Part shown: piece after piece, positions 1 through 38,108 of the stretch
Position numbering within the stretch: the stretch's first letter is position 1
How the letters are laid out: each line of letters opens with the position of its first letter
UHGV virus genome: UHGV-2124252
Origin: a virus
Direction: 5' to 3' (one strand)
DNA length: 38,108 nucleotides
Notes under the pieces: model-generated
What the model was told of the DNA's origin: nothing
What the model saw: the letters and a program-made list of their open reading frames with translations, nothing else
Databases searched by the model: none
Made by a program: the position numbers and the translations under genes

Positions 1-123
1 ATTCGCCTGAAACGTTACGATGCCAAACGTCAGGAGAAAATGCGCGCGGCGCTGGAACAGTTGAAAGGGCTGGAAAATCTCTCTGGCGATCTGTACGAGA
101 AGATCACCAAAGCACTGGCTTGA
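1..123 (+). CDS. pepN: Aminopeptidase N, 3' end (partial, runs off left edge; stop TGA 121-123)
   Basis: In-frame translation ends ...IRLKRYDAKRQEKMRAALEQLKGLENLSGDLYEKITKALA*, matching the remembered C-terminus of enterobacterial PepN; followed by a terminator hairpin. Confidence 0.75.
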   Translation: MRLKRYDAKRQEKMRAALEQLKGLENLSGDLYEKITKALA

Positions 124-130
124 TAAATAA

Positions 131-160
131 CCGAATGGCGGCAATAGCGCCGCCATTCGG
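131..160. terminator. Bidirectional rho-independent terminator between convergent pepN and ssuB
   Basis: Perfect 12-bp inverted repeat ccgaatggcggc (131-142) / gccgccattcgg (149-160) with 6-nt loop, between the two convergent stop codons. Confidence 0.6.
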
Positions 161-165
161 AGAAT

Positions 166-426
166 TTACCCCTGTTTTCTCAGGCGAGTTTCAAATTCAC
201 CACGCTGCATCACCCGCTGCAATACTTCCGCTTCCAGCTCTGCTAATCGTACCGACCCTAACCGGCGCGGACGGGGGATATCCACCGTCAAATCCAGACC
301 AATTTTTCCCTCTTCAATTAACAACACCCGGTCAGCCATCGCCACCGCTTCGCTCACATCATGCGTCACCAGCAAGACGGTAAAGCCGTGCTCCTGCCAG
401 AGTGATACAATCAAATCCTGCATCTC
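166..426 (-). pseudogene. ssuB: ABC transporter ATP-binding subunit (aliphatic sulfonate SsuB-like), 3' fragment only; 5' part absent because the prophage end abuts it
   Basis: Translation ...(E)[47 protein letters not shown]... is the H-loop/C-terminal part of an ABC ATPase; Walker A/B and signature motif that must precede it are missing; frame breaks at ~427 where phage end sequence starts. Confidence 0.75.
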
Positions 427-428
427 GA

Positions 429-506
429 TGATGCGCCGCGCGATAAATGCACTCTATCTTGTGCGATAAATGGCATCCACGCGGCGTTTCATTATTTGAA
501 AAAGAA
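429..506. repeat. Prophage terminal region with putative transposase-binding repeats
   Basis: Terminal TGATGCGCCGCGCGATAAATGC resembles the Mu attR terminal site as remembered (TGAAGCGGCGCACGAAAAACGC); direct repeats GCGATAAATG at 440-449 and 463-472 and related GCGGCGTTTCA at 481-491, located between host junction and gin stop. Confidence 0.5.
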
Positions 507-1079
507 TTACATTTCAGGTTGCGTTATGACAGTCCCAACAGGGTGATAGCGGTAGATCGTTGACAGTCCAATATCATAGATAATTGCCAGCCGCTTTCTG
601 TCATACCCTTTCTGGAGCAATCTTGCGATCTGCTCATGCTGCTCCTTCGTCAGTTTCGGGCGACGCCCTCCAACTCTTCCTTGTGATCGCGCAGCAGCCA
701 GTCCTGCCAGCGTGCGCTCAACTATCAGTTCACGCTCCATTTCTGCCAGTGCACCCATCATATGAAAAAAGAACCTTCCCATCGGAGTGCTGGTATCGAT
801 TGAATCCGTCAGACTGCGAAAATTGACACCTTTTGCGCGTAGCTCTTCTGTGAGAGCAATGAGGTGTTTCATTCTTCTACCCAACCGATCCAGCTTCCAG
901 ACCACCAATGTATCCCCTCTTTTAAGGCACTTTAAAGCGCGTTTCAGGCCTGGTCGTTCCGACTTGGTTCCGCTCATTTTGTCCTCAAAAATCTGTTCAC
1001 ATCCTGCGCACATTAATGCATTGCGTTGCAAATCTGTGTTTTGGTCATTTGTTGACACACGTATGTAGCCAATCAGCAT
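507..1079 (-). CDS. gin: Serine DNA invertase, Gin/Hin/Cin/Pin family
   Basis: MLIGYIRVSTNDQNTDLQRNAL...GDTLVVWKLDRLGR...FFFHMMGALAEMERELIVERT..., resolvase catalytic Ser motif and C-terminal HTH; ATG at 1079; adjacent to invertible tail-fibre cassettes. Confidence 0.93.
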   Translation of the reverse strand: MLIGYIRVSTNDQNTDLQRNALMCAGCEQIFEDKMSGTKSERPGLKRALKCLKRGDTLVVWKLDRLGRRMKHLIALTEELRAKGVNFRSLTDSIDTSTPMGRFFFHMMGALAEMERELIVERTLAGLAAARSQGRVGGRRPKLTKEQHEQIARLLQKGYDRKRLAIIYDIGLSTIYRYHPVGTVITQPEM

Positions 1080-1133
1080 TAAAAATACTCCCTTTTGAGT
1101 GGTTAAAGTACTGAGATAATGTGGGGAGGATTT

Positions 1134-1159
1134 GAGAGATAAACGTTGGTTTGGGGGAA
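1134..1159 (+). other. gix-like recombination site A (26 bp, 12-2-12)
   Basis: Right half GGTTTGGGGGAA (reverse complement TTCCCCCAAACC fits gix/hix half-site pattern TTnnCnnAAACC), central TT; starts ~150 bp of sequence identical to sites B and C. Confidence 0.55.
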
Positions 1160-1654
1160 GGCTCGGCGCTGCCCGTTGGTGTACCTGTTCCGTGGCCCAC
1201 TGCCACACCGCCAGCAGGCTGGTTAAAGTGCGACGGGCGCGCCTTTACAAAAGAACAATATCCTGTTCTGGCCAGAGCCTACCCGACCCTCCGCCTGCCT
1301 GATTTACGCGGTGAATTTATTCGTGGTTGGGATGATGGGCGAGGGGTTGATACGAGGCGTTCATTGCTAAGTGGTCAGACTGCAACATTTATTCGTACAG
1401 CTTTGCAGGATTATTACGGTGTCGATCTGACTACTAATGTCAAAGTAGGTATCGCTTATGCTACTGCTGATTCTGTTATAACTGTTGGAAACCCTGCTAA
1501 TCCTAAAGCAGGAGATAATAGCGATTATGTTCCAGCATCATCAGATAACTCCATAACAGGCACTCAAAGGACGGCAGAGGATAATTTTACCGGGGCATGG
1601 ATATCAATGCGCCCCCGCAATGTTGCTTTTAATTACATCGTAAGGGCCGCATAA
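1151..1654 (+). CDS. Alternative tail-fibre C-terminal cassette 1 (promoterless, currently not fused to fibre gene)
   Basis: ORF begins inside crossover site, no ATG/RBS; N-terminal 63 aa identical to C-terminal domain start of active fibre (GEGSALPVGVPVPWPTATPPAGWL...), variable middle, conserved end ...RPRNVAFNYIVRAA. Confidence 0.7.
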   Translation: MGEGSALPVGVPVPWPTATPPAGWLKCDGRAFTKEQYPVLARAYPTLRLPDLRGEFIRGWDDGRGVDTRRSLLSGQTATFIRTALQDYYGVDLTTNVKVGIAYATADSVITVGNPANPKAGDNSDYVPASSDNSITGTQRTAEDNFTGAWISMRPRNVAFNYIVRAA

Positions 1655-1673
1655 AAACGTTGGTTTGGGGGAA
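1648..1673 (+). other. gix-like recombination site B
   Basis: Same core as site A (AAACG TT GGTTTGGGGGAA), direct orientation relative to A. Confidence 0.55.
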
Positions 1674-2138
1674 GGCTCGGCGCTGCCCGTTGGTGTACCG
1701 GTTCCATGGCCCACCGCCACACCGCCAGCAGGCTGGTTACAGTGCAACGGAGCTACGTTCACCAAAGAACAATATCCTGTTCTGGCCAGAGTCTACCCGA
1801 CCCTCCGTCTTCCCGATTTACGCGGTGAGTTTATCCGTGGATGGGACGACGGGCGCAAGATTGACGAGGGGCGTAAGTTGCTTTCATGGCAGAAAGGTAC
1901 ACTGGTCGGCGGTCATGACGATAACGATTCTGCGCTTGATATCTCGTACATGAGTAACGGAAATAATATTGACTATGGCGGCGATAAGGTGTTTGCGGGG
2001 AATTACCGTAGCGATTATTTGTGGTACGCAATGCTGGGTGGAACAAACAGTCGCGCAAAAGCCGAATTAAACGGAGCATTCTTTAACATAACCCGCCCCC
2101 GCAATATCGCGTTTAACTATATCGTGAGGGCGGCGTGA
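1665..2138 (+). CDS. Alternative tail-fibre C-terminal cassette 2 (promoterless)
   Basis: Same conserved N-terminal 60 aa and C-terminal ...RPRNIAFNYIVRAA as cassette 1 and the active fibre, different central region. Confidence 0.7.
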   Translation: MGEGSALPVGVPVPWPTATPPAGWLQCNGATFTKEQYPVLARVYPTLRLPDLRGEFIRGWDDGRKIDEGRKLLSWQKGTLVGGHDDNDSALDISYMSNGNNIDYGGDKVFAGNYRSDYLWYAMLGGTNSRAKAELNGAFFNITRPRNIAFNYIVRAA

Positions 2139-2144
2139 TACCGT

Positions 2145-2759
2145 TCAACTGGCAAGTGCCAGTGGCGCTTCCGGCCAGCTGATTTCAGGTGCCGTGCTGA
2201 TATCCAGTGCGTTCAGCTCGTCGATATAATCCAGCACGGCGTTCAGTTTTGCCGTTTCTTCTGGTTTCAGACTGCGACCTGCCCGCAGTTTGAGGTTGAT
2301 GAGGTCGATGGACTTCATCGCCTGATCCACCCGTTTCTGGCGTTGCAGTCTGGCAGTCTCCAGCTCTGCGGTTCGCTGCCGTTCAGTATCGGTTACCCAC
2401 GCCTCACCGTTCCAGGTATCCCATGGCGTGGCTGGCTGTTTTGTGGTGGTGTCCGCCGGGTAATCACCCGGTTGGGTAATCAGAACGGGGTTACCGTTCT
2501 CCGTGCTGTATACCGTCTCGCCGCGGTGATCAGGCACATGCTCCCACCCGTTCAGCGTGGCAGTCCGGCAAACCACGTAACCCGAAATTGCCTCCGGCGG
2601 TGCATCGGCGCACGAATGTGCCGGAGTACCCACCCCAAGGGCGAGATACTCCACAGAGGATGAGGTGTATTCCCGGGTTTCCTCGTCATAGTGATATACA
2701 GTGATCTCGCCCGCTACAGTGGCGATACCGTTTTCATCCAGAACTGCAGTGTTACTCAT
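2145..2759 (-). CDS. Tail fibre assembly protein (Mu U / P2 G / lambda Tfa family)
   Basis: 204 aa, immediately downstream of fibre gene with overlapping TAATG; C-terminal region typical of Tfa chaperones (...KSIDLINLKLRAGRSLKPEETAKLNAVLDYIDELNALDIS...). Confidence 0.8.
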   Translation of the reverse strand: MSNTAVLDENGIATVAGEITVYHYDEETREYTSSSVEYLALGVGTPAHSCADAPPEAISGYVVCRTATLNGWEHVPDHRGETVYSTENGNPVLITQPGDYPADTTTKQPATPWDTWNGEAWVTDTERQRTAELETARLQRQKRVDQAMKSIDLINLKLRAGRSLKPEETAKLNAVLDYIDELNALDISTAPEISWPEAPLALAS

Positions 2760-4282
2760 TAAACTGCCCTCACAATGTAATTAAGTGCAATGCTACGGGG
2801 TCTGACAGTGATACCCTTCGCATACCCGCTTCTGATAGAGGTCAGAATAGTAGCCTGCATACCATTGTCTGACATTGCCACGACAGGATCGCTGAATGTT
2901 GTCCCGTCCGGCATTTTAAAGCTGCCCTCACGAAGGTCTGTAATGGAATCTTCATTGTTGAATCCCATGCCGACTATCCCCGAGGTTCCCGTAGTGTCCT
3001 GGTTATAATAATCCAGCATTGCTGTTCTTAACAGCGTTGCCCCTTGTGCGGACAGCAACTTACGTCCTGTATCAACTTTGCGCCCGTCGTCCCATCCACG
3101 GATAAACTCACCGCGTAAATCGGGAAGACGGAGGGTCGGGTAGGCTCTGGCCAGAACAGGATATTGTTCTTTTGTAAAGGCGCGCCCGTCGCACTTTAAC
3201 CAGCCTGCTGGCGGTGTGGCAGTGGGCCACGGAACAGGTACACCAACGGGCAGCGCCGAGCCTTCCCCCAAACCAAGGTAATTGAGGACATCTTTTATAC
3301 TGCCCTTAGCGATAATAGCGCGACCAATAGCTGTAAGGGTTGCCAGCGCTGCGCGGTCTGCTCCGGTAAAATAAGGCAACCGATCTGCTGCAGTGGCAAG
3401 TCCTGCCAGAGCAGTGAGCGTGGCATCTGCCGGTTGTTTTCCGTTTGCCAGATCGTATGCAGCCTTGACCGCTTTCGGTGTGGCGGCCAGTATTTCAGAC
3501 GTGCTGTTGATGGCACTGCTCAATTGTACGGTGCCTTTTGCCGTCAGCGAGGCAGCAGGCACTCCCGTTATCTGACTCCACGGGTGAGTGTGGCTGACGG
3601 GCGCCTTGCCGGCTGCAAGGTCGTATGCAGCCTTGACCGCCTTCGNNNNNNNNNNNNNNNNNNNNNNNNNNNNNNNAAGGTCGTATGCAGCCTTGACCGC
3701 TTTCGGTGTGGCGGCCAGCGTTTCAGACGTGTTGTTGATGGCACTGCTCAGTTGTACGATCCCTTTACGGGTCGTTGTTGCATCCTGGGCTGTGTATTTT
3801 CCCCGGGCCAGATCATACGCGATTTTCACAGCCTTCGGCGTGGCAGCCTCAGTTTCTGATTGACTGTCCGTGGCGCTGCTCAGTTGTACGGTGCCTTTTG
3901 CCGTCAGTGAAGCCGCAGGCACTCCCGTTATCTGACTCCACGGGTGAGTGTGGCTGGCAGGCGCCTTGCCGGCTGCCAGGTCGTATGCAGCCTTGACCGC
4001 TTTTGGTGTGGCGGCCAGCGTTTCAGAGGTGCTGTTGGTGGCACTGCTCAGTTGGGTGAACCCCTTAGCTGTCAGTGTCGCGTCCGGGTGGTTACGGGAA
4101 CGTACGTGTTCAGCCAGTGACTGTGCGGCTTCCTCCGTTTTCTTCTTCAGCCATTTCGTCCTGTTTGCCAGTTGCCGGGGGGCTCGATTTGATATCCCGT
4201 CTGCACCACCCAGAACCGGATCTGATGTCTCCAGTTGATAGATATTTTCTTCCCACTTTTCTGTTTCATTCAGGTTTCCCAT
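2759..4282 (-). CDS. Tail fibre protein (Mu S / P2 H-like), contains 31-N assembly gap
   Basis: About five tandem ~58-aa repeats (ATPKAVKAAYDL...HTHPWSQITGVPAASLTAKGTVQLSSA...), C-terminal cassette after crossover site C; ATG at 4282 preferred over TTG at 4288. Confidence 0.85.
   Translation of the reverse strand: MGNLNETEKWEENIYQLETSDPVLGGADGISNRAPRQLANRTKWLKKKTEEAAQSLAEHVRSRNHPDATLTAKGFTQLSSATNSTSETLAATPKAVKAAYDLAAGKAPASHTHPWSQITGVPAASLTAKGTVQLSSATDSQSETEAATPKAVKIAYDLARGKYTAQDATTTRKGIVQLSSAINNTSETLAATPKAVKAAYDLXXXXXXXXXXXKAVKAAYDLAAGKAPVSHTHPWSQITGVPAASLTAKGTVQLSSAINSTSEILAATPKAVKAAYDLANGKQPADATLTALAGLATAADRLPYFTGADRAALATLTAIGRAIIAKGSIKDVLNYLGLGEGSALPVGVPVPWPTATPPAGWLKCDGRAFTKEQYPVLARAYPTLRLPDLRGEFIRGWDDGRKVDTGRKLLSAQGATLLRTAMLDYYNQDTTGTSGIVGMGFNNEDSITDLREGSFKMPDGTTFSDPVVAMSDNGMQATILTSIRSGYAKGITVRPRSIALNYIVRAV
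3263..3288 (-). other. gix-like recombination site C (inverted relative to A and B)
   Basis: ttcccccaaacc aa ggtaattgagga on plus strand; lies at the constant/variable boundary of the expressed fibre gene (…LNYLGL|GEGSALP…). Confidence 0.55.
3646..3676. other. Assembly gap (31 N) inside tail-fibre repeat array
   Basis: Run of N flanked on both sides by the same repeat unit (aaggtcgtatgcagccttgaccgc). Confidence 0.95.
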
Positions 4283-4284
4283 AA

Positions 4285-4863
4285 TCAACTGCTCCCGTGG
4301 TTATAACTGCCATCATGGATGGCTGTATTGTTATAGCGAATGGCCACAGACTGATACTCCAGGCTGGCCAGATGGCAGCGGGCCGGTGCAAATGCAGCCA
4401 GCGTCTGACGCAGCATCGCGGCCTGATCGTTAGTAATGGGCTGTTTCAGAATAACGCGATAAACTGCCCAGGCGGCTGCATCTCCATGAACAAACAGTCC
4501 GTTATAGCTGCGATTGCCGTCGTAACTGAGACGACCTGTGCCTTCAATCAGATCCACTTCACCAAAGCCAAAACGGCGGATAACTTCCCGGATTGACCAC
4601 GGCGTCCCTTTATACCGGTGCAGTTCGATGGCTGCTTTTATAAGCATGCGGCGAACATCGTCCGATTCCGCCAGCTCCCAGCCATCGCCAGACAGTGAGA
4701 ACTGCTCGCCCAGCCATGGCAGCGCGGAACTGTCGACGATATCGACGAGAAAGACCATCAGTACGCTCAGGTCGATGTTATCCAGCCGTCCTGCCAGTCT
4801 TCCCAGCGTCCTGAGACTGATATCACCCTCAAGCGGTGGCGGGAGTTGTAATGGCTCAGTCAT
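4285..4863 (-). CDS. Baseplate protein, P2 gpI-like (Mu gp48 position)
   Basis: 192 aa, ATGA overlap with next gene, position between J-like and fibre. Confidence 0.7.
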   Translation of the reverse strand: MTEPLQLPPPLEGDISLRTLGRLAGRLDNIDLSVLMVFLVDIVDSSALPWLGEQFSLSGDGWELAESDDVRRMLIKAAIELHRYKGTPWSIREVIRRFGFGEVDLIEGTGRLSYDGNRSYNGLFVHGDAAAWAVYRVILKQPITNDQAAMLRQTLAAFAPARCHLASLEYQSVAIRYNNTAIHDGSYNHGSS

Positions 4864-5959
4864 CAGACACTCCAGTCATGTTAAGAGTGATTGCCGTACA
4901 GTTTGCCCATTCGTTTTCTGCCACCACCCGCAGTGCCGGTGTCACCAGTTCAACCTGGTACACCCCGGAAACGGACAATGCACTGATAATCTGGCTGGGG
5001 ACAATATCGCGCCCCAGCGTGGCGGCACGTGATGCCACCCAGTTCTGTATGGCGCTGTTAGCGGCATCTTTTACAGACCTGGCATCCTGATCACGATAGA
5101 TCGTAATCCTGGCTTCAATGGTGTAATCCACCTTCACTGGTGTTTTAGCCCGCACTGTATCAGTGAGTGGCCTGACTTTCTCATCAGAGCAGAAACTCTC
5201 TACCAGCGTGAGAACACCGCCGTCCGGCAGACCGGTACTGAGCAGCGGATACAGATCTACGGTCCCGGGAACCGGGGAAAGCACAGCAACATCGACAATG
5301 TTGGGATGGGCCTGCATGGCATGAAAGCGGTATGCGCCACGGCTTCCGGCATTGGTGAATGACTCCGGGGCCAGCCTGATACGCTCCCGGAGCCTGTCAT
5401 CGTCTTCCTGTTCTGAACCGCCGGAACTGGCCGTCAGATTGCTCACCAGCAGGTCGACGTTATCAATCTCATCGAGTAACTGACTGACCTGCGCAGGTTG
5501 CCAGCCGTTACCAGCGGTACCGGGTTCGGTACAGGTGGACGTGACATTGACCAGCAGCAATCCGGCCTTCAGTACCACATCTGTATCGGTGGCAAAAATA
5601 ACGCTGTCGGAAGCGCTGACGCGGGTGCCTGCCGGGATCAGCACATCAATGGCCAGTGCCTCATCTACGGAGAACTGGAGCGTGGTGGTGGCAGGCTGCG
5701 CGGCAAGACGGTATACACCAACCAGTTCACCGAGGTAATCAATCATCGGCTCACGGGCAAAGGCGACCAGATTCTGCTTTGCTGCCTCCTGTACCGCAAC
5801 CCTGACCAGCATTTCGCGATAGGCCCACAGATCAATCAGCAGACGTTCTGCCTGTGCCGGGTACAGCGTTTTGCCGGTATCCGCTTCATACTTCGCAATC
5901 ATTTCTGCCGTAATTGTGTCGGCATCGCGTTCAATAAAATCGGGTTCTGTCAGCGCCAT
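4856..5959 (-). CDS. Baseplate wedge protein, P2 gpJ / T4 gp6-like (Mu gp47 position)
   Basis: 367 aa, gene order and size; translationally coupled to neighbours. Confidence 0.75.
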   Translation of the reverse strand: MALTEPDFIERDADTITAEMIAKYEADTGKTLYPAQAERLLIDLWAYREMLVRVAVQEAAKQNLVAFAREPMIDYLGELVGVYRLAAQPATTTLQFSVDEALAIDVLIPAGTRVSASDSVIFATDTDVVLKAGLLLVNVTSTCTEPGTAGNGWQPAQVSQLLDEIDNVDLLVSNLTASSGGSEQEDDDRLRERIRLAPESFTNAGSRGAYRFHAMQAHPNIVDVAVLSPVPGTVDLYPLLSTGLPDGGVLTLVESFCSDEKVRPLTDTVRAKTPVKVDYTIEARITIYRDQDARSVKDAANSAIQNWVASRAATLGRDIVPSQIISALSVSGVYQVELVTPALRVVAENEWANCTAITLNMTGVSDD

Positions 5960-6297
5960 AGCAGCTCCTGAGTCCGGGTCTGTCCGTCTGAGCCTTTCCA
6001 GCTCACCCGGAGCGTAAGATGTTCGCCGTCGACGGCGGGTTTAACTGACATAAGCTGGCAGCGGGGCTCCCAGCGCCGGATGGCATCGACGGATTCGCGC
6101 ACCACATGCGGAATGGCCCGGTCTACAGGCCAGTCGATATAAAGATGCAGATTGCTGCCGAACTCCGGGCGATGCGGGTCGCTGCCGCGGGGAGTCCGCA
6201 GGATAATTTGAATCGCCTGCCGGATATCATCCAGCCCCCGGACAATTTCGCCGGGAGCCTGCAGGGCTGGTTGCCAGAATACTGAGGTTGTTTTCAT
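5950..6297 (-). CDS. Baseplate protein, P2 gpW / T4 gp25-like
   Basis: 115 aa, position between spike and J-like gene. Confidence 0.7.
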   Translation of the reverse strand: MKTTSVFWQPALQAPGEIVRGLDDIRQAIQIILRTPRGSDPHRPEFGSNLHLYIDWPVDRAIPHVVRESVDAIRRWEPRCQLMSVKPAVDGEHLTLRVSWKGSDGQTRTQELLWR

Positions 6298-6351
6298 GGG
6301 GGCAGTATTGCCCCCGTGCGGGAACGCTGATATTAAAGGCGTTTAAAAAGC

Positions 6352-6948
6352 TCAGTGGGAGTGGTGGCTGGAGTTTTCGCCATCAGACAACATACTGCCC
6401 GTGGCATGGGCATTCCCTTTAATCTCGATATTGCCATGGATGGTCGCGGTAACACCTTCACCACCAGAACCCGCCATGCCTCCTTCGTAAATCAGCTTAC
6501 CCCTGACACGCAGATCTCCGGTAAGTTCGGTTTCCGGTGCGTCAATCGTGGCTTTCTGTGTTTTCAATACCACATCAGCACCACACTCAATGACAATATG
6601 CTCAATGCCGCCCCGGATGGTCAGAGTGTGCGTCTTCCGGTTGTAGCTGTACTCTGCACCATCAGCAAACCGGGTTCCCCGGATATTTTTGTCACTGAAC
6701 GGTGGTTTATCGACGTCTGAATACACCGCGCCCAGAATAACACCATCCTCGCCGTTGGCATCGAGCAGCACCTCAACCTGCTCCCCCACGTCAGGGAGCC
6801 AGTAATCTTTGTTATCCTGGGTATTGCGCTGCAGCACGTTAAGCCAGTTTGTGCGCAGGTTATCGCATTCAGGCAGACGAACGCGGGCCTGAACCCTGTC
6901 GGCATCAACGGCACTGACCGTACCGACCTGACGAGTGACACCAGTCAT
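6352..6948 (-). CDS. Baseplate spike / assembly protein V-like
   Basis: 198 aa, N-terminal OB-fold-like region then Gly-rich C-terminal tip (GGMAGSGGEGV) and His-rich end. Confidence 0.7.
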   Translation of the reverse strand: MTGVTRQVGTVSAVDADRVQARVRLPECDNLRTNWLNVLQRNTQDNKDYWLPDVGEQVEVLLDANGEDGVILGAVYSDVDKPPFSDKNIRGTRFADGAEYSYNRKTHTLTIRGGIEHIVIECGADVVLKTQKATIDAPETELTGDLRVRGKLIYEGGMAGSGGEGVTATIHGNIEIKGNAHATGSMLSDGENSSHHSH

Positions 6949-8099
6949 TTTTTCTTCTCCTTAATCACCGTCGATGTACTGCCATCCGGGTGATAAACCG
7001 TGAGTTTCTGAGTTTTTTGTTTTTTCCCTCTTGTGACTGGCCCCCGTGCCACTTCCAGCTCTGTGGTGTAGCCGCTGTTACGGTCAAACGCATGGCGGGC
7101 AGTGGTTATGAGCCATGGCCCGGATAACTGCCCAAAACCCACCAGTTCAATTTTGTTGCCTGCTGTCAGTTGAGGTGTTCCCGTCAGCGTCAGGGAGCCG
7201 TTCTGCTGGTATTCGTTATGTCTGGCCAGTGCTGAATCCGCTTTAATCCGGGCACTGTCCGGGTCGCTGACGCGGCTGTTAACTTTAAGTGAGTCAGCGC
7301 TGGTAACCTTACCACCTTTGAGCTTTTTGTCGCTTTCACGGGTACCACCATCAGCTTCGTAGACGATCAGTTTTTTACTGCTGCTTTTCTGGTGTTTTAC
7401 CTTTGCAGATTTATAGACCCGGTTGATGGTGTCACGCAGGGAAAAGCGGGCCACATCCTGCGGTTTTAACTGCCTGACCGGCTCCTGACTGCGCAGTGTG
7501 GCCAGATGAGAAAAAATCAGCTGGTCACTGACCACTTTCACTGCATAACCATACTCGCTGGCCAGCCGGCGCAGAAAACCCACGTCGGTTTCAGCATACT
7601 GGGTCACCCGGTCGATTCTGATGGACTCAATGCTGCCCACCAGTTTCAGTCGGTGCTTTCTGGCAATCCGCCCCGCAACAGCTGCCAGCGTGGTGTTCTC
7701 AAAACCACGACTGGTTTTAGTCCGCAGGGCACTGTTAACCGAGGTGGCCACCCCACGGATAGAAACAACGGAAGCGGGCGAACTCACTTCGATCTCGTCT
7801 ATAGAGAACGTACCGCAGGACAGCAGCTTCTCGCCCTGATAGCCCATTTTCAGCGTCAGCGTGTCACCCTTGCCCGGATACCACTTATCCAGCCAGCGGC
7901 CATCGGTGTCGTCCAGCTCCACCTCAATGGTATCGGACTCATTTTTGATGTTATCGCTCCAGGTCACACGGGTGACATAAGGCGCGATATCAGAGGTGAT
8001 GTTTTTCTGCAGATACCACAGAGTGAACACCGGTGTCAGCACATCGCTGACGCCGGTTAACGCTGATGTGACTTGCGCAGTGCTGTTTATCTCAGCCAT
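6945..8099 (-). CDS. Tail protein, P2 gpD-like (Mu gp44 baseplate hub position)
   Basis: 384 aa; motif DVGFLRRLASEYGY resembles P2 gpD region; gene order. Confidence 0.7.
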   Translation of the reverse strand: MAEINSTAQVTSALTGVSDVLTPVFTLWYLQKNITSDIAPYVTRVTWSDNIKNESDTIEVELDDTDGRWLDKWYPGKGDTLTLKMGYQGEKLLSCGTFSIDEIEVSSPASVVSIRGVATSVNSALRTKTSRGFENTTLAAVAGRIARKHRLKLVGSIESIRIDRVTQYAETDVGFLRRLASEYGYAVKVVSDQLIFSHLATLRSQEPVRQLKPQDVARFSLRDTINRVYKSAKVKHQKSSSKKLIVYEADGGTRESDKKLKGGKVTSADSLKVNSRVSDPDSARIKADSALARHNEYQQNGSLTLTGTPQLTAGNKIELVGFGQLSGPWLITTARHAFDRNSGYTTELEVARGPVTRGKKQKTQKLTVYHPDGSTSTVIKEKKK

Positions 8100-8299
8100 G
8101 GGGCAATATCCTCTTCTGTACGGGCTTCTTCAGCCTCAATCACCGGGATCAGTAACAACAGCCCGGAGGGCAGCACCGGCGTGATGGCCACGTGCGGATT
8201 GGCGGCAATAATCCGGGGATAGCCCAGCGGGTCACCGTAGTACTGCCATGCCAGCGAATCCCAGCGCTCTCCGTCACGGGTAACATGTTCAAGAAACAT
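8087..8299 (-). CDS. Tail protein X-like (LysM-like small tail protein)
   Basis: 70 aa, ATG at 8299 overlapping upstream stop (ATGA); resembles P2 gpX. Confidence 0.6.
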   Translation of the reverse strand: MFLEHVTRDGERWDSLAWQYYGDPLGYPRIIAANPHVAITPVLPSGLLLLIPVIEAEEARTEEDIAPWLR

Positions 8300-9183
8300 C
8301 ACACACTCCTCGTCAGTATTCTGGCGGCCATTGCACTTAATCCCGGAGACATGCGGTTGAATGCTGTGCCGACGGCGTTAAGCTGCCCGGAAACGGTATC
8401 CAGAGCACCTGCAATATTTCTTTTGTCCACACCACTCAGCGCAGACTGTGCCTGCTGTACATACGTGGCTGCTTCGCTGGCTGTTCTGGCCAGACTGATG
8501 GCATCGGGCATGGATTCAGAGAGTGCGTTAAACGCCGGAACACTTTTCCCCAGAGCCCCGGAGATATTACCCAGTCCGCTCATCAGCCCCGGCACACGGG
8601 TCAGTGCGACAACGGGGTTATCCTTCATTTTCTGTGTCACCCGAACGGCGCTGATAGTGGTCTGGAGTACAGACTGCGCCTGTTTCGCATAGTTGACGCC
8701 GTTGCGGATGAACTGCGCCACCCCGGAAGGTGAAGGAATGGCACCGGAGACCGCCCCGACACCCGGGAGCTTCGTGCGTATTGCCGGTGGTTGCAGAGGA
8801 TTTTTCGGGTCACCGGTGTATTCCCGGAGAGACACGGTGGCACTGACAGCCAGCACGTTGCCGGTACTGTCAGTCTGCTCGCTGGTTGCAGTCACATCGG
8901 TAATCACGAACCAGCCGCGATAGTCACCGTTGCCGAAGACCAGCGCCAGTGCCTGATGGGCTTTCATGGCTGTTCGCAGTCTCGCCAGCTCCACATCGGG
9001 TACACAATAATGCTGATGGAAAACCAGAGTTATCTGGATTTCGTCCAGCCTGTCGCCGACGAACTGCAGGCCAGGCTTACCCCCGATGCGGGCATGCTCC
9101 GCATAATCGACGCCGAACGTGGCCTCGAAGCCGTCCCAGTAGGTAATCAGCTCAAACTCAATATCACCCAGTACGGCAAACAT
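8299..9183 (-). CDS. Tail protein, P2 gpU-like N-terminal domain (Mu DNA-circularisation protein N region)
   Basis: 294 aa directly downstream of tape measure gene with ATGA overlap; N-terminal pattern similar to gpU family. Confidence 0.55.
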   Translation of the reverse strand: MFAVLGDIEFELITYWDGFEATFGVDYAEHARIGGKPGLQFVGDRLDEIQITLVFHQHYCVPDVELARLRTAMKAHQALALVFGNGDYRGWFVITDVTATSEQTDSTGNVLAVSATVSLREYTGDPKNPLQPPAIRTKLPGVGAVSGAIPSPSGVAQFIRNGVNYAKQAQSVLQTTISAVRVTQKMKDNPVVALTRVPGLMSGLGNISGALGKSVPAFNALSESMPDAISLARTASEAATYVQQAQSALSGVDKRNIAGALDTVSGQLNAVGTAFNRMSPGLSAMAARILTRSV

Positions 9184-12134
9184 CAGCGGTACTCCTTACG
9201 TTGTTTCTGAGCCAGCAGACGCTCCAGCATTTTTTCCAGCTCATGCAGACTCATATTCAGGGCACCAGTCAGTCCTGCAGGCGCTGTGGTTTCCCTGCCA
9301 TTGAGGAAAAACTGAGGATTAAAGCTGACCTGGATACCACCAGACGTTCCACCGCCGGTTGCAGCTGCACCACGGCCTGAATATCCGGCAGCCAGGATTT
9401 CAGGCGAGGGGATACGGGGAACATCCGGTGTCATCTCATTTGCCAGACGTTGCCCTGGTAAAATCGATGCCCGGGTGGAGAGCGGAATAGCGGGCATGGA
9501 AGACAAACTATTGATTACGGCTCCGATCGCATTTTTAGCAGACGACATAAACCCATTGATATCGGGCAACGGCATACTGAAGCGAACACCTGAAGTGTTA
9601 TCCCGTATTTCTGGCCCCTGAATGCTCACGGGCATTTTGGGGAGCAGTTCACTGGCCATTCGCTGCCCGGCCAGAGCTGCAAGCGGAGTGGTCCGCTGCA
9701 GGCCAATGGCGGCCCCCTGCGCGATATTGTCACCAAAGCCCATAAACACGCGGCTCAGCGAATGAATGCCCAGCTTTTCGCTGAACCAGCCACTGATGCT
9801 GTCGCCCATTCCGGTTACACTGGATTTGAGCGACTCCCATTTGTTTTTGATACCGTTAATCAGACCATCGACAAGATGGCCACCGAAGTCGGTAAACTTT
9901 GCCGGCAGATCAACACCAAGATATTTCAGCGCAGCTGCAAAGGCTTTATAGAGCAGACCTGCCGGCGACCAGTTAATCAGCAGCTTACCAGTTCCCGCGA
10001 TACCGCCGTTAAAGGCTTCCTGAATGTCAGCCCAGCACTGTTTAAACCAGCTACTGATGCTGTCACCCATTCCGGTTACACTGGATTTGAGCGACCCCCA
10101 TTTGCTTTTGATACCGTTAATCAGACCGTCGATAAGATGGCCACCGAAGTCGGTGAACTTTGCCGGCAGAGCAACGCCGAAATATTTCAGCGCAGCCGCA
10201 AAGGCTTTATAGAGCAGGCCTGCCGGCGACCAGTTAATCAGCAACTTACCAGTTCCCACAATGCCGCCGTTAAAGGCTTCCTGAATGTCAGCCCAGCGCT
10301 GTTTAAACCAACCACTGACAGCCCCCCAGTTGCGGTAGATAAGGTAAGCTGCTGCCGCGACAGCGGTGATAACGAGACCGATGGGATTCATCATCAGCGC
10401 TCGCCCAATCCAGAGAACGGCACGTGCAGCGCTCATAAAACCGCGAACGAGGCTGCCCGCCAGAACTTTGCTGAGTTTCAGTCCTCCGCTGGTCAGTCGG
10501 CTGAATCCAGTGACAAGCCAGCGTAATTTGCCACCTTCTCCGAGTGCGGTAGTCAGTCGATGCCAGTTGGTCCGGAGTAAAACAGCATTTTTCCAGACAC
10601 TTACAAAGGGGGAAATAAGGAGATTCAGCCCCAGTTTGAGACCAACAGTCGCTATCTTAATCGCAAGGAGCGCACTGATGAGCTTAAAAGCCCCACTGAC
10701 AAATTGCGGGTGAGTCGCTACCCAGTGTTTTGCCCCCTGAATGAGTGGAAGCAGTTCCTGAGTCAAAGAAATAAAAGATGGAGCTAATTGATCGCCCAGC
10801 GTAATTGCCAGATCGCGACTGCTGACCATAAGTGTTTTAGTGGCTTCAAGGGGAGATTTCAGTCGCTGATCGTAAGCACTGGCAAGCAAATCGTTATCCG
10901 CAGCCCTGAGAGCACCGGCACGGATCTCTCGATATCTGTCCATGTTGGCCAGCATCGGGCGGATAAATGCCATGACCTGCATATCCGCGAACATATCACC
11001 CAGACCAAAGTTTTTCGCCAGAGCCTGAAGTGCCTCATCTCTTGCCGTATCATTCTTTATTTTCATGGCGGATTTGAAGCCGGCCAGCGCTTCGGGGCTT
11101 TTGGCATTGAGGTAACGTTCTATAACACTCAACATCCCTTCAATCGGAGAGATCCCCGCAGCCTTATAACTCGCAATAGATCCCTGCAAATCAATACCCA
11201 GATCAGCAAACTGTTTCTGAGTATCGCGGGCAAAAATTTTGGTAAGAAAGTTTTTAAAATTATTGGCTGCTTCGTCGGTGGAACCTGCACCGATTTTTGC
11301 TATCTGGAGACTGGCCCCGATTTCAGCAACAGCCTCTTTTCCACTGGCAATACCCGCCATCATTGGGGCCAGGGACTGCATCCACTTGACCTGATCCGGG
11401 ATTTCAAATGACCCCTGGTCACCGGCATAAGCCATAATATTCTGAACGGCACCAAAATCTCTGGCCGCACCTTTCAGGGAGTTTTGCCAGACTGCGGCCA
11501 CTTTTGCCCAGTCCTGAGCAGACGTGCGTGTTGCCGTTGTCGCGCGGGCAATATCCGGCATCAGAAAACCGATATCTGACACATTATCAATATTGTCGCT
11601 GATGAGTGAACCCACCGCCTCCTGCAGCTCATCCTGATACTGATTGTATTTAAGCGCCCAGCCTTTTATCTGTCCGGCAAGTGCATCCCGCGTTTTATTG
11701 TCATATTTTGCGGTGATCGACATATCAATCATTTTGTCCTGAAAAGACATGGACTGCTGAACGGCAGGGGAAACCGTATGATAAACAGTCTGTGCCATGC
11801 CATACGCTTCAATCCCCTGACCATACAGCGCCATGCGGTTAGCTTTCAGCGCATCACTGGTAGCGGATGCCGCTGACAGACGGCGCTGCTGGCGCTCAAT
11901 TTGCTCCATGGTGCGGCTTACCCGCAGCAGCTCGCTGTTGAGATGCTGCATCCGGGAAGAACCCAGTTGACCATAACGTTCTGTTGCACGGGTTAAAGCG
12001 TTCTGACGTTCCTGCAGGCGGCGTGAGGTATCGCTCAGGGAATCAAGCGCACGGCGGGTACCGCTCATTGCAGAACGGAATGTGCTGCCAATCATCCCGC
12101 CGATAACAACGCCGACTGAAAACTGTCCCGACAT
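9183..12134 (-). CDS. Tail tape measure protein
   Basis: 983 aa, helical N-terminus, hydrophobic central segments, internal 87-aa tandem duplication, follows frameshifted chaperone genes; GGAGG RBS. Confidence 0.9.
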   Translation of the reverse strand: MSGQFSVGVVIGGMIGSTFRSAMSGTRRALDSLSDTSRRLQERQNALTRATERYGQLGSSRMQHLNSELLRVSRTMEQIERQQRRLSAASATSDALKANRMALYGQGIEAYGMAQTVYHTVSPAVQQSMSFQDKMIDMSITAKYDNKTRDALAGQIKGWALKYNQYQDELQEAVGSLISDNIDNVSDIGFLMPDIARATTATRTSAQDWAKVAAVWQNSLKGAARDFGAVQNIMAYAGDQGSFEIPDQVKWMQSLAPMMAGIASGKEAVAEIGASLQIAKIGAGSTDEAANNFKNFLTKIFARDTQKQFADLGIDLQGSIASYKAAGISPIEGMLSVIERYLNAKSPEALAGFKSAMKIKNDTARDEALQALAKNFGLGDMFADMQVMAFIRPMLANMDRYREIRAGALRAADNDLLASAYDQRLKSPLEATKTLMVSSRDLAITLGDQLAPSFISLTQELLPLIQGAKHWVATHPQFVSGAFKLISALLAIKIATVGLKLGLNLLISPFVSVWKNAVLLRTNWHRLTTALGEGGKLRWLVTGFSRLTSGGLKLSKVLAGSLVRGFMSAARAVLWIGRALMMNPIGLVITAVAAAAYLIYRNWGAVSGWFKQRWADIQEAFNGGIVGTGKLLINWSPAGLLYKAFAAALKYFGVALPAKFTDFGGHLIDGLINGIKSKWGSLKSSVTGMGDSISSWFKQCWADIQEAFNGGIAGTGKLLINWSPAGLLYKAFAAALKYLGVDLPAKFTDFGGHLVDGLINGIKNKWESLKSSVTGMGDSISGWFSEKLGIHSLSRVFMGFGDNIAQGAAIGLQRTTPLAALAGQRMASELLPKMPVSIQGPEIRDNTSGVRFSMPLPDINGFMSSAKNAIGAVINSLSSMPAIPLSTRASILPGQRLANEMTPDVPRIPSPEILAAGYSGRGAAATGGGTSGGIQVSFNPQFFLNGRETTAPAGLTGALNMSLHELEKMLERLLAQKQRKEYR

Positions 12135-12209
12135 AGTGGTTAACCTCCGGGGAAGGTGAAAAGACGTGAGGGGATAACGCAGAACAGCCGCTACTGGCGG
12201 CTGTCTGTA

Positions 12210-12627
12210 CTATGATTTGTCGCCGTACTCGCTTTTGATTTGCTCTTCAGCCTGCTCCAGCCACATCTCCAGATCGTCAGTATCGAGGGCATCAATCTCC
12301 CCCGGCTGAAACCGGAACCATCTCGCCAGCAGCCCCTGCGCCTGCGTCAGCGCCCTGGTTGCTCTCACCCATCCCCGTGATGAGCTGAAATCGTTTCTGT
12401 AACTGCAGGTAATCAGCCAGATCCATATTGTCGAGATCCTCCGGGAGAAGACCAGTACTGCGGGCAATCAGCGGTTCGTCCCAGTCTGCCGGGTTTTTGC
12501 TGATTTTGCGCACCTGCTTCAGGTCTTTTACCGTCAGGCGTTTCAGTTCAACCAGCTCAATTCTGGTGCCTGCAGCAGTGGTGAAGGGATAAGACAATTT
12601 AAAAGTATCGGATGGGGTCTGTGACAT
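12210..12627 (-). CDS. Tail assembly chaperone, frameshift-extended form (predicted)
   Basis: Second ORF (12210..12467) is protein-like only in its last ~40 codons (…FQPGEIDALDTDDLEMWLEQAEEQIKSEYGDKS); it is in +1/-2 frame relative to the upstream ORF; run of five G (minus strand, 12299-12303) at the overlap. Confidence 0.5.
12292..12627 (-). CDS. Tail assembly chaperone, short form (P2 gpE / Mu gp41-like)
   Basis: 111 aa ORF immediately upstream of tape measure gene; overlapped at 3' end by second frame. Confidence 0.7.
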   Translation of the reverse strand: MSQTPSDTFKLSYPFTTAAGTRIELVELKRLTVKDLKQVRKISKNPADWDEPLIARSTGLLPEDLDNMDLADYLQLQKRFQLITGMGESNQGADAGAGAAGEMVPVSAGGD

Positions 12628-12724
12628 GATTGTGCTCCTGTGTAAGTTCAGGGCAGTATGTCGGGAGAAGCGCGTGACGGATATTAAAGGAGATTAAGAA
12701 GAAGGGGCCGGAGCCCCTGTGATG

Positions 12725-13006
12725 TCAGCAAGTGCGAAACCCCTTGCAGTTACGCAGGAAAGCGATGAGAAGCGTCTTTCCCTCAGATTTGCCGGTGCCG
12801 GAGAACCAGTGGTCGGGAGGCTCCCATGCTTCAATCAAATCCGCCAGTTTGCGGGCCTTTGAACGTGTGCAGTCAATCGGGTCATTGGTTTTACGGGTAT
12901 TAAAAAGGGTTTCCACCCCCGGAATATCAAGGAGGGTAAACCACGTACCATTTGACATGCCCAGTGCCGCACATCGTCCTCCTTTATCCGTCAGTTCAAC
13001 ACTCAC
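12725..13006 (-). CDS. Hypothetical protein (extra gene between tube and chaperone genes)
   Basis: 93 aa ORF, GTG start 2 nt after tube stop with GGGGG RBS; no recognisable family. Confidence 0.45.
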   Translation of the reverse strand: MSVELTDKGGRCAALGMSNGTWFTLLDIPGVETLFNTRKTNDPIDCTRSKARKLADLIEAWEPPDHWFSGTGKSEGKTLLIAFLRNCKGFRTC

Positions 13007-13008
13007 CG

Positions 13009-13530
13009 TCAGCCCCCGATATTGATACGGTAGTCAGTCAGTTGATCAACACCGCCGACCCGGAAGATGTTGGCCAGATAGTCCAGTTGCAGCAGCTCTT
13101 CACCATCCAGTACCTGTCTGATATACGTGCAGGTGAAGCTACTGGAGAACTCGGCGTTCTCGTGCTGTTTGAACGTCCCCAGCGGGTTCTTCTTGAACAT
13201 AATCGTCAGGAAGGTGACCAGCGGGATTTCGTCAATCAGCCCCTGCGAGCTGTAGCGCTGGACGCTGGAACGACACTGCAGTGCCAGCGACCTGTACGGG
13301 TTCGCGGCAGACAGCATCGCATCGCGGTAAAAGCTGTTCCATTTGATTTCGCCTTCCAGTTTGTCAAAACCAGCCGGGAGTTCCACCTTACCCACCATCC
13401 CCAGCGCCTTGTGTTCCTGCATAATCATGGAGACATCGGGGAGTTTAACTTCCTCAGCCCGTCCCAGCAGGTTAGTACCATCCAGATAGATGTTGGCATT
13501 CGTGATGCGGTTTATCTCAATCTTTGACAT
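13009..13530 (-). CDS. Major tail tube protein (P2 FII / Mu M-like)
   Basis: 173 aa, follows sheath gene with overlapping start/stop. Confidence 0.8.
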   Translation of the reverse strand: MSKIEINRITNANIYLDGTNLLGRAEEVKLPDVSMIMQEHKALGMVGKVELPAGFDKLEGEIKWNSFYRDAMLSAANPYRSLALQCRSSVQRYSSQGLIDEIPLVTFLTIMFKKNPLGTFKQHENAEFSSSFTCTYIRQVLDGEELLQLDYLANIFRVGGVDQLTDYRINIGG

Positions 13531-14957
13531 CAGTTGCCCCCTTTCAGGGTTAACAGGTATTCCGAGGTGATCTCAGTCTCAAACGTCAGTCGCTCCAGCG
13601 GCGGTGGTGGCGTATATTTGTAGCTCAGCAACAGGTGCCCGGCGGCCAGCTCCGTCTCCGGATTGCGGGCCGGATCAAACCAGCAACGGAAGCCCAGTAC
13701 CGCACCATCACCAGTCATTTTGCGACCGTAGGCGTTGACCGACTCCGTCAGTGCATCAATCAGCGCCTGAGTAATCGGCATGTCGATGTACTGCTGGCTG
13801 AAATAACGAATGGACTCGTTGATCACATCACCGGTGCGGCGAACGTTCTCAAAGTTACGCATATGGGTGACCGTTGGCCATGCTGCCGTCCGGTTACCCC
13901 ACAGACGAAGGCCGCTGCCGTAACTGCTGAATACCGTGGTGATCCCCTGTTCGTTAAGCAGGTTCACCTCACTCTGCGGGTCATCAATCATCGCGGACAG
14001 CTGGCGCTCCACGCCGGTGATCCCCAGAATCTCCTGATTGGAGGATGACCACCAGTAGCCCTTGTCCAGATCGACTCTGGCACGCAGACCTGCTGCACGC
14101 TGGCTGAGCGGCTCCAGACGCTCTGTGTTTGTCACCGGGTCATATACCTTCACATGCGGATAGCACAGACGGACGCGGTCGGAGCTGGTATTGAAGTTGA
14201 TGGTGCCTTCCGGGCCACGACCTGCCAGAGCCTGTGCAAAGGTGGTACCGACAGGCGCATCAATGTAGGTTACCGCGCCCAGCTTCTCTGCCATGGCGAT
14301 AAGCTCAACTGCGACACTCTTCTGGGTGCAGAACACCGGCGCAATCAGAATTTTGGCGAAATAGCCGTACAGGTTGAAGCTGTCGTTAAGCAGCTTCATG
14401 CCGGTTCGGTTTCCGGCGCTGTTCACCCCGCCGATGATGTCCGCCGCAGTCACCTTCGACGGGTCCGCGTACTCATAGCTCACCTTCACGCTGCCACCGG
14501 CCTCAATAGCCTTGCCCAGGTTCGTGAGCACACCCGCCTGCGCATCAACACGGTAGTCCGTGTTCGCCGTGTGGGTGGTGCTGCCTTCACTGTTTTTCAC
14601 CACCACATTAGCGACAACCGGATGCGCCAGTCTGGCCTGCCCTGTCGATTTGTCAAAGGTAACCACCTCATCCTCGATCGCCGTTTTATGTTTCGCCGGG
14701 TCGAGGACGTTAATGACCAGAACGGTGCCTGCACCATGGTCATAAATCGCATCCAGCGCCTGCGGAATGGTAAAGCCGGTGAACTGGCTGCCAAATGCCG
14801 CTGCGTCTTTCTCAGACAGGCACTGTACCAGCGTATTGACATCCCCCATCGGGGCGGTACCAATCAGGCCAATAACGGCAGATTTCACCGTTTTAACCGG
14901 GCGGGCACCGTTTTCCACCTCAATGGTTTCGGGACCATGCAGATAGTTAGCTGCCAT
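13530..14957 (-). CDS. Tail sheath protein (P2 FI / Mu L-like)
   Basis: 475 aa, position and size; contractile-tail module. Confidence 0.85.
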   Translation of the reverse strand: MAANYLHGPETIEVENGARPVKTVKSAVIGLIGTAPMGDVNTLVQCLSEKDAAAFGSQFTGFTIPQALDAIYDHGAGTVLVINVLDPAKHKTAIEDEVVTFDKSTGQARLAHPVVANVVVKNSEGSTTHTANTDYRVDAQAGVLTNLGKAIEAGGSVKVSYEYADPSKVTAADIIGGVNSAGNRTGMKLLNDSFNLYGYFAKILIAPVFCTQKSVAVELIAMAEKLGAVTYIDAPVGTTFAQALAGRGPEGTINFNTSSDRVRLCYPHVKVYDPVTNTERLEPLSQRAAGLRARVDLDKGYWWSSSNQEILGITGVERQLSAMIDDPQSEVNLLNEQGITTVFSSYGSGLRLWGNRTAAWPTVTHMRNFENVRRTGDVINESIRYFSQQYIDMPITQALIDALTESVNAYGRKMTGDGAVLGFRCWFDPARNPETELAAGHLLLSYKYTPPPPLERLTFETEITSEYLLTLKGGN

Positions 14958-15201
14958 GGGTGTCCTCCGTTTTCACTTCGCTGTCACTGCTGCTTCTGCG
15001 CTTTGGTGACTGCACAGCCGGTGTGCCGGCGGGTTTAGTCTCTTCAGGTACCGGCGTCAGATGTTTCAGCGCCACCAGTACCTTCACGTAGTCATGCTCC
15101 TCCGGCAGGGAAACCGTCTTCCCCGGCCAGAGCAGGATTTCGGTTCCGTCCGACAGCGTGACGCCGCTGGCCGGGCCGGAATAGCGGTATTCTTTCATCA
15201 C
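14947..15201 (-). CDS. Hypothetical small phage protein (Mu gp38 position)
   Basis: 84 aa, coupled to neighbours. Confidence 0.5.
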   Translation of the reverse strand: MMKEYRYSGPASGVTLSDGTEILLWPGKTVSLPEEHDYVKVLVALKHLTPVPEETKPAGTPAVQSPKRRSSSDSEVKTEDTHGS

Positions 15202-15662
15202 TCGCTTTCCTCATAGTTCACTTCGGTTAACAGCGGGCCGGACGGTAAATCGCTGTCTTCGATAAAGACGCTTTCAGTCGCGAAGTCGAGGGCGTACTGC
15301 CACAGCCCCCTGACTTCACCGATAAACACCTCGCGGGTCAGCCAGATACGGCGGCGGCAGCCGGGCGGGGTGTGGCCACCGAGAATGCGGCGGACAGCAT
15401 CCAGGACATTAATCGCCCCTTTTTTACCGTTGAGCTGGCGGAAGACCACCGTGACGCAGAGCTGGATAGTCTGAGACTGGATCACCGCACCGGTATCATC
15501 CGGCCTGTCAAAGCGCGAACCGGCATAGCTCAACAGCAACGCGCCAACCGGATGGTTCAGGCGATATTCAGCCGGTTTCTCCGGGAAGTACTCCACCTGC
15601 AGTTGCGGCAGCTTCTCGCGTAACCGGGCCAGTACCGCATCAAGGACGGGCAGAACGTTCAT
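15198..15662 (-). CDS. Mu gp37-like head-tail joining / tail terminator-region protein
   Basis: 154 aa, gene order after gp36-like. Confidence 0.6.
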   Translation of the reverse strand: MNVLPVLDAVLARLREKLPQLQVEYFPEKPAEYRLNHPVGALLLSYAGSRFDRPDDTGAVIQSQTIQLCVTVVFRQLNGKKGAINVLDAVRRILGGHTPPGCRRRIWLTREVFIGEVRGLWQYALDFATESVFIEDSDLPSGPLLTEVNYEESE

Positions 15663-16108
15663 CAGTATTTCTCCAGTAAACCGTCACGACCGCCGAAAGT
15701 AGCCGGGCGACTGCGTACACGAAACTCGCCAGGCTCAGGCACATCTTTCTGAGTGGACGGCAGCCCCAGCGTGAGCCTGTTATCACGTAACTCCCTGAGT
15801 TGCCGCAGCGCTTCTTTGTGGTCATCCTTCACCGTATCCGGGAGGTCACCTTCCGGGCGGCGGGCGTAGAGCCGGTAACGGACCAGCGTGATGGCAATGT
15901 CCCGCAGAACAGTCGGTATCTCTGCCAGTGGCAGGATATAGCGTCCGCGCAGATGGGCATCAATCAGCTCGTCGGCATAGCGGATACAGCTGTCCACCAC
16001 ACGGGTATTCACTGTTGCAGGTGAGTCGAAGTCCATCTCTTCACTGGTGAGCTCGATAAGCGTCCGCTCCGGCACCTGCGCAAGCAAATCCTCCAGGGTG
16101 CAGTACAT
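15662..16108 (-). CDS. Mu gp36-like head completion protein
   Basis: Start moved to internal ATG (16108) directly after stop of upstream gene at 16110. Confidence 0.6.
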   Translation of the reverse strand: MYCTLEDLLAQVPERTLIELTSEEMDFDSPATVNTRVVDSCIRYADELIDAHLRGRYILPLAEIPTVLRDIAITLVRYRLYARRPEGDLPDTVKDDHKEALRQLRELRDNRLTLGLPSTQKDVPEPGEFRVRSRPATFGGRDGLLEKY

Positions 16109-16109
16109 G

Positions 16110-16448
16110 TCACACCCCGCGCAGGATACGAATGACGTCGCCTTCACCCCCGGCTTCATCAAGTGCAATACCACAGGATTTACCGTCGCCGGACTGCGGC
16201 ACGGCTCTGGCCTGAGCATCTGACTGAACAGCCACACCACGGCTGACAGCGGCCCCGGCCTCGACAGCAATAATGCCCAGAACGCTCACCGGCGTGCTGT
16301 CGCCGGTAACAGCATCCACTTCGGCAACCCCGAGCGCTGCGGCACCGGCTTTACAGGGGGTATTATCTGCCCCGACAAAACGCTGCTGTGCCAGTGCTGC
16401 CCCTGCCGTTACGGTTGTGATCAGAATGACCTGCTGAGTGGTTCCCAT
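16110..16448 (-). CDS. Hypothetical Ala/Gly-rich head protein (Mu gp35 position)
   Basis: 112 aa, strong AAGGAGG RBS, directly downstream of major capsid gene. Confidence 0.6.
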   Translation of the reverse strand: MGTTQQVILITTVTAGAALAQQRFVGADNTPCKAGAAALGVAEVDAVTGDSTPVSVLGIIAVEAGAAVSRGVAVQSDAQARAVPQSGDGKSCGIALDEAGGEGDVIRILRGV

Positions 16449-16457
16449 AACGCCTCC

Positions 16458-17411
16458 TTATTTACTGATACCGGTAATGAGATACCCGGCATCGCCACCA
16501 ACCACGGCGACTTTGTAGATATCGGTATAACGGCAGTACTTCACCTTGCCACCGGCTCCGTCGTATTTGTCGGCAACAGGCATCCCCTTACGACGCAGGG
16601 TGTAGCCGAAGGACGGCTCGTTCTCGTCCGCGCTGTCCGCCCCCGGCTGCGGTTTGCCGACATAGTGCAGCATCAGATTGTCTCCCCAGATATCCGCCGG
16701 CACGCTGTTCTTATCCATTGCCGCTTTCATGGACGGCAGGGAGACTGGGGCACCGATGACGATCTCTTCGATCTGAAAGAGGTCCTGCAGGATTTCTGTG
16801 GTGATGCGCTTGCGTTCGTTGGCTCCGATGGCGGCCTGAATCGCCGGGTGGAACTTCAGCAGCGCCATCACGCCGGCCCCCATGGTCATCAGGTTAGGAC
16901 GCAGCCCCGTGGCCGTACGGACCGCTTCCATACCGGCTTCAATCACCCCGATGGGGTCCCCCTTACCACCGGCCCAGCGATCACTGGCTGTCAGTTTTTT
17001 GACGTGCCCGGTACGGTAGACCTTTTCATCCTGAGCCAGACGGGCAGCGATAAGTTCACGGCGCAGGTTCACGCCATTCGTGGCGCGACGGATGGCCTTG
17101 CTCTCTTCGTTAAACATGGACTCCGCCTGCTCGCGATAGTCCACCGGCGCAGCCAGATCGTGTTCACCCAGCACCAGGTCCAGCGTGCCTGTTTTTTCAC
17201 GGACCAGAACATTGCTGTCCGCCCCGACGGCACGCTCGGTGTCATATTCCACAAAGGCGGTTTTCCCGAAGGTCGGTACACGCACGCCTTCCTTGTCCGT
17301 CAGCACGACGGGGAAAATACGTTCGCCGATGAATGCGGCATTTTTATAGCCACGGGCGATACTGGTCAGTACCGGATCAACGACACGTTTACCTTTTAAG
17401 TAATCAGACAT
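16458..17411 (-). CDS. Major capsid protein (Mu T-like)
   Basis: 317 aa; size and position downstream of protease/scaffold gene as in Mu. Confidence 0.85.
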   Translation of the reverse strand: MSDYLKGKRVVDPVLTSIARGYKNAAFIGERIFPVVLTDKEGVRVPTFGKTAFVEYDTERAVGADSNVLVREKTGTLDLVLGEHDLAAPVDYREQAESMFNEESKAIRRATNGVNLRRELIAARLAQDEKVYRTGHVKKLTASDRWAGGKGDPIGVIEAGMEAVRTATGLRPNLMTMGAGVMALLKFHPAIQAAIGANERKRITTEILQDLFQIEEIVIGAPVSLPSMKAAMDKNSVPADIWGDNLMLHYVGKPQPGADSADENEPSFGYTLRRKGMPVADKYDGAGGKVKYCRYTDIYKVAVVGGDAGYLITGISK

Positions 17412-17425
17412 GCTCTCTCCTTAAA

Positions 17426-18541
17426 TTACAGGCAGCGTGCGACAGCAGCCTCATAGCTGATGCCTTCTTTTTTGGACAGGGCCACTGCTTTCTGATGCAG
17501 GGCCAGACGCTCAGGATCGGCTTCCGCAAACTCTGCCACATCCACCTTCACCGTGTCGCCGACACGCTCTTTTGTGGCCTGTTCGGCGAAATTCATCACC
17601 GGCTCCCCGTCGGAGAGCAATGAACGAAAGGCGGTGGCCAGCGGTGTGCGGCTTTCCCCCTCAGCAAACTCCACCGGCTTGTCGCCACCGGCGACGGCAT
17701 CCAGCAGGGCAACCACCACGGAGGAGGCGCGGGGAGCCAGACGGCCCTCTGCGACCAGTTTTTCTGCAAAGGCCACATTGTCCTTATGCAGTTGCTCCTG
17801 TCTGACCTGTGCATCACGCGCATCGCGATCAGCAGCCTGCTGCTTCAGGCGGCGGTTCTCCTCCTGAAGGGCTTCAATCTCTTCTTTTGTCATCGATGAT
17901 TCCTCGTTACTTGCGGAAGACGGCCCCGGGCCTGTCTCACTGAATTGTGCACCTGCTGCATCCTGCGACAGTGTGTCGCGGTACGCCTCTTCGCGCAGAC
18001 TGTTGAGCTGCCATTCCGGCAGGACTTTTTCTGCCTCGTCCAGACTGAAGCGGGCGATCAGAAAATCGCGCAGCTTTCCCCACAGGGAGGCATTCGTGAT
18101 GGCCTGCCAGTCGGCGAACTCCACCACACCTTCTTCCTGCTCACTGAAGGACACCTGTTTCAGCCCCTTGACGGAAGGTGGCTGTGCCCCGAGAAAGCCC
18201 ACATGGCGAAGGTAGAGCACGCCGGGCTTCGGATTGGACGGTGAATCCGGGAGGTAGAAAGAGGCGGACACTTTTTTGAATCGTCCGTCGGTGACCATCT
18301 CAGCAAACTGCGGGTCCAGCTGGGCAGGCTCTGCCATCAGATCGACGCCGCTGAGCGACAGGGCTTTCACCCAGCCCCACGCCGGGTCTTCCGTTCTGGG
18401 ATGACCAATCACGAGTGGTGCTTCATGGACGGACGGGTCATAGGCTTTCACGCAGGCGGCAAGATCGTCTGGCGTGAACGGCAGTTTTTTGCCGTGCATA
18501 TCGGTATGAGTACCGGCTTTAAAAATGTGAATGGCTGACAT
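17426..18541 (-). CDS. Head maturation protease / scaffold (Mu I-like; C-terminal part likely also expressed as scaffold Z)
   Basis: 371 aa, protease-like N-terminal half, acidic coiled-coil C-terminal half. Confidence 0.8.
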   Translation of the reverse strand: MSAIHIFKAGTHTDMHGKKLPFTPDDLAACVKAYDPSVHEAPLVIGHPRTEDPAWGWVKALSLSGVDLMAEPAQLDPQFAEMVTDGRFKKVSASFYLPDSPSNPKPGVLYLRHVGFLGAQPPSVKGLKQVSFSEQEEGVVEFADWQAITNASLWGKLRDFLIARFSLDEAEKVLPEWQLNSLREEAYRDTLSQDAAGAQFSETGPGPSSASNEESSMTKEEIEALQEENRRLKQQAADRDARDAQVRQEQLHKDNVAFAEKLVAEGRLAPRASSVVVALLDAVAGGDKPVEFAEGESRTPLATAFRSLLSDGEPVMNFAEQATKERVGDTVKVDVAEFAEADPERLALHQKAVALSKKEGISYEAAVARCL

Positions 18542-18755
18542 TTTGCTGTCCCGCGTTATGTTGTCGGAGACAGTTTGTGAGAAATGCAGGCCCGGCGATT
18601 TTAATCTGCTTTAGAAAACATCAGGGGAGAAGGACAGGGAAAGCAATGCGGTGAACCGGAGGCGGTTATAAAACAGAGGCTGTAAAGCCTTTATAAAGGT
18701 AATACAGCCCCTCATTCGCTGGCAATGATAAATCACCCGCCTGAAGAGAGAAAAC

Positions 18756-19214
18756 TCAGCGACGGGCCGATGATTCAAGATGGCGGACAATGGTATCGAG
18801 GATGGGGATTACCACTTCAGGCTGTAGTTCTCCATCCCCCGTCACCGGCAGGAACGGGCGGGCCGGAAGTTCAACAGACTCATTACGCCCCGTTTTACCC
18901 CCGAACTGGTGAATGGCACCGTAAACAACGTTGGTCCCCACAACAGCCTGCCGGTCGTCATGGTCGGTTGATACTGACCCCATCAGACGCCCGGTATCCT
19001 GCAGTGTCTGCCCGTCACGTTCTTCCGCTGCCAGCGAGGGGATCCACCCCGGACGCCCCTCATCAAGAAAGTTAAACTGTGTTTCCGCCAGCAGGGTTCC
19101 GGCGATTTTGCGCATCGCGGGCTCCAGGTCTGTGGCAGCAAGATCCAGCGCACGGAGGCTCCGGCGCAGGGATTTATCGTTAATGGTGATACTGACCAGG
19201 TTATCGGAAGCCAT
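18756..19214 (-). CDS. Virion morphogenesis protein (Mu G-like)
   Basis: 152 aa downstream of F-like gene. Confidence 0.7.
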   Translation of the reverse strand: MASDNLVSITINDKSLRRSLRALDLAATDLEPAMRKIAGTLLAETQFNFLDEGRPGWIPSLAAEERDGQTLQDTGRLMGSVSTDHDDRQAVVGTNVVYGAIHQFGGKTGRNESVELPARPFLPVTGDGELQPEVVIPILDTIVRHLESSARR

Positions 19215-19216
19215 TG

Positions 19217-20038
19217 TTATCCTCTCAGTTCCTGTTGTGCCAGTGGCTGAAGCGTACCCTGATAGCGGGCCAGGTCGGGACGGTATGCTGCCCCCGGTGC
19301 ATAAGACCAGCCGACGTCGGTGGTCACCTTCGTGGTGCCGGTATTAAAGGTGGCCACGTTCCGCATTTCGCCGGTTTTCTCTGAGACCAGTTTCAGTTCC
19401 TGGCCCATGGCAGAGCCGGAGCTGATAACCTTCAGGCCACGGGCACGGACATCCGCCGCACTCAGGGCAATCACACTACAGCGGCAGCGCCAGCCGTTCG
19501 GCGGGTAAAATGCCTGCCAGAACGGGTCATCCCAGCGCAGCACCAGACCATGCAGCGCCAGATGGCTCCTGCGGGTATGGCTGTCGTTGATGCCGGTATA
19601 CATCCAGTACGGCCTGTCGTCGACGTTTTCCATCTGTTCCGCCCAACGACCGGCGCTGTAGAGTACGGACATATTGGTGCGAAAGATGGTATCGAGCCGC
19701 CACGGACTGCCCTGCTGAATGGTGACCGGCTTACCCGTTACCGGGTCAGTCGTGTCACGTGGTCCCCACCATCCCTTACGCTTCAGCACCGGCTCCAGCT
19801 CCTGCCGGAACCAGCGATCGGTTTTTCCTTCATCGACAGCCTGCTGCAGTGCCCCGCGAATATCTTCCAGGATATCCAGGCGGGTCACTTTAGCAACGGT
19901 AAAGGCGCGGGCATGGGCCTCCTGCCACATTTCTTCCCAGTCCCAGGTAATCTGATACCCTTTGGACTTCAGGTAACTGACTGCCCGCTTCGGGGGAAGC
20001 GTCATGCAGTACGCCAGTTCAGCCGTTGTCACGCTCAT
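19217..20038 (-). CDS. Head morphogenesis protein (Mu F / SPP1 gp7 family)
   Basis: C-terminal RxxH...CRC-containing region; start chosen at ATG 20038 with GGGGA RBS. Confidence 0.75.
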   Translation of the reverse strand: MSVTTAELAYCMTLPPKRAVSYLKSKGYQITWDWEEMWQEAHARAFTVAKVTRLDILEDIRGALQQAVDEGKTDRWFRQELEPVLKRKGWWGPRDTTDPVTGKPVTIQQGSPWRLDTIFRTNMSVLYSAGRWAEQMENVDDRPYWMYTGINDSHTRRSHLALHGLVLRWDDPFWQAFYPPNGWRCRCSVIALSAADVRARGLKVISSGSAMGQELKLVSEKTGEMRNVATFNTGTTKVTTDVGWSYAPGAAYRPDLARYQGTLQPLAQQELRG

Positions 20039-21515
20039 GCAGACGTCCCCGGATATTTGCCACAAAGAGAATGCGGGCCAGCCGTTCCTGCAGATCGTCC
20101 GTGTTCATCTGAGGGTAGAGCTCCGCCAGTTCGCCCAGCAGCTCAGACGGGTTAACCCCGTTTTCGACCCGCTTAAACAGAGGTGCCAGGACGGGTTCCA
20201 GCGTGCCATTTAACACACCTCCGTTCATCAGAATGTCCAGCGCGTCGTCAAGCTGCTGCTGAGCCTGAATATCGGCATCAATCGCCTCGGCAAATGACAG
20301 CGGCAGCATGTTATTCTGGCGTTCCGACGGTGGTGTCTCGTCAATATCGCCGTCCTGCAGCTGGTACTCACGCTTAAAGTATTGCGGGGTCAGACGCAGA
20401 CCCGCCCGGGTGAGTTTTTCGTCGCGGGTGGCGCGGGTGTCATCAATGGTCTCCTGTTCCCACATGGCCCAGACCGGACACGGCACATCGCCGAAGTTCA
20501 GGGTGACCACCGTTCTGATAACCTGATTCACTGCTGCCTGAATGATGTCCGCATCCGCATCGCGGATATCAGCCGTTACCTCCAGCCCGGCCTGTGCAGA
20601 GGCCTTGTTACTGTTCGCTTCCGTGGTCTGATTCTGACCAAGTAATGCAATGGAGATCTCACTGCGTGACAGTGTGATCAGCTCGCGGAATACCTCGCTG
20701 CTGTCCGCCTTACCATCCGCGGCTTTGAGTTCGATGCTGCTGTCATCGGGGATGGCGGCCACCGCGTCCTCCACCATCTGCTCCATGGAGTCCAGCAGTT
20801 TTTCAATCTCTGCATCATTTGCACCCCTCGGGTGCTTACCGATCACCCACGGGGAGCCAAACTTTTCGGCAAAGCGGAGCCAGAATTTCATCCCGCCTTT
20901 CTTGAAGGCGACCGGCCAGAAGCACATGGACAGGTCCGGGAAACCGTAAGGATTGTCATACGAGGCATCCTGTGCCGGCACCACGAATTTTGACGGTGAC
21001 AGCAGCTCACCCTCCACACCCGCATCACGCGCCCGGAAGCGCAGGCAGTTGTCCGTATCAAACTGAAACCACTCAGGCGGTTTGCCGACAATATCCGTCA
21101 CTGCCCACGCCCTGACCGAACGGCCCCACATGATTTCACAGGGCTGATACCCGTAGAGCACGGCATCACTCATCTCACCGATGATGCGGGACAGATCCAG
21201 ATCGTCGAGCATGTCGCGGATGAAACGGAAGACCCGGGCAGAAGCGTGACCGCGCTCCAGTCCACGCTCCAGTGATTTGAGCGCTGCTTTACGTCTGCGG
21301 ATACAGCCCCCGACCAGCGGGTCGGTGCGCAGTTCGCGGTAGATACGGATATCCCGTCCCTGAGCCTTGAGAATGGGATCAGGATTGGGCAGATACATGC
21401 CCAGTCCGTAAAAGTCGATCGCGCGGCTGCGGGAGGCAATCTGCGCGGTCAGTGATTTCTGAGGCTCAGAAAAAGCAACAAATTCATCGGGTGAAACCCA
21501 GATACCTTTAGCCAT
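20019..21515 (-). CDS. Portal protein (Mu H / gp29-like)
   Basis: 498 aa between terminase and F-like genes. Confidence 0.85.
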   Translation of the reverse strand: MAKGIWVSPDEFVAFSEPQKSLTAQIASRSRAIDFYGLGMYLPNPDPILKAQGRDIRIYRELRTDPLVGGCIRRRKAALKSLERGLERGHASARVFRFIRDMLDDLDLSRIIGEMSDAVLYGYQPCEIMWGRSVRAWAVTDIVGKPPEWFQFDTDNCLRFRARDAGVEGELLSPSKFVVPAQDASYDNPYGFPDLSMCFWPVAFKKGGMKFWLRFAEKFGSPWVIGKHPRGANDAEIEKLLDSMEQMVEDAVAAIPDDSSIELKAADGKADSSEVFRELITLSRSEISIALLGQNQTTEANSNKASAQAGLEVTADIRDADADIIQAAVNQVIRTVVTLNFGDVPCPVWAMWEQETIDDTRATRDEKLTRAGLRLTPQYFKREYQLQDGDIDETPPSERQNNMLPLSFAEAIDADIQAQQQLDDALDILMNGGVLNGTLEPVLAPLFKRVENGVNPSELLGELAELYPQMNTDDLQERLARILFVANIRGRLHERDNG

Positions 21516-23038
21516 CAGTACCCCTCCAGCATGCGGGCCGCCTGACGACGACGGCGTGAGCTTGCCTTCACCGGCCCTTTGTTAATTTCACGGCTGGCGA
21601 AATACGCCAGCGCCAGTGCGATGGCTGAATCCCCGTGACGTTTACCACCATCAGCCTTTGCTTTTGAGCGTTGCTCCGGCACGCGGGGGACACCATTCAC
21701 CACCTGAACGGCCCGCAGGTCATCCAGTGTGTCTTCATCCTTTGGTAAGTCCACCAGGTTACCGTCTTCCAGTGCAGCTTTGACCGGAGGCATATGCTCC
21801 CGGTACCAGCCTTCGGTTGGCATCACCTGCTGAACCCGGCCGGAGCCGTAGCGCTGCATGGCGTATTCAGCCAGATAGGCACCATTACCACGGGCATCAA
21901 ACGCTGCACCCAGCAGACCGGGCAGGCCATCCATCAGATACCAGGTGATTTGCTCCTGCTGCCTGAACGGCACGTTACGCAACTCCAGTACGAATGGCAC
22001 GCGTCGTATCAGGTTCTTCTCCTGCAACAACGGGTAGTCCACCGACAAATCCCCGCTACGGCCAAAGTCACGCCCCAGAAAAGAGCGGGCACCAGCGGGG
22101 AGCGCCTCCAGTAATGGTTTCAGATGCTCATCAAGCCAGTCCTGCGTCTCGCGGAAGCGAACCTCATCAGACAGCAGTTCATAACCTTCCTTGCAGGTCA
22201 GACGCAATACCGGCGTATCAGCGGACATGCGGGACTCTATCAGGGCTCGGGACAGCCAGGCACCGCCACCGTTGGCCGGAATACAGTCAAGCTCTTCGGA
22301 TGCACCGGCACCGTAGAATTTGTACACCGACGCCATCCAGGCCTGCTCGGATGCCTCCGACCATTCCTTCCCGGTGCGCAGACAAACGCGCCGGAACAGC
22401 CCCTCAGATACGGCTTCCCGGAAAGTAATGCGATGTACGCTGCCTCCCTGACGTCCGGCACGGATATCCCCGATAAGCGTATTGAACGGATTGTCGTCAC
22501 CGTCATGGGTGGAGATAACGCGTACCTTTCCCCCCCAGATAAGCATCGCCAGCGCCGCTTTCAGCAGTTCGTCCAGTTGCTCATGGAACGCCGCTTCGTC
22601 GATAACAATAATACCCTGACGGCCACGCAGGTTAGACGGGCGGCTGGAGAGCGCAACAATACGAAAGCCGGAGTCAGGAAATTTGATGGTGTAAGTCCTG
22701 ATGTGTTTGTCGTCGTCGTCCTCTTCCCAGAATCCTTCTTCAATTTCACTGGCCGCATAGTTGAATGCCCGTGCCCACATCGCACACGCCTGAATGTATT
22801 CGACGGTCATGTCCTGGTTATAAGCGATGTAATACACATTCATCCCGCCTGCTGGCGCAGAAGAGGCGGCGGTCAGTACGTTATCGGATGCCTCAGCCCA
22901 TGTAATACCGGTACGACGGCTCTTTTCTATCACCTTAAGCGGAGAGGCATCTGCCACCCAGCGCTGCTGGTAGGGCAACAGAACGGGAGGGGCCTTATAA
23001 CTCGCGGTGTCAGGAATGTGCGGCGGCAGCTCCGTCAT
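21515..23038 (-). CDS. Terminase large subunit (Mu gp28-like)
   Basis: 507 aa, ATPase region with Walker B-like IVIDEAAF, acidic nuclease-like C-terminal part. Confidence 0.85.
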   Translation of the reverse strand: MTELPPHIPDTASYKAPPVLLPYQQRWVADASPLKVIEKSRRTGITWAEASDNVLTAASSAPAGGMNVYYIAYNQDMTVEYIQACAMWARAFNYAASEIEEGFWEEDDDDKHIRTYTIKFPDSGFRIVALSSRPSNLRGRQGIIVIDEAAFHEQLDELLKAALAMLIWGGKVRVISTHDGDDNPFNTLIGDIRAGRQGGSVHRITFREAVSEGLFRRVCLRTGKEWSEASEQAWMASVYKFYGAGASEELDCIPANGGGAWLSRALIESRMSADTPVLRLTCKEGYELLSDEVRFRETQDWLDEHLKPLLEALPAGARSFLGRDFGRSGDLSVDYPLLQEKNLIRRVPFVLELRNVPFRQQEQITWYLMDGLPGLLGAAFDARGNGAYLAEYAMQRYGSGRVQQVMPTEGWYREHMPPVKAALEDGNLVDLPKDEDTLDDLRAVQVVNGVPRVPEQRSKAKADGGKRHGDSAIALALAYFASREINKGPVKASSRRRRQAARMLEGY

Positions 23039-23577
23039 GATACCACCCCCAGAATTTCCCGGCGCAGTGCCTGTACGGCTTCCGCAGAGAGCCCGCCCTT
23101 ACGGGCAATTTTCTCGGCGGCAGCGGCAGCACGTTCAACCCTCTCTCTGACTTCTGCCTGATAGCGCTTGAGGTTGACCGAGGCGCGGGTCAGTGTGGCG
23201 ATATTTTTTGAAGCCGTTGCCAGCAGTTTTGCCCGGGCGAAGGGATCGTCGTTTTCCCGCGACTCCTGCAGGCGCATCAGGATATCCGTCATTTCGGTCT
23301 GGACGAGGGTTATCAGCCCGGCTGAACGGTCATCAGGATCGTCTCCGGCCTCCCGGGCAAGCAGACGCGCTGCCTCGGTTGCCGCCCGCACCCGGGCCAG
23401 TTGCTGCTCCATTTTGTAGCCAAACCGCTGCAGGGAAGAGCGGGTGATGCTGTACCCCTTTTCCTTCAACAGACTTTCAAGCTCTGCATAGCCGGTGAAA
23501 TTATTCTCCGTCAGTGCCCGCTCAAGCCAGCGACGGACCTCCTTCGGCAGAGAATCAATGCTGCTGCGACGTCCCAT
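23035..23577 (-). CDS. Terminase small subunit-like DNA-binding protein (Mu gp27-like)
   Basis: MGRRSSIDSLPKEVRRWLE... N-terminal HTH; immediately upstream of large terminase. Confidence 0.65.
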   Translation of the reverse strand: MGRRSSIDSLPKEVRRWLERALTENNFTGYAELESLLKEKGYSITRSSLQRFGYKMEQQLARVRAATEAARLLAREAGDDPDDRSAGLITLVQTEMTDILMRLQESRENDDPFARAKLLATASKNIATLTRASVNLKRYQAEVRERVERAAAAAEKIARKGGLSAEAVQALRREILGVVS

Positions 23578-23579
23578 AA

Positions 23580-23891
23580 TCACTCACTCCAGTATTTTTC
23601 CGGGCGGGCAATACCGGGGCCGCATTCCACGGTGTATTCCACAATATCCACACCAAGGCGACTCAGATCGGCAAACCAGTCACCGGAAGGCCTCTTCTCC
23701 AGTTCCACCATCTTGCGATCTGCCAGGTAATCAAGCTCACGGCGCAGCTCCAGTTGCGTGGTGTCCGGGTAGATGGCGCGGGACACTTCCAGCAGCAGCG
23801 TCTCGCTGGCGGTATAAGGGCGGGTTTTGTTCAGGGCAACCAGCAGACTCCAGCGCAGGGATTCGCGGCGTACCCGGGTAATATCGACCAT
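23580..23891 (-). CDS. Hypothetical protein (Mu gp26 position)
   Basis: 103 aa, coupled. Confidence 0.5.
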   Translation of the reverse strand: MVDITRVRRESLRWSLLVALNKTRPYTASETLLLEVSRAIYPDTTQLELRRELDYLADRKMVELEKRPSGDWFADLSRLGVDIVEYTVECGPGIARPEKYWSE

Positions 23892-24217
23892 TATTGACCT
23901 CCGGTATTGCGGTACTGCTGTACCACTTCCAGTTTGTTGTAGAGCGCGTCCAGTTTGGCCTCGATGACTGTCTGGCCACGGATATAATCCTCGCGACGGA
24001 CATAATTCAGCGGTAAATCCGCTTTAAATCGCATAAATTCTTTTTCCAGTTCGCCCCAGTTGGAGGCGGACTGTTGCAGGGCCTGCTCAAGGGAGGCGAA
24101 TCGTGCCGCCTGGCGTTCTTCTGTTTTACTGAACAACCATTTGGCGAGCCCTCCCACAAACCCCATGAAGGTGAGCAAAAAACTCACCACCGTCCAGAAT
24201 TCAACCTGCAGTGTCAT
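23891..24217 (-). CDS. Small membrane protein with N-terminal TM helix (Mu gp25 position; possible lysis accessory)
   Basis: N-terminal hydrophobic stretch then coiled-coil-like region. Confidence 0.5.
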   Translation of the reverse strand: MTLQVEFWTVVSFLLTFMGFVGGLAKWLFSKTEERQAARFASLEQALQQSASNWGELEKEFMRFKADLPLNYVRREDYIRGQTVIEAKLDALYNKLEVVQQYRNTGGQ

Positions 24218-24867
24218 TTCTGTAATCCTTCCCGTTCATCCAGTAGCGCGTTTATCTGGTTTCGCCAGCGACGACATTGCCCTGCGTTGTCGATGATGTT
24301 GGCAAGGACGTCAAGCTGGGAGACACCCGAATTGCGTAACCGGGCGTCAGCGGTTTCAGGTTGCCCGGTCGCTGCGCCAGTGCCGGTGCCAGCGGCGGCA
24401 ACTGAGTCTGAATGACCGGTGTCGACGGATGCGTTGTCGTATCCGAGTGCGGCGTTGTACTGGCGCACGAAACCGCGAGTAAACACGCACTCAATGGGAT
24501 GGCTCTTACCTTTTTCATCAATCCAGCGCTGTGTGACATCGTTAATTTGCCCCTGTAGTTGTTTGTTCTGGTCCTCCAGTTGAGCAATCTGCTCAAGATA
24601 ACCAGCTTCAGCCCGTTGCCCGGCGGCTACCTGCTCCTGATAACGCTCAGACCATGCGCGCAACGCCGCCACCTCACGCCGGGCCTGTTCTGCCCGGTAT
24701 CCGTCAAAATCCGCCTGCAGGCGGCTGAGCGCCGCCTGACCGTCAGCGGAGGCCCGGTCGTGGCCTGTGCTGTATCCCAGCCACCAGATCGCCAGCAGGA
24801 AGGTGTTCAGGAGAATGGCCAGCATAATGACCCGCCACGGCAGCGACCGTAACTTACGTACCCACAC
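24214..24867 (-). CDS. i-spanin (Rz-like inner membrane spanin)
   Basis: N-terminal TM helix (VIMLAILLNTFLLAIWWLGY) then long coiled-coil region; GTG 24867 with GGAGGGG RBS (alternative ATG 24825); downstream of endolysin. Confidence 0.6.
   Translation of the reverse strand: MWVRKLRSLPWRVIMLAILLNTFLLAIWWLGYSTGHDRASADGQAALSRLQADFDGYRAEQARREVAALRAWSERYQEQVAAGQRAEAGYLEQIAQLEDQNKQLQGQINDVTQRWIDEKGKSHPIECVFTRGFVRQYNAALGYDNASVDTGHSDSVAAAGTGTGAATGQPETADARLRNSGVSQLDVLANIIDNAGQCRRWRNQINALLDEREGLQK
24252..24518 (-). CDS. o-spanin (Rz1-like outer membrane lipoprotein) embedded in i-spanin gene
   Basis: MKKVRAIPLSACLLAVSC... signal peptide with lipobox-like Cys, proline-rich mature part, encoded in alternate frame entirely inside the i-spanin ORF. 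Confidence 0.6.
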   Translation of the reverse strand: MKKVRAIPLSACLLAVSCASTTPHSDTTTHPSTPVIQTQLPPLAPALAQRPGNLKPLTPGYAIRVSPSLTSLPTSSTTQGNVVAGETR

Positions 24868-25591
24868 AGCTTGCCCCTCCCCATGAGAGATAACGCGGGG
24901 CCAGCGTGAACAGGATGCGCTGGGGATAATGACGGTTCTCCCGCCAGCTGGCAGTGCTGCGTCCGGCATTCACCGTGGCGACATGACCAAACCAGCGGGT
25001 GCTGTCCAGCCCTTTTTGTGATGCAAGCCGCCTGTCCCGCTGTACCCAGCCCAGACCACCGTTATAGCCCGACAGTGTCATGGCCATACGCTCGCAGTCA
25101 CTGGCGGCGCTGACGCGCTGCCACAGCCAGCGGTCATAGCTGACCAGCGCCCGGATGGCCCATGCCGGATTAAATGGCTCACGGCTGTTAAGCCCCGGCA
25201 TCAACTGACTTATCCAGTCGGCGGTGGCGGGCATGAACTGCGCCAGTCCCTGAGCGCCAACCGGCGAGATCGCATCAGGTCGCCAGCCGCTTTCCTGATG
25301 CAGTTGCGCAGCGAAATCAGCCACCGGCGCAGACAGTCCCCATTCAAGCCGGGCATTACGGATCACATCATCGCGATACTGCAGCGCTGCCTGCGGAGGC
25401 TGCGCTGCGCGGGCCTGACTGAAGAAGCCGCCACACCAGAGCAACATTGCGACAAAGAATACCCGTGCCATATGAACCAGAAAGGTCCCGGCGCGGACTG
25501 ACAGGCGTTCGGTTCTGATGAAGACCCTAAAGGCTTCGAAAGCCAGTTTCAGGGACATGCATACAATCCAGGTGATCTGCGGCCAGTTCAT
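24854..25591 (-). CDS. Endolysin, lytic transglycosylase (SLT domain) with N-terminal signal or signal-anchor
   Basis: …ESGWRPDAISPVGAQGLAQFMPATA… motif; N-terminal hydrophobic segment MARVFFVAMLLWCGGFF…ARAAQ; true start may be ATG 25471. Confidence 0.75.
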   Translation of the reverse strand: MNWPQITWIVCMSLKLAFEAFRVFIRTERLSVRAGTFLVHMARVFFVAMLLWCGGFFSQARAAQPPQAALQYRDDVIRNARLEWGLSAPVADFAAQLHQESGWRPDAISPVGAQGLAQFMPATADWISQLMPGLNSREPFNPAWAIRALVSYDRWLWQRVSAASDCERMAMTLSGYNGGLGWVQRDRRLASQKGLDSTRWFGHVATVNAGRSTASWRENRHYPQRILFTLAPRYLSWGGASCVGT

Positions 25592-25593
25592 GA

Positions 25594-25944
25594 TTAAAGC
25601 CCCATCGCAACAGCCAGACAGACCGCTGCAACAATCAGTGCACGGCGGATTAACGCAGCAGAAAACACCAGGTGAAGGCCGGTCTGTACCGGGAAACGCC
25701 CATCAGCCATCAGCCTGTCGTCATGTTTCAGGTACTGACCGGGACGGGCTTTGGGGAAGAGCGAACGGTCAAGCCAGTAACCCAGCACTGCTGCCAGCGT
25801 GATGAGTGCCAGCTTGTAGATCACAACAGGCAACTGCTGTGGCGAGACCAGAGCGATGGTGCCCAGCAACAGCACTGAGGTCAGCAGCCAGCCGCTGAGG
25901 CGAGGTTTTTTAACAGGGGGAATGAATTTTTTCAGGTTTTTCAT
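25594..25944 (-). CDS. Holin-like membrane protein (3 predicted TM helices)
   Basis: 116 aa from ATG 25944 with AAGGAG RBS; first gene of late operon, directly upstream of endolysin. Confidence 0.5.
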   Translation of the reverse strand: MKNLKKFIPPVKKPRLSGWLLTSVLLLGTIALVSPQQLPVVIYKLALITLAAVLGYWLDRSLFPKARPGQYLKHDDRLMADGRFPVQTGLHLVFSAALIRRALIVAAVCLAVAMGL

Positions 25945-26074
25945 GTGTGTCTCCTTGTCTGGTGGAGACAGCATCACAAATACAGGGCGCGAAGGATTTT
26001 AAAGCGCGTTAAGAGAGCCGGGGATACGGGATGTGCAGGATAAACGATGAATTATTCACAGAGGAGAATACGAT

Positions 26075-26818
26075 ATGACGCAGACACTGAATCCGGTCAT
26101 CACTGTCACCGTGTCCGGTCCTGTGGGCAGCGGTAAAAGTTACATATTGGCGCGGATAGAGGAAGTGGTGAAACAGGAATTCGGGGGCAGCGTCATTGTC
26201 GATGCTGCAGACGTAGATGATGAGCGGCGTATGAGTGGCGATGATCTGACGACCTGGCAGAAGCCACGGGGTGGCACAGTGATCAGGCTGGAGGAATACA
26301 CGGGACAGGGCCTGTTGTCATACGGCGAGGAGCGTATCTGTCGGACGAATGAGCTGCTGGATGTTATATGCCCCACGGGCCGGCAACCCTGGATACTGCC
26401 CGATGCACTGCATGCCACCATTGCGGCACTGATGACAGTTTACGATCAGGAGCTGCTCATGAAGGAGCTACGTAAACTCACCGGTCAGCCAACAGAATGT
26501 TTTTCTGCCCCGAAGTACGGGAAACAGGAACACATCCCGGTGAACACGCTCCCCGTTAACCAGCCTCCCCGGTTCTTCGACGAATACATTCTGACACCGG
26601 AAAATAAAGCTGAGCACGAAGAGATCAAAGCGGCGTTGTTCCGGGAAATCAGGAAGATTGCTGAAATGCAACTGGGGGGCGGGCTGGACAGAGTGATGGC
26701 GAGAGGAGAATGGGAGTCGCTGTTTGAAAGAGTTTCCCCGGAATTACTTCCCCTCGCACTGGCTATCGGGATTATGCAGACAGCGGATAAACCTCACTTA
26801 CGTTCATTAAACACGTAA
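26075..26818 (+). CDS. P-loop NTPase-domain protein, function unknown
   Basis: 247 aa, GAGGAG RBS, Walker A GPVGSGKS near N-terminus; divergent from late operon. Confidence 0.65.
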   Translation: MTQTLNPVITVTVSGPVGSGKSYILARIEEVVKQEFGGSVIVDAADVDDERRMSGDDLTTWQKPRGGTVIRLEEYTGQGLLSYGEERICRTNELLDVICPTGRQPWILPDALHATIAALMTVYDQELLMKELRKLTGQPTECFSAPKYGKQEHIPVNTLPVNQPPRFFDEYILTPENKAEHEEIKAALFREIRKIAEMQLGGGLDRVMARGEWESLFERVSPELLPLALAIGIMQTADKPHLRSLNT

Positions 26819-27198
26819 CGCATAATCCGGGATACGCATTCAGCGATGACTGCATTTTCACCGGTTTTTACTGCATCCAGAAGTGACTCTTTAAATGGTG
26901 CGGGCCGGGGCTGCAGAAGGGTCGGCGTGGCATTGAGCAGACGGAGCGTTTTTTCCGTGAGGACGACATCAGCCGCTCCCACAGCCAGCAACTGAGAGTA
27001 ACGAATATAGCTGTTATCCCGAAGCCATATCAGCGTATCAATAAAATACCGGCACTTTTTCTGGTCGTGATCAACCTGGTCCGGGATATCGAAAAAACCA
27101 GAATAAATCAAAACCTGAGGTGCCGGATGCGTGTTCAGTAATCGGCAGAATATTTTGCCGGTGAGTGCATAAAAATCATCATTTAAGGAGTGCATCAT
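26794..27198 (-). CDS. Hypothetical protein
   Basis: 134 aa, only long ORF in an AT-richer stretch; GGGGA RBS. Confidence 0.5.
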   Translation of the reverse strand: MMHSLNDDFYALTGKIFCRLLNTHPAPQVLIYSGFFDIPDQVDHDQKKCRYFIDTLIWLRDNSYIRYSQLLAVGAADVVLTEKTLRLLNATPTLLQPRPAPFKESLLDAVKTGENAVIAECVSRIMRYVFNERK

Positions 27199-27412
27199 GA
27201 ATCCCCGATTAACGTTAACAGAACATCAGCGCCGTGCTGAAGCAGTGAACAATGTTCTGGAAGATATTATCCGGTTACATCGCGGAGAACTGAGTGTCTG
27301 TCGTGCCGCTTTTCATTTTCAGGGAATACAAAAGCAGTTTGATACTTCTGTTTTTGCAGAAGGTATTACTTATGCCCTGGACCGGATAAGGTCAGAAAAT
27401 CGCCCCGGATAA
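27197..27412 (+). CDS. Hypothetical small protein
   Basis: 71 aa, strong AAGGAG RBS 6 nt upstream of ATG. Confidence 0.5.
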   Translation: MNPRLTLTEHQRRAEAVNNVLEDIIRLHRGELSVCRAAFHFQGIQKQFDTSVFAEGITYALDRIRSENRPG

Positions 27413-27467
27413 TCCCTAAACCACATTAACAGAAATCCCACTATCCCTGCCGCATCATGAAAGAACG

Positions 27468-27498
27468 ACCAGCCCGGTGCTTCGGACCCACCGGGCTG
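27468..27498. other. GC-rich stem-loop (11-bp perfect stem, 9-nt loop)
   Basis: ccagcccggtg / caccgggctgg; U-rich tract follows on minus strand only. Confidence 0.5.
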
Positions 27499-27603
27499 GC
27501 CATCGTCCCACAGAAGTGGCTGTGAGCCGACCGAGGTTCAGTCAGTCTCGCGAGACCAGACTAGCCTGCCATATTTTTAATAATTGTAAAAGGCTTACAG
27601 ATT

Positions 27604-28368
27604 ATGAAAATGAAGACATTACCCATCGTTCCATGGATTGGTGGCAAACGTCGCCTGGCAAAACACATCCTGCCGCTGTTTCCGGCGCATGAATGTTATG
27701 TGGAGCCGTTTTGTGGGGCAGCAGCGCTCTATTTTCTTAAGACACCCGGCAAGATCGAAGTCATCAATGATATCAACGGTGAACTGGTGAATCTGTACCG
27801 GGTGGTAAAGCATCACCTGGAAGAATTTGTCCGCCAGTTCAAATGGGCGCTGGTCAGCCGTCAGATCTACAAATGGCTGCAGATCACCCCGGAAGAAACA
27901 CTGACGGATATCCAGCGTGCGGCACGGTTCTACTACCTTCAGAAGCAGGCGTTTGGCGGCAAGGTGGCAGAGCACAGCTTCGGTACCTCCACCACATCCC
28001 CGCCACGCTTCAACCTGCTGCGTATTGAAGAAGAACTGTCAGCAGCACACCTGCGGCTTTCCAGAACAGTCATAGAACACATGGACTGGCAACAGTGCAT
28101 TGAGCGTTATGATCGTCCGCACACACTGTTCTACTGCGACCCACCGTACCTGGGTACGGAAGGCTATGGTGTGGATTTTCCTGAAGGGAACTACTCGCGG
28201 CTGGCAGAGCTGGCCCGGTGCATCAGAGGAAAAATGATAATTTCGGTGAACGATATCCCACAGATGCGCGAGGTGTTCACTGGACTGAACATACAGACAG
28301 TGAACATCAACTACAGTCTGGCGGGGAAATCCACGCCGCGCCGTGAACTGGTAATCTGCAACTTCTGA
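27604..28368 (+). CDS. DNA N6-adenine methyltransferase (Dam-like, D12 class)
   Basis: N-terminal AdoMet-binding FCGAAALYF and catalytic DPPY motif. Confidence 0.9.
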   Translation: MKMKTLPIVPWIGGKRRLAKHILPLFPAHECYVEPFCGAAALYFLKTPGKIEVINDINGELVNLYRVVKHHLEEFVRQFKWALVSRQIYKWLQITPEETLTDIQRAARFYYLQKQAFGGKVAEHSFGTSTTSPPRFNLLRIEEELSAAHLRLSRTVIEHMDWQQCIERYDRPHTLFYCDPPYLGTEGYGVDFPEGNYSRLAELARCIRGKMIISVNDIPQMREVFTGLNIQTVNINYSLAGKSTPRRELVICNF

Positions 28369-28369
28369 A

Positions 28370-28400
28370 ACAAAACCGGAAAGCACAATGCTTTCCGGTA
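28370..28400. terminator. Rho-independent terminator between convergent dam-like and repressor genes
   Basis: ccggaaagc acaat gctttccgg; on minus strand followed by TTTTGTTT. Confidence 0.6.
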
Positions 28401-28484
28401 AACCAAACAACTTCCACTATGTCACTGGCGATGTTTTCTGAAAGCATCCAGATCAACCACCTGTCCTTTGTGTCCAGGTCAAAA

Positions 28485-28823
28485 TCAGCCTGCGAGTTTG
28501 CTTGGTTTGGGGTGAATGAAGACTTTGCCGACCTCAAGAATTGCCCTCCGTTGTTCGGGGCTCATTTCGTCGAATGCATCCATTAACTCTTTCTTTTCTT
28601 GTGACACATAAGGTGCAACAACAGGCTGACTCCGCACCCCAGTAACTACATACAAAATATCTACACCGATTTCTGATAGTGCAGATAACTGCACTGCAGT
28701 AGGAGAAGTGCGATCTTTTTCCCAATCAATGAAAGTTCTCTTTGCCACACCTATAGCATCAGCCAACCCTTGCTGTGTAAGAGATAGACGCTCTCTTTCT
28801 TCTTTAATACGTAACCCGATCAT
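28485..28823 (-). CDS. Phage repressor, XRE-family HTH
   Basis: MIGLRIKEERERLSLTQQGLADAIGVAKRTFIDWEKDRTSP... HTH near N-terminus; divergent from early operon; start assigned to ATG 28823 (longer ORF to 28976 would overlap early promoter/RBS). Confidence 0.7.
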   Translation of the reverse strand: MIGLRIKEERERLSLTQQGLADAIGVAKRTFIDWEKDRTSPTAVQLSALSEIGVDILYVVTGVRSQPVVAPYVSQEKKELMDAFDEMSPEQRRAILEVGKVFIHPKPSKLAG

Positions 28824-28847
28824 GTGAGTTTTTCTGCACTCTTTAAG

Positions 28848-28876
28848 TTGACTGGTGAGGTAATCTGCACCATAAT
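28848..28876 (+). promoter_or_regulatory. Candidate early promoter (sigma70-like)
   Basis: TTGACT (28848-28853), 17-bp spacer, CATAAT (28871-28876) upstream of Cro/Ner-like gene; flanked by repeated TCTGCAC motifs. Confidence 0.5.
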
Positions 28877-28923
28877 CTATCACACATAAGGCAAACATCA
28901 TTGCATCAACAAAGGAGACAACG

Positions 28924-29112
28924 ATGACTGCAGAACAAGTCAAAGCTCTCTTCCGCCAGCGCGGGATCACTTTCACCCGCTGGGCAGAAGAAAACGGCTA
29001 CAACCGCAATGAGGTATACCGCGTTCTCAATGGGCAGACCAAAGCCCGTTACGGTAAATCCCATGAAATCGCCGTGAAGTTGGGGCTGAAATCAACAGCT
29101 CAGGCAGCCTGA
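28924..29112 (+). CDS. Small Cro/Ner-like DNA-binding regulator (first early gene)
   Basis: 62 aa, AAAGGAG RBS, basic helix-turn-helix-like core; divergent from repressor. Confidence 0.65.
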   Translation: MTAEQVKALFRQRGITFTRWAEENGYNRNEVYRVLNGQTKARYGKSHEIAVKLGLKSTAQAA

Positions 29113-29164
29113 AGATTTTGAGTCTTTGTAAAAGGTTATCACATATCGCAAAAGAGGTATGCAG

Positions 29165-29473
29165 ATGAGTAAGACGAATGTTTCAAGCTCCGGCAGTCGC
29201 ATCCTCCGGGTACTCAAAGCGCTGCGCGGTCATGCCCTGAACGGTATTTCCAACGGTGAACTGGCGGCAGCACTGCACGAGTCACCGGCAAACATCAACC
29301 GGGCACTCAACACCCTCATTGAAGAAGGGTTGGCCCTGAAACTGGAAAACGGGCGTTTCGCGCCGGGCATCCAGTTACTGCAGATCGCTATGGCCCACAG
29401 TAACGAGATGGCACGTGCACAGGATCGCATTAACGAAATCAACCAACGTGTCATTTCAGGTAGTCGTTTGTAA
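29165..29473 (+). CDS. Winged-helix-like putative regulator
   Basis: 102 aa from ATG 29165 (AAGAGG RBS). Confidence 0.5.
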   Translation: MSKTNVSSSGSRILRVLKALRGHALNGISNGELAAALHESPANINRALNTLIEEGLALKLENGRFAPGIQLLQIAMAHSNEMARAQDRINEINQRVISGSRL

Positions 29474-29483
29474 GGAGTAATAA

Positions 29484-30395
29484 ATGGGACGCACCAAATC
29501 ACCGATTAACACTGAACTGAACGCCGAGGTACCGCTGTCGGATGATCTCAATGTCAGTCTGAACGCCATGACACAGCATCGTATGGAGATCATGCAGCAG
29601 TTTGGCGATGGTCAGCCCTATGAGCGTGATCGCATAGTTCATGAGGCTCGGTTTTATATGGCACAGAGCGCTGAGGCCATGCTGGAAGCAGGTAAACGAC
29701 TTATTATTCTCAAAGAAAATGAACCTCACGGGGACTTTGTTGGAATTGTAGAAGAACAACTTGGTCTGCATGTGCGCGCAGCACAACGAATGATGAAAGC
29801 ATCTTTGAAATACCTTTCACCAAAACTAGAGCCAAAAGCGACAACGTTGTCGCTTTTAGGTAAGGCAAAATTATTTGAACTTGTTGCTGAAGATGACGAC
29901 GACCTTGCTGAACTGGCCGGCGGTGGCACAGTTGCCGGACTGACGCTTGACGATGTTGATCGCATGTCAGTACGTGAATTGCGTCAGGCCCTGCGCGAAG
30001 CGCGCGAAACCAACGCAGCACAACAGCGCGTACTCGCCGACAAAAATGAAAAAATAGACTCACTCTCCACCAGACTGGAGAAGAAATCCCGTATTCAGCC
30101 GCCTGAGCCTGATGAAGAGGTTAAGAAGCTGCGGGCGGAAGTGACAGCATTAGCGGTTGAGGCGGAATCTGCTATCGCCGTTCGACTGTCCAGCGCTTTT
30201 GAGACGCTGTGCGCATATTGTGCTGAAAACATGATTGATACCCCCAGAGACTTCATGGCAGGCCTGGTCTGTCAACTGGAAAGCACAGCGCGTAGCCTGC
30301 GCTCCACATTTGACCTGCCGGATGAGCCAACAGGCAATGCCGCGCCTTCATGGCTGACTGAGCCGACGCCACAGATTAACGGGCTGGAGGCATAA
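29484..30395 (+). CDS. Hypothetical early protein
   Basis: 303 aa, acidic coiled-coil centre, immediately upstream of transposase. Confidence 0.55.
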   Translation: MGRTKSPINTELNAEVPLSDDLNVSLNAMTQHRMEIMQQFGDGQPYERDRIVHEARFYMAQSAEAMLEAGKRLIILKENEPHGDFVGIVEEQLGLHVRAAQRMMKASLKYLSPKLEPKATTLSLLGKAKLFELVAEDDDDLAELAGGGTVAGLTLDDVDRMSVRELRQALREARETNAAQQRVLADKNEKIDSLSTRLEKKSRIQPPEPDEEVKKLRAEVTALAVEAESAIAVRLSSAFETLCAYCAENMIDTPRDFMAGLVCQLESTARSLRSTFDLPDEPTGNAAPSWLTEPTPQINGLEA

Positions 30396-30398
30396 CCA

Positions 30399-32168
30399 AT
30401 GAATGCTGCCCTGACTGAACGACTGGTTTATGTCGCCCGCGCGGCACGTGACGCGGGGCATGGTAAACGCGGTGCAATATACGACGCTGCCTGTGCTGAA
30501 CTTGGCATGTCCCGCGCCACTCTGCTGCGCAGGCTGAAGGAGGTCTCTGTGACTGATAAACGCAAAAAACGCGCTGATGCCGGACGCAGCGCCCTGACCC
30601 GCGACGAAGCCGCGCTGATATCTGCCACACTGCGTGAGGCCACCCGCAAGAACGGTAAACGCCTCTATTCCATCGCAGATGCAGTGGAAACCCTGCGGGC
30701 TAACGGCTTTATCACCGCAGGCAGAACAGATGAAACCACCGGTGAGTTTTTCCCGTTGTCTGAAGATGCCATCAGCCGTGCTCTGCGTAACTATGGCCTG
30801 CACCCGGAACAACTGGATGCTCCTGCACCGCATACCGAAGTGGCCAGTCTGCACCCCAATCATGTCTGGCAGATTGACGCCTCACTCTGCACGCTTTACT
30901 ACCTGAGCAATGGACATAAAGGGCTGCAGGTGATGGACAGCGCGAAGTTCTACAAGAACAAGCCCGCTAACCTTGCCCGTATCGCCAGTGACCGCGTGTG
31001 GAGTTACGAGATTACCGACCATGCCAGCGGCTGGATTTACGTTGAGTATGTGACGGGCGCGGAATCAGGTGAGAACCTGTGTTCTGTGCTTATCAACGCC
31101 ATGCAGGAGCGTGGCGGCGCAGACGTGCTGCACGGCGTGCCAAAAATACTCTATCTCGACCCCGGCTCGGCAAACACCGCGGGTATGACGAAAAACATGT
31201 GCCGCTCACTGGGCATCGACCTGATAGCGCACAAGCCGCATAACGCCCGCGCCACCGGACAGGTGGAAAAGGCGCGGGACATTATCGAACGCAAGCTGGA
31301 GCCGGGTCTGAAGTTCCGGCCGGTTCACAGTCTGGAAGAACTCAATGCGCTGGCCGCGAAATGGCGCAGCCACTTTAACGCCACGGCTGTTCACAGCCGC
31401 CACGGTAAAACCCGCACGGATATCTGGCTGAAGATTACTGCTGAGCAGCTGAAAAAAGCGCCTTCCGTTGAGGTATGTCGTGAACTGGCTGTGGCGGCAC
31501 CAGAACTCCGCAAAGTCACGCCAAAACTTCGTGTCTCGTTCCGGGGCACTGAATTTGACGTATCAACGGTACCGGGCGTACTGGTCGGTGAAAAACTGAT
31601 GATTACCCGTAACCCGTGGCGCAGCGATGTGGCACAGGTGGTTCTGACCGGTGAGGACGGCCACGAGACGTTCTTCCTGGTCGAAGAAGTCAGAAAGAAC
31701 GAGTTTGGCTTTGCTGAAGGCGCGGCGGTATTTGGCGAAAGTTACAAAGCCCTGCCGGAAACCCCGGCGCAGATGGCGGCAAAAGAAACCGAAGCGCTGG
31801 TCACCGGTACAGACAACGCCGCAGATGCAGCTGCCGCACGCAAGGCGAAGGCGCTGCCGTTCGGCGGGCGGCTTGACCCATATAAACATATTGATGACGC
31901 CACACTTCCGGCCTATATGCCGAAGCGAGGTCAGGCCTCTGACGTACGCGGGCCGCGCACTGAACAACGTCCCATGACTCATGTGGAGGCCGCGAAAGCC
32001 CTGCGCGATAAGTTCAGCGCCGACGGCCTTACCTGGACGCCGGAACATTACCGCCAGTTAACGGCACAGTATCCGGACGGCGTACCGGAAGCCGCACTGG
32101 ATGAAGTCATGGCCACGCTGACCACGCCGGCCCGCAGCAGCGTTATCAGCATTGTTAACGGCAACTGA
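30399..32168 (+). CDS. DDE transposase A (Mu A / TnsB / TniA family core)
   Basis: 589 aa; N-terminal HTH, catalytic core beginning HVWQIDAS; followed by ATPase partner gene. Confidence 0.88.
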   Translation: MNAALTERLVYVARAARDAGHGKRGAIYDAACAELGMSRATLLRRLKEVSVTDKRKKRADAGRSALTRDEAALISATLREATRKNGKRLYSIADAVETLRANGFITAGRTDETTGEFFPLSEDAISRALRNYGLHPEQLDAPAPHTEVASLHPNHVWQIDASLCTLYYLSNGHKGLQVMDSAKFYKNKPANLARIASDRVWSYEITDHASGWIYVEYVTGAESGENLCSVLINAMQERGGADVLHGVPKILYLDPGSANTAGMTKNMCRSLGIDLIAHKPHNARATGQVEKARDIIERKLEPGLKFRPVHSLEELNALAAKWRSHFNATAVHSRHGKTRTDIWLKITAEQLKKAPSVEVCRELAVAAPELRKVTPKLRVSFRGTEFDVSTVPGVLVGEKLMITRNPWRSDVAQVVLTGEDGHETFFLVEEVRKNEFGFAEGAAVFGESYKALPETPAQMAAKETEALVTGTDNAADAAAARKAKALPFGGRLDPYKHIDDATLPAYMPKRGQASDVRGPRTEQRPMTHVEAAKALRDKFSADGLTWTPEHYRQLTAQYPDGVPEAALDEVMATLTTPARSSVISIVNGN

Positions 32169-32178
32169 GGAGGGATAC

Positions 32179-33345
32179 ATGCTGGTACTGAAGCAGCAAC
32201 TGAAAGAGGCCCGTATTCCACAGGCGGTGGTGGCGAGAGCTGTCGATGTTTCTGAGGCCACGCTGGCCCAGATTGTGAATCATAACGCGTGGCCCCGCAC
32301 CAGCCCCGGAGAAGTGCGCCGGCGTCTTGCGTCCTGGCTGGAAAGTCAGGGGATTGATACAACGAAGAGTTTTGATGCTGTACAGGGCGCAGCCACGCCC
32401 CGTACAGCGGGTACCACAGATAAAACGAGCCTCAGTGAGGAAGAGAATATGTTACTCAAAAAACAGGTGTTATTTCCAGCAACCAAAAAAGCGTTTGGTC
32501 TTTTCCGTGACCCGTTCGCCGATGAAGCCATGCAGGGTTCTGATGATGTGTTCACCACCCCGGACATTCGCTACGTGCGTGAGGCGTTGTACCAGACAGC
32601 CCGTCATGGTGGGTTTATGGCCGTCATCGGTGAGTCCGGTGCGGGTAAATCCACGCTGCGCCGCGACCTGACTGAACGTATCAACCGCGAGAATGCGCCG
32701 GTAATTGTTATCGAGCCATACATCATCGCTATGGAAGACAACGATGTGAAAGGGAAAACCCTGAAGGCAGCAGCGATTGCCGAAGCCATTATCAGTACCA
32801 TCGCACCACTGGAAAGCATCAGACGCAGTCAGGACGCCCGCTTTCGCCAGTTGCATCGCGTCCTGAAAGACAGCAGCCAGGCGGGGTTCAGCCACGTTTT
32901 GGTGATTGAGGAGGCCCACAGTCTGCCCATTCCGACACTGAAACACCTCAAACGCTTTTTTGAGCTGGAGTCCGGTTTCAAAAAACTGCTGTCCATCGTG
33001 CTGATTGGCCAGCCGGAACTGGCGACAAAACTGTCTGAACGCAATATGGAAGTCCGTGAAGTCGTTCAGCGTTGTGAGGTGGTCGAACTTCTGCCTCTGG
33101 ACAATAACCTTGAAGAATTTCTGACGTTCAAACTGCAACGGGCCGGTAAACAACTGACGGACATTATGGACGCCAGCGCAGTGGATGCCATACGTGCCCG
33201 CCTGAGCAATCCGGGAAGTCATCGTAAAAATATGGTCAGCCTGCTGTATCCGCTGGCCGTCAGTAACCTGGTGATAGCCGCCATGAATCTGGCCGCTGAA
33301 ATCGGGGTTCCACAGGTCAACGCTGACGTTGTCAAAGGGGTTTAA
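32179..33345 (+). CDS. Transposition ATPase B (Mu B / TniB-like AAA+)
   Basis: Walker A GESGAGKST, Walker B-like HVLVIEEAH; start ATG 32179 with GAGGAGGG RBS. Confidence 0.85.
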   Translation: MLVLKQQLKEARIPQAVVARAVDVSEATLAQIVNHNAWPRTSPGEVRRRLASWLESQGIDTTKSFDAVQGAATPRTAGTTDKTSLSEEENMLLKKQVLFPATKKAFGLFRDPFADEAMQGSDDVFTTPDIRYVREALYQTARHGGFMAVIGESGAGKSTLRRDLTERINRENAPVIVIEPYIIAMEDNDVKGKTLKAAAIAEAIISTIAPLESIRRSQDARFRQLHRVLKDSSQAGFSHVLVIEEAHSLPIPTLKHLKRFFELESGFKKLLSIVLIGQPELATKLSERNMEVREVVQRCEVVELLPLDNNLEEFLTFKLQRAGKQLTDIMDASAVDAIRARLSNPGSHRKNMVSLLYPLAVSNLVIAAMNLAAEIGVPQVNADVVKGV

Positions 33346-33347
33346 TA

Positions 33348-33617
33348 ATGAAATCCACCACAGGTATCAACCAGCAAATCAGCAAAGTGCAGTCAGCCAT
33401 TATGGCGCTTAAGGCGACGAACACGGATGTACAAAGCATCACCATCAGGGGTAACAAACCTGTCATCCGCGTTTCCCGGAGTGCGCATTGCATGCGCATG
33501 CTTGAGCAGGGAAAGGCCTGTTATCTGTATACCGGACATGACCAAAGGGGATATTTCCGTCAGGGCGTTTTCGAACTGCACGGCTGTCGCGTCGTGTGGC
33601 CGGAATCTTTGTGGTAA
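33348..33617 (+). CDS. Hypothetical early protein
   Basis: 89 aa, RBS AGGGG. Confidence 0.5.
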   Translation: MKSTTGINQQISKVQSAIMALKATNTDVQSITIRGNKPVIRVSRSAHCMRMLEQGKACYLYTGHDQRGYFRQGVFELHGCRVVWPESLW

Positions 33618-33644
33618 TCAGCACAACAGGAGGAGTCATAAAAT

Positions 33645-34175
33645 ATGGCAAAAAGTACAAAAGGGGCAAAACGTATCAAAGCCGCAGCAGCACTCTGGGT
33701 GCCGGGGACACGCGAAGAGGTCATTGAGGGAATCAGACTGCTTGGTGACGCGCAACGTGAACTGGTCAGGGCTGAAACAGAAATGAATGACACCATTGGC
33801 GACATCACTGCACGTTATGCCCCGCTCACCGAGAGCCTGAAAAAACGCATGACCGAACTGCAGTCCGGTATCCAGACATGGTGTGAGGCGCACCGTGATG
33901 AACTGACCGGCAACGGGAAGGTGAAGTTCGCTAACCTCACCACCGGCGAGGTGCAGTGGCGAAACCGTCCGCCGTCAGTCAGCATTCGCGGGGCGGATAA
34001 TGTCATTGAACTGCTGAGACGTCTGGGGCTTGAGCGCTTTATTCGTGTAAAGGAGGAAATAAATAAAGATGCCATTCTGAATGAAAAAGAGGCTGTGAAA
34101 AATATTCCCGGTATTACCATAAAAAGTGATATTGAGGATTTTTCAATAATTCCTTTTGAGCAGGATGTGCAGTAA
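33645..34175 (+). CDS. gam: Host-nuclease inhibitor Gam (Mu Gam-like)
   Basis: MAKSTKGAKRIKAAAALWVP... and C-terminal ...DFSIIPFEQ closely resemble Mu Gam as remembered. Confidence 0.85.
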   Translation: MAKSTKGAKRIKAAAALWVPGTREEVIEGIRLLGDAQRELVRAETEMNDTIGDITARYAPLTESLKKRMTELQSGIQTWCEAHRDELTGNGKVKFANLTTGEVQWRNRPPSVSIRGADNVIELLRRLGLERFIRVKEEINKDAILNEKEAVKNIPGITIKSDIEDFSIIPFEQDVQ

Positions 34176-34272
34176 ACACACCACGTTAATTATTTAATAA
34201 AAACATTTTCTTTTTTATTCCGGTGTCAGCGCCGTGGGCTTCTGCACGCCGGAAACAGAGGAGAATTAAATT

Positions 34273-34467
34273 ATGATATTTAAATGTATTCAGTGCGAGA
34301 GGGATATAACAGCCCTGCGTTTTCACAGCGCCATCGCCGTGATGTCCGGTAAGTATCACATACCTGCAGTACGTGTCACCCTTGTCTGCCCGTACTGCAG
34401 CCAGCATTTTTCGGCGGACGTGCCCGTCATGGAATTCTCCCGCCCTGACAGGGAGGACGCGCAATGA
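34273..34467 (+). CDS. Small zinc-ribbon-like protein
   Basis: CxxC ... CxxC (C5,C8,C39,C42); GAGGAG RBS. Confidence 0.5.
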   Translation: MIFKCIQCERDITALRFHSAIAVMSGKYHIPAVRVTLVCPYCSQHFSADVPVMEFSRPDREDAQ

Positions 34468-34736
34468 TTACCCCACAGGAAGCACGACAGCGCACCCGAA
34501 CCCTTGTTGAACACTATGTCAACGAGTGTGAATGCCGCGACCTCACCGATGTGAAGCACGTCCTGACGGCGCTAATCAGCATGGCCACACAGGCCATTGT
34601 GGCGACCAACGGAAAGGAGGCTGCCCTGCAGGTACTGATGAACACACTCACCCACACGGCAGAGCATGAGGTGCCGTACCGGATGGAAACCACTGCAGAA
34701 GGCGGCCTGCACATCACCGTCAGCCGGAAGCACTGA
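34464..34736 (+). CDS. Hypothetical early protein
   Basis: 90 aa, ATGA-coupled. Confidence 0.45.
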   Translation: MITPQEARQRTRTLVEHYVNECECRDLTDVKHVLTALISMATQAIVATNGKEAALQVLMNTLTHTAEHEVPYRMETTAEGGLHITVSRKH

Positions 34737-34745
34737 GGGCGCGGC

Positions 34746-35042
34746 ATGACACGAAACACCGAACTCACCCGCACCGCCCTCTACCGTCTGGCCCTGCAGC
34801 GTTTCGGGCCGGACGCACAGGCCCTGAAACTGGCAGAAGAGGCCGCTGAACTGGCGGCCAGTGCCGCCCGCAACCTGAACGGACAGGGCAGCGAAAGTGA
34901 CCTCGCGGCAGAGCTGGCAGACGTGGAAATCATGACAGAGCAACTGCGCCTTCAGGGGATGGACCGGCTGATTGACTTCCACAAACAGAAAAAACTGGAA
35001 CGTCTGGCTGCACGACTGGGTGTGATTTACACGAACGAGTAA
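34746..35042 (+). CDS. MazG-like nucleotide pyrophosphohydrolase-like small protein (tentative)
   Basis: EExxE ... ExxD-type acidic helices (LAEEAAELA ... ELADVEIM). Confidence 0.4.
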   Translation: MTRNTELTRTALYRLALQRFGPDAQALKLAEEAAELAASAARNLNGQGSESDLAAELADVEIMTEQLRLQGMDRLIDFHKQKKLERLAARLGVIYTNE

Positions 35043-35056
35043 CCGGGAGGCATTCA

Positions 35057-35272
35057 ATGGCTGACATACTCAGGGAAATCACCGCATGGATACTGATTCT
35101 TACTGGCCTGGCGACATGCCTCAGTGCGGGGGCAGCCCTGGCTGCCCTGCTGATGCACATAACAACACAGTGGTTATGGGAAAAGCTTAAAGCAGCATAC
35201 AGCCTGAAAGAGCTGTCCGACGCTGTCCGGGCATGGAAACGGCAGAAAAATACCGGAGATACAGAACAATGA
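35057..35272 (+). CDS. Small membrane protein
   Basis: 71 aa with one hydrophobic helix; GGGAGG RBS. Confidence 0.5.
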   Translation: MADILREITAWILILTGLATCLSAGAALAALLMHITTQWLWEKLKAAYSLKELSDAVRAWKRQKNTGDTEQ

Positions 35273-35952
35273 CAGACCAGAATAAACACATTGAGAAACT
35301 GAAAAAGTTGCTGGCGCTGGCCGCATCCGGCAACCCGCACGAGGCCGCTCTGGCACTGCGCCGAGCCCGTAAACTGATGGATGTTCACGGCATCACACAT
35401 TCCGACATTGCTATGAGTGATATTGATGAAACCATCAGTCATTACTGGCCGACAGGCAGTCTCCGTCCACCGCGCTACATGCTGGGCCTGATGAACATCA
35501 TCCGCGAGGCATTTGGTGTTAACTCCATCATTCACCCCGGCACGCATCAGTCTGTGGGGTTCTACGGCAACCGGGAACGTACGGCACTGGCTGCATACAC
35601 CTGGGAAGTGCTGGCCCGTCAGCTGAAAAAGGCGCGTCAGCAGTATATCAGTGCACAGAACAAAAGAATAAAAACCGCCACCCGCACCAGCCGTGGAGAC
35701 CAGTTTGCCGAAGGCTGGGTGCTGGCCGTTATCAGTGAAATACAGTCCTTCGCCCTGACCGATGACGAACGTGAACTGATGCAGCAGTGGCTGGAACATA
35801 AATACCCGCAGACGCAAACCACCAGGGCGCGTAAACCGGGAAGAAGCCGCAATGGCGACGCCTCGCGCTATGCGGGGTTTCGTGAAGGGCAGAACGTCAG
35901 ACTGCACCGCCCGGTCAGTGGGCAGGAACAACAGAAACTGGAGGCCAGATGA
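35269..35952 (+). CDS. Hypothetical early protein (DUF2786-like N-terminus)
   Basis: MTDQNKHIEKLKKLLALAASGNPHEAALALRRARKLM... ; ATGA overlap with upstream gene. Confidence 0.55.
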   Translation: MTDQNKHIEKLKKLLALAASGNPHEAALALRRARKLMDVHGITHSDIAMSDIDETISHYWPTGSLRPPRYMLGLMNIIREAFGVNSIIHPGTHQSVGFYGNRERTALAAYTWEVLARQLKKARQQYISAQNKRIKTATRTSRGDQFAEGWVLAVISEIQSFALTDDERELMQQWLEHKYPQTQTTRARKPGRSRNGDASRYAGFREGQNVRLHRPVSGQEQQKLEAR

Positions 35953-36179
35953 TTACGCTATCAGGTAAAAGCCGGAAATTAAAAGCCTGCCGAATATCTG
36001 CCAGATACCTTTTTGCCCGCGCCTTTTTTAAGAACGTCAGGCCGGGGATCACAATTGGTGTTATTGCCGGACGCGAACAGGTTGAAAAATACATGTCAGG
36101 TGCATGGTGGAATAACGACCCTGTCATTGCTGCCCGTAATATTCATATCGAATGGGGAGGTATTCAGAATGACTACTGA
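35949..36179 (+). CDS. Hypothetical small protein
   Basis: 76 aa, ATGA-coupled. Confidence 0.4.
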   Translation: MITLSGKSRKLKACRISARYLFARAFFKNVRPGITIGVIAGREQVEKYMSGAWWNNDPVIAARNIHIEWGGIQNDY

Positions 36180-36375
36180 AACCATTGTCTGTTTTCTTTT
36201 CTGGTATATGTACGCAGGATCATGCAGCGCAAGACTTCATCGTTCCCTGGGCTATGGCAGGCACTACGACACCGCGCATTACATCCTGTACATGACCGCC
36301 GTCATGTTGTTCTGGCCAGTCACCCTGCCAGCTGCAACCGACATTGTTGCCGACAGACTGAAAAAAAGGAGATGA
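36169..36375 (+). CDS. Small membrane protein
   Basis: 68 aa, two hydrophobic helices, GGAGG RBS. Confidence 0.45.
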   Translation: MTTETIVCFLFWYMYAGSCSARLHRSLGYGRHYDTAHYILYMTAVMLFWPVTLPAATDIVADRLKKRR

Positions 36376-36376
36376 T

Positions 36377-36826
36377 ATGCAGAAAAAACGCCTGATACAG
36401 CTTATCCATATTGCCCGTAATGAACTGGGTATGGATGAAGACACCTACCGCCAGATGTTACAGGGGCTGACCGGTAAAGCCTCAACCAAAGGAATGGATA
36501 CCACACAACTAAACTGCGTGCTGGAATCCATGAAAAAGAAAGGCTTTCGCGTTAAACCAGCCAGAAAAGCCAGCTCCGGTTTACCGCTTGATAACCATCC
36601 GCAGTCCAGGAAAATTCGTGCGCTATGGCTTGAAATGGCTGCTGCCGGCATTGTTCGTGACCGTTCAGAAAATGCATTAGCGAGGTGGATCAAGCGGGAA
36701 ACGGGCATCATTGCCCTGCGCTGGCTCAGTACTGAACAGGCAAGCAGTGTTATTGAGAAACTGAAGAAGTGGCAGCGCAGAGCTGCGGGAGTCAAACATG
36801 AGCGACCTGAATCAGTTTCGAAGTAA
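36377..36826 (+). CDS. GemA-like regulatory protein (Mu gp16 family)
   Basis: MQKKRLIQLIHIARNELGMDEDTYRQML... typical N-terminus of Mu gp16/GemA family. Confidence 0.7.
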   Translation: MQKKRLIQLIHIARNELGMDEDTYRQMLQGLTGKASTKGMDTTQLNCVLESMKKKGFRVKPARKASSGLPLDNHPQSRKIRALWLEMAAAGIVRDRSENALARWIKRETGIIALRWLSTEQASSVIEKLKKWQRRAAGVKHERPESVSK

Positions 36827-37196
36827 GGGGCCGGAACTCCTGGTGGAACTGGCACAGCATACCTCTGAGACCGTTCGCGAGATTATTGATATTGAGCCCG
36901 AAGTTGCCGACCAGATTGGTCAGGCCGTCGCGAACCGAATGATGCAGGTCTGGGGCGGGCAAAACGTTTATTTTCCTATGGGCATGGTATGGAAGGTCAG
37001 TCAGCGCGACCGGGAAATCTTCAGGGAGTTTAACGGACGCAACCACCACGAACTGGCCCGCAAGTTTGGTGTTTCGCTTCAGTGGGTCTACAGCGTGGTT
37101 AAGCGGGTCAGAAAAGAAGAACTGGATCGGATGCAGGGCAGGTTGTTTGATGAAGATCTGCCAGAGGAGACGAAAGACGTTAACAAATCCAGATAA
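36798..37196 (+). CDS. mor: Mor/C-family transcription activator
   Basis: ...GGQNVYFPMG...REIFREFNGRNHHELARKFGVSLQWVYSVVKRVRK matches Mor family C-terminal HTH. Confidence 0.8.
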   Translation: MSDLNQFRSKGPELLVELAQHTSETVREIIDIEPEVADQIGQAVANRMMQVWGGQNVYFPMGMVWKVSQRDREIFREFNGRNHHELARKFGVSLQWVYSVVKRVRKEELDRMQGRLFDEDLPEETKDVNKSR

Positions 37197-37239
37197 TTCC
37201 TGCTTGTTAAAGTCCTTTCAAAAATCTCCTTATTGTATA

Positions 37240-37272
37240 AAAGCACGGTAGACCCCTTACCGTGCTTTTTTT
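37240..37272 (+). terminator. Rho-independent terminator after mor-like gene
   Basis: aaagcacggta gacccct taccgtgcttt followed by TTTTTTT. Confidence 0.75.
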
Positions 37273-37309
37273 ATGCTCTCTCTTTAGTATTCAGGATGCA
37301 GGGAGAAAA

Positions 37310-37943
37310 TATGTTTGACGTTTCGTTGTTAAATCTGCCATGGGCAACACTGGTGACCCTGACCAGTGGCTATATTGGGTATTTTATTGCGAATGTGGGA
37401 CTGAAGGATCACCACAAGCCCATTGAGGTGACTTTTTCTTCGCTGATTTTTGGCCTGACAGCAATGATGGCTTACCAGGCTGTTATGTGGGCAGGTCTGA
37501 ATGCCTGGCTGGCAACACCACCAGCACTTCTGTGTGCCGTTACATGCGGTGCGTGGTGGCGCAGGTACGGTCGCAAATGGATGTACAGATTACTGTGGAA
37601 TAATGATATTTCATGGTCTGACGATACCAGCTCAGCATGGCAGGCAATGTTTGATCAAACAGGCTTCAGCGTTACCGAGGTCAGAGTGATTCTTCGCGAT
37701 GGTTCCGGTATGATGTCACGACTGCCAGGGAACTTTGAAGAGTGGCCTAACGGTCCGTTTACCCTGGGGAATAAAGGCGATATGGTTCTTTACGTCACGC
37801 ACAGCAGCCCTTCAGGCAGTAACGAATGGGAAGAGTATAAAGGCGTGGTTGATAAGTACTGGGGAGCTCTGGCAACCTATATTCCAGCAGATCAGATTGC
37901 CAGAGTGGAGATCAGGCGCGTTCGTGCGACGAACGATGAATGA
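37310..37943 (+). CDS. Membrane protein (3 N-terminal TM helices + soluble C-terminal domain), function unknown
   Basis: 211 aa from ATG 37310 with AGGGAG RBS, after terminator. Confidence 0.6.
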
Positions 37944-37946
37944 TGT

Positions 37947-38108
37947 TTATTTTTTCCCTGGAGCAGGGGCTGCCGGCATAGTGGTTTTATTGGCAGAGGA
38001 AGACGATTCTCCTTTTCTACCGGAATCGCGCTCGAACGTCACGATGTGCTTGCTTTTGGGCTTTTCTGAGTAATCAAGGCTGTCATGCTTATTGTTTTGA
38101 GTAGTCAT
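37947..38108 (-). CDS. Partial ORF at window edge (at least 53 codons; start may lie beyond window)
   Basis: Minus-strand frame open from right edge to TAA at 37947-37949; hydrophilic Ser/Lys-rich. Confidence 0.25.
   Translation of the reverse strand: MTTQNNKHDSLDYSEKPKSKHIVTFERDSGRKGESSSSANKTTMPAAPAPGKK

Follow-up and report, generated by a model that had tools for sequence, protein, structure and literature searches.

From position 429 to its last base, the window (the whole stretch of DNA analysed here, 38,108 nucleotides in length) almost certainly consists of a temperate transposable phage that belongs to the BcepMu group (genus Bcepmuvirus) and was inserted by DDE transposition at about codon 172 of ssuB; the phage is 38.5 kb in size, and only its last 196 bp are missing. 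The complete genome of E. coli ZH063 contains a copy that is 99.9% identical to the window and supplies the end that lies outside it; in that genome the prophage is 38,545 bp in length (L001 1333-39877). Copies of the phage at other sites have the same terminal nucleotides and are flanked by 6-bp duplications that differ from site to site, and the transposase and ATPase are of the type found in BcepMu. The element is of a known kind, as the group was described in 2004 and has already been catalogued in E. coli, and it introduces no new biological principle. The features of the window are collected in Table 1.

Table 1. Positions of host and phage features within the window.
Feature	Position	Strand	Basis or remark
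3' end of pepN (host)	1-123	+	Translation ends ...YEKITKALA*; annotated pepN in ZH063
ssuB 3' fragment (host), truncated by the phage insertion	166-428	-	ORF translation; ssuB pseudogene in the ZH063 annotation
Target-site duplication TCTCGA, 6 bp	423-428	.	Second copy at L001 39878-39883
Right terminus (5'-TG) and first proposed transposase-binding site R1 (TGATGCGCCGCGCGATAAATGCA)	429-451	+	Core GCGATAAATG at 440-449
Second proposed transposase-binding site R2 (TTGTGCGATAAATGGC)	459-474	+	Core at 463-472; 23 bp from R1
Third conserved subterminal block (CGCGGCGTTTCATTATTTGAAAAAGAATTACA)	480-511	+	Overlaps the invertase stop codon (507-509)
Late region	429-27198	-	RefSeq annotation of the ZH063 copy; collinear with BcepMu genes 21-52
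Gin/Cin/Pin-type DNA invertase, small serine recombinase, 190 aa	507-1079	-	Pfam Resolvase (2e-50) and HTH_7
Invertible tail-fibre segment	1141-3279	.	Inverted repeats; flipped in the ECAMP047 copy
Putative repressor (HTH_3)	28485-28976	-	Pfam HTH_3; position equivalent to BcepMu gp17; divergent from the early operon
DDE (rve) transposase, BcepMu gp09 type, 589 aa	30399-32168	+	Pfam rve; identity to gp09
AAA+ (AAA_22/ExeA-type) ATPase, 388 aa	32179-33345	+	Pfam AAA_22, 3.6e-20; identity to gp08
Gam	33645-34175	+	Pfam Phage_Mu_Gam, 1e-40
GemA	36377-36826	+	Pfam GemA, 3e-40
Mor	36798-37196	+	Pfam Mor, 1e-43

Host junction and extent of the prophage

On the minus strand, the ssuB frame is open between ...EMQDL and the stop codon at 166-168. 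The adjoining codon, at 429-427, is ATC where native ssuB has CTC; thus, host DNA stops at 428 and the phage begins at T429, from which it reads TGATGCGCCGCGCGATAAATGC. The original prediction, made from the letters of the window, had the ssuB frame intact to ...LEMQDL and replaced by prophage DNA at 427-429, which fits a start at T429 and was accurate to within one or two bases. In ZH063, the right junction consists of host sequence ending in ...CATCTCGA followed directly by TGATGCG..., and the left junction of phage sequence ending in ...TCTGATCA followed directly by TCTCGAGTCG... in the host. When the two flanks are joined with one copy of TCTCGA removed, an uninterrupted SsuB reading frame is obtained, as expected for a prophage end that lies within this gene. 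A comparison with uninterrupted ssuB alleles agrees, as 5398 of 5426 complete E. coli genomes contain the reconstructed empty site as one contiguous sequence.

The insertion in ssuB was found in 22 of the same 5426 genomes. Since the junction is identical (100%) in all 22, it is not an assembly artefact. Positions 1-1100 and 36000-38108 of the window are likewise 100% identical to these E. coli chromosomes, several of which are labelled O25:H4.

The window ends 196 bp before the far, or left, end of the phage as it stands in the complete genome of ZH063. The far end reads ...TTCATTTATCTCATGTCTGATCA and continues into the host as TCTCGAGTCGCG...; beyond it lies the missing 5' part of ssuB, where it had been predicted, and then ssuC, ssuD, ssuA and ssuE. 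The exact limits of the prophage (T429; 38,545 bp in ZH063) are thereby supplied, having been left unmarked by automated annotation. The window itself is a draft sequence with a run of 31 N at 3646-3676, inside the repetitive tail-fibre gene, and differs from the ZH063 copy at two points in length. The tail-fibre gene is 408 bp shorter in the window, and the tape-measure gene has, at about 9780-10320, an in-frame difference of 261 nt that is consistent with a collapsed tandem repeat.

In the rebuilt empty site, the split point of ssuB falls between the Walker B/D-loop region and the H-loop. The fragment that remains in the window retains the H-loop region onward and has lost Walker A, the signature and the Walker B part. 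Cut at this position, the sulfonate importer's ATPase should no longer function in the 22 carriers, and ssuB, the last gene of the ssuEADCB operon, is expected to be inactivated throughout the carrier lineage. Loss of aliphatic-sulfonate uptake would therefore be expected in this sublineage of 22 among 5426 complete genomes, and the insertion could act as a lineage marker.

The shared junction also bears on whether the phage in ssuB is still active. The transposition scars could be genuine and the ssuB copy nevertheless fixed and defective, giving rise to neither further transposition nor particles. An insertion held by 22 genomes at 100% identity, several of them O25:H4, fits vertical inheritance in one lineage; moreover, ZH063 and two other copies have a tape-measure gene that is annotated as a pseudogene, and it is in this gene that the window and ZH063 differ by 261 nt. 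Against this, the tape-measure gene is an open ORF of 983 aa in the window, the two ends are intact, and so are the ORFs of the transposase, the ATPase and every other morphogenesis gene. Near-identical phages are also found at many other sites, and one of them, PhiKM, is deposited as a phage genome record. A defective copy is therefore regarded as somewhat unlikely for the window, although the copy in ZH063 may no longer make viable phage given its tape-measure pseudogene.

Target duplications and insertion sites

A duplication of 5 bp matching CTCGA at 424-428 or neighbouring bases had been anticipated. There is indeed a duplication at that place; its length, however, is 6 bp rather than 5, as TCTCGA (423-428) is found on both sides of the ZH063 prophage. 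Four further phage copies were retrieved, of which the three compared in full are 97.6-99.0% identical. The five independent insertions are located in ssuB, between rstA and rstB (strain M-17), between yodD and dsrB (an ST131 strain), between clbH and clbG (ECAMP047) and in yejF (LR-31). Every one of them has a 6-bp duplication, the five sequences being TCTCGA, GCTGGT, ACAGCG, CCGCGC and AATAGG. The phage termini consist of the same nucleotides in all five, starting with TGATGCG... and ending with ...TCTGATCA, that is, TG...CA. Since the bases outside TG and CA vary from one insertion to the next, the duplication is 6 bp and not 5 bp with an additional base from the phage.

Five insertions with TG...CA ends and differing 6-bp duplications establish transposition as opposed to site-specific integration, in keeping with the original prediction. 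A serine recombinase is encoded only 78 bp from the junction, and site-specific integration by this enzyme would offer another explanation for a prophage end at this place. The protein, however, is a Gin/Cin-type invertase of 190 aa without the large C-terminal domain of serine integrases, and its gene sits beside the inverted repeats of 226-229 nt that bound the tail-fibre cassettes. Furthermore, the insertion sites vary across genomes and have no common core sequence, and each is accompanied by a target duplication, which is not a product of site-specific recombination. In other genomes, the phage ends adjoin at least a dozen different host genes; in addition to those above, the flanking genes include yqhA, torZ, a rimK-family gene, fadM, yfiB, xylR, yjfY, php and others. 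The presence of the same ends beside so many host genes rules out site-specific integration, which is given next to no credence here. Transposition accounts for the variable sites and for the duplications alike.

The 6-bp duplications of the E. coli BcepMu-like phages, as compared with 5 bp for Mu, are of practical use when prophage ends are called by their duplication. Of note, the ECAMP047 copy between clbH and clbG lies in the colibactin (pks) island (L005 4046-4208 and about 42312), where it may disturb colibactin synthesis.

Architecture of the phage ends

Two direct repeats had been reported to follow the terminus. These correspond to GCGATAAATG, of which the window of 38,108 bases contains two copies and no others, at 440-449 and 463-472 on the plus strand, with a spacing of 23 bp. 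For the degenerate pattern GMGATAAATR, shuffled sequences are expected to contain 0.18 matches, and two matches were reached in one of 100 shuffles. Read inward, the right end is composed of TGATGCGCCGC GCGATAAATG CACTCTATCTTGT GCGATAAATG GCATCC and the left end of TGATCAGACAT GAGATAAATG AAGGGGGATCCGT GAGATAAATA ACGAA. The far terminus, which ends in ...CA, thus presents the motif as GAGATAAATG/A in inverted orientation, and at both ends its two copies occupy offsets 12-21 and 35-44 from the terminus. An inverted copy of the terminal motif at the other end had been foreseen, and it is situated in the 196 bp beyond the window.

The pattern of conservation in related ends points to the same elements. 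Five right-end variants that are 77-86% identical and found at different sites have kept the terminal TGATGCG and the two copies of the motif, and vary in the R1-R2 spacer and in the sequence outside the terminus. R2 is kept as GTG(C/A)GATAAAT in the divergent variants, and both motif copies are likewise conserved in three left-end variants. By analogy with Mu, the G(C/A)GATAAAT repeats are proposed to be transposase-binding sites. Mu has three transposase-binding sites per end; here, clear repeat sites were found to number only two per end. A candidate for a further site is the block at 480-511, in which TTTCAnTATnnGnAAAAGAATTACA is kept across the five variants despite diverging flanks. This block may be a third transposase site, or else an accessory or host-factor site.

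Several smaller elements were noted near the ends. The sequence GAAAAAGAATT(A/T)CA is found near both termini, at a distance of 70-83 bp on the right and of 89-99 bp on the left (L001 39779-39789); the two copies have the same absolute orientation and so are not inverted between the ends. A 12-nt inverted repeat formed by 429-440 and 480-491 (10/12) was considered as a hairpin or as an inverted third site and was rejected, as its inner arm is lost without compensation in the LR-31 variant. A scan of window positions 300-1300 for promoters and terminators found none. Near the left end, L001 39679-39756 contains a 20-nt inverted repeat, CATTGGAATCATCCTTTTTG / CAGAAAGGATGATTTCAATG, with arms that are 90% complementary and 38 nt apart. 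It covers the start codon and upstream sequence of a 53-aa ORF, 120-200 bp from the left terminus, and could be a regulatory hairpin.

Transposase, ATPase and early operon

The transposase and BcepMu gp09 share 69% identity over 581 aa, and the adjoining ATPase is 59% identical to BcepMu gp08 over 404 aa. At E<=10, the transposase was matched by rve as its only Pfam family, whereas MuA, used as a control, was matched by DDE_2, HTH_Tnp_Mu_1, HTH_Tnp_Mu_2 and Mu-transpos_C. By BLASTP, there is no similarity between the transposase and MuA (E = 0.48) or between the ATPase and MuB (E = 2.4). Below threshold, the transposase has NCBIfam matches to IS481 and IS21 transposases. A sequence search of solved structures with both proteins returned only marginal matches to the retroviral-integrase core and to generic P-loop proteins.

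The two genes belong to an early operon on the plus strand (29159-38108) which, together with Gam, GemA and Mor, also encodes an HTH protein and a DUF3102 protein. The divergent gene at 28485-28976 is an ORF called from the window, the RefSeq CDS at this place being shorter, and from its domain and position it is inferred to be the repressor. The ATPase is presumed to be a target-capture partner, and as such a functional analogue of MuB.

With these components, a course of transposition may be outlined by analogy with Mu. The transposase would bind the G(C/A)GATAAAT repeats at both ends, and perhaps also the block at 480-511, after which it would pair the ends and expose the 3'-OH of each terminal ...CA. 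The AAA+ ATPase would then assist in joining the ends to the target with a 6-bp stagger, and repair of the gaps by the host would leave the TCTCGA duplication on either side of the prophage. Lytic growth, if it follows Mu and the DDE transposons that work with an ATPase partner, would proceed by replicative transposition and headful packaging.

Comparison with Mu

The resemblance of the phage terminus to the right end of Mu was part of the original prediction and holds up when the sequences are compared. Set against the Mu right end (NC_000929.1) in an ungapped alignment, the first 22 nt of the phage agree at 17 of 22 positions; the figure for the Mu left end is 9 of 22. Among the approximately 76,000 22-mers of the window, counting both strands, one other reaches 17/22, at 30449. 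This second match to Mu R1 lies inside the transposase coding sequence without the GATAAAT motif and was judged to be due to chance. At a terminus specified beforehand, a match of 17/22 is unlikely to be a chance event (about 1e-5 per position). The core CGATAAATGC is also present in Mu R2.

There are further likenesses between the two phages. Both insert at essentially random sites, in the present case breaking a host gene, both have TG...CA termini and repeated subterminal sites, and both carry an invertase and an invertible tail-fibre segment beside the right end (gin and the G segment in Mu). Homologues of Gam, GemA and Mor are also shared. Taken together, these features could suggest a true relative of Mu (Muvirus) that is moved by MuA and MuB with a duplication of 5 bp. 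This reading is highly improbable. All five insertions have a duplication of 6 bp, the transposase matches Pfam rve alone where the MuA control matches four Mu families, and neither MuA nor MuB has a BLASTP counterpart among the proteins of the phage that were compared with them. The gene order differs as well: the early operon is inverted and diverges from the late genes, whereas the early and late genes of Mu run in one direction from its left end. In addition, the tail genes are P2-like, and the right end lacks a com/mom module. The description of the element as Mu-like is therefore sound with respect to its terminal sequence and lifestyle but not with respect to kinship. On its gene content, the element is judged to be a phage of the BcepMu group that resembles Mu in the way it lives and is not a relative of Mu itself.

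What the similarity of the ends might mean is a separate matter. A common logic of end recognition may link two lineages of transposable phages that have transposases dissimilar by BLASTP and that differ in the geometry of strand transfer, with a 6-bp stagger in one and a 5-bp stagger in the other; this proposal is doubtful and is offered tentatively. Such a shared logic could reflect either deep common ancestry of an end-binding module or convergence. If true, E. coli would harbor a second widespread transposable-phage system, mechanistically distinct from Mu, that could be used and studied alongside it. The right end is present in about 12% of complete E. coli genomes.

Affiliation with the BcepMu group

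The Burkholderia phage BcepMu was reportedly described by Summer et al. in J Mol Biol (340:49) in 2004; the host of the present phage, unlike that of BcepMu, is E. coli. As in BcepMu (NC_005882), the early arm is divergent, and the two genomes are collinear gene by gene when BcepMu is set against ZH063 and the window. On one strand the shared order runs from Mor and GemA to the ATPase, the transposase and regulators, and on the other strand are the lysis, head, P2-like tail and tail-fibre genes. The right-end cargo is different, being an acyltransferase in BcepMu and an invertase with a multi-cassette invertible tail-fibre segment in the present phage.

The likeness extends to the termini. BcepMu has TG...CA ends with G(C/A)GATA(A/T)(A/T)T at offsets 12-20 and 35-43 of both, its termini being TGAAGCGCGGCGCGATATTTC...GCGCGATAAAT and TGAAGAGAGGTGAGATATTTC...GCGCGATATTT. 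Its right end has GCGCGATAAAT at the R2 offset and GAAAGAAATTGCA at an offset similar to that of the block at 480-511, and its right terminus matches the first 22 nt of the phage at 16 of 22 positions. TG...CA ends have been described as characteristic of BcepMu relatives in the KS10 paper (PMC2628397).

Among deposited phages, the closest is Escherichia phage PhiKM, which is filed under Bcepmuvirus and has a transposase that is 98.8% identical. The transposase of Klebsiella phage KP12 is 93.7% identical, those of phiE255 and BcepMu about 69%, and those of Pseudomonas phages such as JD18, Fc02 and JBD25 about 57%. Earlier work has reported prophages of the genus Bcepmuvirus from ST131 isolates (10.1101/2022.05.07.487787), and the inducible prophages of gut Pseudomonadota isolates include some that were assigned to Bcepmuvirus (PMC12629997).

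The 6-bp duplication is documented for the E. coli phage and not for the whole BcepMu family. A scan of genome contigs with a pattern matching both BcepMu ends located the ends of a BcepMu prophage in B. cenocepacia NCTC13227, with junctions of …gagcatg/TGAAG… (L015 6179) and …CTTCA/aattgg… (L018 2926). This one prophage has no flanking direct repeat (agcatg vs aattgg), an absence that may stem from a rearrangement next to it. No duplication length for BcepMu was found in the literature searched, a body of papers to which the original 2004 description did not belong.

In the BcepMu record, gp09 is labelled 'Tn552/IS1604 rve transposase'. Tn552 makes duplications of 6-7 bp and has an ATP-binding partner. 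Compared with elements of the Tn552/IS1604 and IS481/IS21 types, the transposase and ATPase pair is here part of a complete 38.5-kb tailed-phage genome.

Late region and invertible tail-fibre segment

The late region combines a Mu-like head (a DUF935 portal, Mu F-like and G-like proteins) with P2-like tail and baseplate genes, a terminase and lysis genes. Along the minus strand (27198-507), the order is lysis, Mu-like head, P2-like tail, tail fibres and finally the invertase, which the ZH063 annotation lists as a recombinase family protein.

The invertase serves the tail-fibre segment next to it. Inverted repeats of 226-229 nt pair 1143-1368 with 3054-3279 and 1657-1885 with 3051-3279. The expressed C-terminus of the tail fibre and the assembly gene are on the minus strand, and two silent alternative C-terminal cassettes are on the plus strand (1151-1654 and 1665-2138). 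Each cassette opens with a repeat of approximately 228 nt that is inverted relative to 3051-3279 of the expressed fibre gene, and thus the design gives three alternative C-termini. A single tail-fibre assembly gene is visible (2145-2759).

Between the lysis genes and the repressor (window 27604-28368 and 26075-27198) are a gene for a D12-class DNA adenine methylase and a few small unknown genes. In the M-17 copy, different genes are found there, including one for a nucleoid-associated protein, which marks this place as a variable cargo region.

Related ends in other genomes and plasmids

Of 5426 complete E. coli genomes, 650 contain the right end together with the region of the invertase stop codon (window 429-560), whereas only 118 contain the left end of this phage (its last 576 bp) at a coverage of at least 80%. 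From these counts, the population is mosaic, with several left arms joined to one common right end.

At least three P1-sized plasmids (about 89-95 kb) carry the phage right terminus from T429 onward. In one of these, p702_18_3 (NZ_CP074704.1, L002 251-1218), the shared stretch corresponds to window 427-1359 and comprises the terminus, the invertase and the beginning of the first tail-fibre cassette; it is 99.9% identical over window 427-1100 and 94% over 427-1359. Immediately outside the terminus, the plasmid reads ATGCTTATTGGATACATTCGCATATCAACAAATGA, which represents the opening 11-12 codons of a Cin-type invertase (MLIGYIRISTND) and is directly preceded by a holin gene. A holin gene followed by cin is the P1 arrangement. 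The stretch looks like the fossil of a phage that transposed into the cin gene of a P1-like plasmid, the rest of which would have been lost by recombination inside the invertible tail-fibre segment to leave a swapped invertase and tail-fibre module.

A trace of a left end was noted in plasmid pSA186_2 (L009 2501-2644). An unannotated stretch of approximately 145 bp shares 89.7% identity with the final 150 bp of the left end and includes both GAGATAAAT sites; the outermost 10 bp or so differ, reading …CATTGATGCA as against …CATGTCTGATCA. The stretch adjoins IS remnants and a LysR gene. A similar stretch is present in about 140 further records, many of them plasmids of 145-295 kb, many from avian or extraintestinal E. 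coli, and some of them chromosomes. It is probably the relic end of a related phage.

Follow-up and report, generated by a model that had tools for sequence, protein, structure and literature searches.

Divergent early and late gene blocks in a transposable Escherichia coli prophage of the BcepMu/B3 type

In Mu and D108 the repressor gene c lies at the left end, and the early, middle and late genes follow on one strand. The window analysed here, a stretch of 38,108 nucleotides of the virus genome UHGV-2124252, is organised differently, as the first-pass annotation had rightly noticed, and this raises the question of whether it represents a rearranged or wrongly joined relative of Mu or a phage with an established architecture of its own. 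We consider it highly probable (about 93%) that the window holds an intact transposable myovirus prophage of the BcepMu/B3 type, whose divergent blocks represent an architecture that is ancestral to, and conserved among, phages with a Tn552-family rve transposase and an ExeA-like ATPase, and not a rearranged Mu. The divergent early/late layout is real but ordinary: it is the standard published arrangement of the BcepMu/B3 group of Mu-like phages.

Both the ORF list and the PGAP annotation of strain ZH063, which carries the identical prophage, show 30 consecutive minus-strand genes, the first being the holin gene (25594-25944) and the last the gene for tail-fibre assembly (2145-2759), and 16 consecutive plus-strand genes, running from a gene for a 62-residue HTH protein (28924-29112) to Mor (36798-37196). 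The late operon from 25944 down to 2145 and the early operon from 28924 to 37196 diverge as first read, and the repressor, Dam methylase and accessory locus that had been placed between them are also there, the last comprising three ORFs on mixed strands. Pfam profiles support the repressor and Dam as well as gin, the rve transposase, the AAA_22 ATPase, Gam, GemA, Mor and the holin. The late block (2145-25944, minus strand) encodes the holin, an SLT endolysin, Rz/Rz1, TerS, TerL, portal, MuF, MuG, protease/scaffold, capsid, connectors, a P2-like tail module (sheath, tube, tape measure, gpU/X/D/V/W/J/I), the fibre and its assembly protein, and is collinear with BcepMu genes 21-52 at 29-76% amino-acid identity. 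The accessory ORFs (26075-26818, plus; 26794-27198, minus; 27197-27412, plus) hold the position of BcepMu gp18-20 without similarity to them. Between Mor and the phage end lie two further ORFs (37311-37943, plus; 37947-38108, minus), a variable cargo segment (37311-38108) that is present in only 115 of the 640 genomes carrying this prophage family. Neither the accessory ORFs (26075-27412) nor this cargo gave an informative PADLOC, NCBIfam or Pfam match, and both belong to PHROG families of unknown function only. An Rfam scan of the whole window returned no family at the gathering score.

The early operon (28924-37196, plus strand) encodes a gp16-family HTH protein, an IclR-type wHTH protein, DUF3102, the rve transposase (30399-32168), the AAA_22/ExeA-like ATPase (32179-33345), Gam (33645-34175), small ORFs, DUF2786, GemA (36377-36826) and, as last gene, Mor, the only Mor/C homologue in the window. 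The first gene product scores above the cut-off for TIGR04111, the BcepMu_gp16 family, and Pfam finds only rve in the transposase and AAA_22 in the neighbouring ATPase. The BcepMu transposase gp09 has been assigned to the Tn552/IS1604 family of rve (DDE) transposases (PMC2771037, PMC2628397). It might be supposed that a Mu-type collinear prophage of this lineage has recently undergone an inversion of its early region and is possibly defective, because the window shares with Mu a Mu-type Gam (62% identity to the Mu protein), Gin (77%), GemA, Mor/C and some head genes. However, tblastn found no match in the window for Mu c, ner, A or B, and for D3112 A only a match of 9% coverage, while both transposase and ATPase are of the BcepMu/B3 type. 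In addition, transposase and TerL lie on opposite strands in 41 of 41 phage records among the matches listed for both, which cover five host genera. Both termini and the target duplications are intact, the termini matching those of BcepMu end for end, and Escherichia phage PhiKM (PQ738613), essentially the same phage, has been deposited as a phage record, one that is silent on how the phage was obtained. A recent inversion is thus very unlikely, and we reject it on the lack of MuA, MuB, c and ner and on a layout that is universal among the listed phages with this transposase.

In the BcepMu/B3-type prophage, the gene of the HTH_3 (Cro/CI-type) repressor (28485-28823, minus strand; Pfam), a homologue of BcepMu gp17 and B3 ORF18, adjoins a putative switch (28824-28876, plus strand). 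The switch consists of operator-like repeats, GTGAG-N5-CTGCAC, at 28824-28839 and 28855-28870 and a predicted early promoter, TTGACT-17-CATAAT, at 28848-28876, the spacer of which is filled by the second repeat. Exact copies of the repeat are found only at these two places in the window. A sigma-70 consensus scan of 25.5-29.3 kb gave a single 10-of-12 match, located between the repressor gene and the first early gene, and found a promoter neither for the repressor gene nor upstream of the holin, the latter of which fits an activator dependence of late transcription. The gene of the Dam-type (D12 class) N6-adenine DNA methyltransferase (27604-28368, plus strand; Pfam D12 methyltransferase) converges with the repressor gene on a hairpin with an 11-bp stem (28375-28399), which is likely a bidirectional terminator that shields the accessory and late genes from transcription coming from the repressor gene. 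The earlier description of two operons diverging from a central switch holds for the opposite strands of the blocks but not for one shared control region: the switch (28824-28923) is about 2.8 kb away from the first late promoter candidate, and because the repressor gene, Dam and three ORFs separate the two, the operons do not have one common divergent control region.

Candidate Mor-dependent late promoters are found at four places, all on the minus strand. The first (25969-26003; TTTAAAATC-N20-ATGCTG) is located upstream of the holin and the second (18571-18605) upstream of the protease/scaffold gene, in the position of Mu P_I and with a homologous site upstream of BcepMu gene 32. The third (12654-12688) precedes the tail-chaperone and tape-measure genes, and the fourth (6303-6337), with a homologous site upstream of BcepMu gene 49, precedes gpW and the baseplate genes. 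The window has exactly four copies of the motif WTTAAWATC, each lying on the late strand in one of these four late intergenic gaps, with AWRCTG 20 nucleotides further. All four motifs are kept in PhiKM and in 'Klebsiella phage KP12 clone KP12_2' (OM835952), and BcepMu has three homologous sites. Promoter and operator motifs were defined from these same regions, which makes chance statistics partly circular, and weight was therefore put on the confinement of the motifs to these places, on their constant spacing and on the fact that KP12_2 and BcepMu have kept them.

From these motif positions we infer how the operators, promoters and Mor sites may function and in which order the cascade would run. 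In a lysogen, the HTH_3 repressor would bind the two 16-bp operators, one of them within the spacer of the sigma-70 early promoter, and keep early transcription off, while the hairpin behind the repressor gene and the opposite-strand genes would stop repressor transcription from reaching the same-strand late genes downstream. After derepression, the early promoter would drive the 16-gene operon toward the terminus, starting with the gp16-family HTH protein in the Ner/Cro position and continuing with transposase, ATPase, Gam, GemA and others. Mor, encoded last, would be the single Mor/C-family activator and would work in trans on the four opposite-strand promoters (WTTAAWATC-N20-AWRCTG) that precede the gene groups for lysis, head, tail and baseplate. 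Because early and late expression would be coupled by a diffusible activator and not by read-through, the orientation of the early block should have no effect on the cascade.

The prophage is about 37.9 kb long and lies inside E. coli ssuB, beginning at window position 429 and ending 196 bp outside the window. Its start had been set at 427 but is at 429, since 423-428 is the left target-site duplication in ssuB, TCTCGA, a hexamer that is repeated at the other end in ZH063. The tail-fibre-end terminus (429-472, plus strand) starts with TGATG and contains two 10-bp repeats, GCGATAAATG, at 440-449 and 463-472, which are putative transposase binding sites. The repeats are located at 12-21 and 35-44 from the end, at both ends of this phage and at both ends of BcepMu. 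The Mor-end terminus, 196 bp beyond the window, reads ...TGATCA; the termini are thus of the TG...CA type and both ends begin with TGA. Three independent insertions, in ssuB, eamA and adeP, show the same layout, TG...CA termini and, in three of three cases, a perfect 6-bp duplication. The insertion into ssuB happened by transposition, and insertions of this type inactivate ssuB, eamA and adeP, which may matter for strain phenotypes. About 640 of 5,426 complete E. coli genomes, ST131 included, carry the prophage. The target duplication of Mu is 5 bp, compared with 6 bp here. For BcepMu, variable host DNA at both ends of the packaged virion DNA has been described, a sign of replicative transposition and headful packaging (PMC2771037), and its relatives have TG...CA termini and an rve/Tn552-type transposase (PMC2628397).

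The order and names of the P2-like tail module, together with a transposase from a transposon family, could also suggest two adjacent elements, namely a P2-like tail/head prophage remnant and a Tn552-like transposon with phage early genes. However, a single pair of terminal repeats and a single target duplication enclose both blocks, the pair of terminal motifs was not seen again inside the element, and the combination has been kept in phages of both Burkholderia and E. coli. Mor, encoded in the early block, and the four motifs that match it on the late strand would moreover tie the blocks together functionally, and there is hardly any chance that two elements are present. Least probable of all is a mis-assembly joining two prophage fragments near 25950-28400, named in the first-pass annotation as grounds for refuting its reading and superficially suggested by a GC dip at 27-29 kb (0.48-0.49 compared with about 0.58 in the late block), which we reject because positions 24500-30000 are contiguous at 100% identity in many closed E. 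coli chromosomes (at least 80% covered in one place in 496 genomes), because the whole element is delimited at three chromosomal sites by a single pair of matching termini with a single 6-bp duplication, and because the junction order is the same in BcepMu and B3.

The intact BcepMu/B3-type prophage encodes a gin-type serine DNA invertase (507-1079, minus strand; Pfam Resolvase and HTH_7) next to an invertible tail-fibre segment (1141-3281). Alignment of its three repeat copies locates the crossover sites at 1141-1161 (plus), 1655-1675 (plus) and 3261-3281 (minus). The segment holds two silent Collar-domain C-terminal cassettes (1151-1654 and 1665-2138, plus strand; Pfam Collar), the tail-fibre assembly gene on the minus strand and the expressed 3' end of the fibre gene. 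The inverted repeats are 226-229 nt long and 90-92% complementary, and each copy starts with a Hin/Gin-like core, AAACG/TTACC-TT-GGTTT; the 26-mer consensus of Mu gix has no match in the window with up to three mismatches. With an invertase adjoining a segment that has inverted crossover sites in the fibre gene and alternative C-terminal cassettes, the locus is predicted to be a switch of the Gin/Hin/Cin/Pin type. A Bcepmuvirus/phiE255-like prophage with an invertase has been reported from ST131, together with tail-fibre switching in this prophage class (10.1101/2022.05.07.487787). The terminal position of gin had been regarded as a contrast to Mu; the position is correct but the contrast is not, since in Mu, too, gin is placed behind the G segment at the end that carries the tail-fibre genes.

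In the early transposition-replication operon, GATC is entirely missing from a tract of 6,089 bp (29958-36047). The expected number of GATC gaps of this length is about 3e-6 under a Poisson model, and the tract is upheld through context-dependent synonymous codon choice. The examined E. coli relatives share this tract and the Klebsiella relative does so in part; BcepMu and B3, the hosts of which are not known to have Dam, lack it. The early regions of Mu and D108, which are unrelated to this one, have a parallel GATC-free tract of 4.1 kb. It is conceivable, if rather doubtful, that selection on transposable phages in Dam-positive hosts prevents Dam-dependent host factors from acting on the early operon in rapid replicative transposition, and that the phage Dam beside the switch and the GATC-containing TGATCA terminus at the Mor end are possibly part of the same adaptation. 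Candidates for such factors are SeqA on hemimethylated DNA, MutH and GATC-specific restriction. A literature search, which covered the older Mu literature only in part and thus does not establish absence, found no report of a GATC-free early region in transposable phages. The architecture is already known and adds nothing new to phage biology, and of all features described here only the missing GATC in the early operon might raise a new question.

The similarity to BcepMu, which the first-pass annotation had suggested, is borne out by 37 of the 50 BcepMu proteins, which match the window in exact reverse order with all strand relations preserved (transposase gp09 69%, ATPase gp08 59%, Mor 56% and sheath 76% identity). 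In the BcepMu annotation, genes 1-16 are on the minus strand with Mor at the terminus, and genes 17-52 (repressor, lysis, head, tail) are on the plus strand. BcepMu/phiE255 and the window phage have in common that holin, SLT endolysin and Rz/Rz1 lead the late block, a Mu-like head and a P2-like tail, and a single Mor-family activator at the terminus. The BcepMu-like architecture is thus present with divergent clusters, of which Mor ends the early one, an rve transposase with an ExeA-like ATPase, and TG...CA ends with duplications at varied sites. However, nucleotide similarity to BcepMu is low at about 18% (0.185, one-way blastn identity times coverage), compared with a genus threshold of about 70% intergenomic similarity; megablast gave no Burkholderia phage, and 13 BcepMu genes lack a counterpart in the window. 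Therefore, the phage is BcepMu-like in architecture but not a close congener, and falls outside the genus Bcepmuvirus in the strict ICTV sense. The differences from BcepMu are modular (Gin inversion system, Dam, Mu-type Gam), with further changes in the small early genes and in the accessory ORFs between repressor and holin. BcepMu itself has two gene clusters with lysogeny control at their interface, followed by the lysis cassette (PMC2771037), and in place of Gin and the three-site invertible fibre segment it carries the gp53 acyltransferase (PMC2771037, PMC2628397).

Among the close relatives, PhiKM, which NCBI places under Bcepmuvirus, has 87% one-way similarity and 96-99% identity over the aligned parts. 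Its record is partial and permuted, joining the fibre end to the Mor-end cargo, and the invertase is not annotated. KP12_2 is a variant of about 85% identity with the same layout, invertase included, another repressor-side accessory region and no Gam. The first 16 kb of B3 show the same divergent layout and an early core of HTH, IclR-type HTH, DUF3102, transposase, ATPase ... GemA and Mor in the same order at 54-66% identity; neither gin nor Dam is annotated in these 16 kb. B3 and its JBD25/JD18-type relatives (Beetrevirus and allies) carry the repressor gene on the strand opposite to this core, with the lysis cassette and terminase behind it. The B3 group are siphoviruses. The earlier grouping of B3 with D3112 stands for B3 only, since D3112 has the Mu layout.

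Mu, D108 and D3112 resemble the window phage in being temperate and transposable, in their TG...CA ends and in having GemA, Gam and a late activator of the Mor/C type, and Mu also shares TerL, the portal, the F and G head genes and the Gin/G-segment fibre switch at the fibre end. However, only 11 of the 53 Mu proteins match the window, and these phages have the repressor at the left end, all genes collinear on one strand, a MuA-type transposase and MuB, with a two-step Mor-then-C cascade in Mu instead of a single activator. Without MuA, MuB, c and ner and without one-strand collinear transcription, the window phage is not a Muvirus. These results are of use chiefly for annotation: against Mu, the layout of this phage would look rearranged and its transposase gene misplaced. 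Two architectural classes exist among the Mu-like prophages found in E. coli and Klebsiella genomes, and for the present one, which is very common, BcepMu and B3 should serve as the annotation reference, not Mu.

The first-pass annotation had proposed that the early and late genes are transcribed away from each other, and these divergent blocks are real, as the list of open reading frames (ORFs) and the PGAP annotation agree. The late block comprises 30 consecutive genes on the minus strand, from the holin gene (25594-25944) down to the tail-fibre assembly gene (2145-2759), and the early block 16 consecutive genes on the plus strand, beginning with the gene of a 62-aa HTH protein (28924-29112) and ending with that of the activator Mor (36798-37196). 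All genes that had been named by eye are supported by Pfam, namely gin (Resolvase and HTH_7), the D12-class Dam methyltransferase (27604-28368), the repressor (HTH_3; 28485-28823, minus strand), the transposase (30399-32168), in which rve is the only domain detected, the ATPase (AAA_22; 32179-33345), Gam, GemA, Mor, and the holin. Between holin and Dam there are three ORFs (26075-27412) that match only unannotated PHROG families and have no PADLOC or NCBIfam match, and two cargo ORFs are found downstream of Mor.

A 3' fragment of the host gene ssuB fills the window up to position 428, and the Mu-like prophage extends from 429, and not from 427 as first annotated, to the last base. In the closed ZH063 genome, ssuB is split by an identical prophage. 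At the left junction the host side reads ...GCATCTCGA and is followed by phage TGATGCGCC..., while the right junction, ...GTCTGATCA and then TCTCGAGTC..., is located 196 bp past the last base of the window, which thus lacks this final part of the phage. According to these junction sequences the prophage, which is about 37.9 kb long, has TG...CA termini and is flanked by a 6-bp direct repeat of the target DNA, TCTCGA. Because this single pair of ends bounds both blocks, two adjacent elements are ruled out. A mis-assembly, against which the first-pass annotation had cautioned, is ruled out by the contiguity in closed genomes and by the same layout at two further insertions. In many closed E. coli chromosomes, window positions 24500-30000 are found unbroken and 100% identical; 636 of 5,426 E. 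coli genomes match this region, 496 of them over at least 80% of the query at a single location. The further, independent insertions with the divergent layout are in eamA (chicken isolate) and in adeP (mouse isolate), and all three insertions have the same terminal sequences and perfect 6-bp duplications (TCTCGA, TTGGAC, and GCTGCA). Each end contains two 10-bp repeats, G(C/A)GATA(A/T)(A/T)T, at positions 12-21 and 35-44, both in this phage and in BcepMu, and every end of the two phages starts with TGA. The match to BcepMu is even end-specific, with GAGATA at the Mor end and CGCGCGATA at the fibre end. BcepMu-related prophages have been described to have TG...CA termini and an Rve core (KS10 paper, PMC2628397).

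The gin gene is indeed found at the fibre terminus but its position does not distinguish the phage from Mu, where gin likewise comes after the G segment, at the terminus with the fibre genes. There are three crossover sites, two on the plus strand (1141-1161 and 1655-1675) and one on the minus strand (3261-3281), the latter falling inside the fibre gene. A repeat of about 226 nt begins at each site, the copies being 90-92% identical, and silent cassettes encoding Collar-domain C-termini are entered from both plus-strand sites. The fibre switch (1141-3281), having three sites and two silent cassettes, is thus more than a simple two-state G segment. The silent cassettes do not have their own tail-fibre assembly gene, and the assembly gene at 2145-2759 would invert together with the segment. 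The entire gin/invertible-segment module is absent from the mouse-strain copy (NZ_CP054662.1). At the other end, the segment after Mor (37197-38108 in the window, continuing to 40377 of the ZH063 prophage locus) is variable cargo, which is common to 115 of the 640 E. coli genomes bearing this family, the remaining ones diverging immediately after Mor. The only matches of its two ORFs (210 aa and 53 aa) are PHROG families without a known function. In the otherwise identical prophages the tail fibre has 643 aa in ZH063 and 509 aa in the window (2759-4288), and the tape-measure gene (9183-12134 in the window) is annotated as a truncated pseudogene in ZH063. These differences fit a shuffling of fibre cassettes or an exchange between co-resident prophages, as has been reported in a preprint on ST131 (10.1101/2022.05.07.487787).

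Between 25.5 and 29.3 kb there is a single strong sigma-70 match, TTGACT-17-CATAAT on the plus strand (28848-28876), which places the predicted early promoter within the 100 bp that separate the start of the repressor gene from the first early gene. The imperfect palindrome GTGAG-N5-CTGCAC is present in two exact copies 31 bp apart (28824-28839 and 28855-28870), the second of which occupies the promoter spacer, and there is no third exact copy anywhere in the window. Judged by sequence, repeats and promoter look like a repressor/operator arrangement of the standard kind. The Dam and repressor genes converge on a strong hairpin (28375-28399), which, along with the genes on the opposite strand, would stop repressor transcription from entering the late genes, which are further downstream on the same strand. 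The repressor alleles differ in length, with 459 nt in the mouse-strain copy (11976-12434 of NZ_CP054662.1), 348 nt in the chicken-strain copy, and 339 nt in the window, which suggests several immunity types within the family.

No sigma-70 match was found upstream of the holin gene. This region and the three further intergenic gaps within the late block have the motif WTTAAWATC, 20 nt, AWRCTG in common, resulting in four candidate late promoters on the late strand (25969-26003, 18571-18605, 12654-12688, and 6303-6337). The 9-mer WTTAAWATC occurs exactly four times in the window, always on the late strand and always in those gaps. The sites are kept at homologous positions in phage PhiKM and in the 85%-identical KP12_2, and BcepMu has equivalents upstream of the holin gene, gene 32, and gene 49. 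The phage encodes only one Mor/C homologue, the last early gene. In the simplest, two-tier model the early operon would end in Mor, and Mor would switch on the four late units in trans. With such a coupling in trans, the relative orientation of the early and late blocks would be immaterial. Switch and cascade most likely work in this way, as far as can be inferred from the motifs and the gene order.

The only unexpected feature concerns GATC and bears on the Dam gene, which the first-pass annotation had placed between the two operons. The window contains 109 GATC sites (2.9 per kb), but none at 29958-36047, a tract of 6,089 bp covering the 3' part of the DUF3102 gene, the transposase, the ATPase, Gam, and small early ORFs, compared to about 3.4 per kb in the remaining window. 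The Poisson expectation for gaps of this length is about 3e-6. Other 4-bp palindromes have ordinary densities in the tract except CTAG, which is nearly absent throughout the window. Codon context shows that GATC is actively avoided: Asp codons preceding a codon starting with C are GAC in 14 cases and GAT in one, compared to 39:38 before other codons (Fisher p = 0.003), and Ile following a G-ending codon is encoded by ATC in only 1 of 23 cases, compared to 39% ATC overall (binomial p = 3e-4). The tract is kept over 6.1 kb in PhiKM and over 6.4 kb in the chicken-strain copy; the mouse-strain copy nearly keeps it, with a single GATC in 6.4 kb, and KP12_2 keeps part of it (3.9 kb). BcepMu and B3, in contrast, lack long gaps, at 8.3-8.7 GATC per kb. 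A GATC-free tract of 4.1 kb is present in Mu and D108, where it begins inside B and continues up to the end of the semi-essential early region. A literature search, which covered the older Mu literature incompletely, revealed no report of a GATC-free early region. The Mor-end terminus (40333-40377 of the ZH063 locus) is TGATCA and contains a second GATC at positions 27-30, between the terminal repeats, while the fibre-end terminus does not contain any. Another GATC (28818-28821) overlaps the repressor start codon and abuts the first operator-like repeat. Because the phage encodes Dam, it is conceivable, although speculative, that these GATCs could be methylation-sensitive sites by analogy to the ends of IS10 and Tn5.

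The record "Klebsiella phage KP12 clone KP12_2" (OM835952.1) is catalogued under Vequintavirinae, yet it is a transposable, prophage-like sequence of BcepMu type and collinear with the window, and is therefore probably host prophage DNA that was co-assembled with a lytic phage. The PhiKM record (PQ738613.1) is a permuted, partial assembly in which the tail-fibre gene is joined straight to the Mor-end cargo, no invertase is annotated, the tape-measure gene is interrupted by a sequencing gap, and a cargo ORF is implausibly annotated as Fe2+ ABC transporter permease.

The divergent layout is not peculiar to the window. The transposase matched 69 phage records in tblastn (hosts: Pseudomonas, Burkholderia, Escherichia, Stenotrophomonas, Klebsiella, and Ralstonia, plus two cyanophages) and TerL matched 114. 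Among the matches listed, transposase and TerL are on opposite strands in all 41 records common to both searches, and thus the layout accompanies this transposase type.

Every annotated BcepMu and Mu protein was compared to the window by tblastn. The resemblance to BcepMu-type phages, which the first-pass annotation had suggested, is borne out by synteny: 37 of the 50 BcepMu proteins match, in exactly reversed order, the minus-strand genes 01-16 all on the plus strand of the window (28927-37148) and the plus-strand genes 17 and 21-52 all on its minus strand (28820 down to 4103). According to the BcepMu annotation, genes 1-16 are on one strand with Mor terminal, and the other strand carries the genes for the gp17 repressor, lysis, head, and tail. 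In BcepMu two gene clusters have been described, with control of lysogeny where they meet and the lysis cassette coming next (Lavigne et al., PMC2771037). Identities include 69% for the transposase, 59% for the ATPase, 56% for Mor, 62% for TerL, 59% for the portal, and 76% for the sheath, and the first early gene scores 97 bits against TIGR04111 ("BcepMu gp16 family"; cut-off 34). The phage is thus BcepMu-like by architecture and proteins. One-way nucleotide similarity is 0.87 to PhiKM, 0.62 to KP12_2, 0.185 to BcepMu, and 0.023 to Mu. A genus threshold of 70% would not be reached by its DNA identity to BcepMu. The differences from BcepMu are modular: the fibre end carries gin and the invertible segment instead of the gp53 acyltransferase, and Dam, the Mu-type Gam, and other small early genes are additions. 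Only 11 of the 53 Mu proteins match (Gam 62%, Gin 77%, TerL 49%, GemA, Mor/C, portal, F, and G, a weak match of gp47, and a fragment of S), and there is no tblastn match in the window for c, ner, A, and B of Mu. The gene order is also unlike that of Mu, as had been noted, and that of D108, both of which are collinear and have c at the left end. The operator region of Mu doubles as transposition enhancer and is only about 1 kb away from that end, whereas the switch here is about 9.4 kb from the nearer end. Of the further phages suggested for comparison, D3112 is collinear, with no match in the window for its A, B, cI, and ner, while B3 has the divergent layout and an early core 54-66% identical to that of the window. 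The architecture is therefore of the known BcepMu/B3 type. The ST131 preprint (10.1101/2022.05.07.487787) lists a prophage of Bcepmuvirus ("Burkho_phiE255") that has a DNA invertase and shows tail-fibre switching, and NCBI has placed PhiKM, which is 96-99% identical, under Bcepmuvirus, so that both the divergent arrangement and this class of prophage are already known.

What the first reader, a model, noticed from the sequence alone, without database searches (positions are those of the whole stretch)
1134..3288. Three-site Gin inversion system controlling three alternative tail-fibre C-termini
Three copies of the same recombination core (AAACG/TTACC TT GGTTTGGGGGAAGG...) are present: sites A (1134-1159) and B (1648-1673) in direct orientation and site C (3263-3288) inverted, each followed by ~150 bp of identical sequence and then a divergent cassette. 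Only cassette C is fused to the constant part of the fibre gene; cassettes 1 and 2 are promoterless ORFs that begin inside the site in the correct frame for fusion. Inversion AxC or BxC would swap the receptor-binding domain. Mu G and P1 C segments have two sites and two alternatives; this is a nested arrangement closer to a shufflon.
Basis: partly seen in the sequence, partly recalled or inferred. Interest (0 to 1): 0.75.

Follow-up and report, generated by a model that had tools for sequence, protein, structure and literature searches.

The report
Three-site invertible tail-fibre switch in prophage
A prophage in this E. coli window carries a Gin-type DNA-flipping switch with three recombination sites that can put any of three alternative tips on its tail fibre; it is real and evidently active, but the same design, and inversion in a sister prophage, were already published in 2014.

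Summary
Three 26-bp sites (A 1134-1159 and B 1648-1673 direct, C 3263-3288 inverted) share the core TT|GGTTTGGGGGAA. Each heads a 226-229-nt repeat followed by a divergent tail-collar cassette. A Gin-like serine invertase (507-1079, 77% identical to Mu Gin) lies beside site A.

Both predicted fusions are in frame. Complete E. coli genomes carrying the same prophage in the same ssuB insertion show all four possible isomers: the window state, BxC, AxC and the double inversion. SNPs that travel with cassette C place the exchange within the 7 bp TTGGTTT, at the site core. That points to site-specific exchange rather than homologous recombination along the repeats.

It is not new in kind:
- Goldberg et al. 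2014 showed a homologous three-repeat, four-variant, three-C-terminus module in an EPEC P2-like prophage, by PCR and sequencing.
- Forde et al. 2014 saw AxC inversion in PacBio reads of the sister prophage EC958 Phi2, with the same site sequences.
- The six-site Min system of p15B is the classic multi-site precedent.

Verdict: a correct reading, a new member of a known kind, low interest.

The parts
429..506 (.). Right end of the transposable prophage, beginning 5'-TGATGCGCCGCGCGATAAATGC, where it abuts the truncated host gene ssuB (166-423, minus strand). Context only, not part of the switch.
   Evidence: The alignment with L003 and EC958 Phi2 (L010) is invariant from window 429 onward, while the three left flanks differ. 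ssuB is annotated as a pseudogene in L001/L002.
507..1079 (-). Gin/Pin-family serine DNA invertase, 190 aa, transcribed away from site A. The catalytic Ser9 context is YIRVSTNDQ. Residues H106 and M114 are wild type, which suggests Fis/enhancer dependence (inference).
   Evidence: Pfam Resolvase 2.2e-50 and HTH_7 1.3e-12. PHROG 125 'DNA invertase' 4.5e-94. 77% identical to Mu Gin and 86% to the EPEC P2-like prophage invertase. PDB Gin structures 4m6f and 3uj3 at about 1e-93.
995..1058 (-). Putative Fis-bound recombinational enhancer inside the 5' part of the invertase gene. It contains two G-N13-C elements, GTGTCAACAAATGAC and GCGCAGGATGTGAAC, whose starts are 49 nt apart. Inferred, not tested.
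   Evidence: This stretch aligns without indels to Mu gin and is among the best conserved DNA of the gene. The location of the enhancer in gin and hin rests on my own knowledge of Kahmann 1985 and Johnson & Simon 1985; the latter is listed.
1134..1159 (+). Crossover site A, GAGAGATAAACG|TT|GGTTTGGGGGAA, next to the invertase.
   Evidence: It is identical to the 'Phi2_3prime' site of EC958.
1148..1654 (+). Silent cassette 1, an alternative fibre C-terminus of 168 aa from the crossover. It consists of a tail-collar domain, a variable tip and the ending RPRNVAFNYIVRAA.
   Evidence: Pfam Collar 1.8e-16. In-frame fusion. Found fused to the constant part in L004 and L007.
1648..1673 (+). Crossover site B, CGCATAAAAACG|TT|GGTTTGGGGGAA. 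It overlaps the stop codon of cassette 1.
1662..2138 (+). Silent cassette 2, an alternative fibre C-terminus of 158 aa from the crossover.
   Evidence: Pfam Collar 1.4e-15. In-frame fusion. Found fused to the constant part in L005 and L006, with 100% identity over 843 nt in strain USVAST219.
2145..2759 (-). The single tail-fibre assembly (chaperone) gene. It lies inside the invertible segment directly downstream of cassette C, and is co-oriented with the fibre gene only in states I and IV.
   Evidence: Pfam Caudo_TAP 6.9e-27. PHROG 105. Its orientation in the isomers is shown.
2759..3274 (-). Cassette C, the C-terminus currently expressed (171 aa from the crossover).
   Evidence: Part of the 2759-4288 ORF. 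Collar domain found in the full-length homologue.
3263..3288 (-). Crossover site C, TCCTCAATTACC|TT|GGTTTGGGGGAA, inside the fibre gene and inverted relative to A and B.
   Evidence: Its variable half is identical to 'Phi2_5prime' of EC958.
3277..4288 (-). Constant N-terminal part of the tail-fibre gene (Phage_fiber_2 repeats). It is interrupted by an N-run at 3646-3676.
   Evidence: The 643-aa homologue has 7 Phage_fiber_2 repeats.

Best explanation
[quoted passage not shown] The invertase (507-1079) binds the 26-bp sites as dimers. It synapses site C with either A or B, which are inverted relative to C, and cuts at the central TT. It then exchanges the half-sites and so inverts either 2128 bp (AxC) or 1614 bp (BxC).

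The constant fibre part ends at the variable half of site C. Every cassette begins with the conserved half-site in the same frame. Each inversion therefore replaces the last ~160-170 residues of the fibre, meaning the collar domain plus the receptor-binding tip.

Three sites give four interconvertible states:
- State I: Sc-C, tfa>, <cas2, <cas1.
- State II: Sc-cas2, <tfa, <C, <cas1.
- State III: Sc-cas1, cas2>, <tfa, <C.
- State IV: Sc-cas1, C>, tfa>, <cas2.

These four states encode three fibre variants. The likely consequence is a mixed host range in the phage progeny.

Shown here: the sites, the frames, the invertase family, the existence of all four states, and the position of the crossover. 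Inferred: that this copy's own invertase does the work, that it depends on Fis and an enhancer, and that the variants differ in receptor specificity.
For: Sites and repeats.

In-frame fusions.

Invertase identity.

All four states were found at the same ssuB insertion, with segments 100% identical to the window:
- State I in L001 and L002.
- State II in L005.
- State III in L007.
- State IV in L004.

Crossover mapping: in this lineage cassette C carries GGTTTAGGAGAA plus linked SNPs. These always move with cassette C, while the variable half-sites stay with the constant part, the cas1 end or the invertase. The exchange therefore lies within TTGGTTT.

Census of 5,426 complete E. coli genomes, counting places that cover at least 80% of a junction query:
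- Sc|C 328.
- Sc|cas2 103.
- Sc|cas1 72.
- gin|cas1 127.
- gin|cas2 84.
- gin|C 227.

Published experiments on relatives:
- The alternative orientation of the EC958 Phi2 segment assembled as a separate PacBio contig, with the same A and C site sequences (PMC4134206).
- Four coexisting variants were shown by PCR and sequencing in the homologous EPEC module (PMC4272514).
Against: - There are no read-level data for the strain the window comes from, so ongoing switching in this particular copy is inferred from relatives.
- The Fis/enhancer requirement is untested.
- No host-range or receptor data exist for any of the three tips.
- Only one chaperone gene is present and it is antisense to the fibre in states II and III, so it is unknown whether cas1- and cas2-tipped fibres assemble.
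- The census counts pool related prophages at different loci. They are not independent events.
Confidence: 0.9

Rival explanations
1. The isomers arise by RecA-dependent homologous recombination between the 226-229-nt inverted repeats, and the 26-bp sites and invertase are incidental.
For: The repeats are long and similar enough for homologous recombination (226-229 nt at 86-92% identity, with up to 148 nt identical). The repeats are mosaics: C matches A in its first 148 nt and B later on. That implies past gene conversion.
Against: In all three rearranged states at the ssuB locus, the exchange lies between the base before the TT and the sixth base after it. This is 7 bp out of about 230 bp of homology. 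The alternative orientation was abundant enough in a single EC958 culture to assemble as its own PacBio contig, and four variants coexist in single EPEC colonies. That fits an invertase better than rare homologous recombination.
Confidence: 0.04
2. The sites are real and do recombine, but the inversions are catalysed in trans by another Pin/Gin-type invertase of the host rather than by the adjacent gene.
For: E. coli genomes that have any match to this region have a median of 4 matching places. Forde et al. inferred trans action for EC958 Phi4, whose own invertase is truncated. Cross-reactivity among Gin, Cin, Pin and Hin is established knowledge.
Against: The adjacent gene is intact, with catalytic-site context and HTH domain conserved. 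Its segment is 100% identical to the window in all four ssuB-locus isomers. This rival does not exclude the main explanation.
Confidence: 0.1
3. In this strain the switch is a frozen relic of a defective prophage, and the orientations seen in other genomes reflect old events fixed in lineages.
For: Only one state is visible in the window. State I is the commonest junction in the census (328 against 103 and 72). Variants damaged by an IS66 insertion or lacking cas1 exist (L007 and L006).
Against: Genomes with otherwise identical prophage segments at the same insertion differ in state. Genomes of one accession series (OZ038535 to OZ040963), with the locus at similar chromosomal positions, give the state I hit pattern, both state IV junctions and the state II junction; only L001-L007 were inspected in full. 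The sites, the invertase and all three cassettes are intact in the window.
Confidence: 0.06

Closest known systems
Three-inverted-repeat tail-fibre module of a P2-like prophage in EPEC E2348/69 (Goldberg et al. 2014, Genome Med 6:112; NC_011601.1 1891695-1893703)
   Same: The core is the same (ACC/ACG TT GGTTTGGGGGAAGGCTC...) and heads repeats of about 215-229 bp. The layout is the same: constant fibre part, three collar-domain cassettes, one tfa and an adjacent invertase that is 86% identical. Both have two overlapping inversions (about 2.0 and 1.6 kb from the Table S1 coordinates there, 2.1 and 1.6 kb here). Both give four variants and three alternative C-termini.
   Different: The host phage differs: P2-like there, a transposable phage with an rve transposase and a MuB-like ATPase here. 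The variable tips are unrelated; cassette identities of 47-54% come only from the shared collar domain and the C-terminal motif. The tfa proteins are 59% identical.
Prophage Phi2 of E. coli ST131 EC958 (Forde et al. 2014, PLoS One 9:e104400)
   Same: It belongs to the same prophage family. Its right end is identical, and its A site and the variable half of its C site match the window's exactly. The alternative orientation of its 2067-bp segment assembled as a separate PacBio contig.
   Different: It sits at a different insertion site, next to aroA. Its cassettes 1 and 2 are different alleles. The paper lists only two crossover sites, but the record also holds a middle site, GGCATAGAAACG|TT|GGTTTGGGGGAA.
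Phage Mu G segment / Gin (also P1 C/Cin and e14 P/Pin)
   Same: The invertase is 77% identical to Mu Gin. The sites are 26 bp with a conserved GGTTT...GAA half and a 2-bp core (gix is TTATCCAAAACC|TC|GGTTTACAGGAA). The fibre gene is split into constant and variable parts at the site. The invertase lies just outside the segment and is read in the same direction as the fibre.
   Different: Mu has two sites, two states and a dedicated chaperone for each variable part (U and U'). Here there are three sites and four states, a TT core rather than TC, a single tfa linked to cassette C, and two short cassettes without chaperones. The tfa is only 23% identical to Mu U over 79 residues.
Min multiple-inversion system of plasmid p15B (Sandmeier, Iida and Arber; recalled from my own knowledge, with Sandmeier 1994 cited within)
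   Same: A Din-family serine invertase acts on more than two crossover sites to shuffle alternative tail-fibre 3' ends.
   Different: By my recollection p15B has six sites and many isomers, against three sites and four isomers here. I did not compare the sequences.
R64-type shufflon (Rci / pilV)
   Same: The logic is the same: several alternative C-terminal cassettes are fused to one constant gene by nested inversions.
   Different: R64 uses the tyrosine recombinase Rci with 19-bp sfx sites, and the target is a pilus adhesin. Here the recombinase is a serine invertase. The resemblance is functional only; this is not a member.

Membership tests
Gin/Hin/Cin/Pin (Din) serine DNA-invertase systems | A small serine recombinase with an N-terminal resolvase catalytic domain and a C-terminal HTH, closely related to Gin, Hin, Cin and Pin | tested here: met
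   Pfam Resolvase and HTH_7. 77% identity to Mu Gin. Gin structures 4m6f and 3uj3 at E about 1e-93.
Gin/Hin/Cin/Pin (Din) serine DNA-invertase systems | 26-bp crossover sites with two imperfectly symmetric 12-bp halves around a 2-bp core that is identical in the partner sites | tested here: met
   All three sites have the form N12|TT|GGTTTGGGGGAA with the same TT polarity. They resemble Mu gix and the Sandmeier consensus reproduced in Forde's Table 3.
Gin/Hin/Cin/Pin (Din) serine DNA-invertase systems | The recombining sites are in inverted orientation and the DNA between them actually inverts | tested here: met
   A and B are inverted relative to C. AxC, BxC and double-inversion isomers exist at the same locus in other genomes, and the exchange maps to TTGGTTT.
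Gin/Hin/Cin/Pin (Din) serine DNA-invertase systems | A Fis-bound recombinational enhancer in cis, within the 5' part of the invertase gene in Mu and Salmonella | tested here: inconclusive
   The homologous stretch (window 995-1058) aligns without indels to Mu gin and holds two G-N13-C elements (and direct reading). Neither Fis binding nor Fis dependence can be tested here.
Gin/Hin/Cin/Pin (Din) serine DNA-invertase systems | Inversion depends on the invertase | not testable with these tools
   This needs genetics or an in vitro recombination assay.
Multi-site (shufflon-like) Din-family tail-fibre inversion modules (p15B Min; EPEC three-IR module) | More than two crossover sites, giving overlapping invertible segments and more than two isomers of one fibre gene | tested here: met
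   There are three sites. Four isomers were observed. All six junction types are recurrent in the census.
Multi-site (shufflon-like) Din-family tail-fibre inversion modules (p15B Min; EPEC three-IR module) | The isomers coexist within a clonal population | not testable with these tools
   No reads are available for this strain. Coexistence was shown for relatives in the literature.
R64-type shufflon | Tyrosine recombinase Rci acting on sfx repeats | tested here: not met
   The only recombinase at the locus is a serine invertase, and the sites are gix-like 26-mers.

The most novel reading that the evidence does not exclude
The four-state design may do more than choose among three tips. The only chaperone gene (tfa) is physically linked to cassette C and is co-oriented with the fibre gene in states I and IV only. 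States III and IV encode the same cas1 fibre with tfa antisense or sense, and the cas2 fibre never has a co-transcribed tfa. If cas1- and cas2-tipped fibres need Tfa, the switch would include cryptic 'fibre made but not assembled' states. If they do not need it, these short collar-domain tips would be chaperone-independent receptor-binding modules, unlike the Mu and P1 S/U pairs. Neither possibility is addressed in the 2014 passages I read.
Probability: 0.15. Interest if true: 0.4.

Novelty: new member of a known kind. Interest (0 to 1): 0.2.

Why it matters
The locus illustrates how a prophage hedges its host range, and it explains a recurrent source of assembly breaks and mis-annotation. The silent cassettes are labelled 'phage tail protein' or partial pseudogenes in RefSeq, and the window itself has a gap in the fibre gene. 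For ST131 genomics it means that differences at this locus between isolates are phase variation and should not be treated as phylogenetic signal. It opens no new question: the mechanism, the three-site architecture and inversion in this prophage family are all already documented.

Tried and rejected
- The phage collection search gave only 19 records and one near-full match, an unannotated prophage-derived record. It was not useful for scoring isomers.
- The genome-contig scan with the invertase returned only 5 loci, most cut at contig ends. A cross-species survey of site number was therefore not possible. It did show at least three tandem silent sites in an Escherichia sp. contig.
- The promoter/terminator scan of 400-4400 found fewer promoter-like sites than the shuffles did. 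It neither supports nor excludes independent expression of the cassettes or of tfa.
- I first read L006, which lacks cas1, as a homologous-recombination deletion because its cassette C begins with cas1-type SNPs. I dropped this when one search showed the same 'G-type' cassette C next to the invertase in other genomes such as IAI39. The SNPs are an allelic polymorphism, so deletion cannot be told apart from an ancestral two-cassette form.
- I considered that the window's G-type site C might be a short-read assembly chimera. I rejected this for the same reason.
- Structure prediction and the large protein searches were not run, because they would not have changed the verdict.
Full report
**1. 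What is in the sequence**

Window 1-4300 reads as follows on the plus strand.

- The 3' remnant of the host gene ssuB lies at 166-423 on the minus strand.
- The end of a prophage starts at 429.
- A 190-aa recombinase gene lies at 507-1079 on the minus strand.
- Two short plus-strand ORFs follow at 1151-1654 and 1665-2138.
- A tail-fibre assembly gene lies at 2145-2759 on the minus strand.
- A tail-fibre gene lies at 2759-4288 on the minus strand.

- A, 1134-1159: GAGAGATAAACG|TT|GGTTTGGGGGAA.
- B, 1648-1673: CGCATAAAAACG|TT|GGTTTGGGGGAA.
- C, 3263-3288 on the minus strand: TCCTCAATTACC|TT|GGTTTGGGGGAA.

The 40-mer starting at the central TT occurs exactly three times, against none in 100 shuffles. 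Each site heads a repeat of 226-229 nt at 86-92% identity. A and C are identical for 148 nt from the TT. A/B and B/C are identical for 40 nt. Beyond about 230 nt the three cassettes diverge to 31-46% identity.

**2. The parts**

The recombinase has Resolvase and HTH_7 domains. It is 77% identical to Mu Gin and matches the two Gin crystal structures at about 1e-93.

The three cassettes each encode a tail-collar domain (Pfam PF07484), a variable middle and a shared C-terminal motif, RPRN(I/V)AFNYIVRAA or RPRSIALNYIVRAV. The gene at 2145-2759 is a Caudo_TAP chaperone.

Joining the constant fibre part to cassette 1 or cassette 2 at the TT gives uninterrupted in-frame fibres.

The surrounding element is a transposable phage:

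- It has an rve-type transposase at 30399-32168 and a MuB-like AAA protein at 32152-33345.
- It has a P2-type baseplate.
- Its end at 429 begins with TG and abuts three different host sequences in three genomes. Further flanks appear among the hits.

**3. Does it invert?**

I built the two predicted fusion junctions and searched 5,426 complete E. coli genomes. Both junctions exist. Sc|cas2 is matched at 100% identity over 843 nt. Sc|cas1 is matched at 98%.

Fetching loci at the same ssuB/pepN insertion gave four states, with every segment 100% identical to the window:

- L001 and L002 have the window arrangement, state I.
- L005 (SK1144) has Sc-cas2, <tfa, <C, <cas1, which is the BxC product, state II.
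- L007 (CU568-3) has Sc-cas1, cas2>, <tfa, <C, which is the AxC product, state III. An IS66 element is inserted in cas2.
- L004 (SK0832) has Sc-cas1, C>, tfa>, <cas2, which is the double inversion, state IV.

These are exactly the four states that three sites in this geometry allow.

L006 (USVAST219) lacks cas1. I could not tell whether that is a deletion or an ancestral two-cassette form.

**4. Where is the crossover?**

In the ssuB lineage of complete genomes, cassette C carries a variant conserved half-site, GGTTTAGGAGAA, plus linked SNPs. In every isomer these stay with cassette C. The variable half-sites stay with their outside context, namely the constant part, the cas1 3' end or the invertase.

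The exchange therefore falls within TTGGTTT. That is 7 bp centred on the site core, out of about 230 bp of homology. This is what a serine invertase cutting at the central dinucleotide produces. It is not what homologous recombination along the repeats would give.

**5. Census**

Genomes with a place covering at least 80% of each junction query:

| Junction | Genomes |
|---|---|
| Sc\|C | 328 |
| Sc\|cas2 | 103 |
| Sc\|cas1 | 72 |
| gin\|cas1 | 127 |
| gin\|cas2 | 84 |
| gin\|C | 227 |

All six junction types recur. The counts pool related prophages at many loci, including two-cassette relatives. They show prevalence, not rates.

**6. Mechanism**

The best-supported model is standard Gin/Hin chemistry. 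Invertase dimers bound at C and at A or B synapse, make 2-bp staggered cuts at TT, rotate and religate. A and B are directly repeated. By established knowledge of this family, directly repeated sites should not recombine productively.

The stretch of the invertase gene where the Fis-bound enhancer maps in gin and hin (my recollection of Kahmann 1985 and Johnson & Simon 1985) is conserved without indels. It contains two G-N13-C elements at window 995-1058. This is inference only.

The single tfa lies directly downstream of cassette C and moves with it. Cassette C also has the most divergent C-terminal motif, as does the tfa-linked cassette X3 in EPEC. My inference is that C plus tfa forms a unit like Mu Sv-U, and that cas1 and cas2 are tips without chaperones.

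**7. Comparison with what is known**

Goldberg et al. 2014 (PMC4272514) found three 215-bp repeats in an EPEC E2348/69 P2-like prophage. These begin ACCTTGGTTTGGGGGAAGGCTC. They reported two overlapping inversions, four variants coexisting in single colonies and three alternative C-termini. The locus (L009) has the same gene layout and an invertase 86% identical to the window's.

Forde et al. 2014 (PMC4134206) reported a separately assembled PacBio contig carrying the alternative orientation of a 2067-bp segment of EC958 prophage Phi2. Its crossover sites were TCCTCAATTACCTTGGTTTAGGAGAA and GAGAGATAAACGTTGGTTTGGGGGAA. The second is identical to the window's site A. The first matches site C in its variable half and carries the GGTTTAGGAGAA variant of the conserved half. 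Phi2 is the same phage family at another insertion site. It also contains a middle site that is absent from the paper's table of crossover sites.

Multi-site Din-family systems go back to p15B Min (my own knowledge). R64 shufflons work alike but use a tyrosine recombinase, so this locus is not a member of that family.

**8. Verdict**

Novelty is low. This is a new member of a known kind, in a different phage backbone and with different tip alleles. The only open point of some interest is how fibres tipped with cas1 or cas2 assemble when the sole tfa is antisense.

Noticed in passing
window 3646-3676: A 31-nt N-run lies inside the Phage_fiber_2 repeat region of the fibre gene. The window's fibre ORF is 509 aa, but the same gene is 643 aa in L001 and L002 (up to 667 aa in L003). 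The window therefore has a collapsed or masked repeat here.
   Followed up: partly
window 166-429 and 27000-38108: The prophage is a transposable phage inserted in ssuB. Its end at 429 starts with TG and abuts different host genes in other genomes (ssuB, an FHIPEP gene, the aroA region; malE and folM also appear among the features listed). The early genes, including the transposase at 30399-32168, are on the plus strand and diverge from the late genes on the minus strand, unlike Mu. The window ends before the other phage end, so the target duplication could not be read.
   Followed up: partly
L012 44-1070 (Escherichia sp. MOD1-EC7003, contig end): Three directly repeated crossover sites about 500 nt apart lie next to an invertase that is 84% identical to the window's, and the contig breaks there. 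This implies an array of at least four sites, so cassette number varies within this module family.
   Followed up: no
L011 (CAXORL010000041.1, labelled Moraxella osloensis): A 1,268-nt contig carries this invertase at 99% identity and an exact site A. It is most likely E. coli contamination of that assembly.
   Followed up: no
L007 5878-9064 (strain CU568-3): An IS66-family element (ISCro1-like) is inserted in cassette 2 of the state III isomer. It disrupts one of the three alternative tips.
   Followed up: no
L006 (strain USVAST219): This is the same prophage at ssuB but without cassette 1: Sc-cas2, <tfa, <C, invertase. It could be a deletion between the directly repeated sites or repeats, or an ancestral two-cassette form. 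This was not resolved.
   Followed up: partly
window 3263-3274 compared with L001 5834-5859: The conserved half-site of cassette C is polymorphic. It reads GGTTTGGGGGAA with cas1-like SNPs in the window, USVAST219 and IAI39, and GGTTTAGGAGAA in most ssuB-lineage complete genomes and in EC958. The repeats are mosaics, which suggests gene conversion among the cassettes.
   Followed up: partly
L010 2480-2505 (EC958 record positions 1005979-1006004): EC958 prophage Phi2 has a third, middle crossover site, GGCATAGAAACG|TT|GGTTTGGGGGAA. It is absent from Table 3 of Forde et al. 2014, which lists only the outer pair.
   Followed up: yes
window 2145-2759: The single tail-fibre assembly gene lies inside the invertible DNA. 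It is co-oriented with the fibre gene in only two of the four states, and cassettes 1 and 2 have no chaperone gene of their own.
   Followed up: partly

Follow-up and report, generated by a model that had tools for sequence, protein, structure and literature searches.

The 38,108-nucleotide virus genome UHGV-2124252, referred to below as the window, carries a multiple-inversion tail-fiber switch in which a Gin-family invertase acts on one fiber gene, three tip cassettes, and a single tail-fiber assembly gene, tfa, and which exists as four isomers. This anatomy and the four-isomer switch, taken alone, are nearly certain. We propose more tentatively, and with slightly less than even confidence in the statement as a whole, that this Gin-family switch works with a generic Tfa, that all of its cassettes are functional, and that tfa is expressed in either orientation. 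The host element is a Mu-like transposable prophage of E. coli. Three-site, four-variant fiber shufflons are already in print, so the system represents a gap within a known kind; no mention of tfa was found in the published papers on three-site fiber shufflons.

Invertase, fiber cassettes, and tfa

The invertase gene (507..1079, minus strand, with its ATG at 1079) encodes a 190-aa Gin-family serine DNA invertase with Pfam Resolvase (2.2e-50) and HTH_7 (1.3e-12) domains. Residues 1-181 matched the solved Mu Gin structures 4M6F/3UJ3 with E = 8e-94, and the DNA is 73% identical to Mu gin across 433 nt. In its small size, its resolvase catalytic domain, and its C-terminal HTH, the protein fits the serine recombinases of the Din family (Gin/Hin/Cin/Pin). 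R64-type shufflons have the tyrosine recombinase Rci, sfx sites, and pilV, whereas here the enzyme is a serine invertase and its target a phage fiber gene.

The fiber gene (2759-4288, minus strand) contains Phage_fiber_2 repeats and the third of three Collar cassettes. Its constant N-terminal part, Sc (3277..4288, minus strand), contains the Phage_fiber_2 repeats and a run of N at 3646-3676. Cassette 3 (2759..3276, minus strand; Pfam Collar, 9e-16) is fused to Sc, is linked to tfa, and is the currently expressed tip. The two silent tips lie on the plus strand: cassette 1 (1148..1654; Pfam Collar, 1.8e-16) is the free cassette on segment X, and cassette 2 (1662..2138; Pfam Collar, 1.4e-15) lies on segment Y, convergent with tfa, with 6 nt between the two stop codons. 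All three are Collar-type tips by the presence of PF07484, and cassettes 1, 2, and 3 end in the C-terminal motifs RPRNVAFNYIVRAA, RPRNIAFNYIVRAA, and RPRSIALNYIVRAV, respectively. An earlier note on this DNA had reported intact frames and a shared C-terminal motif for all three cassettes, and we found the ORFs, domains, and motifs to be as described there, with ORFs at 1151-1654 for cassette 1 and 1665-2138 for cassette 2.

The same note had counted a single tfa for the three cassettes, and this too was borne out, as tblastn of Tfa across the 38-kb window returned only the self-match, the next hit having E = 0.32. The gene (2145..2759, minus strand) encodes 204 aa with a Caudo_TAP domain (PF02413, 6.9e-27, residues 79-199); its ATG overlaps the fiber stop codon (TAATG), and a Shine-Dalgarno sequence, GAGGG, lies 7 nt upstream. 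The position directly 3′ of the fiber gene that it serves holds for cassette 3 only. In the lytic phage YerA41 and in phage Mica, tips resembling cassette 1 have a tfa directly 3′. A search of genome contigs with Tfa returned one short contig. We also considered an ORF antisense to tfa (2343-2663, plus strand) as an alternative chaperone gene and rejected it, because the open antisense frame, which has 172 codons in the window's tfa family, has only 38-63 codons in the majority of the more distant single-tfa families.

Crossover sites and the four isomers

Three 26-bp crossover sites were read from the sequence. Site A (1134-1159, plus strand; GAGAGATAAACG TT GGTTTGGGGGAA) is invertase-proximal and lies at the end of a 226-bp repeat, site B (1648-1673, plus strand; CGCATAAAAACG TT GGTTTGGGGGAA) includes the cassette 1 stop codon, and site C (3263-3288, minus strand; TCCTCAATTACC TT GGTTTGGGGGAA) is inside the fiber ORF at ...NYL/GLGEGS.... 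The right half GGTTTGGGGGAA and a central TT are common to all three. Sites A and B point the same way, and C is in the opposite orientation. They therefore have the length, the 2-bp core identical among partners, and the inverted partners of Din-family sites, and the right half of site A matches that of Mu gix at 9 of 12 bases. The 5′ regions of the cassettes are repeats of 226-229 bp with 90-92% identity. The sites delimit segment X, with cassette 1, and segment Y, with cassette 2, tfa, and cassette 3, and they define two overlapping inversions of 2,131 and 1,617 bp in the window.

Inversion between oppositely oriented sites gives four isomers. The window state, isomer 1, has Sc-cassette 3 followed by tfa in sense; isomer 2 has Sc-cassette 2 and isomer 3 Sc-cassette 1-cassette 2, both with tfa antisense. 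The earlier note had argued that inversion at BxC or AxC puts tfa in antisense. This is correct from the window state but incomplete, because BxC followed by AxC produces an overlooked isomer 4, in which Sc-cassette 1 is followed by the body of cassette 3 and then by tfa in sense. Cassette 1 thus precedes a sense-oriented tfa in one of its states, whereas no isomer gives cassette 2, which is convergent with tfa on the same segment, the orientation of tfa.

Each of the four predicted isomers was found as a single piece in complete E. coli genomes, with 100% coverage and 99.8% identity. Since all four occur in near-identical prophages, the switch is active. Isolates paired by strain name, at matching or neighboring coordinates, were in different states (p11B versus p11A, S21EC versus S22EC, and C7 versus C9). 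The Sc-cassette 1 junction was present in 71 of the 139 cassette-1-bearing arrays (51%, where a four-state model predicts 50%), a count based on junction-specific queries, which split the individual states only in part; the Sc-cassette 2 junction was present in natural genomes at 100% identity. Counts obtained with 2,851-nt synthetic queries (186, 184, 230, and 207 genomes) were dropped as unreliable, because a P88-like prophage shares gin, the 3′ end of Sc, cassette 3, and tfa at ∼99% identity and because distinct isomers cover one another up to ∼80%. With three sites and more than two isomers of one fiber gene (four predicted, four found), the locus is a multiple-inversion shufflon.

One Tfa for many Collar-type tips

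The closest solved homologue of cassette 3 is the T4 gp37 tip 2XGF, in an alignment that takes in the collar and the C-terminal strand, the latter part being low-scoring on its own. A cassette may accordingly be pictured as a T4-gp37-like tip in which the collar N-part and the C-terminal strand (RPRNIAFNYIVRA) are conserved and enclose a variable insert that binds the receptor. In 20 of 30 complete related arrays, a single tfa of ∼200 aa accompanies 2-6 Collar cassettes, and on truncated contigs it accompanies up to 10. Nine arrays contain a second, unrelated small tfa paired with a non-Collar cassette, and it is only beside such a cassette that a second, different tfa was seen.

Tfa looks generic from these comparisons, as near-identical Tfa proteins adjoin unrelated variable regions. 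In 17 pairs, the Tfa N-domains are at least 90% identical while the linked cassettes are less than 35% identical in their variable part, and cassette identity correlates no better with the N-domain of Tfa than with its C-domain (0.62 versus 0.59). Single cassette types also change position across phages: type 0 was linked in 2 cases, free in 8, and convergent in 18, and type 3 was linked in 9, free in 7, and convergent in 1. The single Tfa could then be a generic chaperone for every Collar-type tip, one that probably recognizes the conserved collar and C-terminal strand and not the variable insert. Such recognition would explain how 2 to 10 cassettes can share a single gene. Work by Montag and Henning from 1987 is said to have shown that T4 gp37 needs gp38 and that lambda Tfa can substitute. 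Because the closest solved tip is gp38 dependent, we counted this toward Tfa dependence of the Collar-type tips here.

We compared selection on cassettes in different positions. In the variable part, pN/pS was 0.17 (at a pS of 0.18) for convergent cassettes, 0.23 for free ones, and 0.24 for linked ones, and the convergent-position cassettes were intact in 35 of 39 cases. By this measure, cassettes that are never co-oriented with tfa are under purifying selection, and the alternatives look functional. The option in the earlier note that they are nonfunctional is therefore disfavored, the ratio for convergent cassettes being as low as that for linked ones.

Possible supply of Tfa in the antisense states

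If Tfa is generic and the alternatives are functional, Tfa must be supplied whatever the orientation of its gene. The likeliest route would be transcription of tfa independent of the late fiber operon, from a promoter that could lie within the linked cassette or at the border next to the invertase, with translation starting at tfa's own Shine-Dalgarno sequence. Expression of Tfa from the other strand, one of three options in the earlier note, is the most likely of them, although no promoter was detectable. A scan for sigma-70 promoters over 400-4500 found a single site where 2.2 were expected, and that one is not upstream of tfa; an Ogr-type late promoter (TGT-N12-ACA) had no consistent position upstream of tfa across 53 distinct loci; and the window's candidate late motif, CCTTTAATATC, had no copy below position 4600 even with 2 mismatches. 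The sole promoter candidate is an extended -10-like sequence, TGAGATAAT (1112-1120, plus strand), which overlaps the probable gin -10 on the opposite strand. The gin-to-site spacers of single-tfa and two-tfa arrays fell into several types, and no inward-facing promoter feature separated the two groups. In Mu, expression of U and U′ depends on the orientation of G, so orientation-independent tfa expression would depart from the model system.

For the whole shufflon class, it is possible, if on the unlikely side, that tfa is expressed independently of the late fiber operon and that one gene works either way round, the source being a bidirectional promoter at the invertase border or one within the invertible segment. 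In a variant of this proposal, the four isomers would be four phenotypes, because cassette 1 would be produced alongside cotranscribed Tfa in only one of its two states.

Alternatively, Collar-type tips might fold without Tfa, which would be dispensable or serve the linked cassette only, for example by staying on the tip. On this view, neither a chaperone in the antisense states nor a new promoter would be needed. The T4 short fiber protein gp12, the founding Collar-domain protein, requires gp57A and no gp38-type chaperone, and in phage Mica neither gp19, whose record lists Pfam Collar, nor the neighboring tail protein gp18 has a tfa directly downstream. We consider this explanation, which the earlier note also listed, unlikely and weakened by the arrays themselves: none of the 30 complete ones lacks tfa, the types that are free or convergent here (types 0 and 3) are tfa linked elsewhere, and Tfa does not covary specifically with its linked cassette. 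The gp38 dependence of the gp37 tip, the closest solved homologue and one with the same C-terminal strand, also argues against it.

Somewhat less probable still is that Tfa is supplied in trans in the induced cell, either by sister copies flipped to a tfa-sense isomer or by a coresident prophage with a near-identical tfa. Here the array is followed on the late strand directly by gin, and that strand has no terminator-like site between tfa and gin, so that late transcription reading through into gin would lead to more inversion to tfa-sense. A P88/P2-like prophage of ST131 has an invertible segment of its own with a tfa that is ∼98-99% identical in the N-domain and ∼92% in the C-domain. On the other hand, inversion in Mu is negligible during lytic growth, isomers mixed in one cell would uncouple genotype from fiber phenotype and risk mixed trimers, and reliance on a second prophage does not account for a layout spread over many phage lineages. 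FRphi of Enterobacter sp. BIDMC93 bears on both sides: the isomer mix of its virion DNA equals that of the chromosome, and a gin-deleted, locked state is infectious, in a cassette whose position relative to tfa is not given (PMC13418256). That the tfa-antisense isomers are dead ends, giving particles without functional fibers and never using cassette 2, is the simplest reading under Mu-style operon logic and agrees with only one of three locked FRphi isoforms infecting the test host (PMC13418256), but it is very improbable given the intactness of convergent cassettes, purifying selection on them as strong as on linked ones, and the retention of a convergent partner on every tfa-bearing segment of the related arrays.

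Significance and comparison with known systems

Inversion-driven fiber switching is a textbook case of phage host-range bet-hedging, in which each tip travels with its own chaperone. The arrays described here break that rule, with one chaperone gene for 2 to 10 tips, often antisense to the fiber gene. If Tfa is generic for Collar-type tips and its supply orientation independent, phages and tailocins whose tips can be exchanged would be simpler to engineer. That only one of three locked FRphi isoforms was infectious could also reflect lacking chaperone supply in a locked state and not a missing receptor.

The window most resembles the G segment and Gin of Mu (also P1 C/Cin and e14 P/Pin): its invertase is highly similar to Mu Gin, the element that carries it is Mu-like and transposable, the 26-bp sites lie within the fiber ORF, so that inversion swaps the C-terminal tip, and gin sits immediately outside the segment and points away from it. 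However, Mu G and P1 C have two sites and two tips, with a separate assembly gene after each tip (in Mu, S-U and U′-S′), whereas here there are three sites and three cassettes with one tfa. The tip is also of the T4-gp37/Collar type, unlike that of Mu. BLASTP of Tfa and the C-terminal part of the fiber against Mu S, U, U′, and S′ gave no match at E ≤ 1, and the sole similarity to Mu S was in the Phage_fiber_2 repeat of the constant part. In the Min system of p15B, a Din-family invertase shuffles the 3′ ends of a P1-type tail-fiber gene at six crossover sites; the enzyme family, the several sites, and the fiber-gene 3′ ends are shared with the window, but p15B is a P1-like plasmid prophage and the element here a Mu-like phage.

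Two published shufflons come close in layout. A P2-like prophage of EPEC E2348/69 has a three-inverted-repeat, four-variant shufflon with inversions of ∼2,200 and ∼1,800 bp, whose variants coexist, any one of them being able to change into two others (Goldberg et al. 2014, PMC4272514). As in the window, three partly homologous inverted repeats, two overlapping inversions, and four variants are involved, but the prophage type is different, and cassettes and tfa are not described there (PMC4272514). In FRphi, Gin swaps three C-terminal fiber isoforms, used at ∼50/25/25, and related loci with more paralogs were reported (Walker, Richard et al. 2026, PMC13418256); the share of Sc-cassette 1 among our arrays is similar to the leading isoform. 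FRphi has a lambda-like immunity region, and its description makes no mention of a tail-fiber assembly gene or a tfa-linked isoform (PMC13418256). None of the 80 loci that we compared was FRphi-like.

The relation of tip to chaperone is that of T4 gp37/gp38, as the cassettes align with 2XGF in the collar and the last strand (NIAFNYIVR), and of lambda/HK97 Stf-Tfa, as Tfa is 61.5% identical to HK97 Tfa. The replacement of T4 gp38 by lambda Tfa, which is established knowledge, is a precedent for one Tfa acting on diverged tips. In T4, lambda, and HK97, one fixed tip is followed by a sense chaperone gene without inversion, whereas in the window the tips are exchanged by inversion.

Anatomy of the fibre locus

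The window corresponds to a Mu-like transposable prophage that is inserted in ssuB, a truncated remnant of which lies at 166-423. Its Mu-like gene set comprises an rve transposase (30399-32168), an AAA+ B-like ATPase (32152-33345), Gam (33645-34175), the Mu portal and Mu gp27, and its baseplate and sheath genes are P2/Mu-type. The plus strand carries the early genes and the minus strand the late ones, and a D12-class N6-adenine DNA methyltransferase gene [27604-28368 (+)] separates the late from the early region.

The tail-fibre gene (4288..2759, minus) codes for Phage_fiber_2 repeats and, at the C terminus, a Pfam Collar domain. Its stop codon overlaps, in the sequence TAATG, the ATG of the Caudo_TAP tail-fibre assembly gene tfa (2759..2145, minus), which is preceded at a distance of 7 nt by a GAGGG Shine-Dalgarno sequence. 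Two promoterless cassettes with Collar domains, cassette 2 (1665..2138, plus) and cassette 1 (1151..1654, plus), represent alternatives to cassette 3, the tip fused in the window. They are followed by gin (1079..507, minus), encoding a serine invertase that matches the solved Mu Gin structures with E = 8e-94. A run of 31 Ns at 3646-3676, inside the tail-fibre gene among the Phage_fiber_2 repeats, is flanked by four ∼111-nt direct repeats in all (3450-4088) and probably reflects masking of a repetitive stretch or an assembly gap in it.

All three cassettes begin with a repeat of ∼226 bp, whose copies are 90-92% identical; those at 1143 and 1657 are mutually direct, and the copy ending at 3279 is inverted to both. 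The outer end of every repeat carries a hix/gix-like 26-bp crossover site, namely site A (1134-1159, plus; GAGAGATAAACG TT GGTTTGGGGGAA), site B (1648-1673, plus; CGCATAAAAACG TT GGTTTGGGGGAA) and site C (3263-3288, minus; TCCTCAATTACC TT GGTTTGGGGGAA), whose right half matches Mu gix at 9 of 12 positions. Since site C falls in the fibre frame between ...NYL and GLGEGS..., recombination exchanges the last ∼160-175 residues. The earlier note had described a single tfa for three cassettes, and this was borne out: a tblastn search with Tfa over all 38 kb of the window returned tfa alone, with no second copy.

Isomers and natural switching

The locus has two invertible segments, X (cassette 1) and Y (cassette 2, tfa and cassette 3). 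Because sites A and B are direct and C is inverted, enumeration of the allowed inversions yields four states of the locus (Sc denotes the constant N-terminal fibre part): S0, the window state, with Sc-cas3 and then tfa in sense; S1, with Sc-cas2 and then tfa in antisense; S2, with Sc-cas1, then cas2 in sense and tfa in antisense; and S3, with Sc-cas1 followed by the cas3 body and tfa, both in sense. The puzzle raised by the earlier note, that inversion turns tfa antisense, stands, but its isomer count does not, as it overlooked S3, which gives cassette 1 one state with a co-oriented downstream tfa. Cassette 2, being on segment Y, is always convergent to tfa and never co-oriented with it, their stop codons lying 6 nt apart.

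We assembled the four isomers in silico and matched them against complete E. coli genomes. All four were present as single full-length pieces at 99.8% identity, and the switch operates in nature. Isolates with paired strain names were also found in different states: p11B (S0) and p11A (S2) at identical coordinates, S21EC (S0) and S22EC (S2), and C7 (S0) and C9 (S1). Initial genome counts per isomer (186, 184, 230 and 207) were discarded as unreliable because a P88/P2-like prophage has gin, the Sc end, cassette 3 and tfa in common at ∼99%, and were replaced by counts from junction-specific queries. These detected the cas1-to-cas2 junction in 85 genomes and the cas1-to-cas3 junction in 54, together 139 cassette-1-bearing arrays. 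The Sc-cas1 junction was present in 71 genomes; as a share of the 139 arrays this is 51%, the value expected under a four-state equilibrium. The Sc-cas2 junction was detected in 87 genomes, more than the cas1-to-cas3 count permits, so two-cassette arrays without cassette 1 were probably counted among the 87, and such arrays are probably frequent in E. coli. One phage record (CP025887.1, 8571-10907) holds the same array without cassette 1 and 514 bp shorter; as this is the exact A-to-B spacing, the array is a deletion product of the direct sites A and B.

One tfa per array in relatives

We compared 80 IMG/VR loci with invertases 82-100% identical to that of the window, annotating invertase, tfa and Collar cassettes by profile searches and taking as complete the 30 arrays with both a long fibre gene and an invertase. 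None of these 30 lacked tfa. A single ∼200-aa tfa accompanied 2-6 Collar cassettes in 20; relative to the fibre gene it was in sense in 13 of these and in antisense in the other 7. Nine had a single Collar cassette and a second tfa that is small (139-162 aa) and unrelated; in Klebsiella phage Kp4845-2, the one locus examined in detail, it adjoins a non-Collar cassette. One array had two tfa-bearing segments. The tfa gene was always directly after one cassette and convergent on another. The number of tfa genes seems to follow tip type, with one per type rather than per tip.

In locus L060, two tfa-bearing segments lie within a single array, and in L014 and L023 invertase genes flank the array on both sides. 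At 5509-6998 of L080, three Collar cassettes adjoin an invertase, and both tfa and a long fibre ORF are lacking.

Tfa specificity

Sorting 206 cassettes by their variable part gave 38 types, and a single type may be linked to tfa in one phage yet occupy a free or convergent position in others (linked, free and convergent, respectively: 2, 8 and 18 for type 0; 9, 7 and 1 for type 3; 1, 1 and 6 for the cassette-2 type). Among 49 distinct tfa-cassette pairs, 17 comparisons combined Tfa N-domains at least 90% identical with linked cassettes below 35% identity in the variable part, and the N-domain correlated with cassette identity no better (r = 0.62) than the C-domain (0.59). Two parts of the cassettes are conserved, the collar N-part and the C-terminal 14 residues, and in an alignment with the T4 gp37 tip (2XGF) they match its collar and its final strand. 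In that structure the chain returns at the final strand, so that both ends meet at the collar, which makes it plausible that Tfa recognises the conserved collar region of the tips.

Lambda Tfa substitutes for T4 gp38, a precedent for cross-species Tfa action. The Tfa of the window is 61.5% identical to HK97 Tfa, and BLASTP with this Tfa or the tip gave no match to Mu U, U′ or Sv. Cassette-1-like tips occur directly 5′ of a tfa in lytic phage YerA41 and Burkholderia phage Mica. Many cassette types (L003-L084) carry an HxH motif just past the collar, resembling the HxH repeats with which the T4 gp37 needle binds iron; the motif is absent from the window's three cassettes.

Supply of Tfa in the antisense states

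For S1 and S2, the best-supported reading is that a generic Tfa is supplied whatever the orientation of its gene, by a mechanism that we infer. Expression of tfa from the other strand, an option raised in the earlier note, is a possible route. No sigma-70-like promoter was found 5′ of tfa or at the border with the invertase, and no Ogr-type motif at a consistent position. The sole promoter candidate is an extended -10-like element, TGAGATAAT, at 1112-1120 (+), 13 nt before site A and facing the invertible segment; it overlaps the probable -10 (CATTAT) of the gin promoter on the opposite strand. Between the array and gin, no terminator-like site was found on the late strand, so late read-through into gin, and with it some isomer mixing per cell, is possible. 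A conserved antisense ORF within tfa was excluded.

The motif CCTTTAATATC has two exact and two one-mismatch copies in the window against 0.36 expected [6329-6339 (-), 12680-12690 (-), 19340-19350 (-) and 6416-6426 (+)]. Both exact copies lie in short gaps 5′ of late genes, and the motif is a candidate element of this phage's late promoters; no copy is near the array.

That the tips fold independently of Tfa is disfavoured, since tfa is kept in every complete array and cassette types change roles between phages. Variable-part pN/pS was 0.17 (at pS 0.18) for convergent, 0.23 for free and 0.24 for linked cassettes, and 0.34 and 0.225 for the window's own cassette 1 and cassette 2 types with positions pooled, values that are indicative only, the pairwise comparisons being non-independent. 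Full length with the terminal motif was retained by 35 of 39 convergent cassettes, and the shorter ones look clipped at contig ends or by trimming. The low pN/pS and the intact convergent cassettes argue against decay, so that the alternative cassettes appear functional as far as sequence can tell and the option of non-functional alternatives, entertained in the earlier note, is disfavoured. The same purifying selection speaks against the antisense states being dead ends.

Relation to known systems

Over window positions 507-3480, gin, cassette 3, tfa and the 3′-terminal ∼200 nt of the constant part of the fibre gene are ∼98-99% identical to those of four comparison loci (L002, L008, L015 and L016). 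These represent the P88/P2-like prophage adjoining serC-aroA in ST131, whose two other cassettes differ. Unrelated prophages have exchanged their fibre-tip module.

This kind of system is already known, and the locus adds a member. The p15B Min system, an older description, has six sites. Among the papers open to search, we found no mention of the assembly gene in the literature on such fibre shufflons, and the single-tfa problem marks a genuine gap in this known kind, one that is general and can be tested. A three-inverted-repeat, four-variant fibre shufflon was described with PCR evidence in an EPEC P2-like prophage in 2014 (PMC4272514). In FRphi, Gin swaps three isoforms, with a usage of ∼50/25/25 that is equalled here by the 51% share of Sc-cas1, and loci related to FRphi have up to six paralogs (PMC13418256), compared with 9-10 Collar cassettes per single tfa in our contig-truncated arrays L025, L031 and L044. 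The single-tfa problem may also bear on FRphi, in which only one locked isoform is infectious.

Follow-up and report, generated by a model that had tools for sequence, protein, structure and literature searches.

The virus genome UHGV-2124252 (38,108 nucleotides; this whole stretch is referred to as the window) carries a 261-bp sequence twice in direct succession inside its tape measure gene, which raises the question whether the duplication is a fixed and inherited feature, a product of sequence assembly, or one state of a locus whose unit number, and with it possibly the tail length of the phage, changes. We consider it likely that this array of 522 bp represents one allele, with two units, of an in-frame VNTR in the tape measure gene, the units of which are gained and lost by recombination with tail length changing in steps. 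As such, it neatly illustrates a kind of evolution that is already known and introduces no new mechanism.

The array resides in a minus-strand gene (9183..12134) encoding a tape measure protein of 983 aa, both units included. The assignment is based on a Pfam match to PF10145 (PhageMin_Tail; aa 159-340, E=1.3e-19, 71.3 bits vs. a cutoff of 33.2), on matches to several PHROG families annotated as 'tail length tape measure protein' (e.g., phrog_28, E=1.9e-134), and on the RefSeq label of the same gene, 'phage tail tape measure protein'. On the minus strand, the genes follow in the order sheath (13530-14957), tube (13009-13530), gpE family tail assembly chaperone (12292..12627; PF10109, E=5.5e-21), which immediately precedes the tape measure gene, then the tape measure gene itself, gpU-like tail protein (8299..9183; PF06995, E=7.4e-39), directly downstream with a 1-nt overlap, gpX (8087-8302), and gpD (6945-8099). 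This is the expected position of a tape measure gene. RNA families were searched throughout the window, with none found at the gathering threshold.

An in-frame duplication of 261 bp within this gene had been described in a first-pass annotation made from the sequence alone, and we can confirm it, including the repeat peptide quoted there: two adjacent 261-nt copies keep the frame within the 983-aa ORF. Exactly two units of 261 bp (87 aa) are present on the minus strand, the N-terminal unit A (10050..10310, aa 609-695) and the C-terminal unit B (9789..10049, aa 696-782). Tandem Repeats Finder delimited the array to 9784-10318 (period 261, 2.0 copies, 92% matches, 0 indels, score 937), and a separate repeat search of the sequence returned two 261-nt copies of 93% identity. 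A W-F motif is common to the upstream array boundary (S-G-W-F-K-Q, AGTGGTTGGTTTAAACAG, 10299..10316), the junction between unit A and unit B (S-S-W-F-K-Q, 10038..10055), and the downstream boundary (S-G-W-F-S-E, 9777..9794), all read on the minus strand. The third copy that the same annotation had placed at ~10310 does not exist; alignment of the 261 nt on either side of the array revealed none, and the likeness past 10310 ends after ~8 nt, which represent the shared 'S-G/S-W-F' boundary motif.

On the protein level, 79 of the 87 residues are identical between the two units. Their DNA differs at 18 nt spread over 17 codons, with 34 nt as the longest identical run, and half of these differences (9/18) fall on third codon positions. 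According to the Nei-Gojobori method, 10 changes are synonymous and 8 nonsynonymous (dS=0.19, dN=0.041, dN/dS=0.22), and this codon pattern shows both copies to be constrained as protein and to have diverged under purifying selection. Coding on the opposite strand was considered as well, but in an antisense ORF (9762-10526, 254 aa) the codon differences between the copies are nonsynonymous in 13 cases and synonymous in 4, and it is thus not coding. Older copies elsewhere in the protein were not detected when the unit was aligned with the rest of it (BLOSUM local score of 31-32 vs. a shuffled mean of 32.9). Autocorrelation of the tape measure protein gave its strongest signal at lag 7, a weak heptad signal (z = 3.0-3.2), and no significance at lags 11 (z = 1.8-1.9), 29, and 42-44.

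BcepMu and phiE255, both of the genus Bcepmuvirus, are among the transposable myoviruses. Judged from its gene content and its matches, the source of the array is an E. coli prophage belonging to the BcepMu-like transposable myoviruses. The genome combines a DDE transposase (rve domain, 30399-32168) and an adjacent AAA+ transposition ATPase (AAA_22, 32152-33345) with a Mu-type portal (Portal_Mu, 20019-21515), gp27 (23035-23583), and Gam (33645-34175), as well as a P2-type tail module. Within the tape measure gene region, to which the comparison applies, it shares 98.4% identity with Escherichia phage PhiKM (PQ738613), whose taxonomy line in GenBank ends in Bcepmuvirus. The tape measure gene found matches in 636 of 5426 complete E. 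coli genomes, and the prophage is present in ~11% of the complete genomes, including many strains of the pandemic ST131 (O25b:H4-ST131). The prophages described from ST131 genomes include one assigned to Bcepmuvirus and another with the label 'Burkho_phiE255' (bioRxiv 10.1101/2022.05.07.487787), which we infer to be the prophage family studied here. The papers searched make no mention of a variable copy number in the tape measure gene of BcepMu-like phages.

Examination of this family revealed that the number of units is variable. Complete E. coli genomes contain intact alleles with one (896 aa), two (983 aa), and three units (1070 aa) at shares of ~2.5%, ~73%, and ~24%, respectively, values that are skewed by the over-sampled clonal ST131. 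This census was restricted to complete genomes and one-unit counts from the protein database were left out, since the short-read assemblies behind some one-unit proteins could have collapsed the repeat. The colinear two-unit gene of 2952 bp accounted for 42 out of 60 evenly sampled matches among the complete genomes. The one-unit allele was found in 16 genomes of the close family, and one such gene (L004, 2691 bp) recurs as an identical copy in 11 complete genomes. Several complete genomes, originating from different countries, carry three-unit alleles; the four genes designated L005, L006, L008, and L009 each comprise 3213 bp with an intact ORF. Among named strains, SK0189 (NZ_AP046539) and AF4 (NZ_OZ547143) contain the three-unit allele and JMK_KBN3987 and IPCEC48 a one-unit allele, whereas USVAST219 and KE21 gave the closest database matches for the two-unit allele of the window. 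A 100-nt probe centred on the A/B junction matched 780 sites in 572 complete E. coli genomes and one across the downstream boundary 640 sites in 587 genomes, corresponding to a mean of 2.2 units per gene. Among the best 120 clusters of the protein database, lengths of 896, 983, and 1070 aa dominate; most of the others have fewer residues or are partial but show the same numbers of units, and none of these clusters exceeds three units. A further protein search with a 199-aa region returned short fragments only, which were used for alignment and not for copy counts.

Two of the three-unit genes, L005 and L006, are identical to the gene of the window outside the array (0 differences in 1824 + 606 nt), and their units 1 and 3 are exactly A and B. 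By this identity outside the extra unit, the change in copy number is recent. The middle unit of both genes is 2 nt away from A, hence loss of a unit from a three-unit ancestor fits as well as gain. A fixed copy number in all relatives, which the first-pass annotation had named as a refutation of its own reading, is not seen, the relatives carrying 896-, 983-, and 1070-aa alleles. Its suggestion of an ongoing repeat expansion is supported and can be refined: one, two, and three units occur among near-identical prophages, pointing to changes both up and down.

A signature of recombination is visible at the 18 sites where A and B differ. The one-unit alleles consist of a run of A sites followed by a run of B sites (A-head/B-tail), with the switch located in one of three intervals (nt 13-48, 93-114, and 246-259). 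The middle unit of the three-unit gene L008 is composed the other way around (B-head/A-tail) and represents the reciprocal product, so that at least two kinds of three-unit allele exist. The protein clusters contain these mosaics as well. Chimeric units of both kinds are what unequal homologous recombination is expected to yield. The one-unit alleles as the ancestral state are ruled out, because their diagnostic sites split into head and tail, whereas those of the unit in the outgroup KP12 are interleaved (abbabbabaabaaabbab).

We propose the following history. A one-unit ancestor would have duplicated its unit once, an event that might, as a conjecture, have been primed by microhomology, as one-unit relatives of the KP12 type carry the exact 8-mer TGGTTCAA at both unit borders. 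Units A and B then diverged under purifying selection, and, as the pattern of alleles shows, whole units have been added and removed repeatedly through unequal homologous recombination of the units, whose identity is 93%, or through slippage. The partners of such an exchange could lie in one prophage, on sister chromosomes, or in related prophages, which often share a genome; the intact alleles produced are those of 896, 983, and 1070 aa. A low-confidence AlphaFold2 model of aa 575-830 (mean pLDDT of 54.5) is nearly all helix. Assuming the geometry of an extended helix, tube and sheath would polymerize along the extended, mostly helical tape measure to its end. Since polymerization would stop there, each unit is predicted to add ~12.6-13 nm, roughly three tube/sheath rings, giving tails of about 134, 147, and 160 nm. 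On this calculation, the phage probably makes tails differing in ~13-nm steps. The figure of ~13 nm had already been put forward in the first-pass annotation and agrees with 87 aa multiplied by the reported ruler ratio of 0.145-0.15 nm per residue (PMC5099701; Katsura and Hendrix 1984 as cited in PMC9928086), which would apply here by analogy.

Tape measure proteins of other phages provide the basis for this analogy. Internal deletions are reported to shorten the tails (PMC5099701; PMC9928086; PMC3271669). Lambda gpH (Katsura and Hendrix 1984) and the TP901-1 TMP (Mahony et al. 2016, PMC5099701) belong to the same protein class, are encoded at the same gene position, and are described as tolerating in-frame internal deletions and duplications, with the tail shifting by ~0.145-0.15 nm per residue. 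As in the protein studied here, hydrophobic segments are followed by a repeat region in the TP901-1 TMP (PMC5099701). In contrast to the engineered length changes in these siphoviruses, the series of one, two, and three units is natural and belongs to a contractile-tailed transposable prophage. Natural variation has been described for mycobacteriophage tape measures, in which in-frame tandem units are duplicated and lost and the copy number varies between related phages (Belcaid, Bergeron and Poisson 2011, PMC3271669). The unit described there has 11 aa in contrast to 87 aa here, where the 11-residue period is not significant; furthermore, in the E. coli prophages the events can be followed in genes whose nucleotide sequences are otherwise identical, and recombinant units are directly readable.

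The locus likewise resembles coding VNTRs, in which the unit is a multiple of three (here 261 nt, or 87 codons) and its number varies among near-identical strains. These are changed by unequal crossing-over or slippage, and, as here, chimeric units mark the crossovers with both reciprocal products being found. Classical short-repeat contingency loci differ from this array of only one to three long (261-bp) and 7%-diverged units, for which reason change is probably far slower here.

Beyond the close family, 624 representative proteins match the unit. Of the best 143 representatives, 92 are full-length proteins; among these, one copy is present in 57, two in 25, three in eight, and four in two, which marks the module as prone to duplication throughout the family. 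Several lineages have neighbouring copies that share up to 70-78% identity but only 36-48% with the E. coli unit, a pattern pointing to duplications that arose independently. Some distant relatives repeat a half-unit of ~42 aa.

The alternative with the best standing accepts the copy-number polymorphism as real and leaves tail length unaffected, with the unit located in a folded-back, baseplate, membrane-insertion, or processed-away part of the protein and its number subject to neutral drift. We regard this as rather unlikely. It draws on the position of the unit just after two hydrophobic segments (10611..10703, aa 478-508, with a Kyte-Doolittle mean over 19 residues of at least 1.6, and 10335..10400, aa 579-600, both on the minus strand), the second being immediately upstream of the repeat, which perhaps places the unit in a non-ruler part. 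In the low-confidence AlphaFold2 model, Gly-rich stretches in the unit break the helices, which would be compatible with such a part. A PDB sequence search with the whole tape measure protein gave no match; only by profile search was the repeat region matched to tape measure chains of solved structure, in their C-terminal third (e.g., 6v8i_CF residues 885-1131), which also fits this alternative. However, in TP901-1 a deletion beside the hydrophobic segments is reported to have shortened the tail in the same way as deletions of repeats, the fit implying a fully extended protein (PMC5099701). Moreover, the purifying selection on both copies and the intact ORFs of all three alleles argue against drift, and the number of modules differs greatly between family members, as expected of a length-setting spacer.

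An ancient domain duplication, fixed and inherited unchanged by all relatives without ongoing dynamics, is highly improbable. The 7% divergence of the copies indicates that the first duplication is not very recent and two-unit genes prevail in the complete genomes, yet one- and three-unit alleles exist, the chimeric breakpoints of the one-unit alleles number three, the three-unit alleles are of more than one kind, and a three-unit allele is identical to the gene of the window outside the array. Mis-assembly as the source of the duplication, an alternative offered in the first-pass annotation, or of the differing copy numbers in the relatives is practically negligible: although PhiKM has a gap of 100 N inside the array, with its tape measure gene annotated as 'disrupted by sequencing gap', and many partial tape measure fragments lie on contigs of 335-960 nt where short-read assemblies break, an artefactual copy would be exact rather than 7% diverged with 18 differences, the colinear 2952-bp two-unit gene recurs in hundreds of independently assembled complete E. 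coli genomes, and the one-unit gene L004 as well as three-unit alleles are each found in multiple complete genomes.

With the array taken as an allele of an in-frame VNTR, the 87-aa module may be considered as an evolvable length cassette, the number of which would change by unequal recombination so fast that one prophage lineage would sample tails of ~134, 147, and 160 nm for selection to pick from, e.g., according to how thick the capsule or O-antigen of the host is or how far away the inner membrane lies. Such a slow 'contingency locus' for virion geometry is a speculative and quite improbable reading. If true, it would provide a natural allelic series with which to ask whether the length of contractile tails is quantized in whole rings, 87 aa corresponding to about 3.2-3.4 tube/sheath rings, a non-integer number. 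The ruler rule has been established mainly with engineered siphovirus mutants. Otherwise identical genes with one, two, and three units in a contractile-tailed prophage would offer a direct test of both ruler and ring quantization without cloning.

The locus is also of practical relevance. The repeat breaks short-read assemblies, and the one deposited phage genome, PhiKM, has its gap exactly there. In three of four checked three-unit alleles, the NCBI annotation pipeline called the intact gene a pseudogene, so that prophage completeness calls for these strains can be wrong. Copy number might serve as a cheap typing marker for this BcepMu-like prophage family. Protein alignment revealed a second length-variable segment of 71 aa in the same gene (9456..9668, minus strand, aa 823-893), which is flanked by GQR[ML]A.E motifs and is missing in the KP12-type and IAL7250 alleles.

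The window contains one strong tandem array (9784-10318; period 261, 2.0 copies, 92% matches, 0 indels, score 937; Tandem Repeats Finder), and a repeat search gave 93% identity between the two 261-nt copies. The array falls within a minus-strand open reading frame (ORF; 9183-12134) coding for 983 aa, which matches Pfam PhageMin_Tail (PF10145, E=1.3e-19) as well as many PHROG tape measure families. Repeat finders, ORF and Pfam match bear out the core observation of the first-pass annotation, two near-identical in-frame 261-bp units within the tape measure gene: unit A (10050-10310, minus strand; aa 609-695) and unit B (9789-10049, minus strand; aa 696-782). The third copy it placed from ~10310 is absent; similarity stops ~8 nt on, at a common Ser-Gly/Ser-Trp-Phe boundary motif. 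No further unit was found elsewhere in the tape measure protein, the alignment of the unit to the remainder reaching only the level of shuffled units. Both units share 79 of 87 residues and differ at 18 nt across 17 codons, with a longest identical run of 34 nt. Both are retained as protein, as evidenced by a dS of 0.19, a dN of 0.041 and a dN/dS of 0.22. An antisense ORF (9762-10526) was rejected as coding, its codon changes being 13 nonsynonymous vs 4 synonymous.

An assembly artefact, initially proposed next to tail lengthening and ongoing expansion, is ruled out. The duplication was not made by an assembler, which could not create 18 A/B differences, half of which fall at the third position of codons in the tape measure frame; moreover, the whole 2952-bp gene was recovered as one colinear piece (97-99.9% identity) in 42 of 60 evenly sampled matches in complete E. 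coli genomes. The repeat is real and mechanistically ordinary.

The gene order in the window, i.e., sheath, tube, gpE-type chaperone, tape measure, gpU, gpX and gpD, is the canonical one of contractile tails. Elsewhere, the window hosts P2-type baseplate and fibre genes, a serine invertase, Mu-type portal, gp27 and Gam genes, lytic transglycosylase and Dam-type methylase genes, and an rve-family transposase gene with adjoining AAA+ ATPase gene. Comparison of the tape measure gene revealed Escherichia phage PhiKM (Bcepmuvirus) as nearest deposited phage (98.4% identity). For ST131 genomes, a Bcepmuvirus prophage and one labelled 'Burkho_phiE255' have been listed (bioRxiv 10.1101/2022.05.07.487787), which we infer to be of the same prophage family as the window. 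The window is thus an E. coli prophage, namely a BcepMu-like transposable myovirus. Its tape measure gene was matched in 636 of 5426 complete E. coli genomes.

Three sizes of intact allele occur in complete genomes: one unit (2691 bp, 896 aa; locus L004 of JMK_KBN3987, also L010-L013), two units (2952 bp, 983 aa; as in the window and the majority of its relatives) and three units (3213 bp, 1070 aa; L005 of AF4, L006 of SK0189, L008 of 18044 and L009 of an ST131 strain, NZ_CP103710). The suspected ongoing repeat change is thereby supported and more dynamic than a single sequence could reveal, and a copy number fixed in all relatives is not seen. For a census, three probes were compared with the 5426 complete genomes. 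The 100-nt unit-unit junction probe matched at 780 places in 572 genomes and the 100-nt probe for the boundary of unit and C-terminal flank at 640 places in 587 genomes, thus giving a mean of 2.2 units per gene. Single-piece matches to a one-unit probe occurred in 68 genomes, of which 16 are of the close family (identity of 96.6% or more) and ~52 of a more distant KP12-like type. Assuming a maximum of three units, arithmetic from these probes splits the close family into ~16 one-unit, 468 two-unit and 156 three-unit genes. Congruently, lengths of 896, 983 and 1070 aa dominate the best 120 clusters from a 5.8-billion-protein collection, the remaining ones being mostly shorter or partial with the same unit counts (P0006 and P0065 carry small extra indels). 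More than three units were found in none of these 120 clusters, which is meaningful because a four-unit protein would outscore the others. Several family prophages per genome are common: the 640 tape measure genes are spread over 587 genomes, with a maximum of 3 in any one. Co-resident prophages sometimes differ in repeat number, e.g., 2 genes with 3 junctions in NZ_OZ547000.

The 18 nucleotide sites diagnostic for A vs B were scored in one-unit and three-unit alleles. In one-unit alleles, all A-type sites come first and all B-type sites after them, with the switch within nt 13-48 (IPCEC48, AVS0947), 93-114 (JMK_KBN3987, UPEC129) or 246-259 (F1140). Such a clean order is 1 of C(18,k) orderings per composition, which for mixed compositions works out arithmetically at roughly 1 in 10^4. 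Since the outgroup unit of Klebsiella phage KP12 is interleaved at these sites (abbabbabaabaaabbab), the one-unit alleles are deletion products, with at least three separate origins. One-unit alleles as ancestors were rejected, given their head/tail A-B runs vs the interleaved outgroup. The middle unit of L008 combines a B-type head with an A-type tail and is the reciprocal product expected of unequal crossing-over; that of L005, L006 and L009 is A-like, and the same A/B mosaics were seen among the protein clusters. Outside the array, the three-unit genes L005 and L006 show no difference from the window over all 1824 + 606 nt; inside it, units 1 and 3 match A and B exactly, and the middle unit differs from A at 2 nt. 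Because of this identity, their copy-number change, whether gain or loss, is younger than any point substitution elsewhere in the gene. Multiple family prophages in one genome could provide the partners for ectopic exchange. An exact 8-mer, TGGTTCAA, is found at both unit borders in one-unit KP12-type genes, and we conjecture that it seeded the original duplication.

Passages in the literature describe tail length as proportional to tape measure length (0.145-0.15 nm/residue) and tails as shortened by internal tape measure deletions (PMC5099701; PMC9928086, citing Katsura and Hendrix 1984); another describes tail length altered by copying or removing tape measure gene parts, and natural tape measure genes evolving through unit duplication and loss (PMC3271669). 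Applied to the 87-aa unit, this ruler rule predicts 12.6-13 nm of tail per unit and tails of about 134, 147 and 160 nm for one, two and three units. The unit comes after two hydrophobic segments, which could speak for it making no contribution to tail length at all; we consider this unlikely. Residues 575-830 are modelled as almost wholly helical, at low confidence (pLDDT 54.5). Rings in contractile tails rise by about 3.8-4.1 nm each, so that one unit as a ruler segment would correspond to about 3.2-3.4 rings. Internally repeated tape measure genes, their evolution by duplication and loss, and the ruler mechanism are already known; within a limited literature coverage, no published description was found of this polymorphism or of any copy-number variation in Bcepmuvirus tape measure genes. 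The alleles provide a natural series for testing tail-length determination in contractile-tailed phage.

An exhaustive HMMER search with unit B (E<=1e-3) matched 624 representative proteins. Among the best 143 of these, 92 full-length proteins carry one (57), two (25), three (8) or four (2) module copies, and module spacings are 42-50, 72-77, 87 or about 110 aa. In several lineages, neighbouring copies show 62-78% identity between themselves but just 36-48% to the E. coli unit, which points to independent, lineage-specific duplications. A profile of the repeat region reaches the solved tape measure chains 9m8o_M, 6v8i_CF (residues 885-1131), 9d93_Na and 8kea_G; a PDB sequence search with the whole protein found no closer solved relative.

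Besides having a single unit, the more distant relatives KP12 (821 aa), Phi06_2974 B and E. coli IAL7250 (825 aa) are missing a stretch of 71 aa close to the C-terminus. This second length polymorphism (9456-9668, minus strand; aa 823-893) is present in the window and all close relatives and missing from KP12-type and IAL7250 alleles. Its edges carry similar ~20-aa motifs, GQRMASELLPKMPVSIQGPEI and GQRLANEMTPDVPRIPSPEI; it could derive from an earlier duplication that has largely decayed, and is predicted to add about 10.5 nm by the ruler rule. Compared with KP12 and IAL7250, the gene is mosaic at aa 120-470 (about 10725-11775): IAL7250 has a window-type N-terminal half and a KP12-type unit and C-terminus, and KP12, 62% identical overall, is strongly divergent in the middle third. 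The pattern suggests that tape measure alleles have recombined across prophage lineages.

The repeat also troubles short-read assemblies. Among deposited phage genomes only PhiKM (PQ738613) is closely related, and the 100 Ns at 3853-3952 of its locus L001 fall exactly within the array; its tape measure gene is split in two CDS, the annotation naming a sequencing gap as the cause of the disruption. In the protein database, many tape measure entries are partial and come from contigs of 335-960 nt. RefSeq (PGAP) calls three 3-unit genes partial pseudogenes, L005 2347-5112 (from NZ_OZ547143) as one fragment 'missing C-terminus', and L008 1924-5136 (from NZ_AP022326) and L009 2185-5397 (from NZ_CP103710) as two fragments each; despite this label, their full 3213-bp ORFs are intact (1070 aa). 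The annotation pipeline seems to be confused by the repeat, and the array calls for caution in both assembly and annotation.

Upstream of the tape measure gene, two small ORFs overlap (12210-12467 and 12292-12627, minus strand), the usual layout of a programmed -1 frameshift chaperone pair (gpE/E'); their L004 equivalents are 'GpE family phage tail protein' and 'phage tail assembly protein' in RefSeq. A serine recombinase (Pfam Resolvase and HTH_7; 507-1208, minus strand) lies beside tail fibre (2145-4288, minus strand) and fibre-assembly genes, likewise adjoining fibre genes as in the Gin/Cin host-range inversion systems. Invertase-linked fibre-gene rearrangements have been described for this kind of prophage in ST131 (bioRxiv 10.1101/2022.05.07.487787).

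Follow-up and report, generated by a model that had tools for sequence, protein, structure and literature searches.

A conserved UUU_C motif as candidate +1 frameshift site in the tail assembly chaperone gene of BcepMu-like, P2-tailed prophages

How, and at which nucleotides, are the two overlapping reading frames between the tail tube gene and the tape measure gene of this prophage joined into one tail assembly chaperone? The window, by which we mean the whole 38,108-nucleotide stretch of DNA analyzed here (UHGV virus genome UHGV-2124252), is a BcepMu-like, P2-tailed prophage that is 100% identical to Escherichia phage PhiKM and occurs in 641 of the 5426 complete E. coli genomes. By classification a Bcepmuvirus, PhiKM combines Mu-like head genes with a P2-like tail module in the order FI-FII-E-T-U-X-D, its annotation running from the sheath (FI) and tube (FII) through a hypothetical gene to E, the tape measure, U, X and D, so that the FI-FII-E-T-U-D synteny of the P2 family is retained.

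Two overlapping frames and their predicted products

The tail tube gene (P2 FII-like, annotated tail tube protein FII; minus strand, 13009-13530) is the upstream operon neighbor of the locus, and the tape measure protein gene (minus strand, 9183-12134; a 983-aa ORF named tape measure in PhiKM and RefSeq) lies immediately downstream. Two overlapping frames are found between them, the arrangement by which tail chaperone genes are recognized. The zero frame, taken from the ORF list, encodes a gpE-like short form of 111 aa (minus strand, 12292-12627) that ends at TGA 12294-12292, matches Pfam PF10109 (Phage_TAC_7) over residues 8-81 with E=5.5e-21, and is named 'tail protein E' in the PhiKM record and, by PGAP, 'phage tail assembly protein'. 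The second open frame, given in the ORF list as a stand-alone 85-aa ORF, is offset from it by +1 (equivalently -2) and ends at TAG 12212-12210. The coordinates and the frame comparison confirm what a preliminary description of this DNA had proposed about the geometry, namely that two overlapping minus-strand ORFs occupy the conserved position of chaperone frameshifts next to the tape measure gene, and that their offset is +1/-2 rather than -1.

Translation, similarity to E' and substitution phase point to an E'-like extension of 58 aa plus TAG in the +1 frame (minus strand, 12210-12386; SSSRGWVRATRALTQAQGLLARWFRFQPGEIDALDTDDLEMWLEQAEEQIKSEYGDKS). Its conceptual fusion to codons 1-80 of the zero frame at UUU_C, where UUC 12389-12387 is re-read and base 12387 is in that sense skipped, gives a predicted gpE+E'-like long form of 138 aa (minus strand, 12210-12627), comparable in length to P2 E+E' (142 aa) and to the long forms of a P2-like Pasteurella phage (145 aa) and BcepMu (152 aa). 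Both parts of this product have homologs among P2-type chaperones. The predicted long form matches PF10109 with E=2.3e-22, and its extension shares 44% identity over 36 aa (E=3e-10) with the E' protein of Pasteurella phage AFS-2018a, for which PF06528 (Phage_P2_GpE) gives a score of 51 bits. The window extension scores 18.4 bits on that profile, under the 23-bit cut-off, and in this differs from P2; for P2 E' the value is E=0.002. Among NCBIfam models, none matched the window long form or P2 E+E'. The same comparisons indicate a P2-type relation, through PF10109 and E', and do not support the analogy with Mu drawn in the preliminary description, given a tail module that is P2-like and a long form without sequence similarity to that of Mu (BLASTP E=38). 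The -2 shift of Mu itself is verified (PMC5009743; GenBank AF083977 annotation). The long form is absent from the PhiKM record and from the PGAP annotation; its +1-frame part would yield the tryptic peptides ALTQAQGLLAR, encoded upstream of the G5 run discussed below, and FQPGEIDALDTDDLEMWLEQAEEQIK.

Selection across the overlap and the G5 run

A GGGGG run (G5; minus strand, 12299-12303, in the register GCC_GGG_GGA) is present just before the zero-frame TGA, as previously described. It had been taken as the slip site, and the downstream frame had been held to be protein-like only after the overlap. Neither view withstood comparison with related loci. Parsimony substitution counts on 76 unique relatives, tabulated by zero-frame codon position 1/2/3, were 92/48/376 upstream of Phe80, where position 3 dominates, and from 30 nt past Phe80 they were 127/45/32 within the overlap and 146/45/42 beyond it. 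Most substitutions from there onward thus fall at zero-frame position 1, which is the wobble position of the +1 frame; it is therefore the +1 frame that is constrained in the final ~65 nt or more of the overlap, G5 included, and purifying selection on it starts ~60-95 nt upstream of the zero-frame stop. Individual codons exhibit the same behavior: in the invariant +1-frame Gly-Trp (GGN_TGG), N is A, C or G, which is synonymous in the +1 frame and gives M, L or V in the zero frame, and wherever KP12 departs from the window in RWFRF, the change is synonymous in the +1 frame but non-synonymous or nonsense in the zero frame. The switch in constraint comes right after Phe80. In the 3-29 nt past UUU the pattern is mixed, and that of Thr84 (ACG/ACT/ACC) favors the zero frame, so that the selection analysis alone places the shift no finer than ~30 nt.

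A shift on G5 (GCC_GGG_GGA_GAU_UGA), either Mu-like by -2 (GGA to GGG) or by +1 (GGG to GGG), would give a product reading ...VSAG(G)EIDALD..., with the expected peptide ...MVPVSAGGEIDALDTDDLEMW... Such re-pairing is chemically possible in both directions on a run that does exist, with a stop codon two codons on, and the proven -2 site of Mu is likewise a G5 run (CGG_GGG_CGA). However, a TAG closes the zero frame 21 nt ahead of G5 in KP12, in Mixta, in Pantoea and in most of the IMG/VR relatives, where zero-frame ribosomes would never reach the run; the 90-aa and 84-aa zero-frame alleles stop ~60 nt before it, and the BcepMu zero frame stops ahead of the entire LLLVLKIQPSEI motif. G5 is absent from the Brenneria, Salmonella and Ralstonia types, from BcepMu and from three further loci, and in other relatives it is replaced by CCTGTGG, CCGGGTG or CCGAGTG. 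Purifying selection on the +1 frame is already evident upstream of the run, and a slip there would omit LLARWFRFQP, a conserved part of the E' motif that can be aligned with PF06528 and the Pasteurella E'. Because of conservation, stop-codon positions and substitution phase, we conclude from these alignments that G5 is not the shift site, and a slip on it is extremely unlikely. As a separate observation, G5 is a hotspot of 1-nt deletions or errors that fuse the two frames, seen in five sequences.

Conservation of UUU_C and its proposed decoding

The E'-like motif was found in the +1 frame in 161 of the 166 related loci, spread over six host lineages, which bears out the conservation of the overlap in related phages. 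The 161 loci with the +1 geometry comprise 124 unique sequences and cover the Escherichia/Klebsiella, Salmonella, Brenneria, Ralstonia, Pseudomonas and Burkholderia BcepMu lineages; a frame overlap kept in this way is far beyond chance. Stop codons in these loci bound the shift. On the 5' side, Ralstonia- and Pseudomonas-type loci have a +1-frame stop whose end is 9 nt before UUC, and on the 3' side a diverged Salmonella-type clade (three loci) has its zero-frame stop 27 nt after UUU. The interval left to the shift thus extends 9 nt upstream and 27 nt downstream of the site, its tightest 3' bound assuming that prophages with truncated alleles are functional. Zero-frame stops also lie 33 nt after UUU in two loci (90-aa allele, on 914 contigs) and 72-75 nt after it in KP12-type loci and one further locus.

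Within the allowed interval, a single in-frame TTT_C was present in 161 of 161 loci and in 124 of 124 unique sequences, counts that do not equal independent events given the shared ancestry of the sequences. The overlap thereby holds, in UUU_C, a conserved shift-prone sequence of the kind that marks tail chaperone genes. In the window, the proposed +1 shift site CGA_UUU_C (minus strand, 12387-12393) has CGA 12393-12391 in the E site, UUU 12390-12388 (Phe80) in the P site and C at 12387, and it lies ~85 bases upstream of G5. The contexts were CGA_TTT_CAG (72), CGA_TTT_CAA (16), CGA_TTT_CTG (12), GTG_TTT_CGG (9), TCC_TTT_CGC (7), GCC_TTT_CGC (4) and four singletons; the codon after TTT is variable (CAG, CAA, CAT, CTG, CTT, CGG, CGC, CGT), encoding Q, H, L or R after Phe80, and its first base is C in all. 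In the 76-sequence tree, CGATTTCA (8 nt) is the longest substitution-free run in 318 columns, and the wobble sites neighboring it have a mean of 7.8 substitutions. TTT is also the minority Phe codon in the GC-rich lineages (19 TTT against 87 TTC in BcepMu; 12 against 82 in the Burkholderia type), where TTT_C makes up only 4-13% of Phe codons, and a second conserved Phe of the same gene, which served as control, is TTC 61 times and TTT 25 times. The invariance of Phe80 as a chaperone-domain residue accounts for the TT, and not for the third T or the following C. From the site to LLARWF the spacing is ~19 codons in the window and 15-16 in the shorter Ralstonia- and Pseudomonas-type linkers, close to the distance between the -1 site G_GGA_AAG and the motif in the P2-like Pasteurella phage; an IMG/VR scan with the Pasteurella chaperone gave near-identical loci only.

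Searches around the site for known stimulators and for rival signals gave negative results. RNAalifold detected no conserved RNA structure within ~100 nt downstream, finding nothing within 60 nt and only weak, non-significant pairing farther on in 25 diverse sequences. A stimulatory pairing of CGAUUUC with GAGAUUG ~90 nt downstream, proposed by single-sequence folds, is lost in the Brenneria type and was discarded. No Shine-Dalgarno-like element lies upstream of the window site (CAGAAACGA), and no T_TTT_TTG heptamer, the mark of a P2-type -1 shift, occurs in the window overlap. The window A-site codon, CAG, is neither rare nor a stop; nothing accounts for shifting beyond the slipperiness that UUU_C has on its own.

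The long chaperone form is almost certainly made by a programmed frameshift, the ribosomal nature of which we infer, and our preferred reading, to which we assign a probability of roughly 0.78 on comparative grounds, is a two-way decoding that would produce the 111-aa short form and, via a +1 slip at UUU_C, the 138-aa form. Most ribosomes would remain in the zero frame up to TGA 12294-12292 and deliver the gpE-like chaperone, and a minority would shift +1 with codon 80 (UUU, Phe) in the P site. The shift most likely occurs by P-site slippage of tRNAPhe: the peptidyl-tRNA (anticodon GAA) would leave UUU and re-pair on the overlapping UUC (12389-12387), thereby exchanging a G.U wobble for a G-C pair, and decoding would resume at AGC in the +1 frame and proceed to TAG 12212-12210. 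The predicted product would consist of the chaperone domain (residues 1-80) followed by the 58-aa P2 E'-like extension, with the junction ...LQLQKRF-SSSRGWVR... (...LQLQKRFSSSRGW...). The efficiency is presumably low, at a few per cent or less, and the E-site codon (CGA in enterobacterial lineages) may modulate the slip. If the chaperone pairs of lambda (G/GT) and P2 (E/E+E') are a guide, the short and the long form would both bind the tape measure protein and the extension would serve to recruit the tube protein, and the virion is expected to contain neither form.

A +1 shift at another position of the ~36-75 nt interval, or one without tRNAPhe slippage, through out-of-frame binding of the incoming tRNA or at a site peculiar to one lineage, for example ACG_GGG_A in the window, would agree with the mixed selection signal that extends ~27 nt past UUU and with the short G runs of some lineages (ACG_GGG_A in the window, GGC_GGG_GGA in Ralstonia). 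We consider it unlikely, since few other positions remain within the narrow stretch from -9 to +27 nt, no second shift-prone motif is common to all lineages, the Salmonella-type interval lacks a G run, and the UUU wobble base and the next C are invariant whereas every other nearby wobble varies. Separate translation of the +1 segment from an internal start, without any frameshift, is very unlikely: although BcepMu gp42 is annotated from an internal ATG (GenBank), a GTG occurs at Trp-Val in the +1 frame of the window and gene callers list the stand-alone ORF (85 aa; TTG at 12467), no conserved start codon for the extension was found in the 76 sequences, among which the commonest start-like position is filled in 37 and four have none between site and motif. 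In addition, the Ralstonia and Pseudomonas +1 frame opens only 9 nt before UUC, and all characterized homologs (P2 E+E', lambda GT, Mu) make fusions (PMC3091744, PMC5009743). Least probable of all is that the transcript itself acquires the frame change, through slippage of transcription on a homopolymer, or that the overlap is functionless and decaying. Known bacterial transcriptional slippage needs runs of ~8 or more A/T, and of the homopolymers present (T3, G4, G5) the longest, G5, falls short of this; fused-frame database proteins do exist, but their junctions are scattered, as is typical of indel errors, and strong purifying selection acts on both parts in six host lineages.

Several other candidates were examined and set aside. 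The 138-aa fused database proteins show several different junctions, look like the result of indel errors and are uninformative as guides to the true one. A prfB-like GAGGUG_GUU_UAG_A of the KP12 type is absent from the window and from the Brenneria, Salmonella and Ralstonia types, lies downstream of the onset of +1-frame constraint, and would require poor re-pairing of tRNAVal on UUU. The G4 runs (GCA_GGG_GCU, ACG_GGG_A), considered as +1 sites, are missing in Salmonella-type sequences, and comparison of one related locus with the window reveals +1-frame selection already upstream of the first run.

For annotation, a UUU_C shift would translate into a simple rule, that is, a PF10109 gene with an in-frame TTT_C at the last conserved Phe and an E' motif in the +1 frame. 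The BcepMu reference annotation (gp42 'G', gp43 'T' by slippage) looks misassigned. In the engineering of these prophages or of tailocins derived from them, the shift site and both frames would have to stay intact.

Comparison with known frameshift systems

The closest mechanistic parallel is influenza PA-X, in which a +1 P-site slip on UCC_UUU_CGU has been proven by mass spectrometry at 0.7-1.3% with no other stimulator (PMC3498833). As in the window, UUU in the P site is followed by C and tRNAPhe can re-pair on UUC, and both motifs exhibit extreme conservation that includes synonymous positions and have neither a downstream structure nor any other obvious stimulator. The UUU_CGN class comprises influenza PA-X, amalgaviruses, fijiviruses and chronic bee paralysis virus (PMC3498833, PMC5052127). 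The BcepMu/Burkholderia lineage carries a literal PA-X-like TCC_TTT_CGC or TCT_TTT_CGT and the Pseudomonas lineage GTG_TTT_CGG; the A-site CGN of PA-X is confined to these two lineages (CGG in Pseudomonas, CGC/CGT in Burkholderia), whereas the window and its enterobacterial relatives have CAG, CAA, CAT or CTG in the A site and CGA, not UCC, in the E site. The products and their functions are unrelated, and the proven case belongs to a eukaryotic virus, the predicted one to bacterial ribosomes and a DNA phage. In haloarchaeal myoviruses of the HF1 group, a TTT_CGC +1 shift has been proposed in the tail chaperone genes (PMC7230728), likewise with two ORFs between tube and tape measure and with the same direction and core motif; there, as in the window, the shift is deduced from conservation only, and the viruses are archaeal. 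Unlike in the prfB (RF2) type, every lineage has a sense codon in the A site, and a Shine-Dalgarno-like GAGGUG lies directly upstream in the Pseudomonas lineage only.

We lean toward a broader joint reading, in which BcepMu-like phages of beta- and gamma-proteobacteria would use a stimulator-free, PA-X-like UUU_C +1 shift for a gpE+E'-type chaperone, the chaperone family would have switched slip direction from the P2 -1 on U_UUU_UUG to +1 on UUU_C, and the invariant, inosine-decoded E-site CGA would be the enterobacterial substitute for A-site CGN / E-site UCC. The UUU_C +1 class is otherwise proven only in eukaryotic viruses, and the literature searched contained no report of bacterial use of this motif class and no description of the shift site of BcepMu-like phages. 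The present case would accordingly add a bacterial member supported by comparative genomics and, if true, the first bacterial use of the class, together with a natural series of E- and A-site contexts (CGA_UUU_CAG, GUG_UUU_CGG, UCC_UUU_CGC).

With Mu, the window shares a transposable-phage genome backbone (through PhiKM), a myovirus tail chaperone encoded upstream of the tape measure gene (gp41/gp41-42) and a second frame displaced by +1/-2. Mu, however, slips by -2 on G5 (CGG_GGG_CGA), with the rare CGA next and an overlap of only 35 nt; the window G5 stands in a different codon register (GCC_GGG_GGA) and is unconserved, and -2 re-pairing is not possible at the conserved CGA_UUU_C.

P2 gpE/gpE+E' occupies the same gene position in the P2-type tail operon as the window chaperone and has the same N-terminal Pfam domain, PF10109, with products of 91/142 aa (PMC3091744) against 111/138 aa. 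In P2, and by our proposal in the window, the codon that slips is UUU for a Phe where PF10109 reaches its C-terminal edge, the two lying within ~3 profile positions of each other, and a stimulatory RNA structure is found neither in P2 (PMC3091744) nor, by RNAalifold, in the window set. They differ in direction (-1 in P2, +1 in the window), in motif (the heptamer T_TTT_TTG against the tetranucleotide UUU_C) and in overlap (~20 nt in P2 against ~95 nt from site to stop), and the window carries an extra 93-aa ORF between the tube and chaperone genes. The logic of lambda G/GT is alike, tail assembly depending on a long-to-short chaperone ratio that is fixed and low (PMC5009743), but lambda slips by -1 at G_GGA_AAG, so that direction and motif differ from those of the window; exactly this lambda motif is used by the P2-like Pasteurella phage of our data set. 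Homologous chaperones would thus reach their two products by -1, -2 or +1, and the same outcome by different routes reinforces the view that selection acts on the product ratio and not on the mechanism.

Tail operon context and frame geometry

On the minus strand, the ORF list places the tail sheath (13530-14957), the tail tube (13009-13530), a 93-aa ORF (12725-13006), the 111-aa chaperone ORF or zero frame (12292-12627), a second open frame running up to a TAG at 12212-12210, and the 983-aa tape measure gene (9183-12134). The window and Escherichia phage PhiKM (PQ738613, genus Bcepmuvirus) are 100% identical, and the PhiKM record lists tail genes of the P2 type in the operon order FI, FII, hypothetical, 'tail protein E', tape measure, U, X, D. 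Of 5426 complete E. coli genomes, 641 carry this DNA; in these, PGAP calls just a 'phage tail assembly protein' and leaves the second frame uncalled. The 111-aa protein matched PF10109 (Phage_TAC_7, 'E, or 41 or 14'; E=5.5e-21). The 93-aa ORF in the interval between tube and chaperone, a 'hypothetical protein' in PhiKM, Klebsiella phage KP12 and RefSeq, has no counterpart in the FI-FII-E order of P2.

Several other features were observed in this operon. A terminator-like hairpin, AGGGGCTCCGGCCCCT then TCTTCTTAAT (12703-12718, minus strand), is located 3' of the 93-aa ORF and 5' of the chaperone start codon, within the presumed single tail operon. Another, CAGCCGC-cagta-GCGGCTG then TTCTG (12185-12203, minus strand), lies within the 75 nt that separate the E' stop from the start of the tape measure gene; it has the same stem with a different loop in KP12 and was absent from the terminator scan output. 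Possible roles are attenuation and mRNA stability. The tape measure gene carries a 261-nt tandem duplication (9784-10318, minus strand; 2.0 copies, 92% identical) repeating an 87-aa protein segment. In the GenBank record of PhiKM this gene is interrupted by a sequencing gap, and the E. coli SK1144 copy is an incomplete pseudogene according to RefSeq. The repeat may lead to assembly and annotation problems and, if its copy number varies, tail length would change.

Read directly on the coding strand, the zero frame ends ...GAG ATG GTT CCG GTT TCA GCC GGG GGA GAT TGA, with the TGA at 12294-12292 and a GGGGG run (G5) at 12303-12299, and the other frame reads ...AGA TGG TTC CGG TTT CAG CCG GGG GAG ATT GAT..., an offset of +1 (equivalently -2), in agreement with the coordinates and geometry of the preliminary description. 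Of 166 related loci, drawn from IMG/VR, GTDB genomes and INPHARED phages, 161 had the E'-like motif (LLARWFRFQPGEID... or LLLVLKIQPSEI...) in the +1 frame, and the geometry is therefore a family trait.

Conceptual fusion at Phe80 gives a 138-aa protein with the end ...LQLQKRF-SSSRGWVRATRALTQAQGLLARWFRFQPGEIDALDTDDLEMWLEQAEEQIKSEYGDKS. The extension scored 18.4 bits on PF06528 (Phage_P2_GpE), under the cut-off of 23, and aligned with E' of Pasteurella phage AFS-2018a at 44% identity over 36 residues (E=3e-10), a sequence with a PF06528 score of 51 bits that is entered via a lambda-like -1 slip at G_GGA_AAG; the alignment with P2 E' was weak (E=0.002). The N-terminal part is thus homologous to P2-type E, and the extension appears homologous to E'. 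A conserved internal start for the extension was looked for, and none was found.

Position and conservation of the proposed shift site

The allowed interval for a shift lies 3' of the last +1-frame stop and 5' of the first zero-frame stop. Its 5' bound is set by a +1-frame TGA ending 9 nt before the codon-80 UUC in Ralstonia- and Pseudomonas-type loci. On the 3' side, the zero frame meets a TAA 27 nt after the UUU in a diverged Salmonella-type clade (L154, L158 and L168, mutually different sequences), a TAG 33 nt after it in two loci 98% identical to the window (L036/L037), whose 90-aa zero-frame allele (P0014) was on 914 contigs, and stops 72-75 nt after it in the KP12 type and L108. If homologous across the family, the shift site would fall within a 36-nt interval around codon 80 (UUU, 12390-12388, then C at 12387); the tightest 3' bounds presume that the prophages with truncated zero frames are functional.

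Exactly one in-frame TTT_C was found in the own allowed interval of each of 161/161 loci (124 unique sequences). The contexts were CGA_TTT_CAG (72), CGA_TTT_CAA (16), CGA_TTT_CTG (12), GTG_TTT_CGG (9), TCC_TTT_CGC (7), GCC_TTT_CGC (4) and the singletons CGA_TTT_CAT, TCT_TTT_CGT, ACG_TTT_CAA and CGA_TTT_CTT. The next residue is Gln, His, Leu or Arg, with C as first base of the codon in all, and the Phe is never TTC. TTT is the minority Phe codon, with TTT:TTC ratios of 19:87 in BcepMu genes and 12:82 in Burkholderia-type loci, and only 4-13% of Phe codons are a TTT with C as the next base, whichever the lineage, so that codon bias does not account for the conservation of the site. The control Phe in the conserved PFT[TS]A motif of the same gene was TTC in 61 cases and TTT in 25. 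Fitch parsimony, run on a neighbour-joining tree built from 76 unique enterobacterial sequences, counted zero substitutions over CGATTTCA, the longest invariant run among 318 columns (the runners-up had 5 nt, with Trp or Met codons); upstream zero-frame wobble positions had a mean of 7.8 substitutions.

Parsimony counts by zero-frame codon position (1/2/3), with regions measured from T1 of TTT, were 92/48/376 in the 144 nt upstream of the site, 46/20/42 at nt 3-29 after T1, 127/45/32 at nt 30-95, still inside the overlap, and 146/45/42 past the zero-frame stop. Since the wobble position of the +1 frame coincides with zero-frame position 1, the constraint moves to the +1 frame shortly 3' of codon 80. 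In the mixed zone, the +1-frame Gly-Trp is invariant (GGN_TGG, with N = A, C or G), the changes at N being silent in this frame and Met/Leu/Val in the zero frame, and Thr84 (ACG/ACT/ACC) retains zero-frame codon behaviour. Such a pattern is expected where two products are made from the same bases.

The G5 run as an alternative site

The preliminary description was right in proposing a chaperone frameshift and in ascribing a -2 shift to Mu (PMC5009743, PMC3498833, Mu GenBank record); its placement of the slip on the G5 run and its analogy with Mu did not hold. The zero frame ends GAG GTG GTT TAG, 21 nt upstream of G5, in KP12, in Mixta, Pantoea, Pseudocitrobacter and Intestinirhabdus prophages and in most IMG/VR relatives, and zero-frame ribosomes of these relatives therefore never get to G5. 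Other relatives have CCTGTGG, CCGGGTG, CCAGGGG or CCGAGTG instead of the run, and in BcepMu the zero-frame stop precedes the whole EVLLLVLKIQPSEI motif. The RWFRF codons of the window and KP12 differ at three sites, all synonymous in the +1 frame, which in the zero frame would be Met/Val, Pro/stop and Val/Ile. The frames are fused in L009 (Erwinia tracheiphila) and L092, where G5 is one G short. Of the 'fusion' proteins among database proteins P0001-P0011, several have this junction with a missing G and others are joined elsewhere. Given these differing junctions, they resemble homopolymer indels or sequencing errors and provide no evidence for the site. Many fused versions come from long-read or read-archive assemblies, and single-ORF fused chaperones most probably represent indel errors or dead prophages rather than long forms that are in frame by nature.

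The zero-frame ending of the commonest, KP12-type allele (L002-L008, L012 and many IMG/VR loci), GAGGUG_GUU_UAG_A, corresponds to window positions of about 12310-12325, where the stop is replaced by CCG in the window. Made up of a Shine-Dalgarno (SD)-like element, a U-ending codon and a stop, it has a superficial likeness to the RF2 +1 site and could offer zero-frame ribosomes a second chance of +1 entry.

Putative mechanism and comparison with known systems

At UUU_C, tRNAPhe(GAA) would re-pair from UUU to UUC in a +1 slip, the sole re-pairing that the conserved bases permit; a -2 move at this site would require GAU or CCU pairing, which is impossible. We infer a ribosomal event via P-site slippage of tRNAPhe, presumably of low efficiency, and by analogy the short and long products may act like lambda G/GT. 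In E. coli, 'UUU-pyrimidine' sites are reportedly prone to +1 shifts, according to Fu and Parker in 1994 and Schwartz and Curran in 1997. Weak E-site pairing (CGA is decoded via an I.A wobble) increases prfB +1 shifting. The window site has CAG as A-site codon and the invariant CGA (12393-12391) as E-site codon. RNAalifold found no conserved downstream RNA structure. CGAUUUC (12387-12393) is complementary to GAGAUUG about 90 nt downstream (~12292-12298, minus strand; Glu-Ile-Asp codons of E'); this pairing appears in single-sequence folds, is lost in Brenneria-type sequences, went unreported by RNAalifold and is probably due to chance.

A conserved tail chaperone frameshift is textbook knowledge. 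Reviews already describe -1, -2 or +1 chaperone shifts in different phages (PMC5009743). No description of the shift site of BcepMu-like phages was found in the literature searched, and the site is also missing from the annotations of PhiKM, KP12 and RefSeq. In the record of BcepMu (L018, AY539836, 6603-7364), gp42 is named as lambda G analogue and gp43 as slippage product; on homology grounds, gp41 corresponds to the E-type chaperone, and the C-terminal portion of gp42 to the E' extension, which lies in the +1 frame and is reached from TCC_TTT_CGC. The use of a PA-X-type motif in bacteria and a switch between slip directions in the P2 E/E' family would be mildly new.

The P2 long form has 142 aa (PMC3091744) compared with the predicted 138 aa here, and its slip codon (GGT_TTT_TTG, Phe84) lies about 3 Pfam-profile positions from Phe80, at the C-terminal edge of PF10109. 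The proposed site and LLARWF are separated by about 19 codons in the window, or 15-16 where the linker is shorter (Ralstonia and Pseudomonas types), and a similar distance separates the -1 site of the Pasteurella phage from this motif. The Mu long form has undetectable similarity to that of the window (E=38); the Mu sequence is CGG_GGG_CGA with a frame overlap of only 35 nt, annotated in GenBank as 'verified -2 translational frameshift', at ~2.2% (Xu et al. 2004, as cited by Atkins et al. 2016, PMC5009743, and Firth et al. 2012, PMC3498833). Mass spectrometry established both the +1 direction and the UCC_UUU_CGU site of influenza A PA-X, where the efficiency was 0.7-1.3% without other stimulator, and the authors of that work predicted a UUU_C site class with restricted A- and E-site codons (PMC3498833). 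The amalgavirus motif is UUU_CGN (PMC5052127), and for HF1-group haloviruses a tail chaperone shift at TTT_CGC, within a perfectly conserved 15-bp block, has been put forward (PMC7230728). The Burkholderia lineage, with TCC_TTT_CGC or TCT_TTT_CGT, has almost the PA-X sequence. In Pseudomonas-type loci (L015, L113-L122), an SD-like GAGGUG (or GGGGUG) directly 5' of UUU_CGG recalls the prfB stimulator, whereas the window and the other lineages have no such element.

What the first reader, a model, noticed from the sequence alone, without database searches (positions are those of the whole stretch)
25945..27412. Accessory locus between late operon and immunity region: P-loop protein plus two divergent small ORFs with overlapping start codons
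A 247-aa protein with N-terminal Walker A (GPVGSGKS) and no other recognisable domain is transcribed divergently from the holin gene. It is convergently overlapped by a 134-aa ORF whose ATG (27198) overlaps by 2 nt the ATG (27197) of a divergent 71-aa ORF. The stretch is AT-richer than the flanking phage genes. This position in prophages commonly holds cargo such as defence, anti-defence or exclusion genes, and none of these three proteins matches a family I recognise, so this is the best candidate here for an undescribed module.
Basis: inference. Interest (0 to 1): 0.6.

Follow-up and report, generated by a model that had tools for sequence, protein, structure and literature searches.

The report
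Head-to-head prophage gene pair, function unknown
In a variable slot of a BcepMu-like E. coli prophage sits a widespread but uncharacterised mobile gene pair whose two genes face away from each other and share their start codons, flanked by a mosaic protein carrying a 75-residue mini P-loop; it is a good untested candidate for a phage-conflict or regulatory module, but no function has been shown.

Summary
The three ORFs are real, at the stated coordinates, and match no Pfam, NCBIfam, PADLOC or PDB family. All three fall in PHROG families of unknown function. The phage is BcepMu-like and present in 636 of 5426 complete E. coli genomes. The slot between holin and repressor is variable.

It is not one P-loop enzyme with two helpers.
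1. B (134 aa) and C (71 aa) form a conserved mobile cassette. A B-family gene has a divergent small ORF sharing a CATG start junction in 52 of 55 viral loci and 12 of 26 bacterial genomes. Lineages share only about 30% identity. Hosts include BcepMu-like, P2-like and lambda-like prophages. Both genes are under purifying selection.
2. A is a mosaic. Its first 76 residues are a mini P-loop domain that also occurs alone or fused to other modules. Its C-terminal domain is homologous (hhalign 95.7%, E 1e-8) to the canonical small partner of B-family genes.
3. A's C-terminus, B and C are lost together in a deletion variant.

Best guess, by inference only: B is a winged-helix-like protein embedded antisense in an A-C-Dam transcription unit, and its small partners neutralise it. 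Both structure predictions failed, so function is open.

The parts
26075..26818 (+). Gene A, 247 aa: a mosaic protein of an N-terminal mini P-loop domain, middle modules and a C-terminal partner-like domain.
   Evidence: ORF. phrog_3787, unknown function, E 3.8e-164. Variants of 182, 158 and 141 aa lack the middle or the C-terminal part. dN/dS 0.22-0.24.
26075..26302 (+). Mini P-loop domain of A, residues 1-76: strand, GxxGxGK[ST], helix, strand, loop with conserved E..W..P, strand.
   Evidence: Exhaustive HMMER finds this segment at the N-terminus of 74-364 aa proteins and as stand-alone 78-86 aa proteins. G20 and K21 are invariant; G15, G18, S22, I28, G37, E50, W61 and P64 are nearly invariant. 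Only the strand/P-loop/helix element matches PDB chains.
26636..26779 (+). Partner-like domain of A, residues about 188-235 (LFREIRKIAEMQLGGGLDRVMARGEWESLFERVSPELLPLALAIGIMQ).
   Evidence: hhalign of this domain family (A9) against the 83-aa divergent partners of Pseudomonas-type B genes (A8): probability 95.7%, E 1e-8 over 48 columns. The same domain is a stand-alone 89-aa ORF in the Serratia prophage.
26794..27198 (-). Gene B, 134 aa: phrog_2266 family with a winged-helix-like signature (WL..N.YI.Y ... V.LTEK.L.LLN) and a C-terminal helix. It fills the gap between A and C on the opposite strand.
   Evidence: ORF. phrog_2266 E 6.1e-44. Relatives at 53% identity in Serratia and about 30% in P2-like phages. 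Family alignments. dN/dS 0.04-0.19 at depth. No Pfam or PDB match.
27197..27412 (+). Gene C, 71 aa: the small partner of B in the canonical divergent position.
   Evidence: ORF. phrog_4490 E 1.6e-52. A 73-aa homologue sits in the same position in Serratia. Homology to the canonical partner family is only suggestive (hhalign probability 23.6%, E 8.6e-4).
27196..27199 (.). CATG junction where the start codons of B and C overlap by 2 nt.
   Evidence: Sequence. The same junction, with an ATG-initiated divergent ORF of 63-83 aa, is present in 52 of 55 viral loci and 12 of 26 bacterial genome loci.
27185..27190 (+). Shine-Dalgarno AAGGAG for C, 6 nt before its ATG, lying inside codons 3-5 of B.
   Evidence: Sequence. 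Shine-Dalgarno-like motifs lie upstream of both starts in every lineage examined.
27202..27206 (-). Shine-Dalgarno-like GGGGA for B, 3 nt before its first ATG and 6 nt before its second, lying inside codons 2-4 of C.
   Evidence: Sequence; comparison across lineages.
27411..27499 (.). C-Dam spacer holding a degenerate second copy of the B/C junction (24-nt repeat at 27411-27434; GCATCATGAA at 27452-27461) and a perfect 11-bp hairpin (27469-27499).
   Evidence: Repeat families D1 and D6 and inverted repeat I5. The hairpin scores as terminator-like on the minus strand.
27604..28368 (+). Dam-type N6-adenine methyltransferase: a co-oriented neighbour, possibly in one unit with A and C, but not part of the mobile cassette.
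   Evidence: Pfam MethyltransfD12 E 5.9e-29. PADLOC MTase_II E 5.9e-113. Adjacent to B-C in E. coli and Serratia but absent next to the cassette in P2-like and lambda-like phages.

Best explanation
The locus is a composite accessory region of a BcepMu-like transposable prophage. Its core is a mobile cassette made of a B-family gene and a small helical partner gene, arranged back to back so that their ATGs overlap in CATG.

Shown: the cassette is conserved across prophage types and bacterial orders. Both genes are under purifying selection. Each start is preceded by a Shine-Dalgarno-like motif that lies inside the other gene's first codons. A's C-terminal domain belongs to the canonical partner family. 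A's C-terminus, B and C are lost together as one block.

Inferred mechanism: A, C and Dam lie on one strand with no predicted terminator between them, so they may form one transcription unit. B fills the A-C gap exactly on the other strand. Because there is no intergenic DNA, each gene's promoter must lie inside or beyond its partner. Transcription of the two strands would then collide and give complementary 5' RNA, so B and its partner would be expressed mostly in alternation. I propose that B is made from the quiescent prophage and acts on DNA or on another phage's development through its winged-helix-like domain. The small partners (C and the C-terminal domain of A) would bind and neutralise or redirect B when the opposite strand is transcribed. 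In the lambda-like Pseudomonas prophages that strand is the late head operon. The mini P-loop domain of A would be an exchangeable add-on that brings a phosphate- or nucleotide-binding element to that complex. The most likely biological role is phage-phage conflict (exclusion or abortive infection, with self-protection).
For: Accessory status: 636 of 5426 E. coli genomes carry the region, 478 with at least 80% coverage, and related prophages hold alternative contents in the slot. In BcepMu and KS10, unassigned genes also lie between repressor and holin (PMC2628397).

Cassette conservation: B homologues at about 30% identity in P2-like phages each have a divergent 63-64 aa ORF overlapping by 2 nt. 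The CATG junction is present in 52 of 55 viral loci and 12 of 26 genome loci, from Pseudomonas, Pectobacterium and Bilophila.

Selection: B 0.04-0.19 and partner 0.06-0.15.

Shine-Dalgarno motifs precede both starts in all lineages.

A's C-terminus is homologous to the partner family at probability 95.7%, E 1e-8. The Serratia prophage has only that domain (89 aa) followed by B, C and Dam.

Block loss: the 158-aa variant joins A at about codon 152 to the last nucleotides of C.

Antisense embedding: in Pseudomonas-type prophages B lies antisense between the large terminase gene and the partner, gpW and portal genes. In P2-like phages it lies antisense between cargo or gene A and the partner.

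The position in P2-like phages is the GpA-GpQ hotspot, described as their main defence hotspot; 6 of 8 unknown-function loci tested there, all in P4 satellites, proved protective (PMC13586616).

Weak but coherent winged-helix hits to region 53-96 of B: riboflavin kinase N-terminal domain, YjcQ and AspA, E 0.6-1.
Against: There are no expression data. The promoter scan found nothing convincing for A, B or C, and the total number of hits equalled the shuffle expectation.

No structure is available: both AlphaFold models had mean pLDDT about 44. The winged-helix assignment therefore rests on a motif and on non-significant hits.

The homology of C itself to the canonical partner family is weak.

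About half of the B-family genes in bacterial genomes have no partner, and a solo paralogue exists in E. coli, so B can function, or at least persist, alone.

Within E. coli, B shows dN/dS of about 1 on only 6-8 changes. This could mean relaxed constraint rather than an arms race.

There is no match to any PADLOC defence model.

Residence in a hotspot is circumstantial.
Confidence: 0.33

Rival explanations
1. B and C form a self-contained transcriptional switch, comparable to a repressor with a Cro-like or anti-repressor partner. It would set the expression of neighbouring cargo (A, Dam, or the variable genes of the P2 hotspot) or modulate prophage induction, without acting on other phages.
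For: B carries a winged-helix-like motif. The divergent layout forces face-to-face or overlapping promoters, as in known phage switches (established knowledge of P2 C/Cox, 186 CI/Apl and P22 mnt/arc). In P2-like phages the cassette sits at the portal-proximal edge of the hotspot next to changing cargo: an RT-like gene plus HTH, Fic, or a metallo-beta-lactamase-fold gene. In one lambdoid contig it lies beside the cI-like repressor. Annotators of phage Midge called the B homologue a putative transcriptional regulator.
Against: There is no intergenic DNA to hold operators. The cassette also occurs with no obvious cargo (Midge) and inside head and tail operons. The partners show no significant HTH. 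It is absent from close relatives that are otherwise intact prophages, so it is not needed for the phage's own regulation, and a Mor activator and a repressor are present elsewhere.
Confidence: 0.22
2. The cassette is a toxin-antitoxin-like addiction or abortive-infection pair. B would be toxic, possibly through its C-terminal hydrophobic glycine-rich helix, and the small partner would be its labile antidote.
For: The sizes (about 135-145 aa with 63-83 aa) fit. The partner evolves faster than B (pN about 0.27 against 0.12). It is mobile between elements. Many family members end in LGxGxxL-type hydrophobic tails. Two partner-type domains flank B in this window.
Against: The genes are divergent rather than an operon. 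There is no match to any toxin or antitoxin family in Pfam or PADLOC. Solo B genes without a partner are common, which is unexpected for an unneutralised toxin. The hydrophobic tail is degenerate in the window's own B.
Confidence: 0.13
3. A, C and Dam form an anti-restriction or DNA-protection operon of the phage. B would merely be an antisense-encoded regulator of that operon, so the module serves counter-defence rather than defence.
For: A, C and Dam are co-oriented with no predicted terminator until the bidirectional-looking hairpin after Dam. Related BcepMu-like prophages have an A-like gene directly followed by Dam, without B-C (L098). Orphan Dam methylases in phages commonly protect DNA (established knowledge).
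Against: The B-partner cassette travels without Dam in P2-like and lambda-like phages. A-like genes occur without Dam (L096). There is no similarity to known anti-restriction proteins.
Confidence: 0.1
4. This is the first reader's model: A is a genuine P-loop NTPase that is the enzymatic core of a three-gene system, with B and C as its accessory subunits.
For: The Walker A motif is nearly invariant in the family. An acidic residue is frequent at the end of the third strand. The three genes are tightly packed.
Against: The conserved domain is only about 75 residues and also occurs as stand-alone 78-86 aa proteins. The hhhhD after helix 1 is not conserved. Some members have GKN or lack the first glycine. 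All Pfam P-loop hits are below threshold and cover only the strand/P-loop/helix element. The 182-aa variant lacks residues 53-124, and B-C occurs widely without any P-loop protein.
Confidence: 0.08

Closest known systems
Morons and defence-hotspot cargo of temperate phages, such as the P2 GpA-GpQ hotspot (old, tin and many defence systems)
   Same: It shows presence/absence among close relatives. It occupies a fixed variable slot, is oriented against the flanking operons, has somewhat lower GC, and the homologous cassette sits in the P2 GpA-GpQ hotspot.
   Different: It matches no model of known or candidate defence systems in PADLOC v2. It has no enzymatic domain. No phenotype is known. The back-to-back genes with shared start codons are not a described feature of hotspot cargo.
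Compact phage genetic switches with opposed promoters (P2 C/Cox, 186 CI/Apl, P22 immI mnt/arc-ant)
   Same: Two small divergent genes whose transcription must interfere, and one partner that looks like a small DNA-binding protein (motif only).
   Different: Those switches have an intergenic control region with operators. Here the intergenic distance is minus 2 nt, and the ribosome-binding site of each gene lies in the other's codons. There is no sequence similarity to those proteins.
P-loop NTPases, and the engineered 'phosphate-loop' prototypes (PDB 6c2u) and de novo P-loop ATPase (PDB 9jix)
   Same: The strand, GxxGxGK[ST], helix element of A aligns with them (E 1.1e-4 and 4.2e-4 with the family profile).
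   Different: The natural domain stops after about 75 residues and two more strands. It has no conserved Walker B and none of the further strands of the canonical fold. The match is confined to the motif, so this is resemblance and not membership.
Winged-helix proteins of the YjcQ or DUF2513 type (small phage-associated wHTH proteins)
   Same: B has a hydrophobic helix followed by GY[IL], then a hairpin, then LT.KG/L..L. UniRef labels the Serratia homologue DUF2513, and there are weak hits to YjcQ, AspA and an archaeal wHTH.
   Different: No member of the B family hits DUF2513 or any wHTH Pfam model, even at E up to 10. The PDB hits have E 0.6-1. B has an extra N-terminal helix with a conserved FP.P motif and a C-terminal helix.

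Membership tests
P-loop NTPase (for A) | Walker A motif GxxxxGK[ST] after a beta-strand | tested here: met
   GPVGSGKS at residues 15-22. G20 and K21 are invariant and G15, G18 and S22 nearly invariant across 21 diverse members. A few members have GKN or lack the first G.
P-loop NTPase (for A) | Conserved Walker B acidic residue at the end of a hydrophobic strand | tested here: inconclusive
   VIVD at 40-43 is invariant only among close E. coli relatives and is not conserved family-wide (IQIES, IEVVC and others). An acidic residue is frequent but not invariant at the end of strand 3.
P-loop NTPase (for A) | Complete alpha/beta core of at least five strands, reaching a family HMM threshold | tested here: not met
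   The conserved domain is about 75 residues with three strands and one helix, and exists alone as 78-86 aa proteins. The best Pfam hit, AAA_30, scores 17.1 bits against a cut-off of 27. Ten other members gave only sub-threshold hits over the first 30-60 residues.
ABC transporter ATPase (RefSeq name of truncated A variants) | ABC_tran domain with its signature motif, above the Pfam or NCBIfam cut-off | tested here: not met
   ABC_tran scores about 17-18 bits against a cut-off of 25 and covers only the Walker A region. NCBIfam hits score 12-15 bits against cut-offs of 266-875.
Known anti-phage defence systems (PADLOC-DB v2.0.0) | Significant match of any component to a defence-system model | tested here: not met
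   A: mad8 E 0.0046 and SngB E 0.028 only. B and C: no hits. Dam matches MTase_II. Systems described after 2023 could not be tested.
Type II toxin-antitoxin module | Co-directional two-gene operon with recognisable toxin and antitoxin domains | tested here: not met
   The genes are divergent with overlapping starts. There are no toxin or antitoxin domains in Pfam or PADLOC.
Type II restriction-modification with a controller (C) protein | A methyltransferase with a linked endonuclease and a small HTH controller that travel together | tested here: not met
   Dam is present, but no nuclease domain was found in A or B. C has no significant HTH (HTH_psq E 0.084). The B-C cassette occurs without any methyltransferase in P2-like and lambda-like phages.
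Mor/C late-gene activators of Mu-like phages (considered for B) | Match to Pfam Mor (PF08765) | tested here: not met
   B has no Pfam hit. The phage's Mor homologue is at 36798-37196 (E 1.1e-43).
Winged-helix DNA-binding proteins (DUF2513 / YjcQ-like, considered for B) | Significant sequence or structural match to a wHTH family | tested here: inconclusive
   A motif is present. No Pfam hit at E up to 10. PDB profile hits to wHTH proteins have E 0.6-1.0. The AlphaFold model is unusable (pLDDT 43.9).
T7 gp5.5 / gp5.7 (suggested by the annotation of phage Midge) | Profile similarity to T7 gp5.5 or gp5.7 | tested here: not met
   hhalign probability 0.1% and 0.2%. The templates were single sequences, so this is a weak test.
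Phage moron | Present or absent among otherwise collinear relatives, and inserted between conserved operons | tested here: met
   Alternative contents occupy the same slot in E. coli prophages. The cassette is found in five different genomic contexts. A deletion variant exists.
Phage moron | Own promoter and terminator, and expression from the repressed prophage | not testable with these tools
   Consensus scans gave no convincing promoter, and hit counts equalled the shuffle expectation. No transcript data are available.

The most novel reading that the evidence does not exclude
The B-partner cassette is a new kind of minimal, self-regulating phage-conflict module. Its two genes share start codons and carry each other's ribosome-binding sites, so transcription of one strand physically excludes the other. 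The prophage would thus switch between an 'armed' state (B made) and a 'disarmed' state (partner made, neutralising B) without any operator DNA. In addition, the 75-residue N-terminal domain of A would be a natural, free-standing minimal P-loop that binds phosphate ligands outside the canonical NTPase fold.
Probability: 0.2. Interest if true: 0.8.

Novelty: new variant of a known kind. Interest (0 to 1): 0.55.

Why it matters
If the cassette has a conflict or switch function, it adds an enzyme-free, two-small-protein module to the catalogue of prophage hotspot cargo. Its wiring, with shared start codons and mutual antisense, is unusually compact and directly testable. The cassette is common: hundreds of E. 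coli genomes carry this region (478 of 5426 complete genomes with at least 80% of it), and relatives occur in P2-like prophages of Klebsiella and Salmonella and in many Pseudomonas prophages. It therefore probably explains part of the 'unknown' content of known defence hotspots. The mini P-loop family is of separate interest for protein evolution, as a possible natural counterpart of engineered P-loop prototypes. If the cassette turns out to be only a local regulator, the value is mainly better annotation of three PHROG families.

Tried and rejected
1. Structure route. AlphaFold2 was run on A (14-sequence alignment) and B (5-sequence alignment). Mean pLDDT was 44.4 and 43.9, so no fold search was run, because matches would be meaningless. 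The alignments were shallow because only sequences returned by the word-indexed search may be submitted.

2. Sequence searches of A, B and C against PDB, as single sequences and as family profiles, gave nothing significant beyond the Walker A element.

3. Pfam scans of seven B-family members and ten A-family members gave no family above threshold.

4. The T7 gp5.5/5.7 similarity claimed in the annotation of phage Midge was not reproduced.

5. B as the Mor/C late activator was rejected, because Mor is elsewhere.

6. A restriction-modification reading with C as controller protein was rejected (see the membership test).

7. An Rfam scan of 25800-28600 gave only sub-threshold chance hits.

8. Literature searches for the RefSeq accessions, the PHROG ids, or 'overlapping start codons' in phages found no papers.

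9. A tblastn of A against cultured phages found only PhiKM.

10. Three locus-scan attempts failed for lack of a conserved stretch. One genome scan with the E. coli/Serratia subfamily found nothing.

11. The promoter scan was uninformative.
Full report
**Observation**

The window is a BcepMu-like transposable prophage.
- The region is 100% identical to the chromosomes of E. coli SK1144 and two other strains.
- It is 95.5% identical to Escherichia phage PhiKM, classified in Bcepmuvirus.
- Late genes run on the minus strand up to the holin gene (25594-25977, Holin_2-3 E 1.5e-41) and the SLT endolysin gene.

To the right of the holin gene lie, in order:
- A (26075-26818, +)
- B (26794-27198, -)
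- C (27197-27412, +)
- a Dam methylase (27604-28368, +)
- the HTH repressor (28485-28976, -)
- the Ner-like gp16 homologue and the early operon

The early operon includes Gam, GemA and a Mor-family activator at 36798-37196. The compositional dip is real but modest.

**Are they genes, and are they known?**

RefSeq annotates all three. The PhiKM record omits B. Each matches a PHROG family of unknown function:

| Gene | PHROG family | E-value |
|---|---|---|
| A | phrog_3787 | 3.8e-164 |
| B | phrog_2266 | 6.1e-44 |
| C | phrog_4490 | 1.6e-52 |

Nothing reaches threshold in Pfam, NCBIfam or PADLOC or in PDB sequence searches.

Selection:
- Among E. coli variants, A has dN/dS 0.22-0.24 and C 0.24-0.70.
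- B shows about 1 there, but on only 6-8 substitutions.
- Between deeper lineages, B has dN/dS 0.04-0.19. The small partner has 0.06-0.15 where dS is measurable.

**The slot is variable**

The query matches 636 of 5426 complete E. coli genomes, and 478 of them carry at least 80% of it. Other prophages of the same type hold different contents between holin and repressor:
- a 158-aa truncated A with different downstream genes
- a DUF2441 protein
- no extra gene

In BcepMu the holin gene (gp21) and the repressor gene (gp17) are likewise separated by intervening genes. In KS10 the two genes between them are annotated as hypothetical (PMC2628397).

**A is a mosaic**

Alignment of its relatives shows forms of 247, 182, 158 and 141 aa that lack the middle or the C-terminal part. 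An exhaustive HMMER search of 1.84 billion representatives found 55 proteins at E up to 1e-3. Apart from close E. coli relatives and fragments of A, these share only residues 1-76.

Those 76 residues sit at the N-terminus of proteins of 74-364 aa with unrelated, non-Pfam C-terminal modules. They also form stand-alone proteins of 78-86 aa.

The domain runs strand, GxxGxGK[ST], helix, strand, a loop with conserved E, W and P, then a final strand. Its profile matches PDB chains only over the strand/P-loop/helix element. Those matches include an engineered 'phosphate-loop protein' (6c2u, E 1.1e-4) and a de novo ATPase (9jix).

There is no family-wide Walker B, and the domain is too small for the canonical fold. 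I therefore treat it as P-loop-like and not as a demonstrated NTPase. The domain also occurs in unrelated viral contigs, including ones of 116-258 kb. In other BcepMu-like prophages an A-like gene sits in the same place next to the holin gene, sometimes followed directly by Dam without B-C.

**B and C are a conserved mobile cassette**

A Serratia BcepMu-like prophage has this order:
- the holin gene
- an 89-aa ORF equivalent to only the C-terminal domain of A
- a B homologue (53% identity), convergent and overlapping
- a 73-aa C homologue, divergent
- Dam

B homologues at about 30% identity occur in P2-like phages: Midge, FSL SP-004 and Klebsiella ST147-VIM1phi7.1. Each has a divergent 63-64 aa ORF overlapping its start by 2 nt.

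| Collection scanned | Loci found | Loci analysed | With an ATG-initiated divergent ORF sharing CATG with the B start |
|---|---|---|---|
| Viral contigs | 60 | 55 | 52 (ORFs of 63-83 aa) |
| One genome per species | 26 | 26 | 12 (intact overlapping partner) |

The 26 genome loci come from Pseudomonas, Pectobacterium, Kushneria, Vibrio, Aeromonas, Uliginosibacterium, Desulfobacteraceae and Bilophila. The partners fall in several PHROGs (4490, 2454, 25421), all of unknown function, whereas B is always phrog_2266. In every lineage examined, a Shine-Dalgarno-like motif precedes each start and lies within the other gene's first codons.

**A is tied to B through its C-terminus**

The 83-aa partners of Pseudomonas-type cassettes carry the motif QLTGRMDWVRAR.YW...LADAL. 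The same pattern is in A residues 188-235, in the Serratia 89-aa ORF, and at the C-termini of several A-family proteins.

Profile-profile comparisons:

| Comparison | Probability | E-value |
|---|---|---|
| A C-terminal domain family vs canonical partner family | 95.7% | 1e-8 |
| C family vs canonical partner family (same register) | 23.6% | 8.6e-4 |
| C family vs A C-terminal domain family | 0.4% | 0.14 |

So B is flanked in this window by two partner-type genes. One is canonical in sequence but sits at B's 3' end, fused to the mini P-loop. The other is canonical in position but divergent in sequence.

The 158-aa 'ABC transporter ATPase' variant is a deletion. It joins A at about codon 152 to the last nucleotides of C, removing A's C-terminus, B and C as one block.

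**Contexts**

In P2-like phages the cassette lies at the portal-proximal edge of the GpA-GpQ region. The literature identifies this region as the main P2 defence hotspot. In the same study, 6 of 8 unknown-function loci tested, all in P4 satellites, proved protective (PMC13586616).

Neighbours in the P2-like loci vary:
- an RT-like gene with an HTH gene
- Fic
- a metallo-beta-lactamase-like gene
- a DinI/Tum-like gene
- nothing

Elsewhere:
- In Pseudomonas lambda-like prophages, B lies antisense between the large terminase gene and the partner, gpW and portal genes.
- One contig has the cassette next to a cI-like repressor.
- Two partner-less B-family genes lie beside terminase genes (L072) and inside a tail cluster (L074).

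The recurring design is an operon on one strand that includes the partner, with B filling the preceding gap on the other strand. In this window the equivalent unit would be A-C-Dam. No terminator is predicted between these genes, and a strong hairpin follows Dam.

**Mechanism (inference)**

With no intergenic DNA, each promoter must lie inside or beyond the other gene. The two transcripts would therefore collide and be complementary at their 5' ends. I propose alternating expression, with these roles:
- B, a winged-helix-like protein, is made in the quiescent prophage. The winged-helix reading rests on the motif and on non-significant but coherent hits to YjcQ, AspA and an archaeal wHTH.
- The small partners neutralise or redirect B when the opposite strand is read.
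- The mini P-loop is an exchangeable accessory element.
- The most likely role is phage-phage conflict with self-protection.

Confidence in this is about one third. The rivals are:
- a purely regulatory switch
- a toxin-antitoxin-like pair
- an anti-restriction A-C-Dam operon

None is excluded.

**Limits**
- Both structure predictions failed (pLDDT about 44).
- There are no expression data, and the promoter scan was uninformative.
- About half of the B genes in bacterial genomes lack a partner.

**Verdict**

The unit of interest is a widespread B-partner cassette with shared start codons, together with a recombining mini P-loop protein that carries a second partner domain. It is a worthwhile experimental candidate but not a demonstrated system.

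Noticed in passing
window 27411-27499: Just after the stop codon of C there is a degenerate second copy of the B/C junction: a 24-nt repeat of C codons 2-9 (75% identity) and an exact GCATCATGAA. A perfect 11-bp hairpin (CCAGCCCGGTG/CACCGGGCTGG) follows. This may be a footprint of cassette insertion or duplication, or a transcription stop between C and Dam.
   Followed up: partly
L010:6333-6980 and L011 (E. coli prophages): A solo B-family paralogue (126 aa, 6393-6773 minus strand, about 25-30% identical to B, no divergent partner) is inserted at the 5' end of Dam. The first ~19 Dam codons are duplicated on either side of the insertion.
   Followed up: partly
L003:5176-5652 (E. coli M9682-C1); window 26520-26545 and 27385-27412: The 158-aa protein that RefSeq calls 'ABC transporter ATPase' is a deletion derivative. 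A codon ~152 is joined, through short similar sequences (CAGGAA...CCCGG), to the last nucleotides of C in another frame. The RefSeq name is not supported by any ABC domain.
   Followed up: yes
proteins P0051-P0077 (relatives of window 26075-26818): A-family proteins are built from short shuffled modules. Examples are DRPVPVHIQ.LMSKLGISFEEYQETDLQPVVDLVNWAL, a YGF.D..GH module, and the PW.LPDA.HA.IAAL..YDQ.L module. These recur in different orders and combinations behind the same mini P-loop domain, and none matches Pfam.
   Followed up: partly
L107-L115 (viral contigs of 15-258 kb): The mini P-loop domain also heads proteins of 87-294 aa in large, apparently unrelated phage genomes, near repeated structural-looking genes. 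It is therefore not specific to BcepMu-like prophages.
   Followed up: no
window 26794-27198 versus L082, L085, L086, L088: Among E. coli variants, B has 5-6 non-synonymous against 0-2 synonymous changes (dN/dS about 1 or higher). The neighbouring A and Dam genes show 0.04-0.24. The changes are too few to separate diversifying selection from relaxed constraint.
   Followed up: partly
L026:4541-5789 and 10 similar P2-like loci: Immediately downstream of the B homologue lies a 316-aa gene annotated 'polymerase' in Klebsiella phage ST147-VIM1phi7.1, overlapped by a 106-aa HTH gene. It looks like a defence-type reverse-transcriptase pair but was not scanned.
   Followed up: no
L130:2990-3010, and L127, L128 (Pseudomonas and Gammaproteobacteria genomes): In some lambda-like prophages the partner is missing and the gpW-like head-tail joining gene abuts B directly. 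In L130 its start lies 2 nt from the B start (CATGATG).
   Followed up: no
L001 (PhiKM PQ738613) 3218-3597 and 3913-4767: The PhiKM record leaves the B gene unannotated. It also starts Dam about 30 codons earlier than RefSeq does for the E. coli prophages, so the Dam start is uncertain.
   Followed up: no
L006 versus L007 (Serratia prophages): Identical 89-aa/B/C/Dam blocks are combined with different repressor genes (116 aa, versus 163 aa plus 132 aa). The cassette therefore assorts independently of immunity type.
   Followed up: partly
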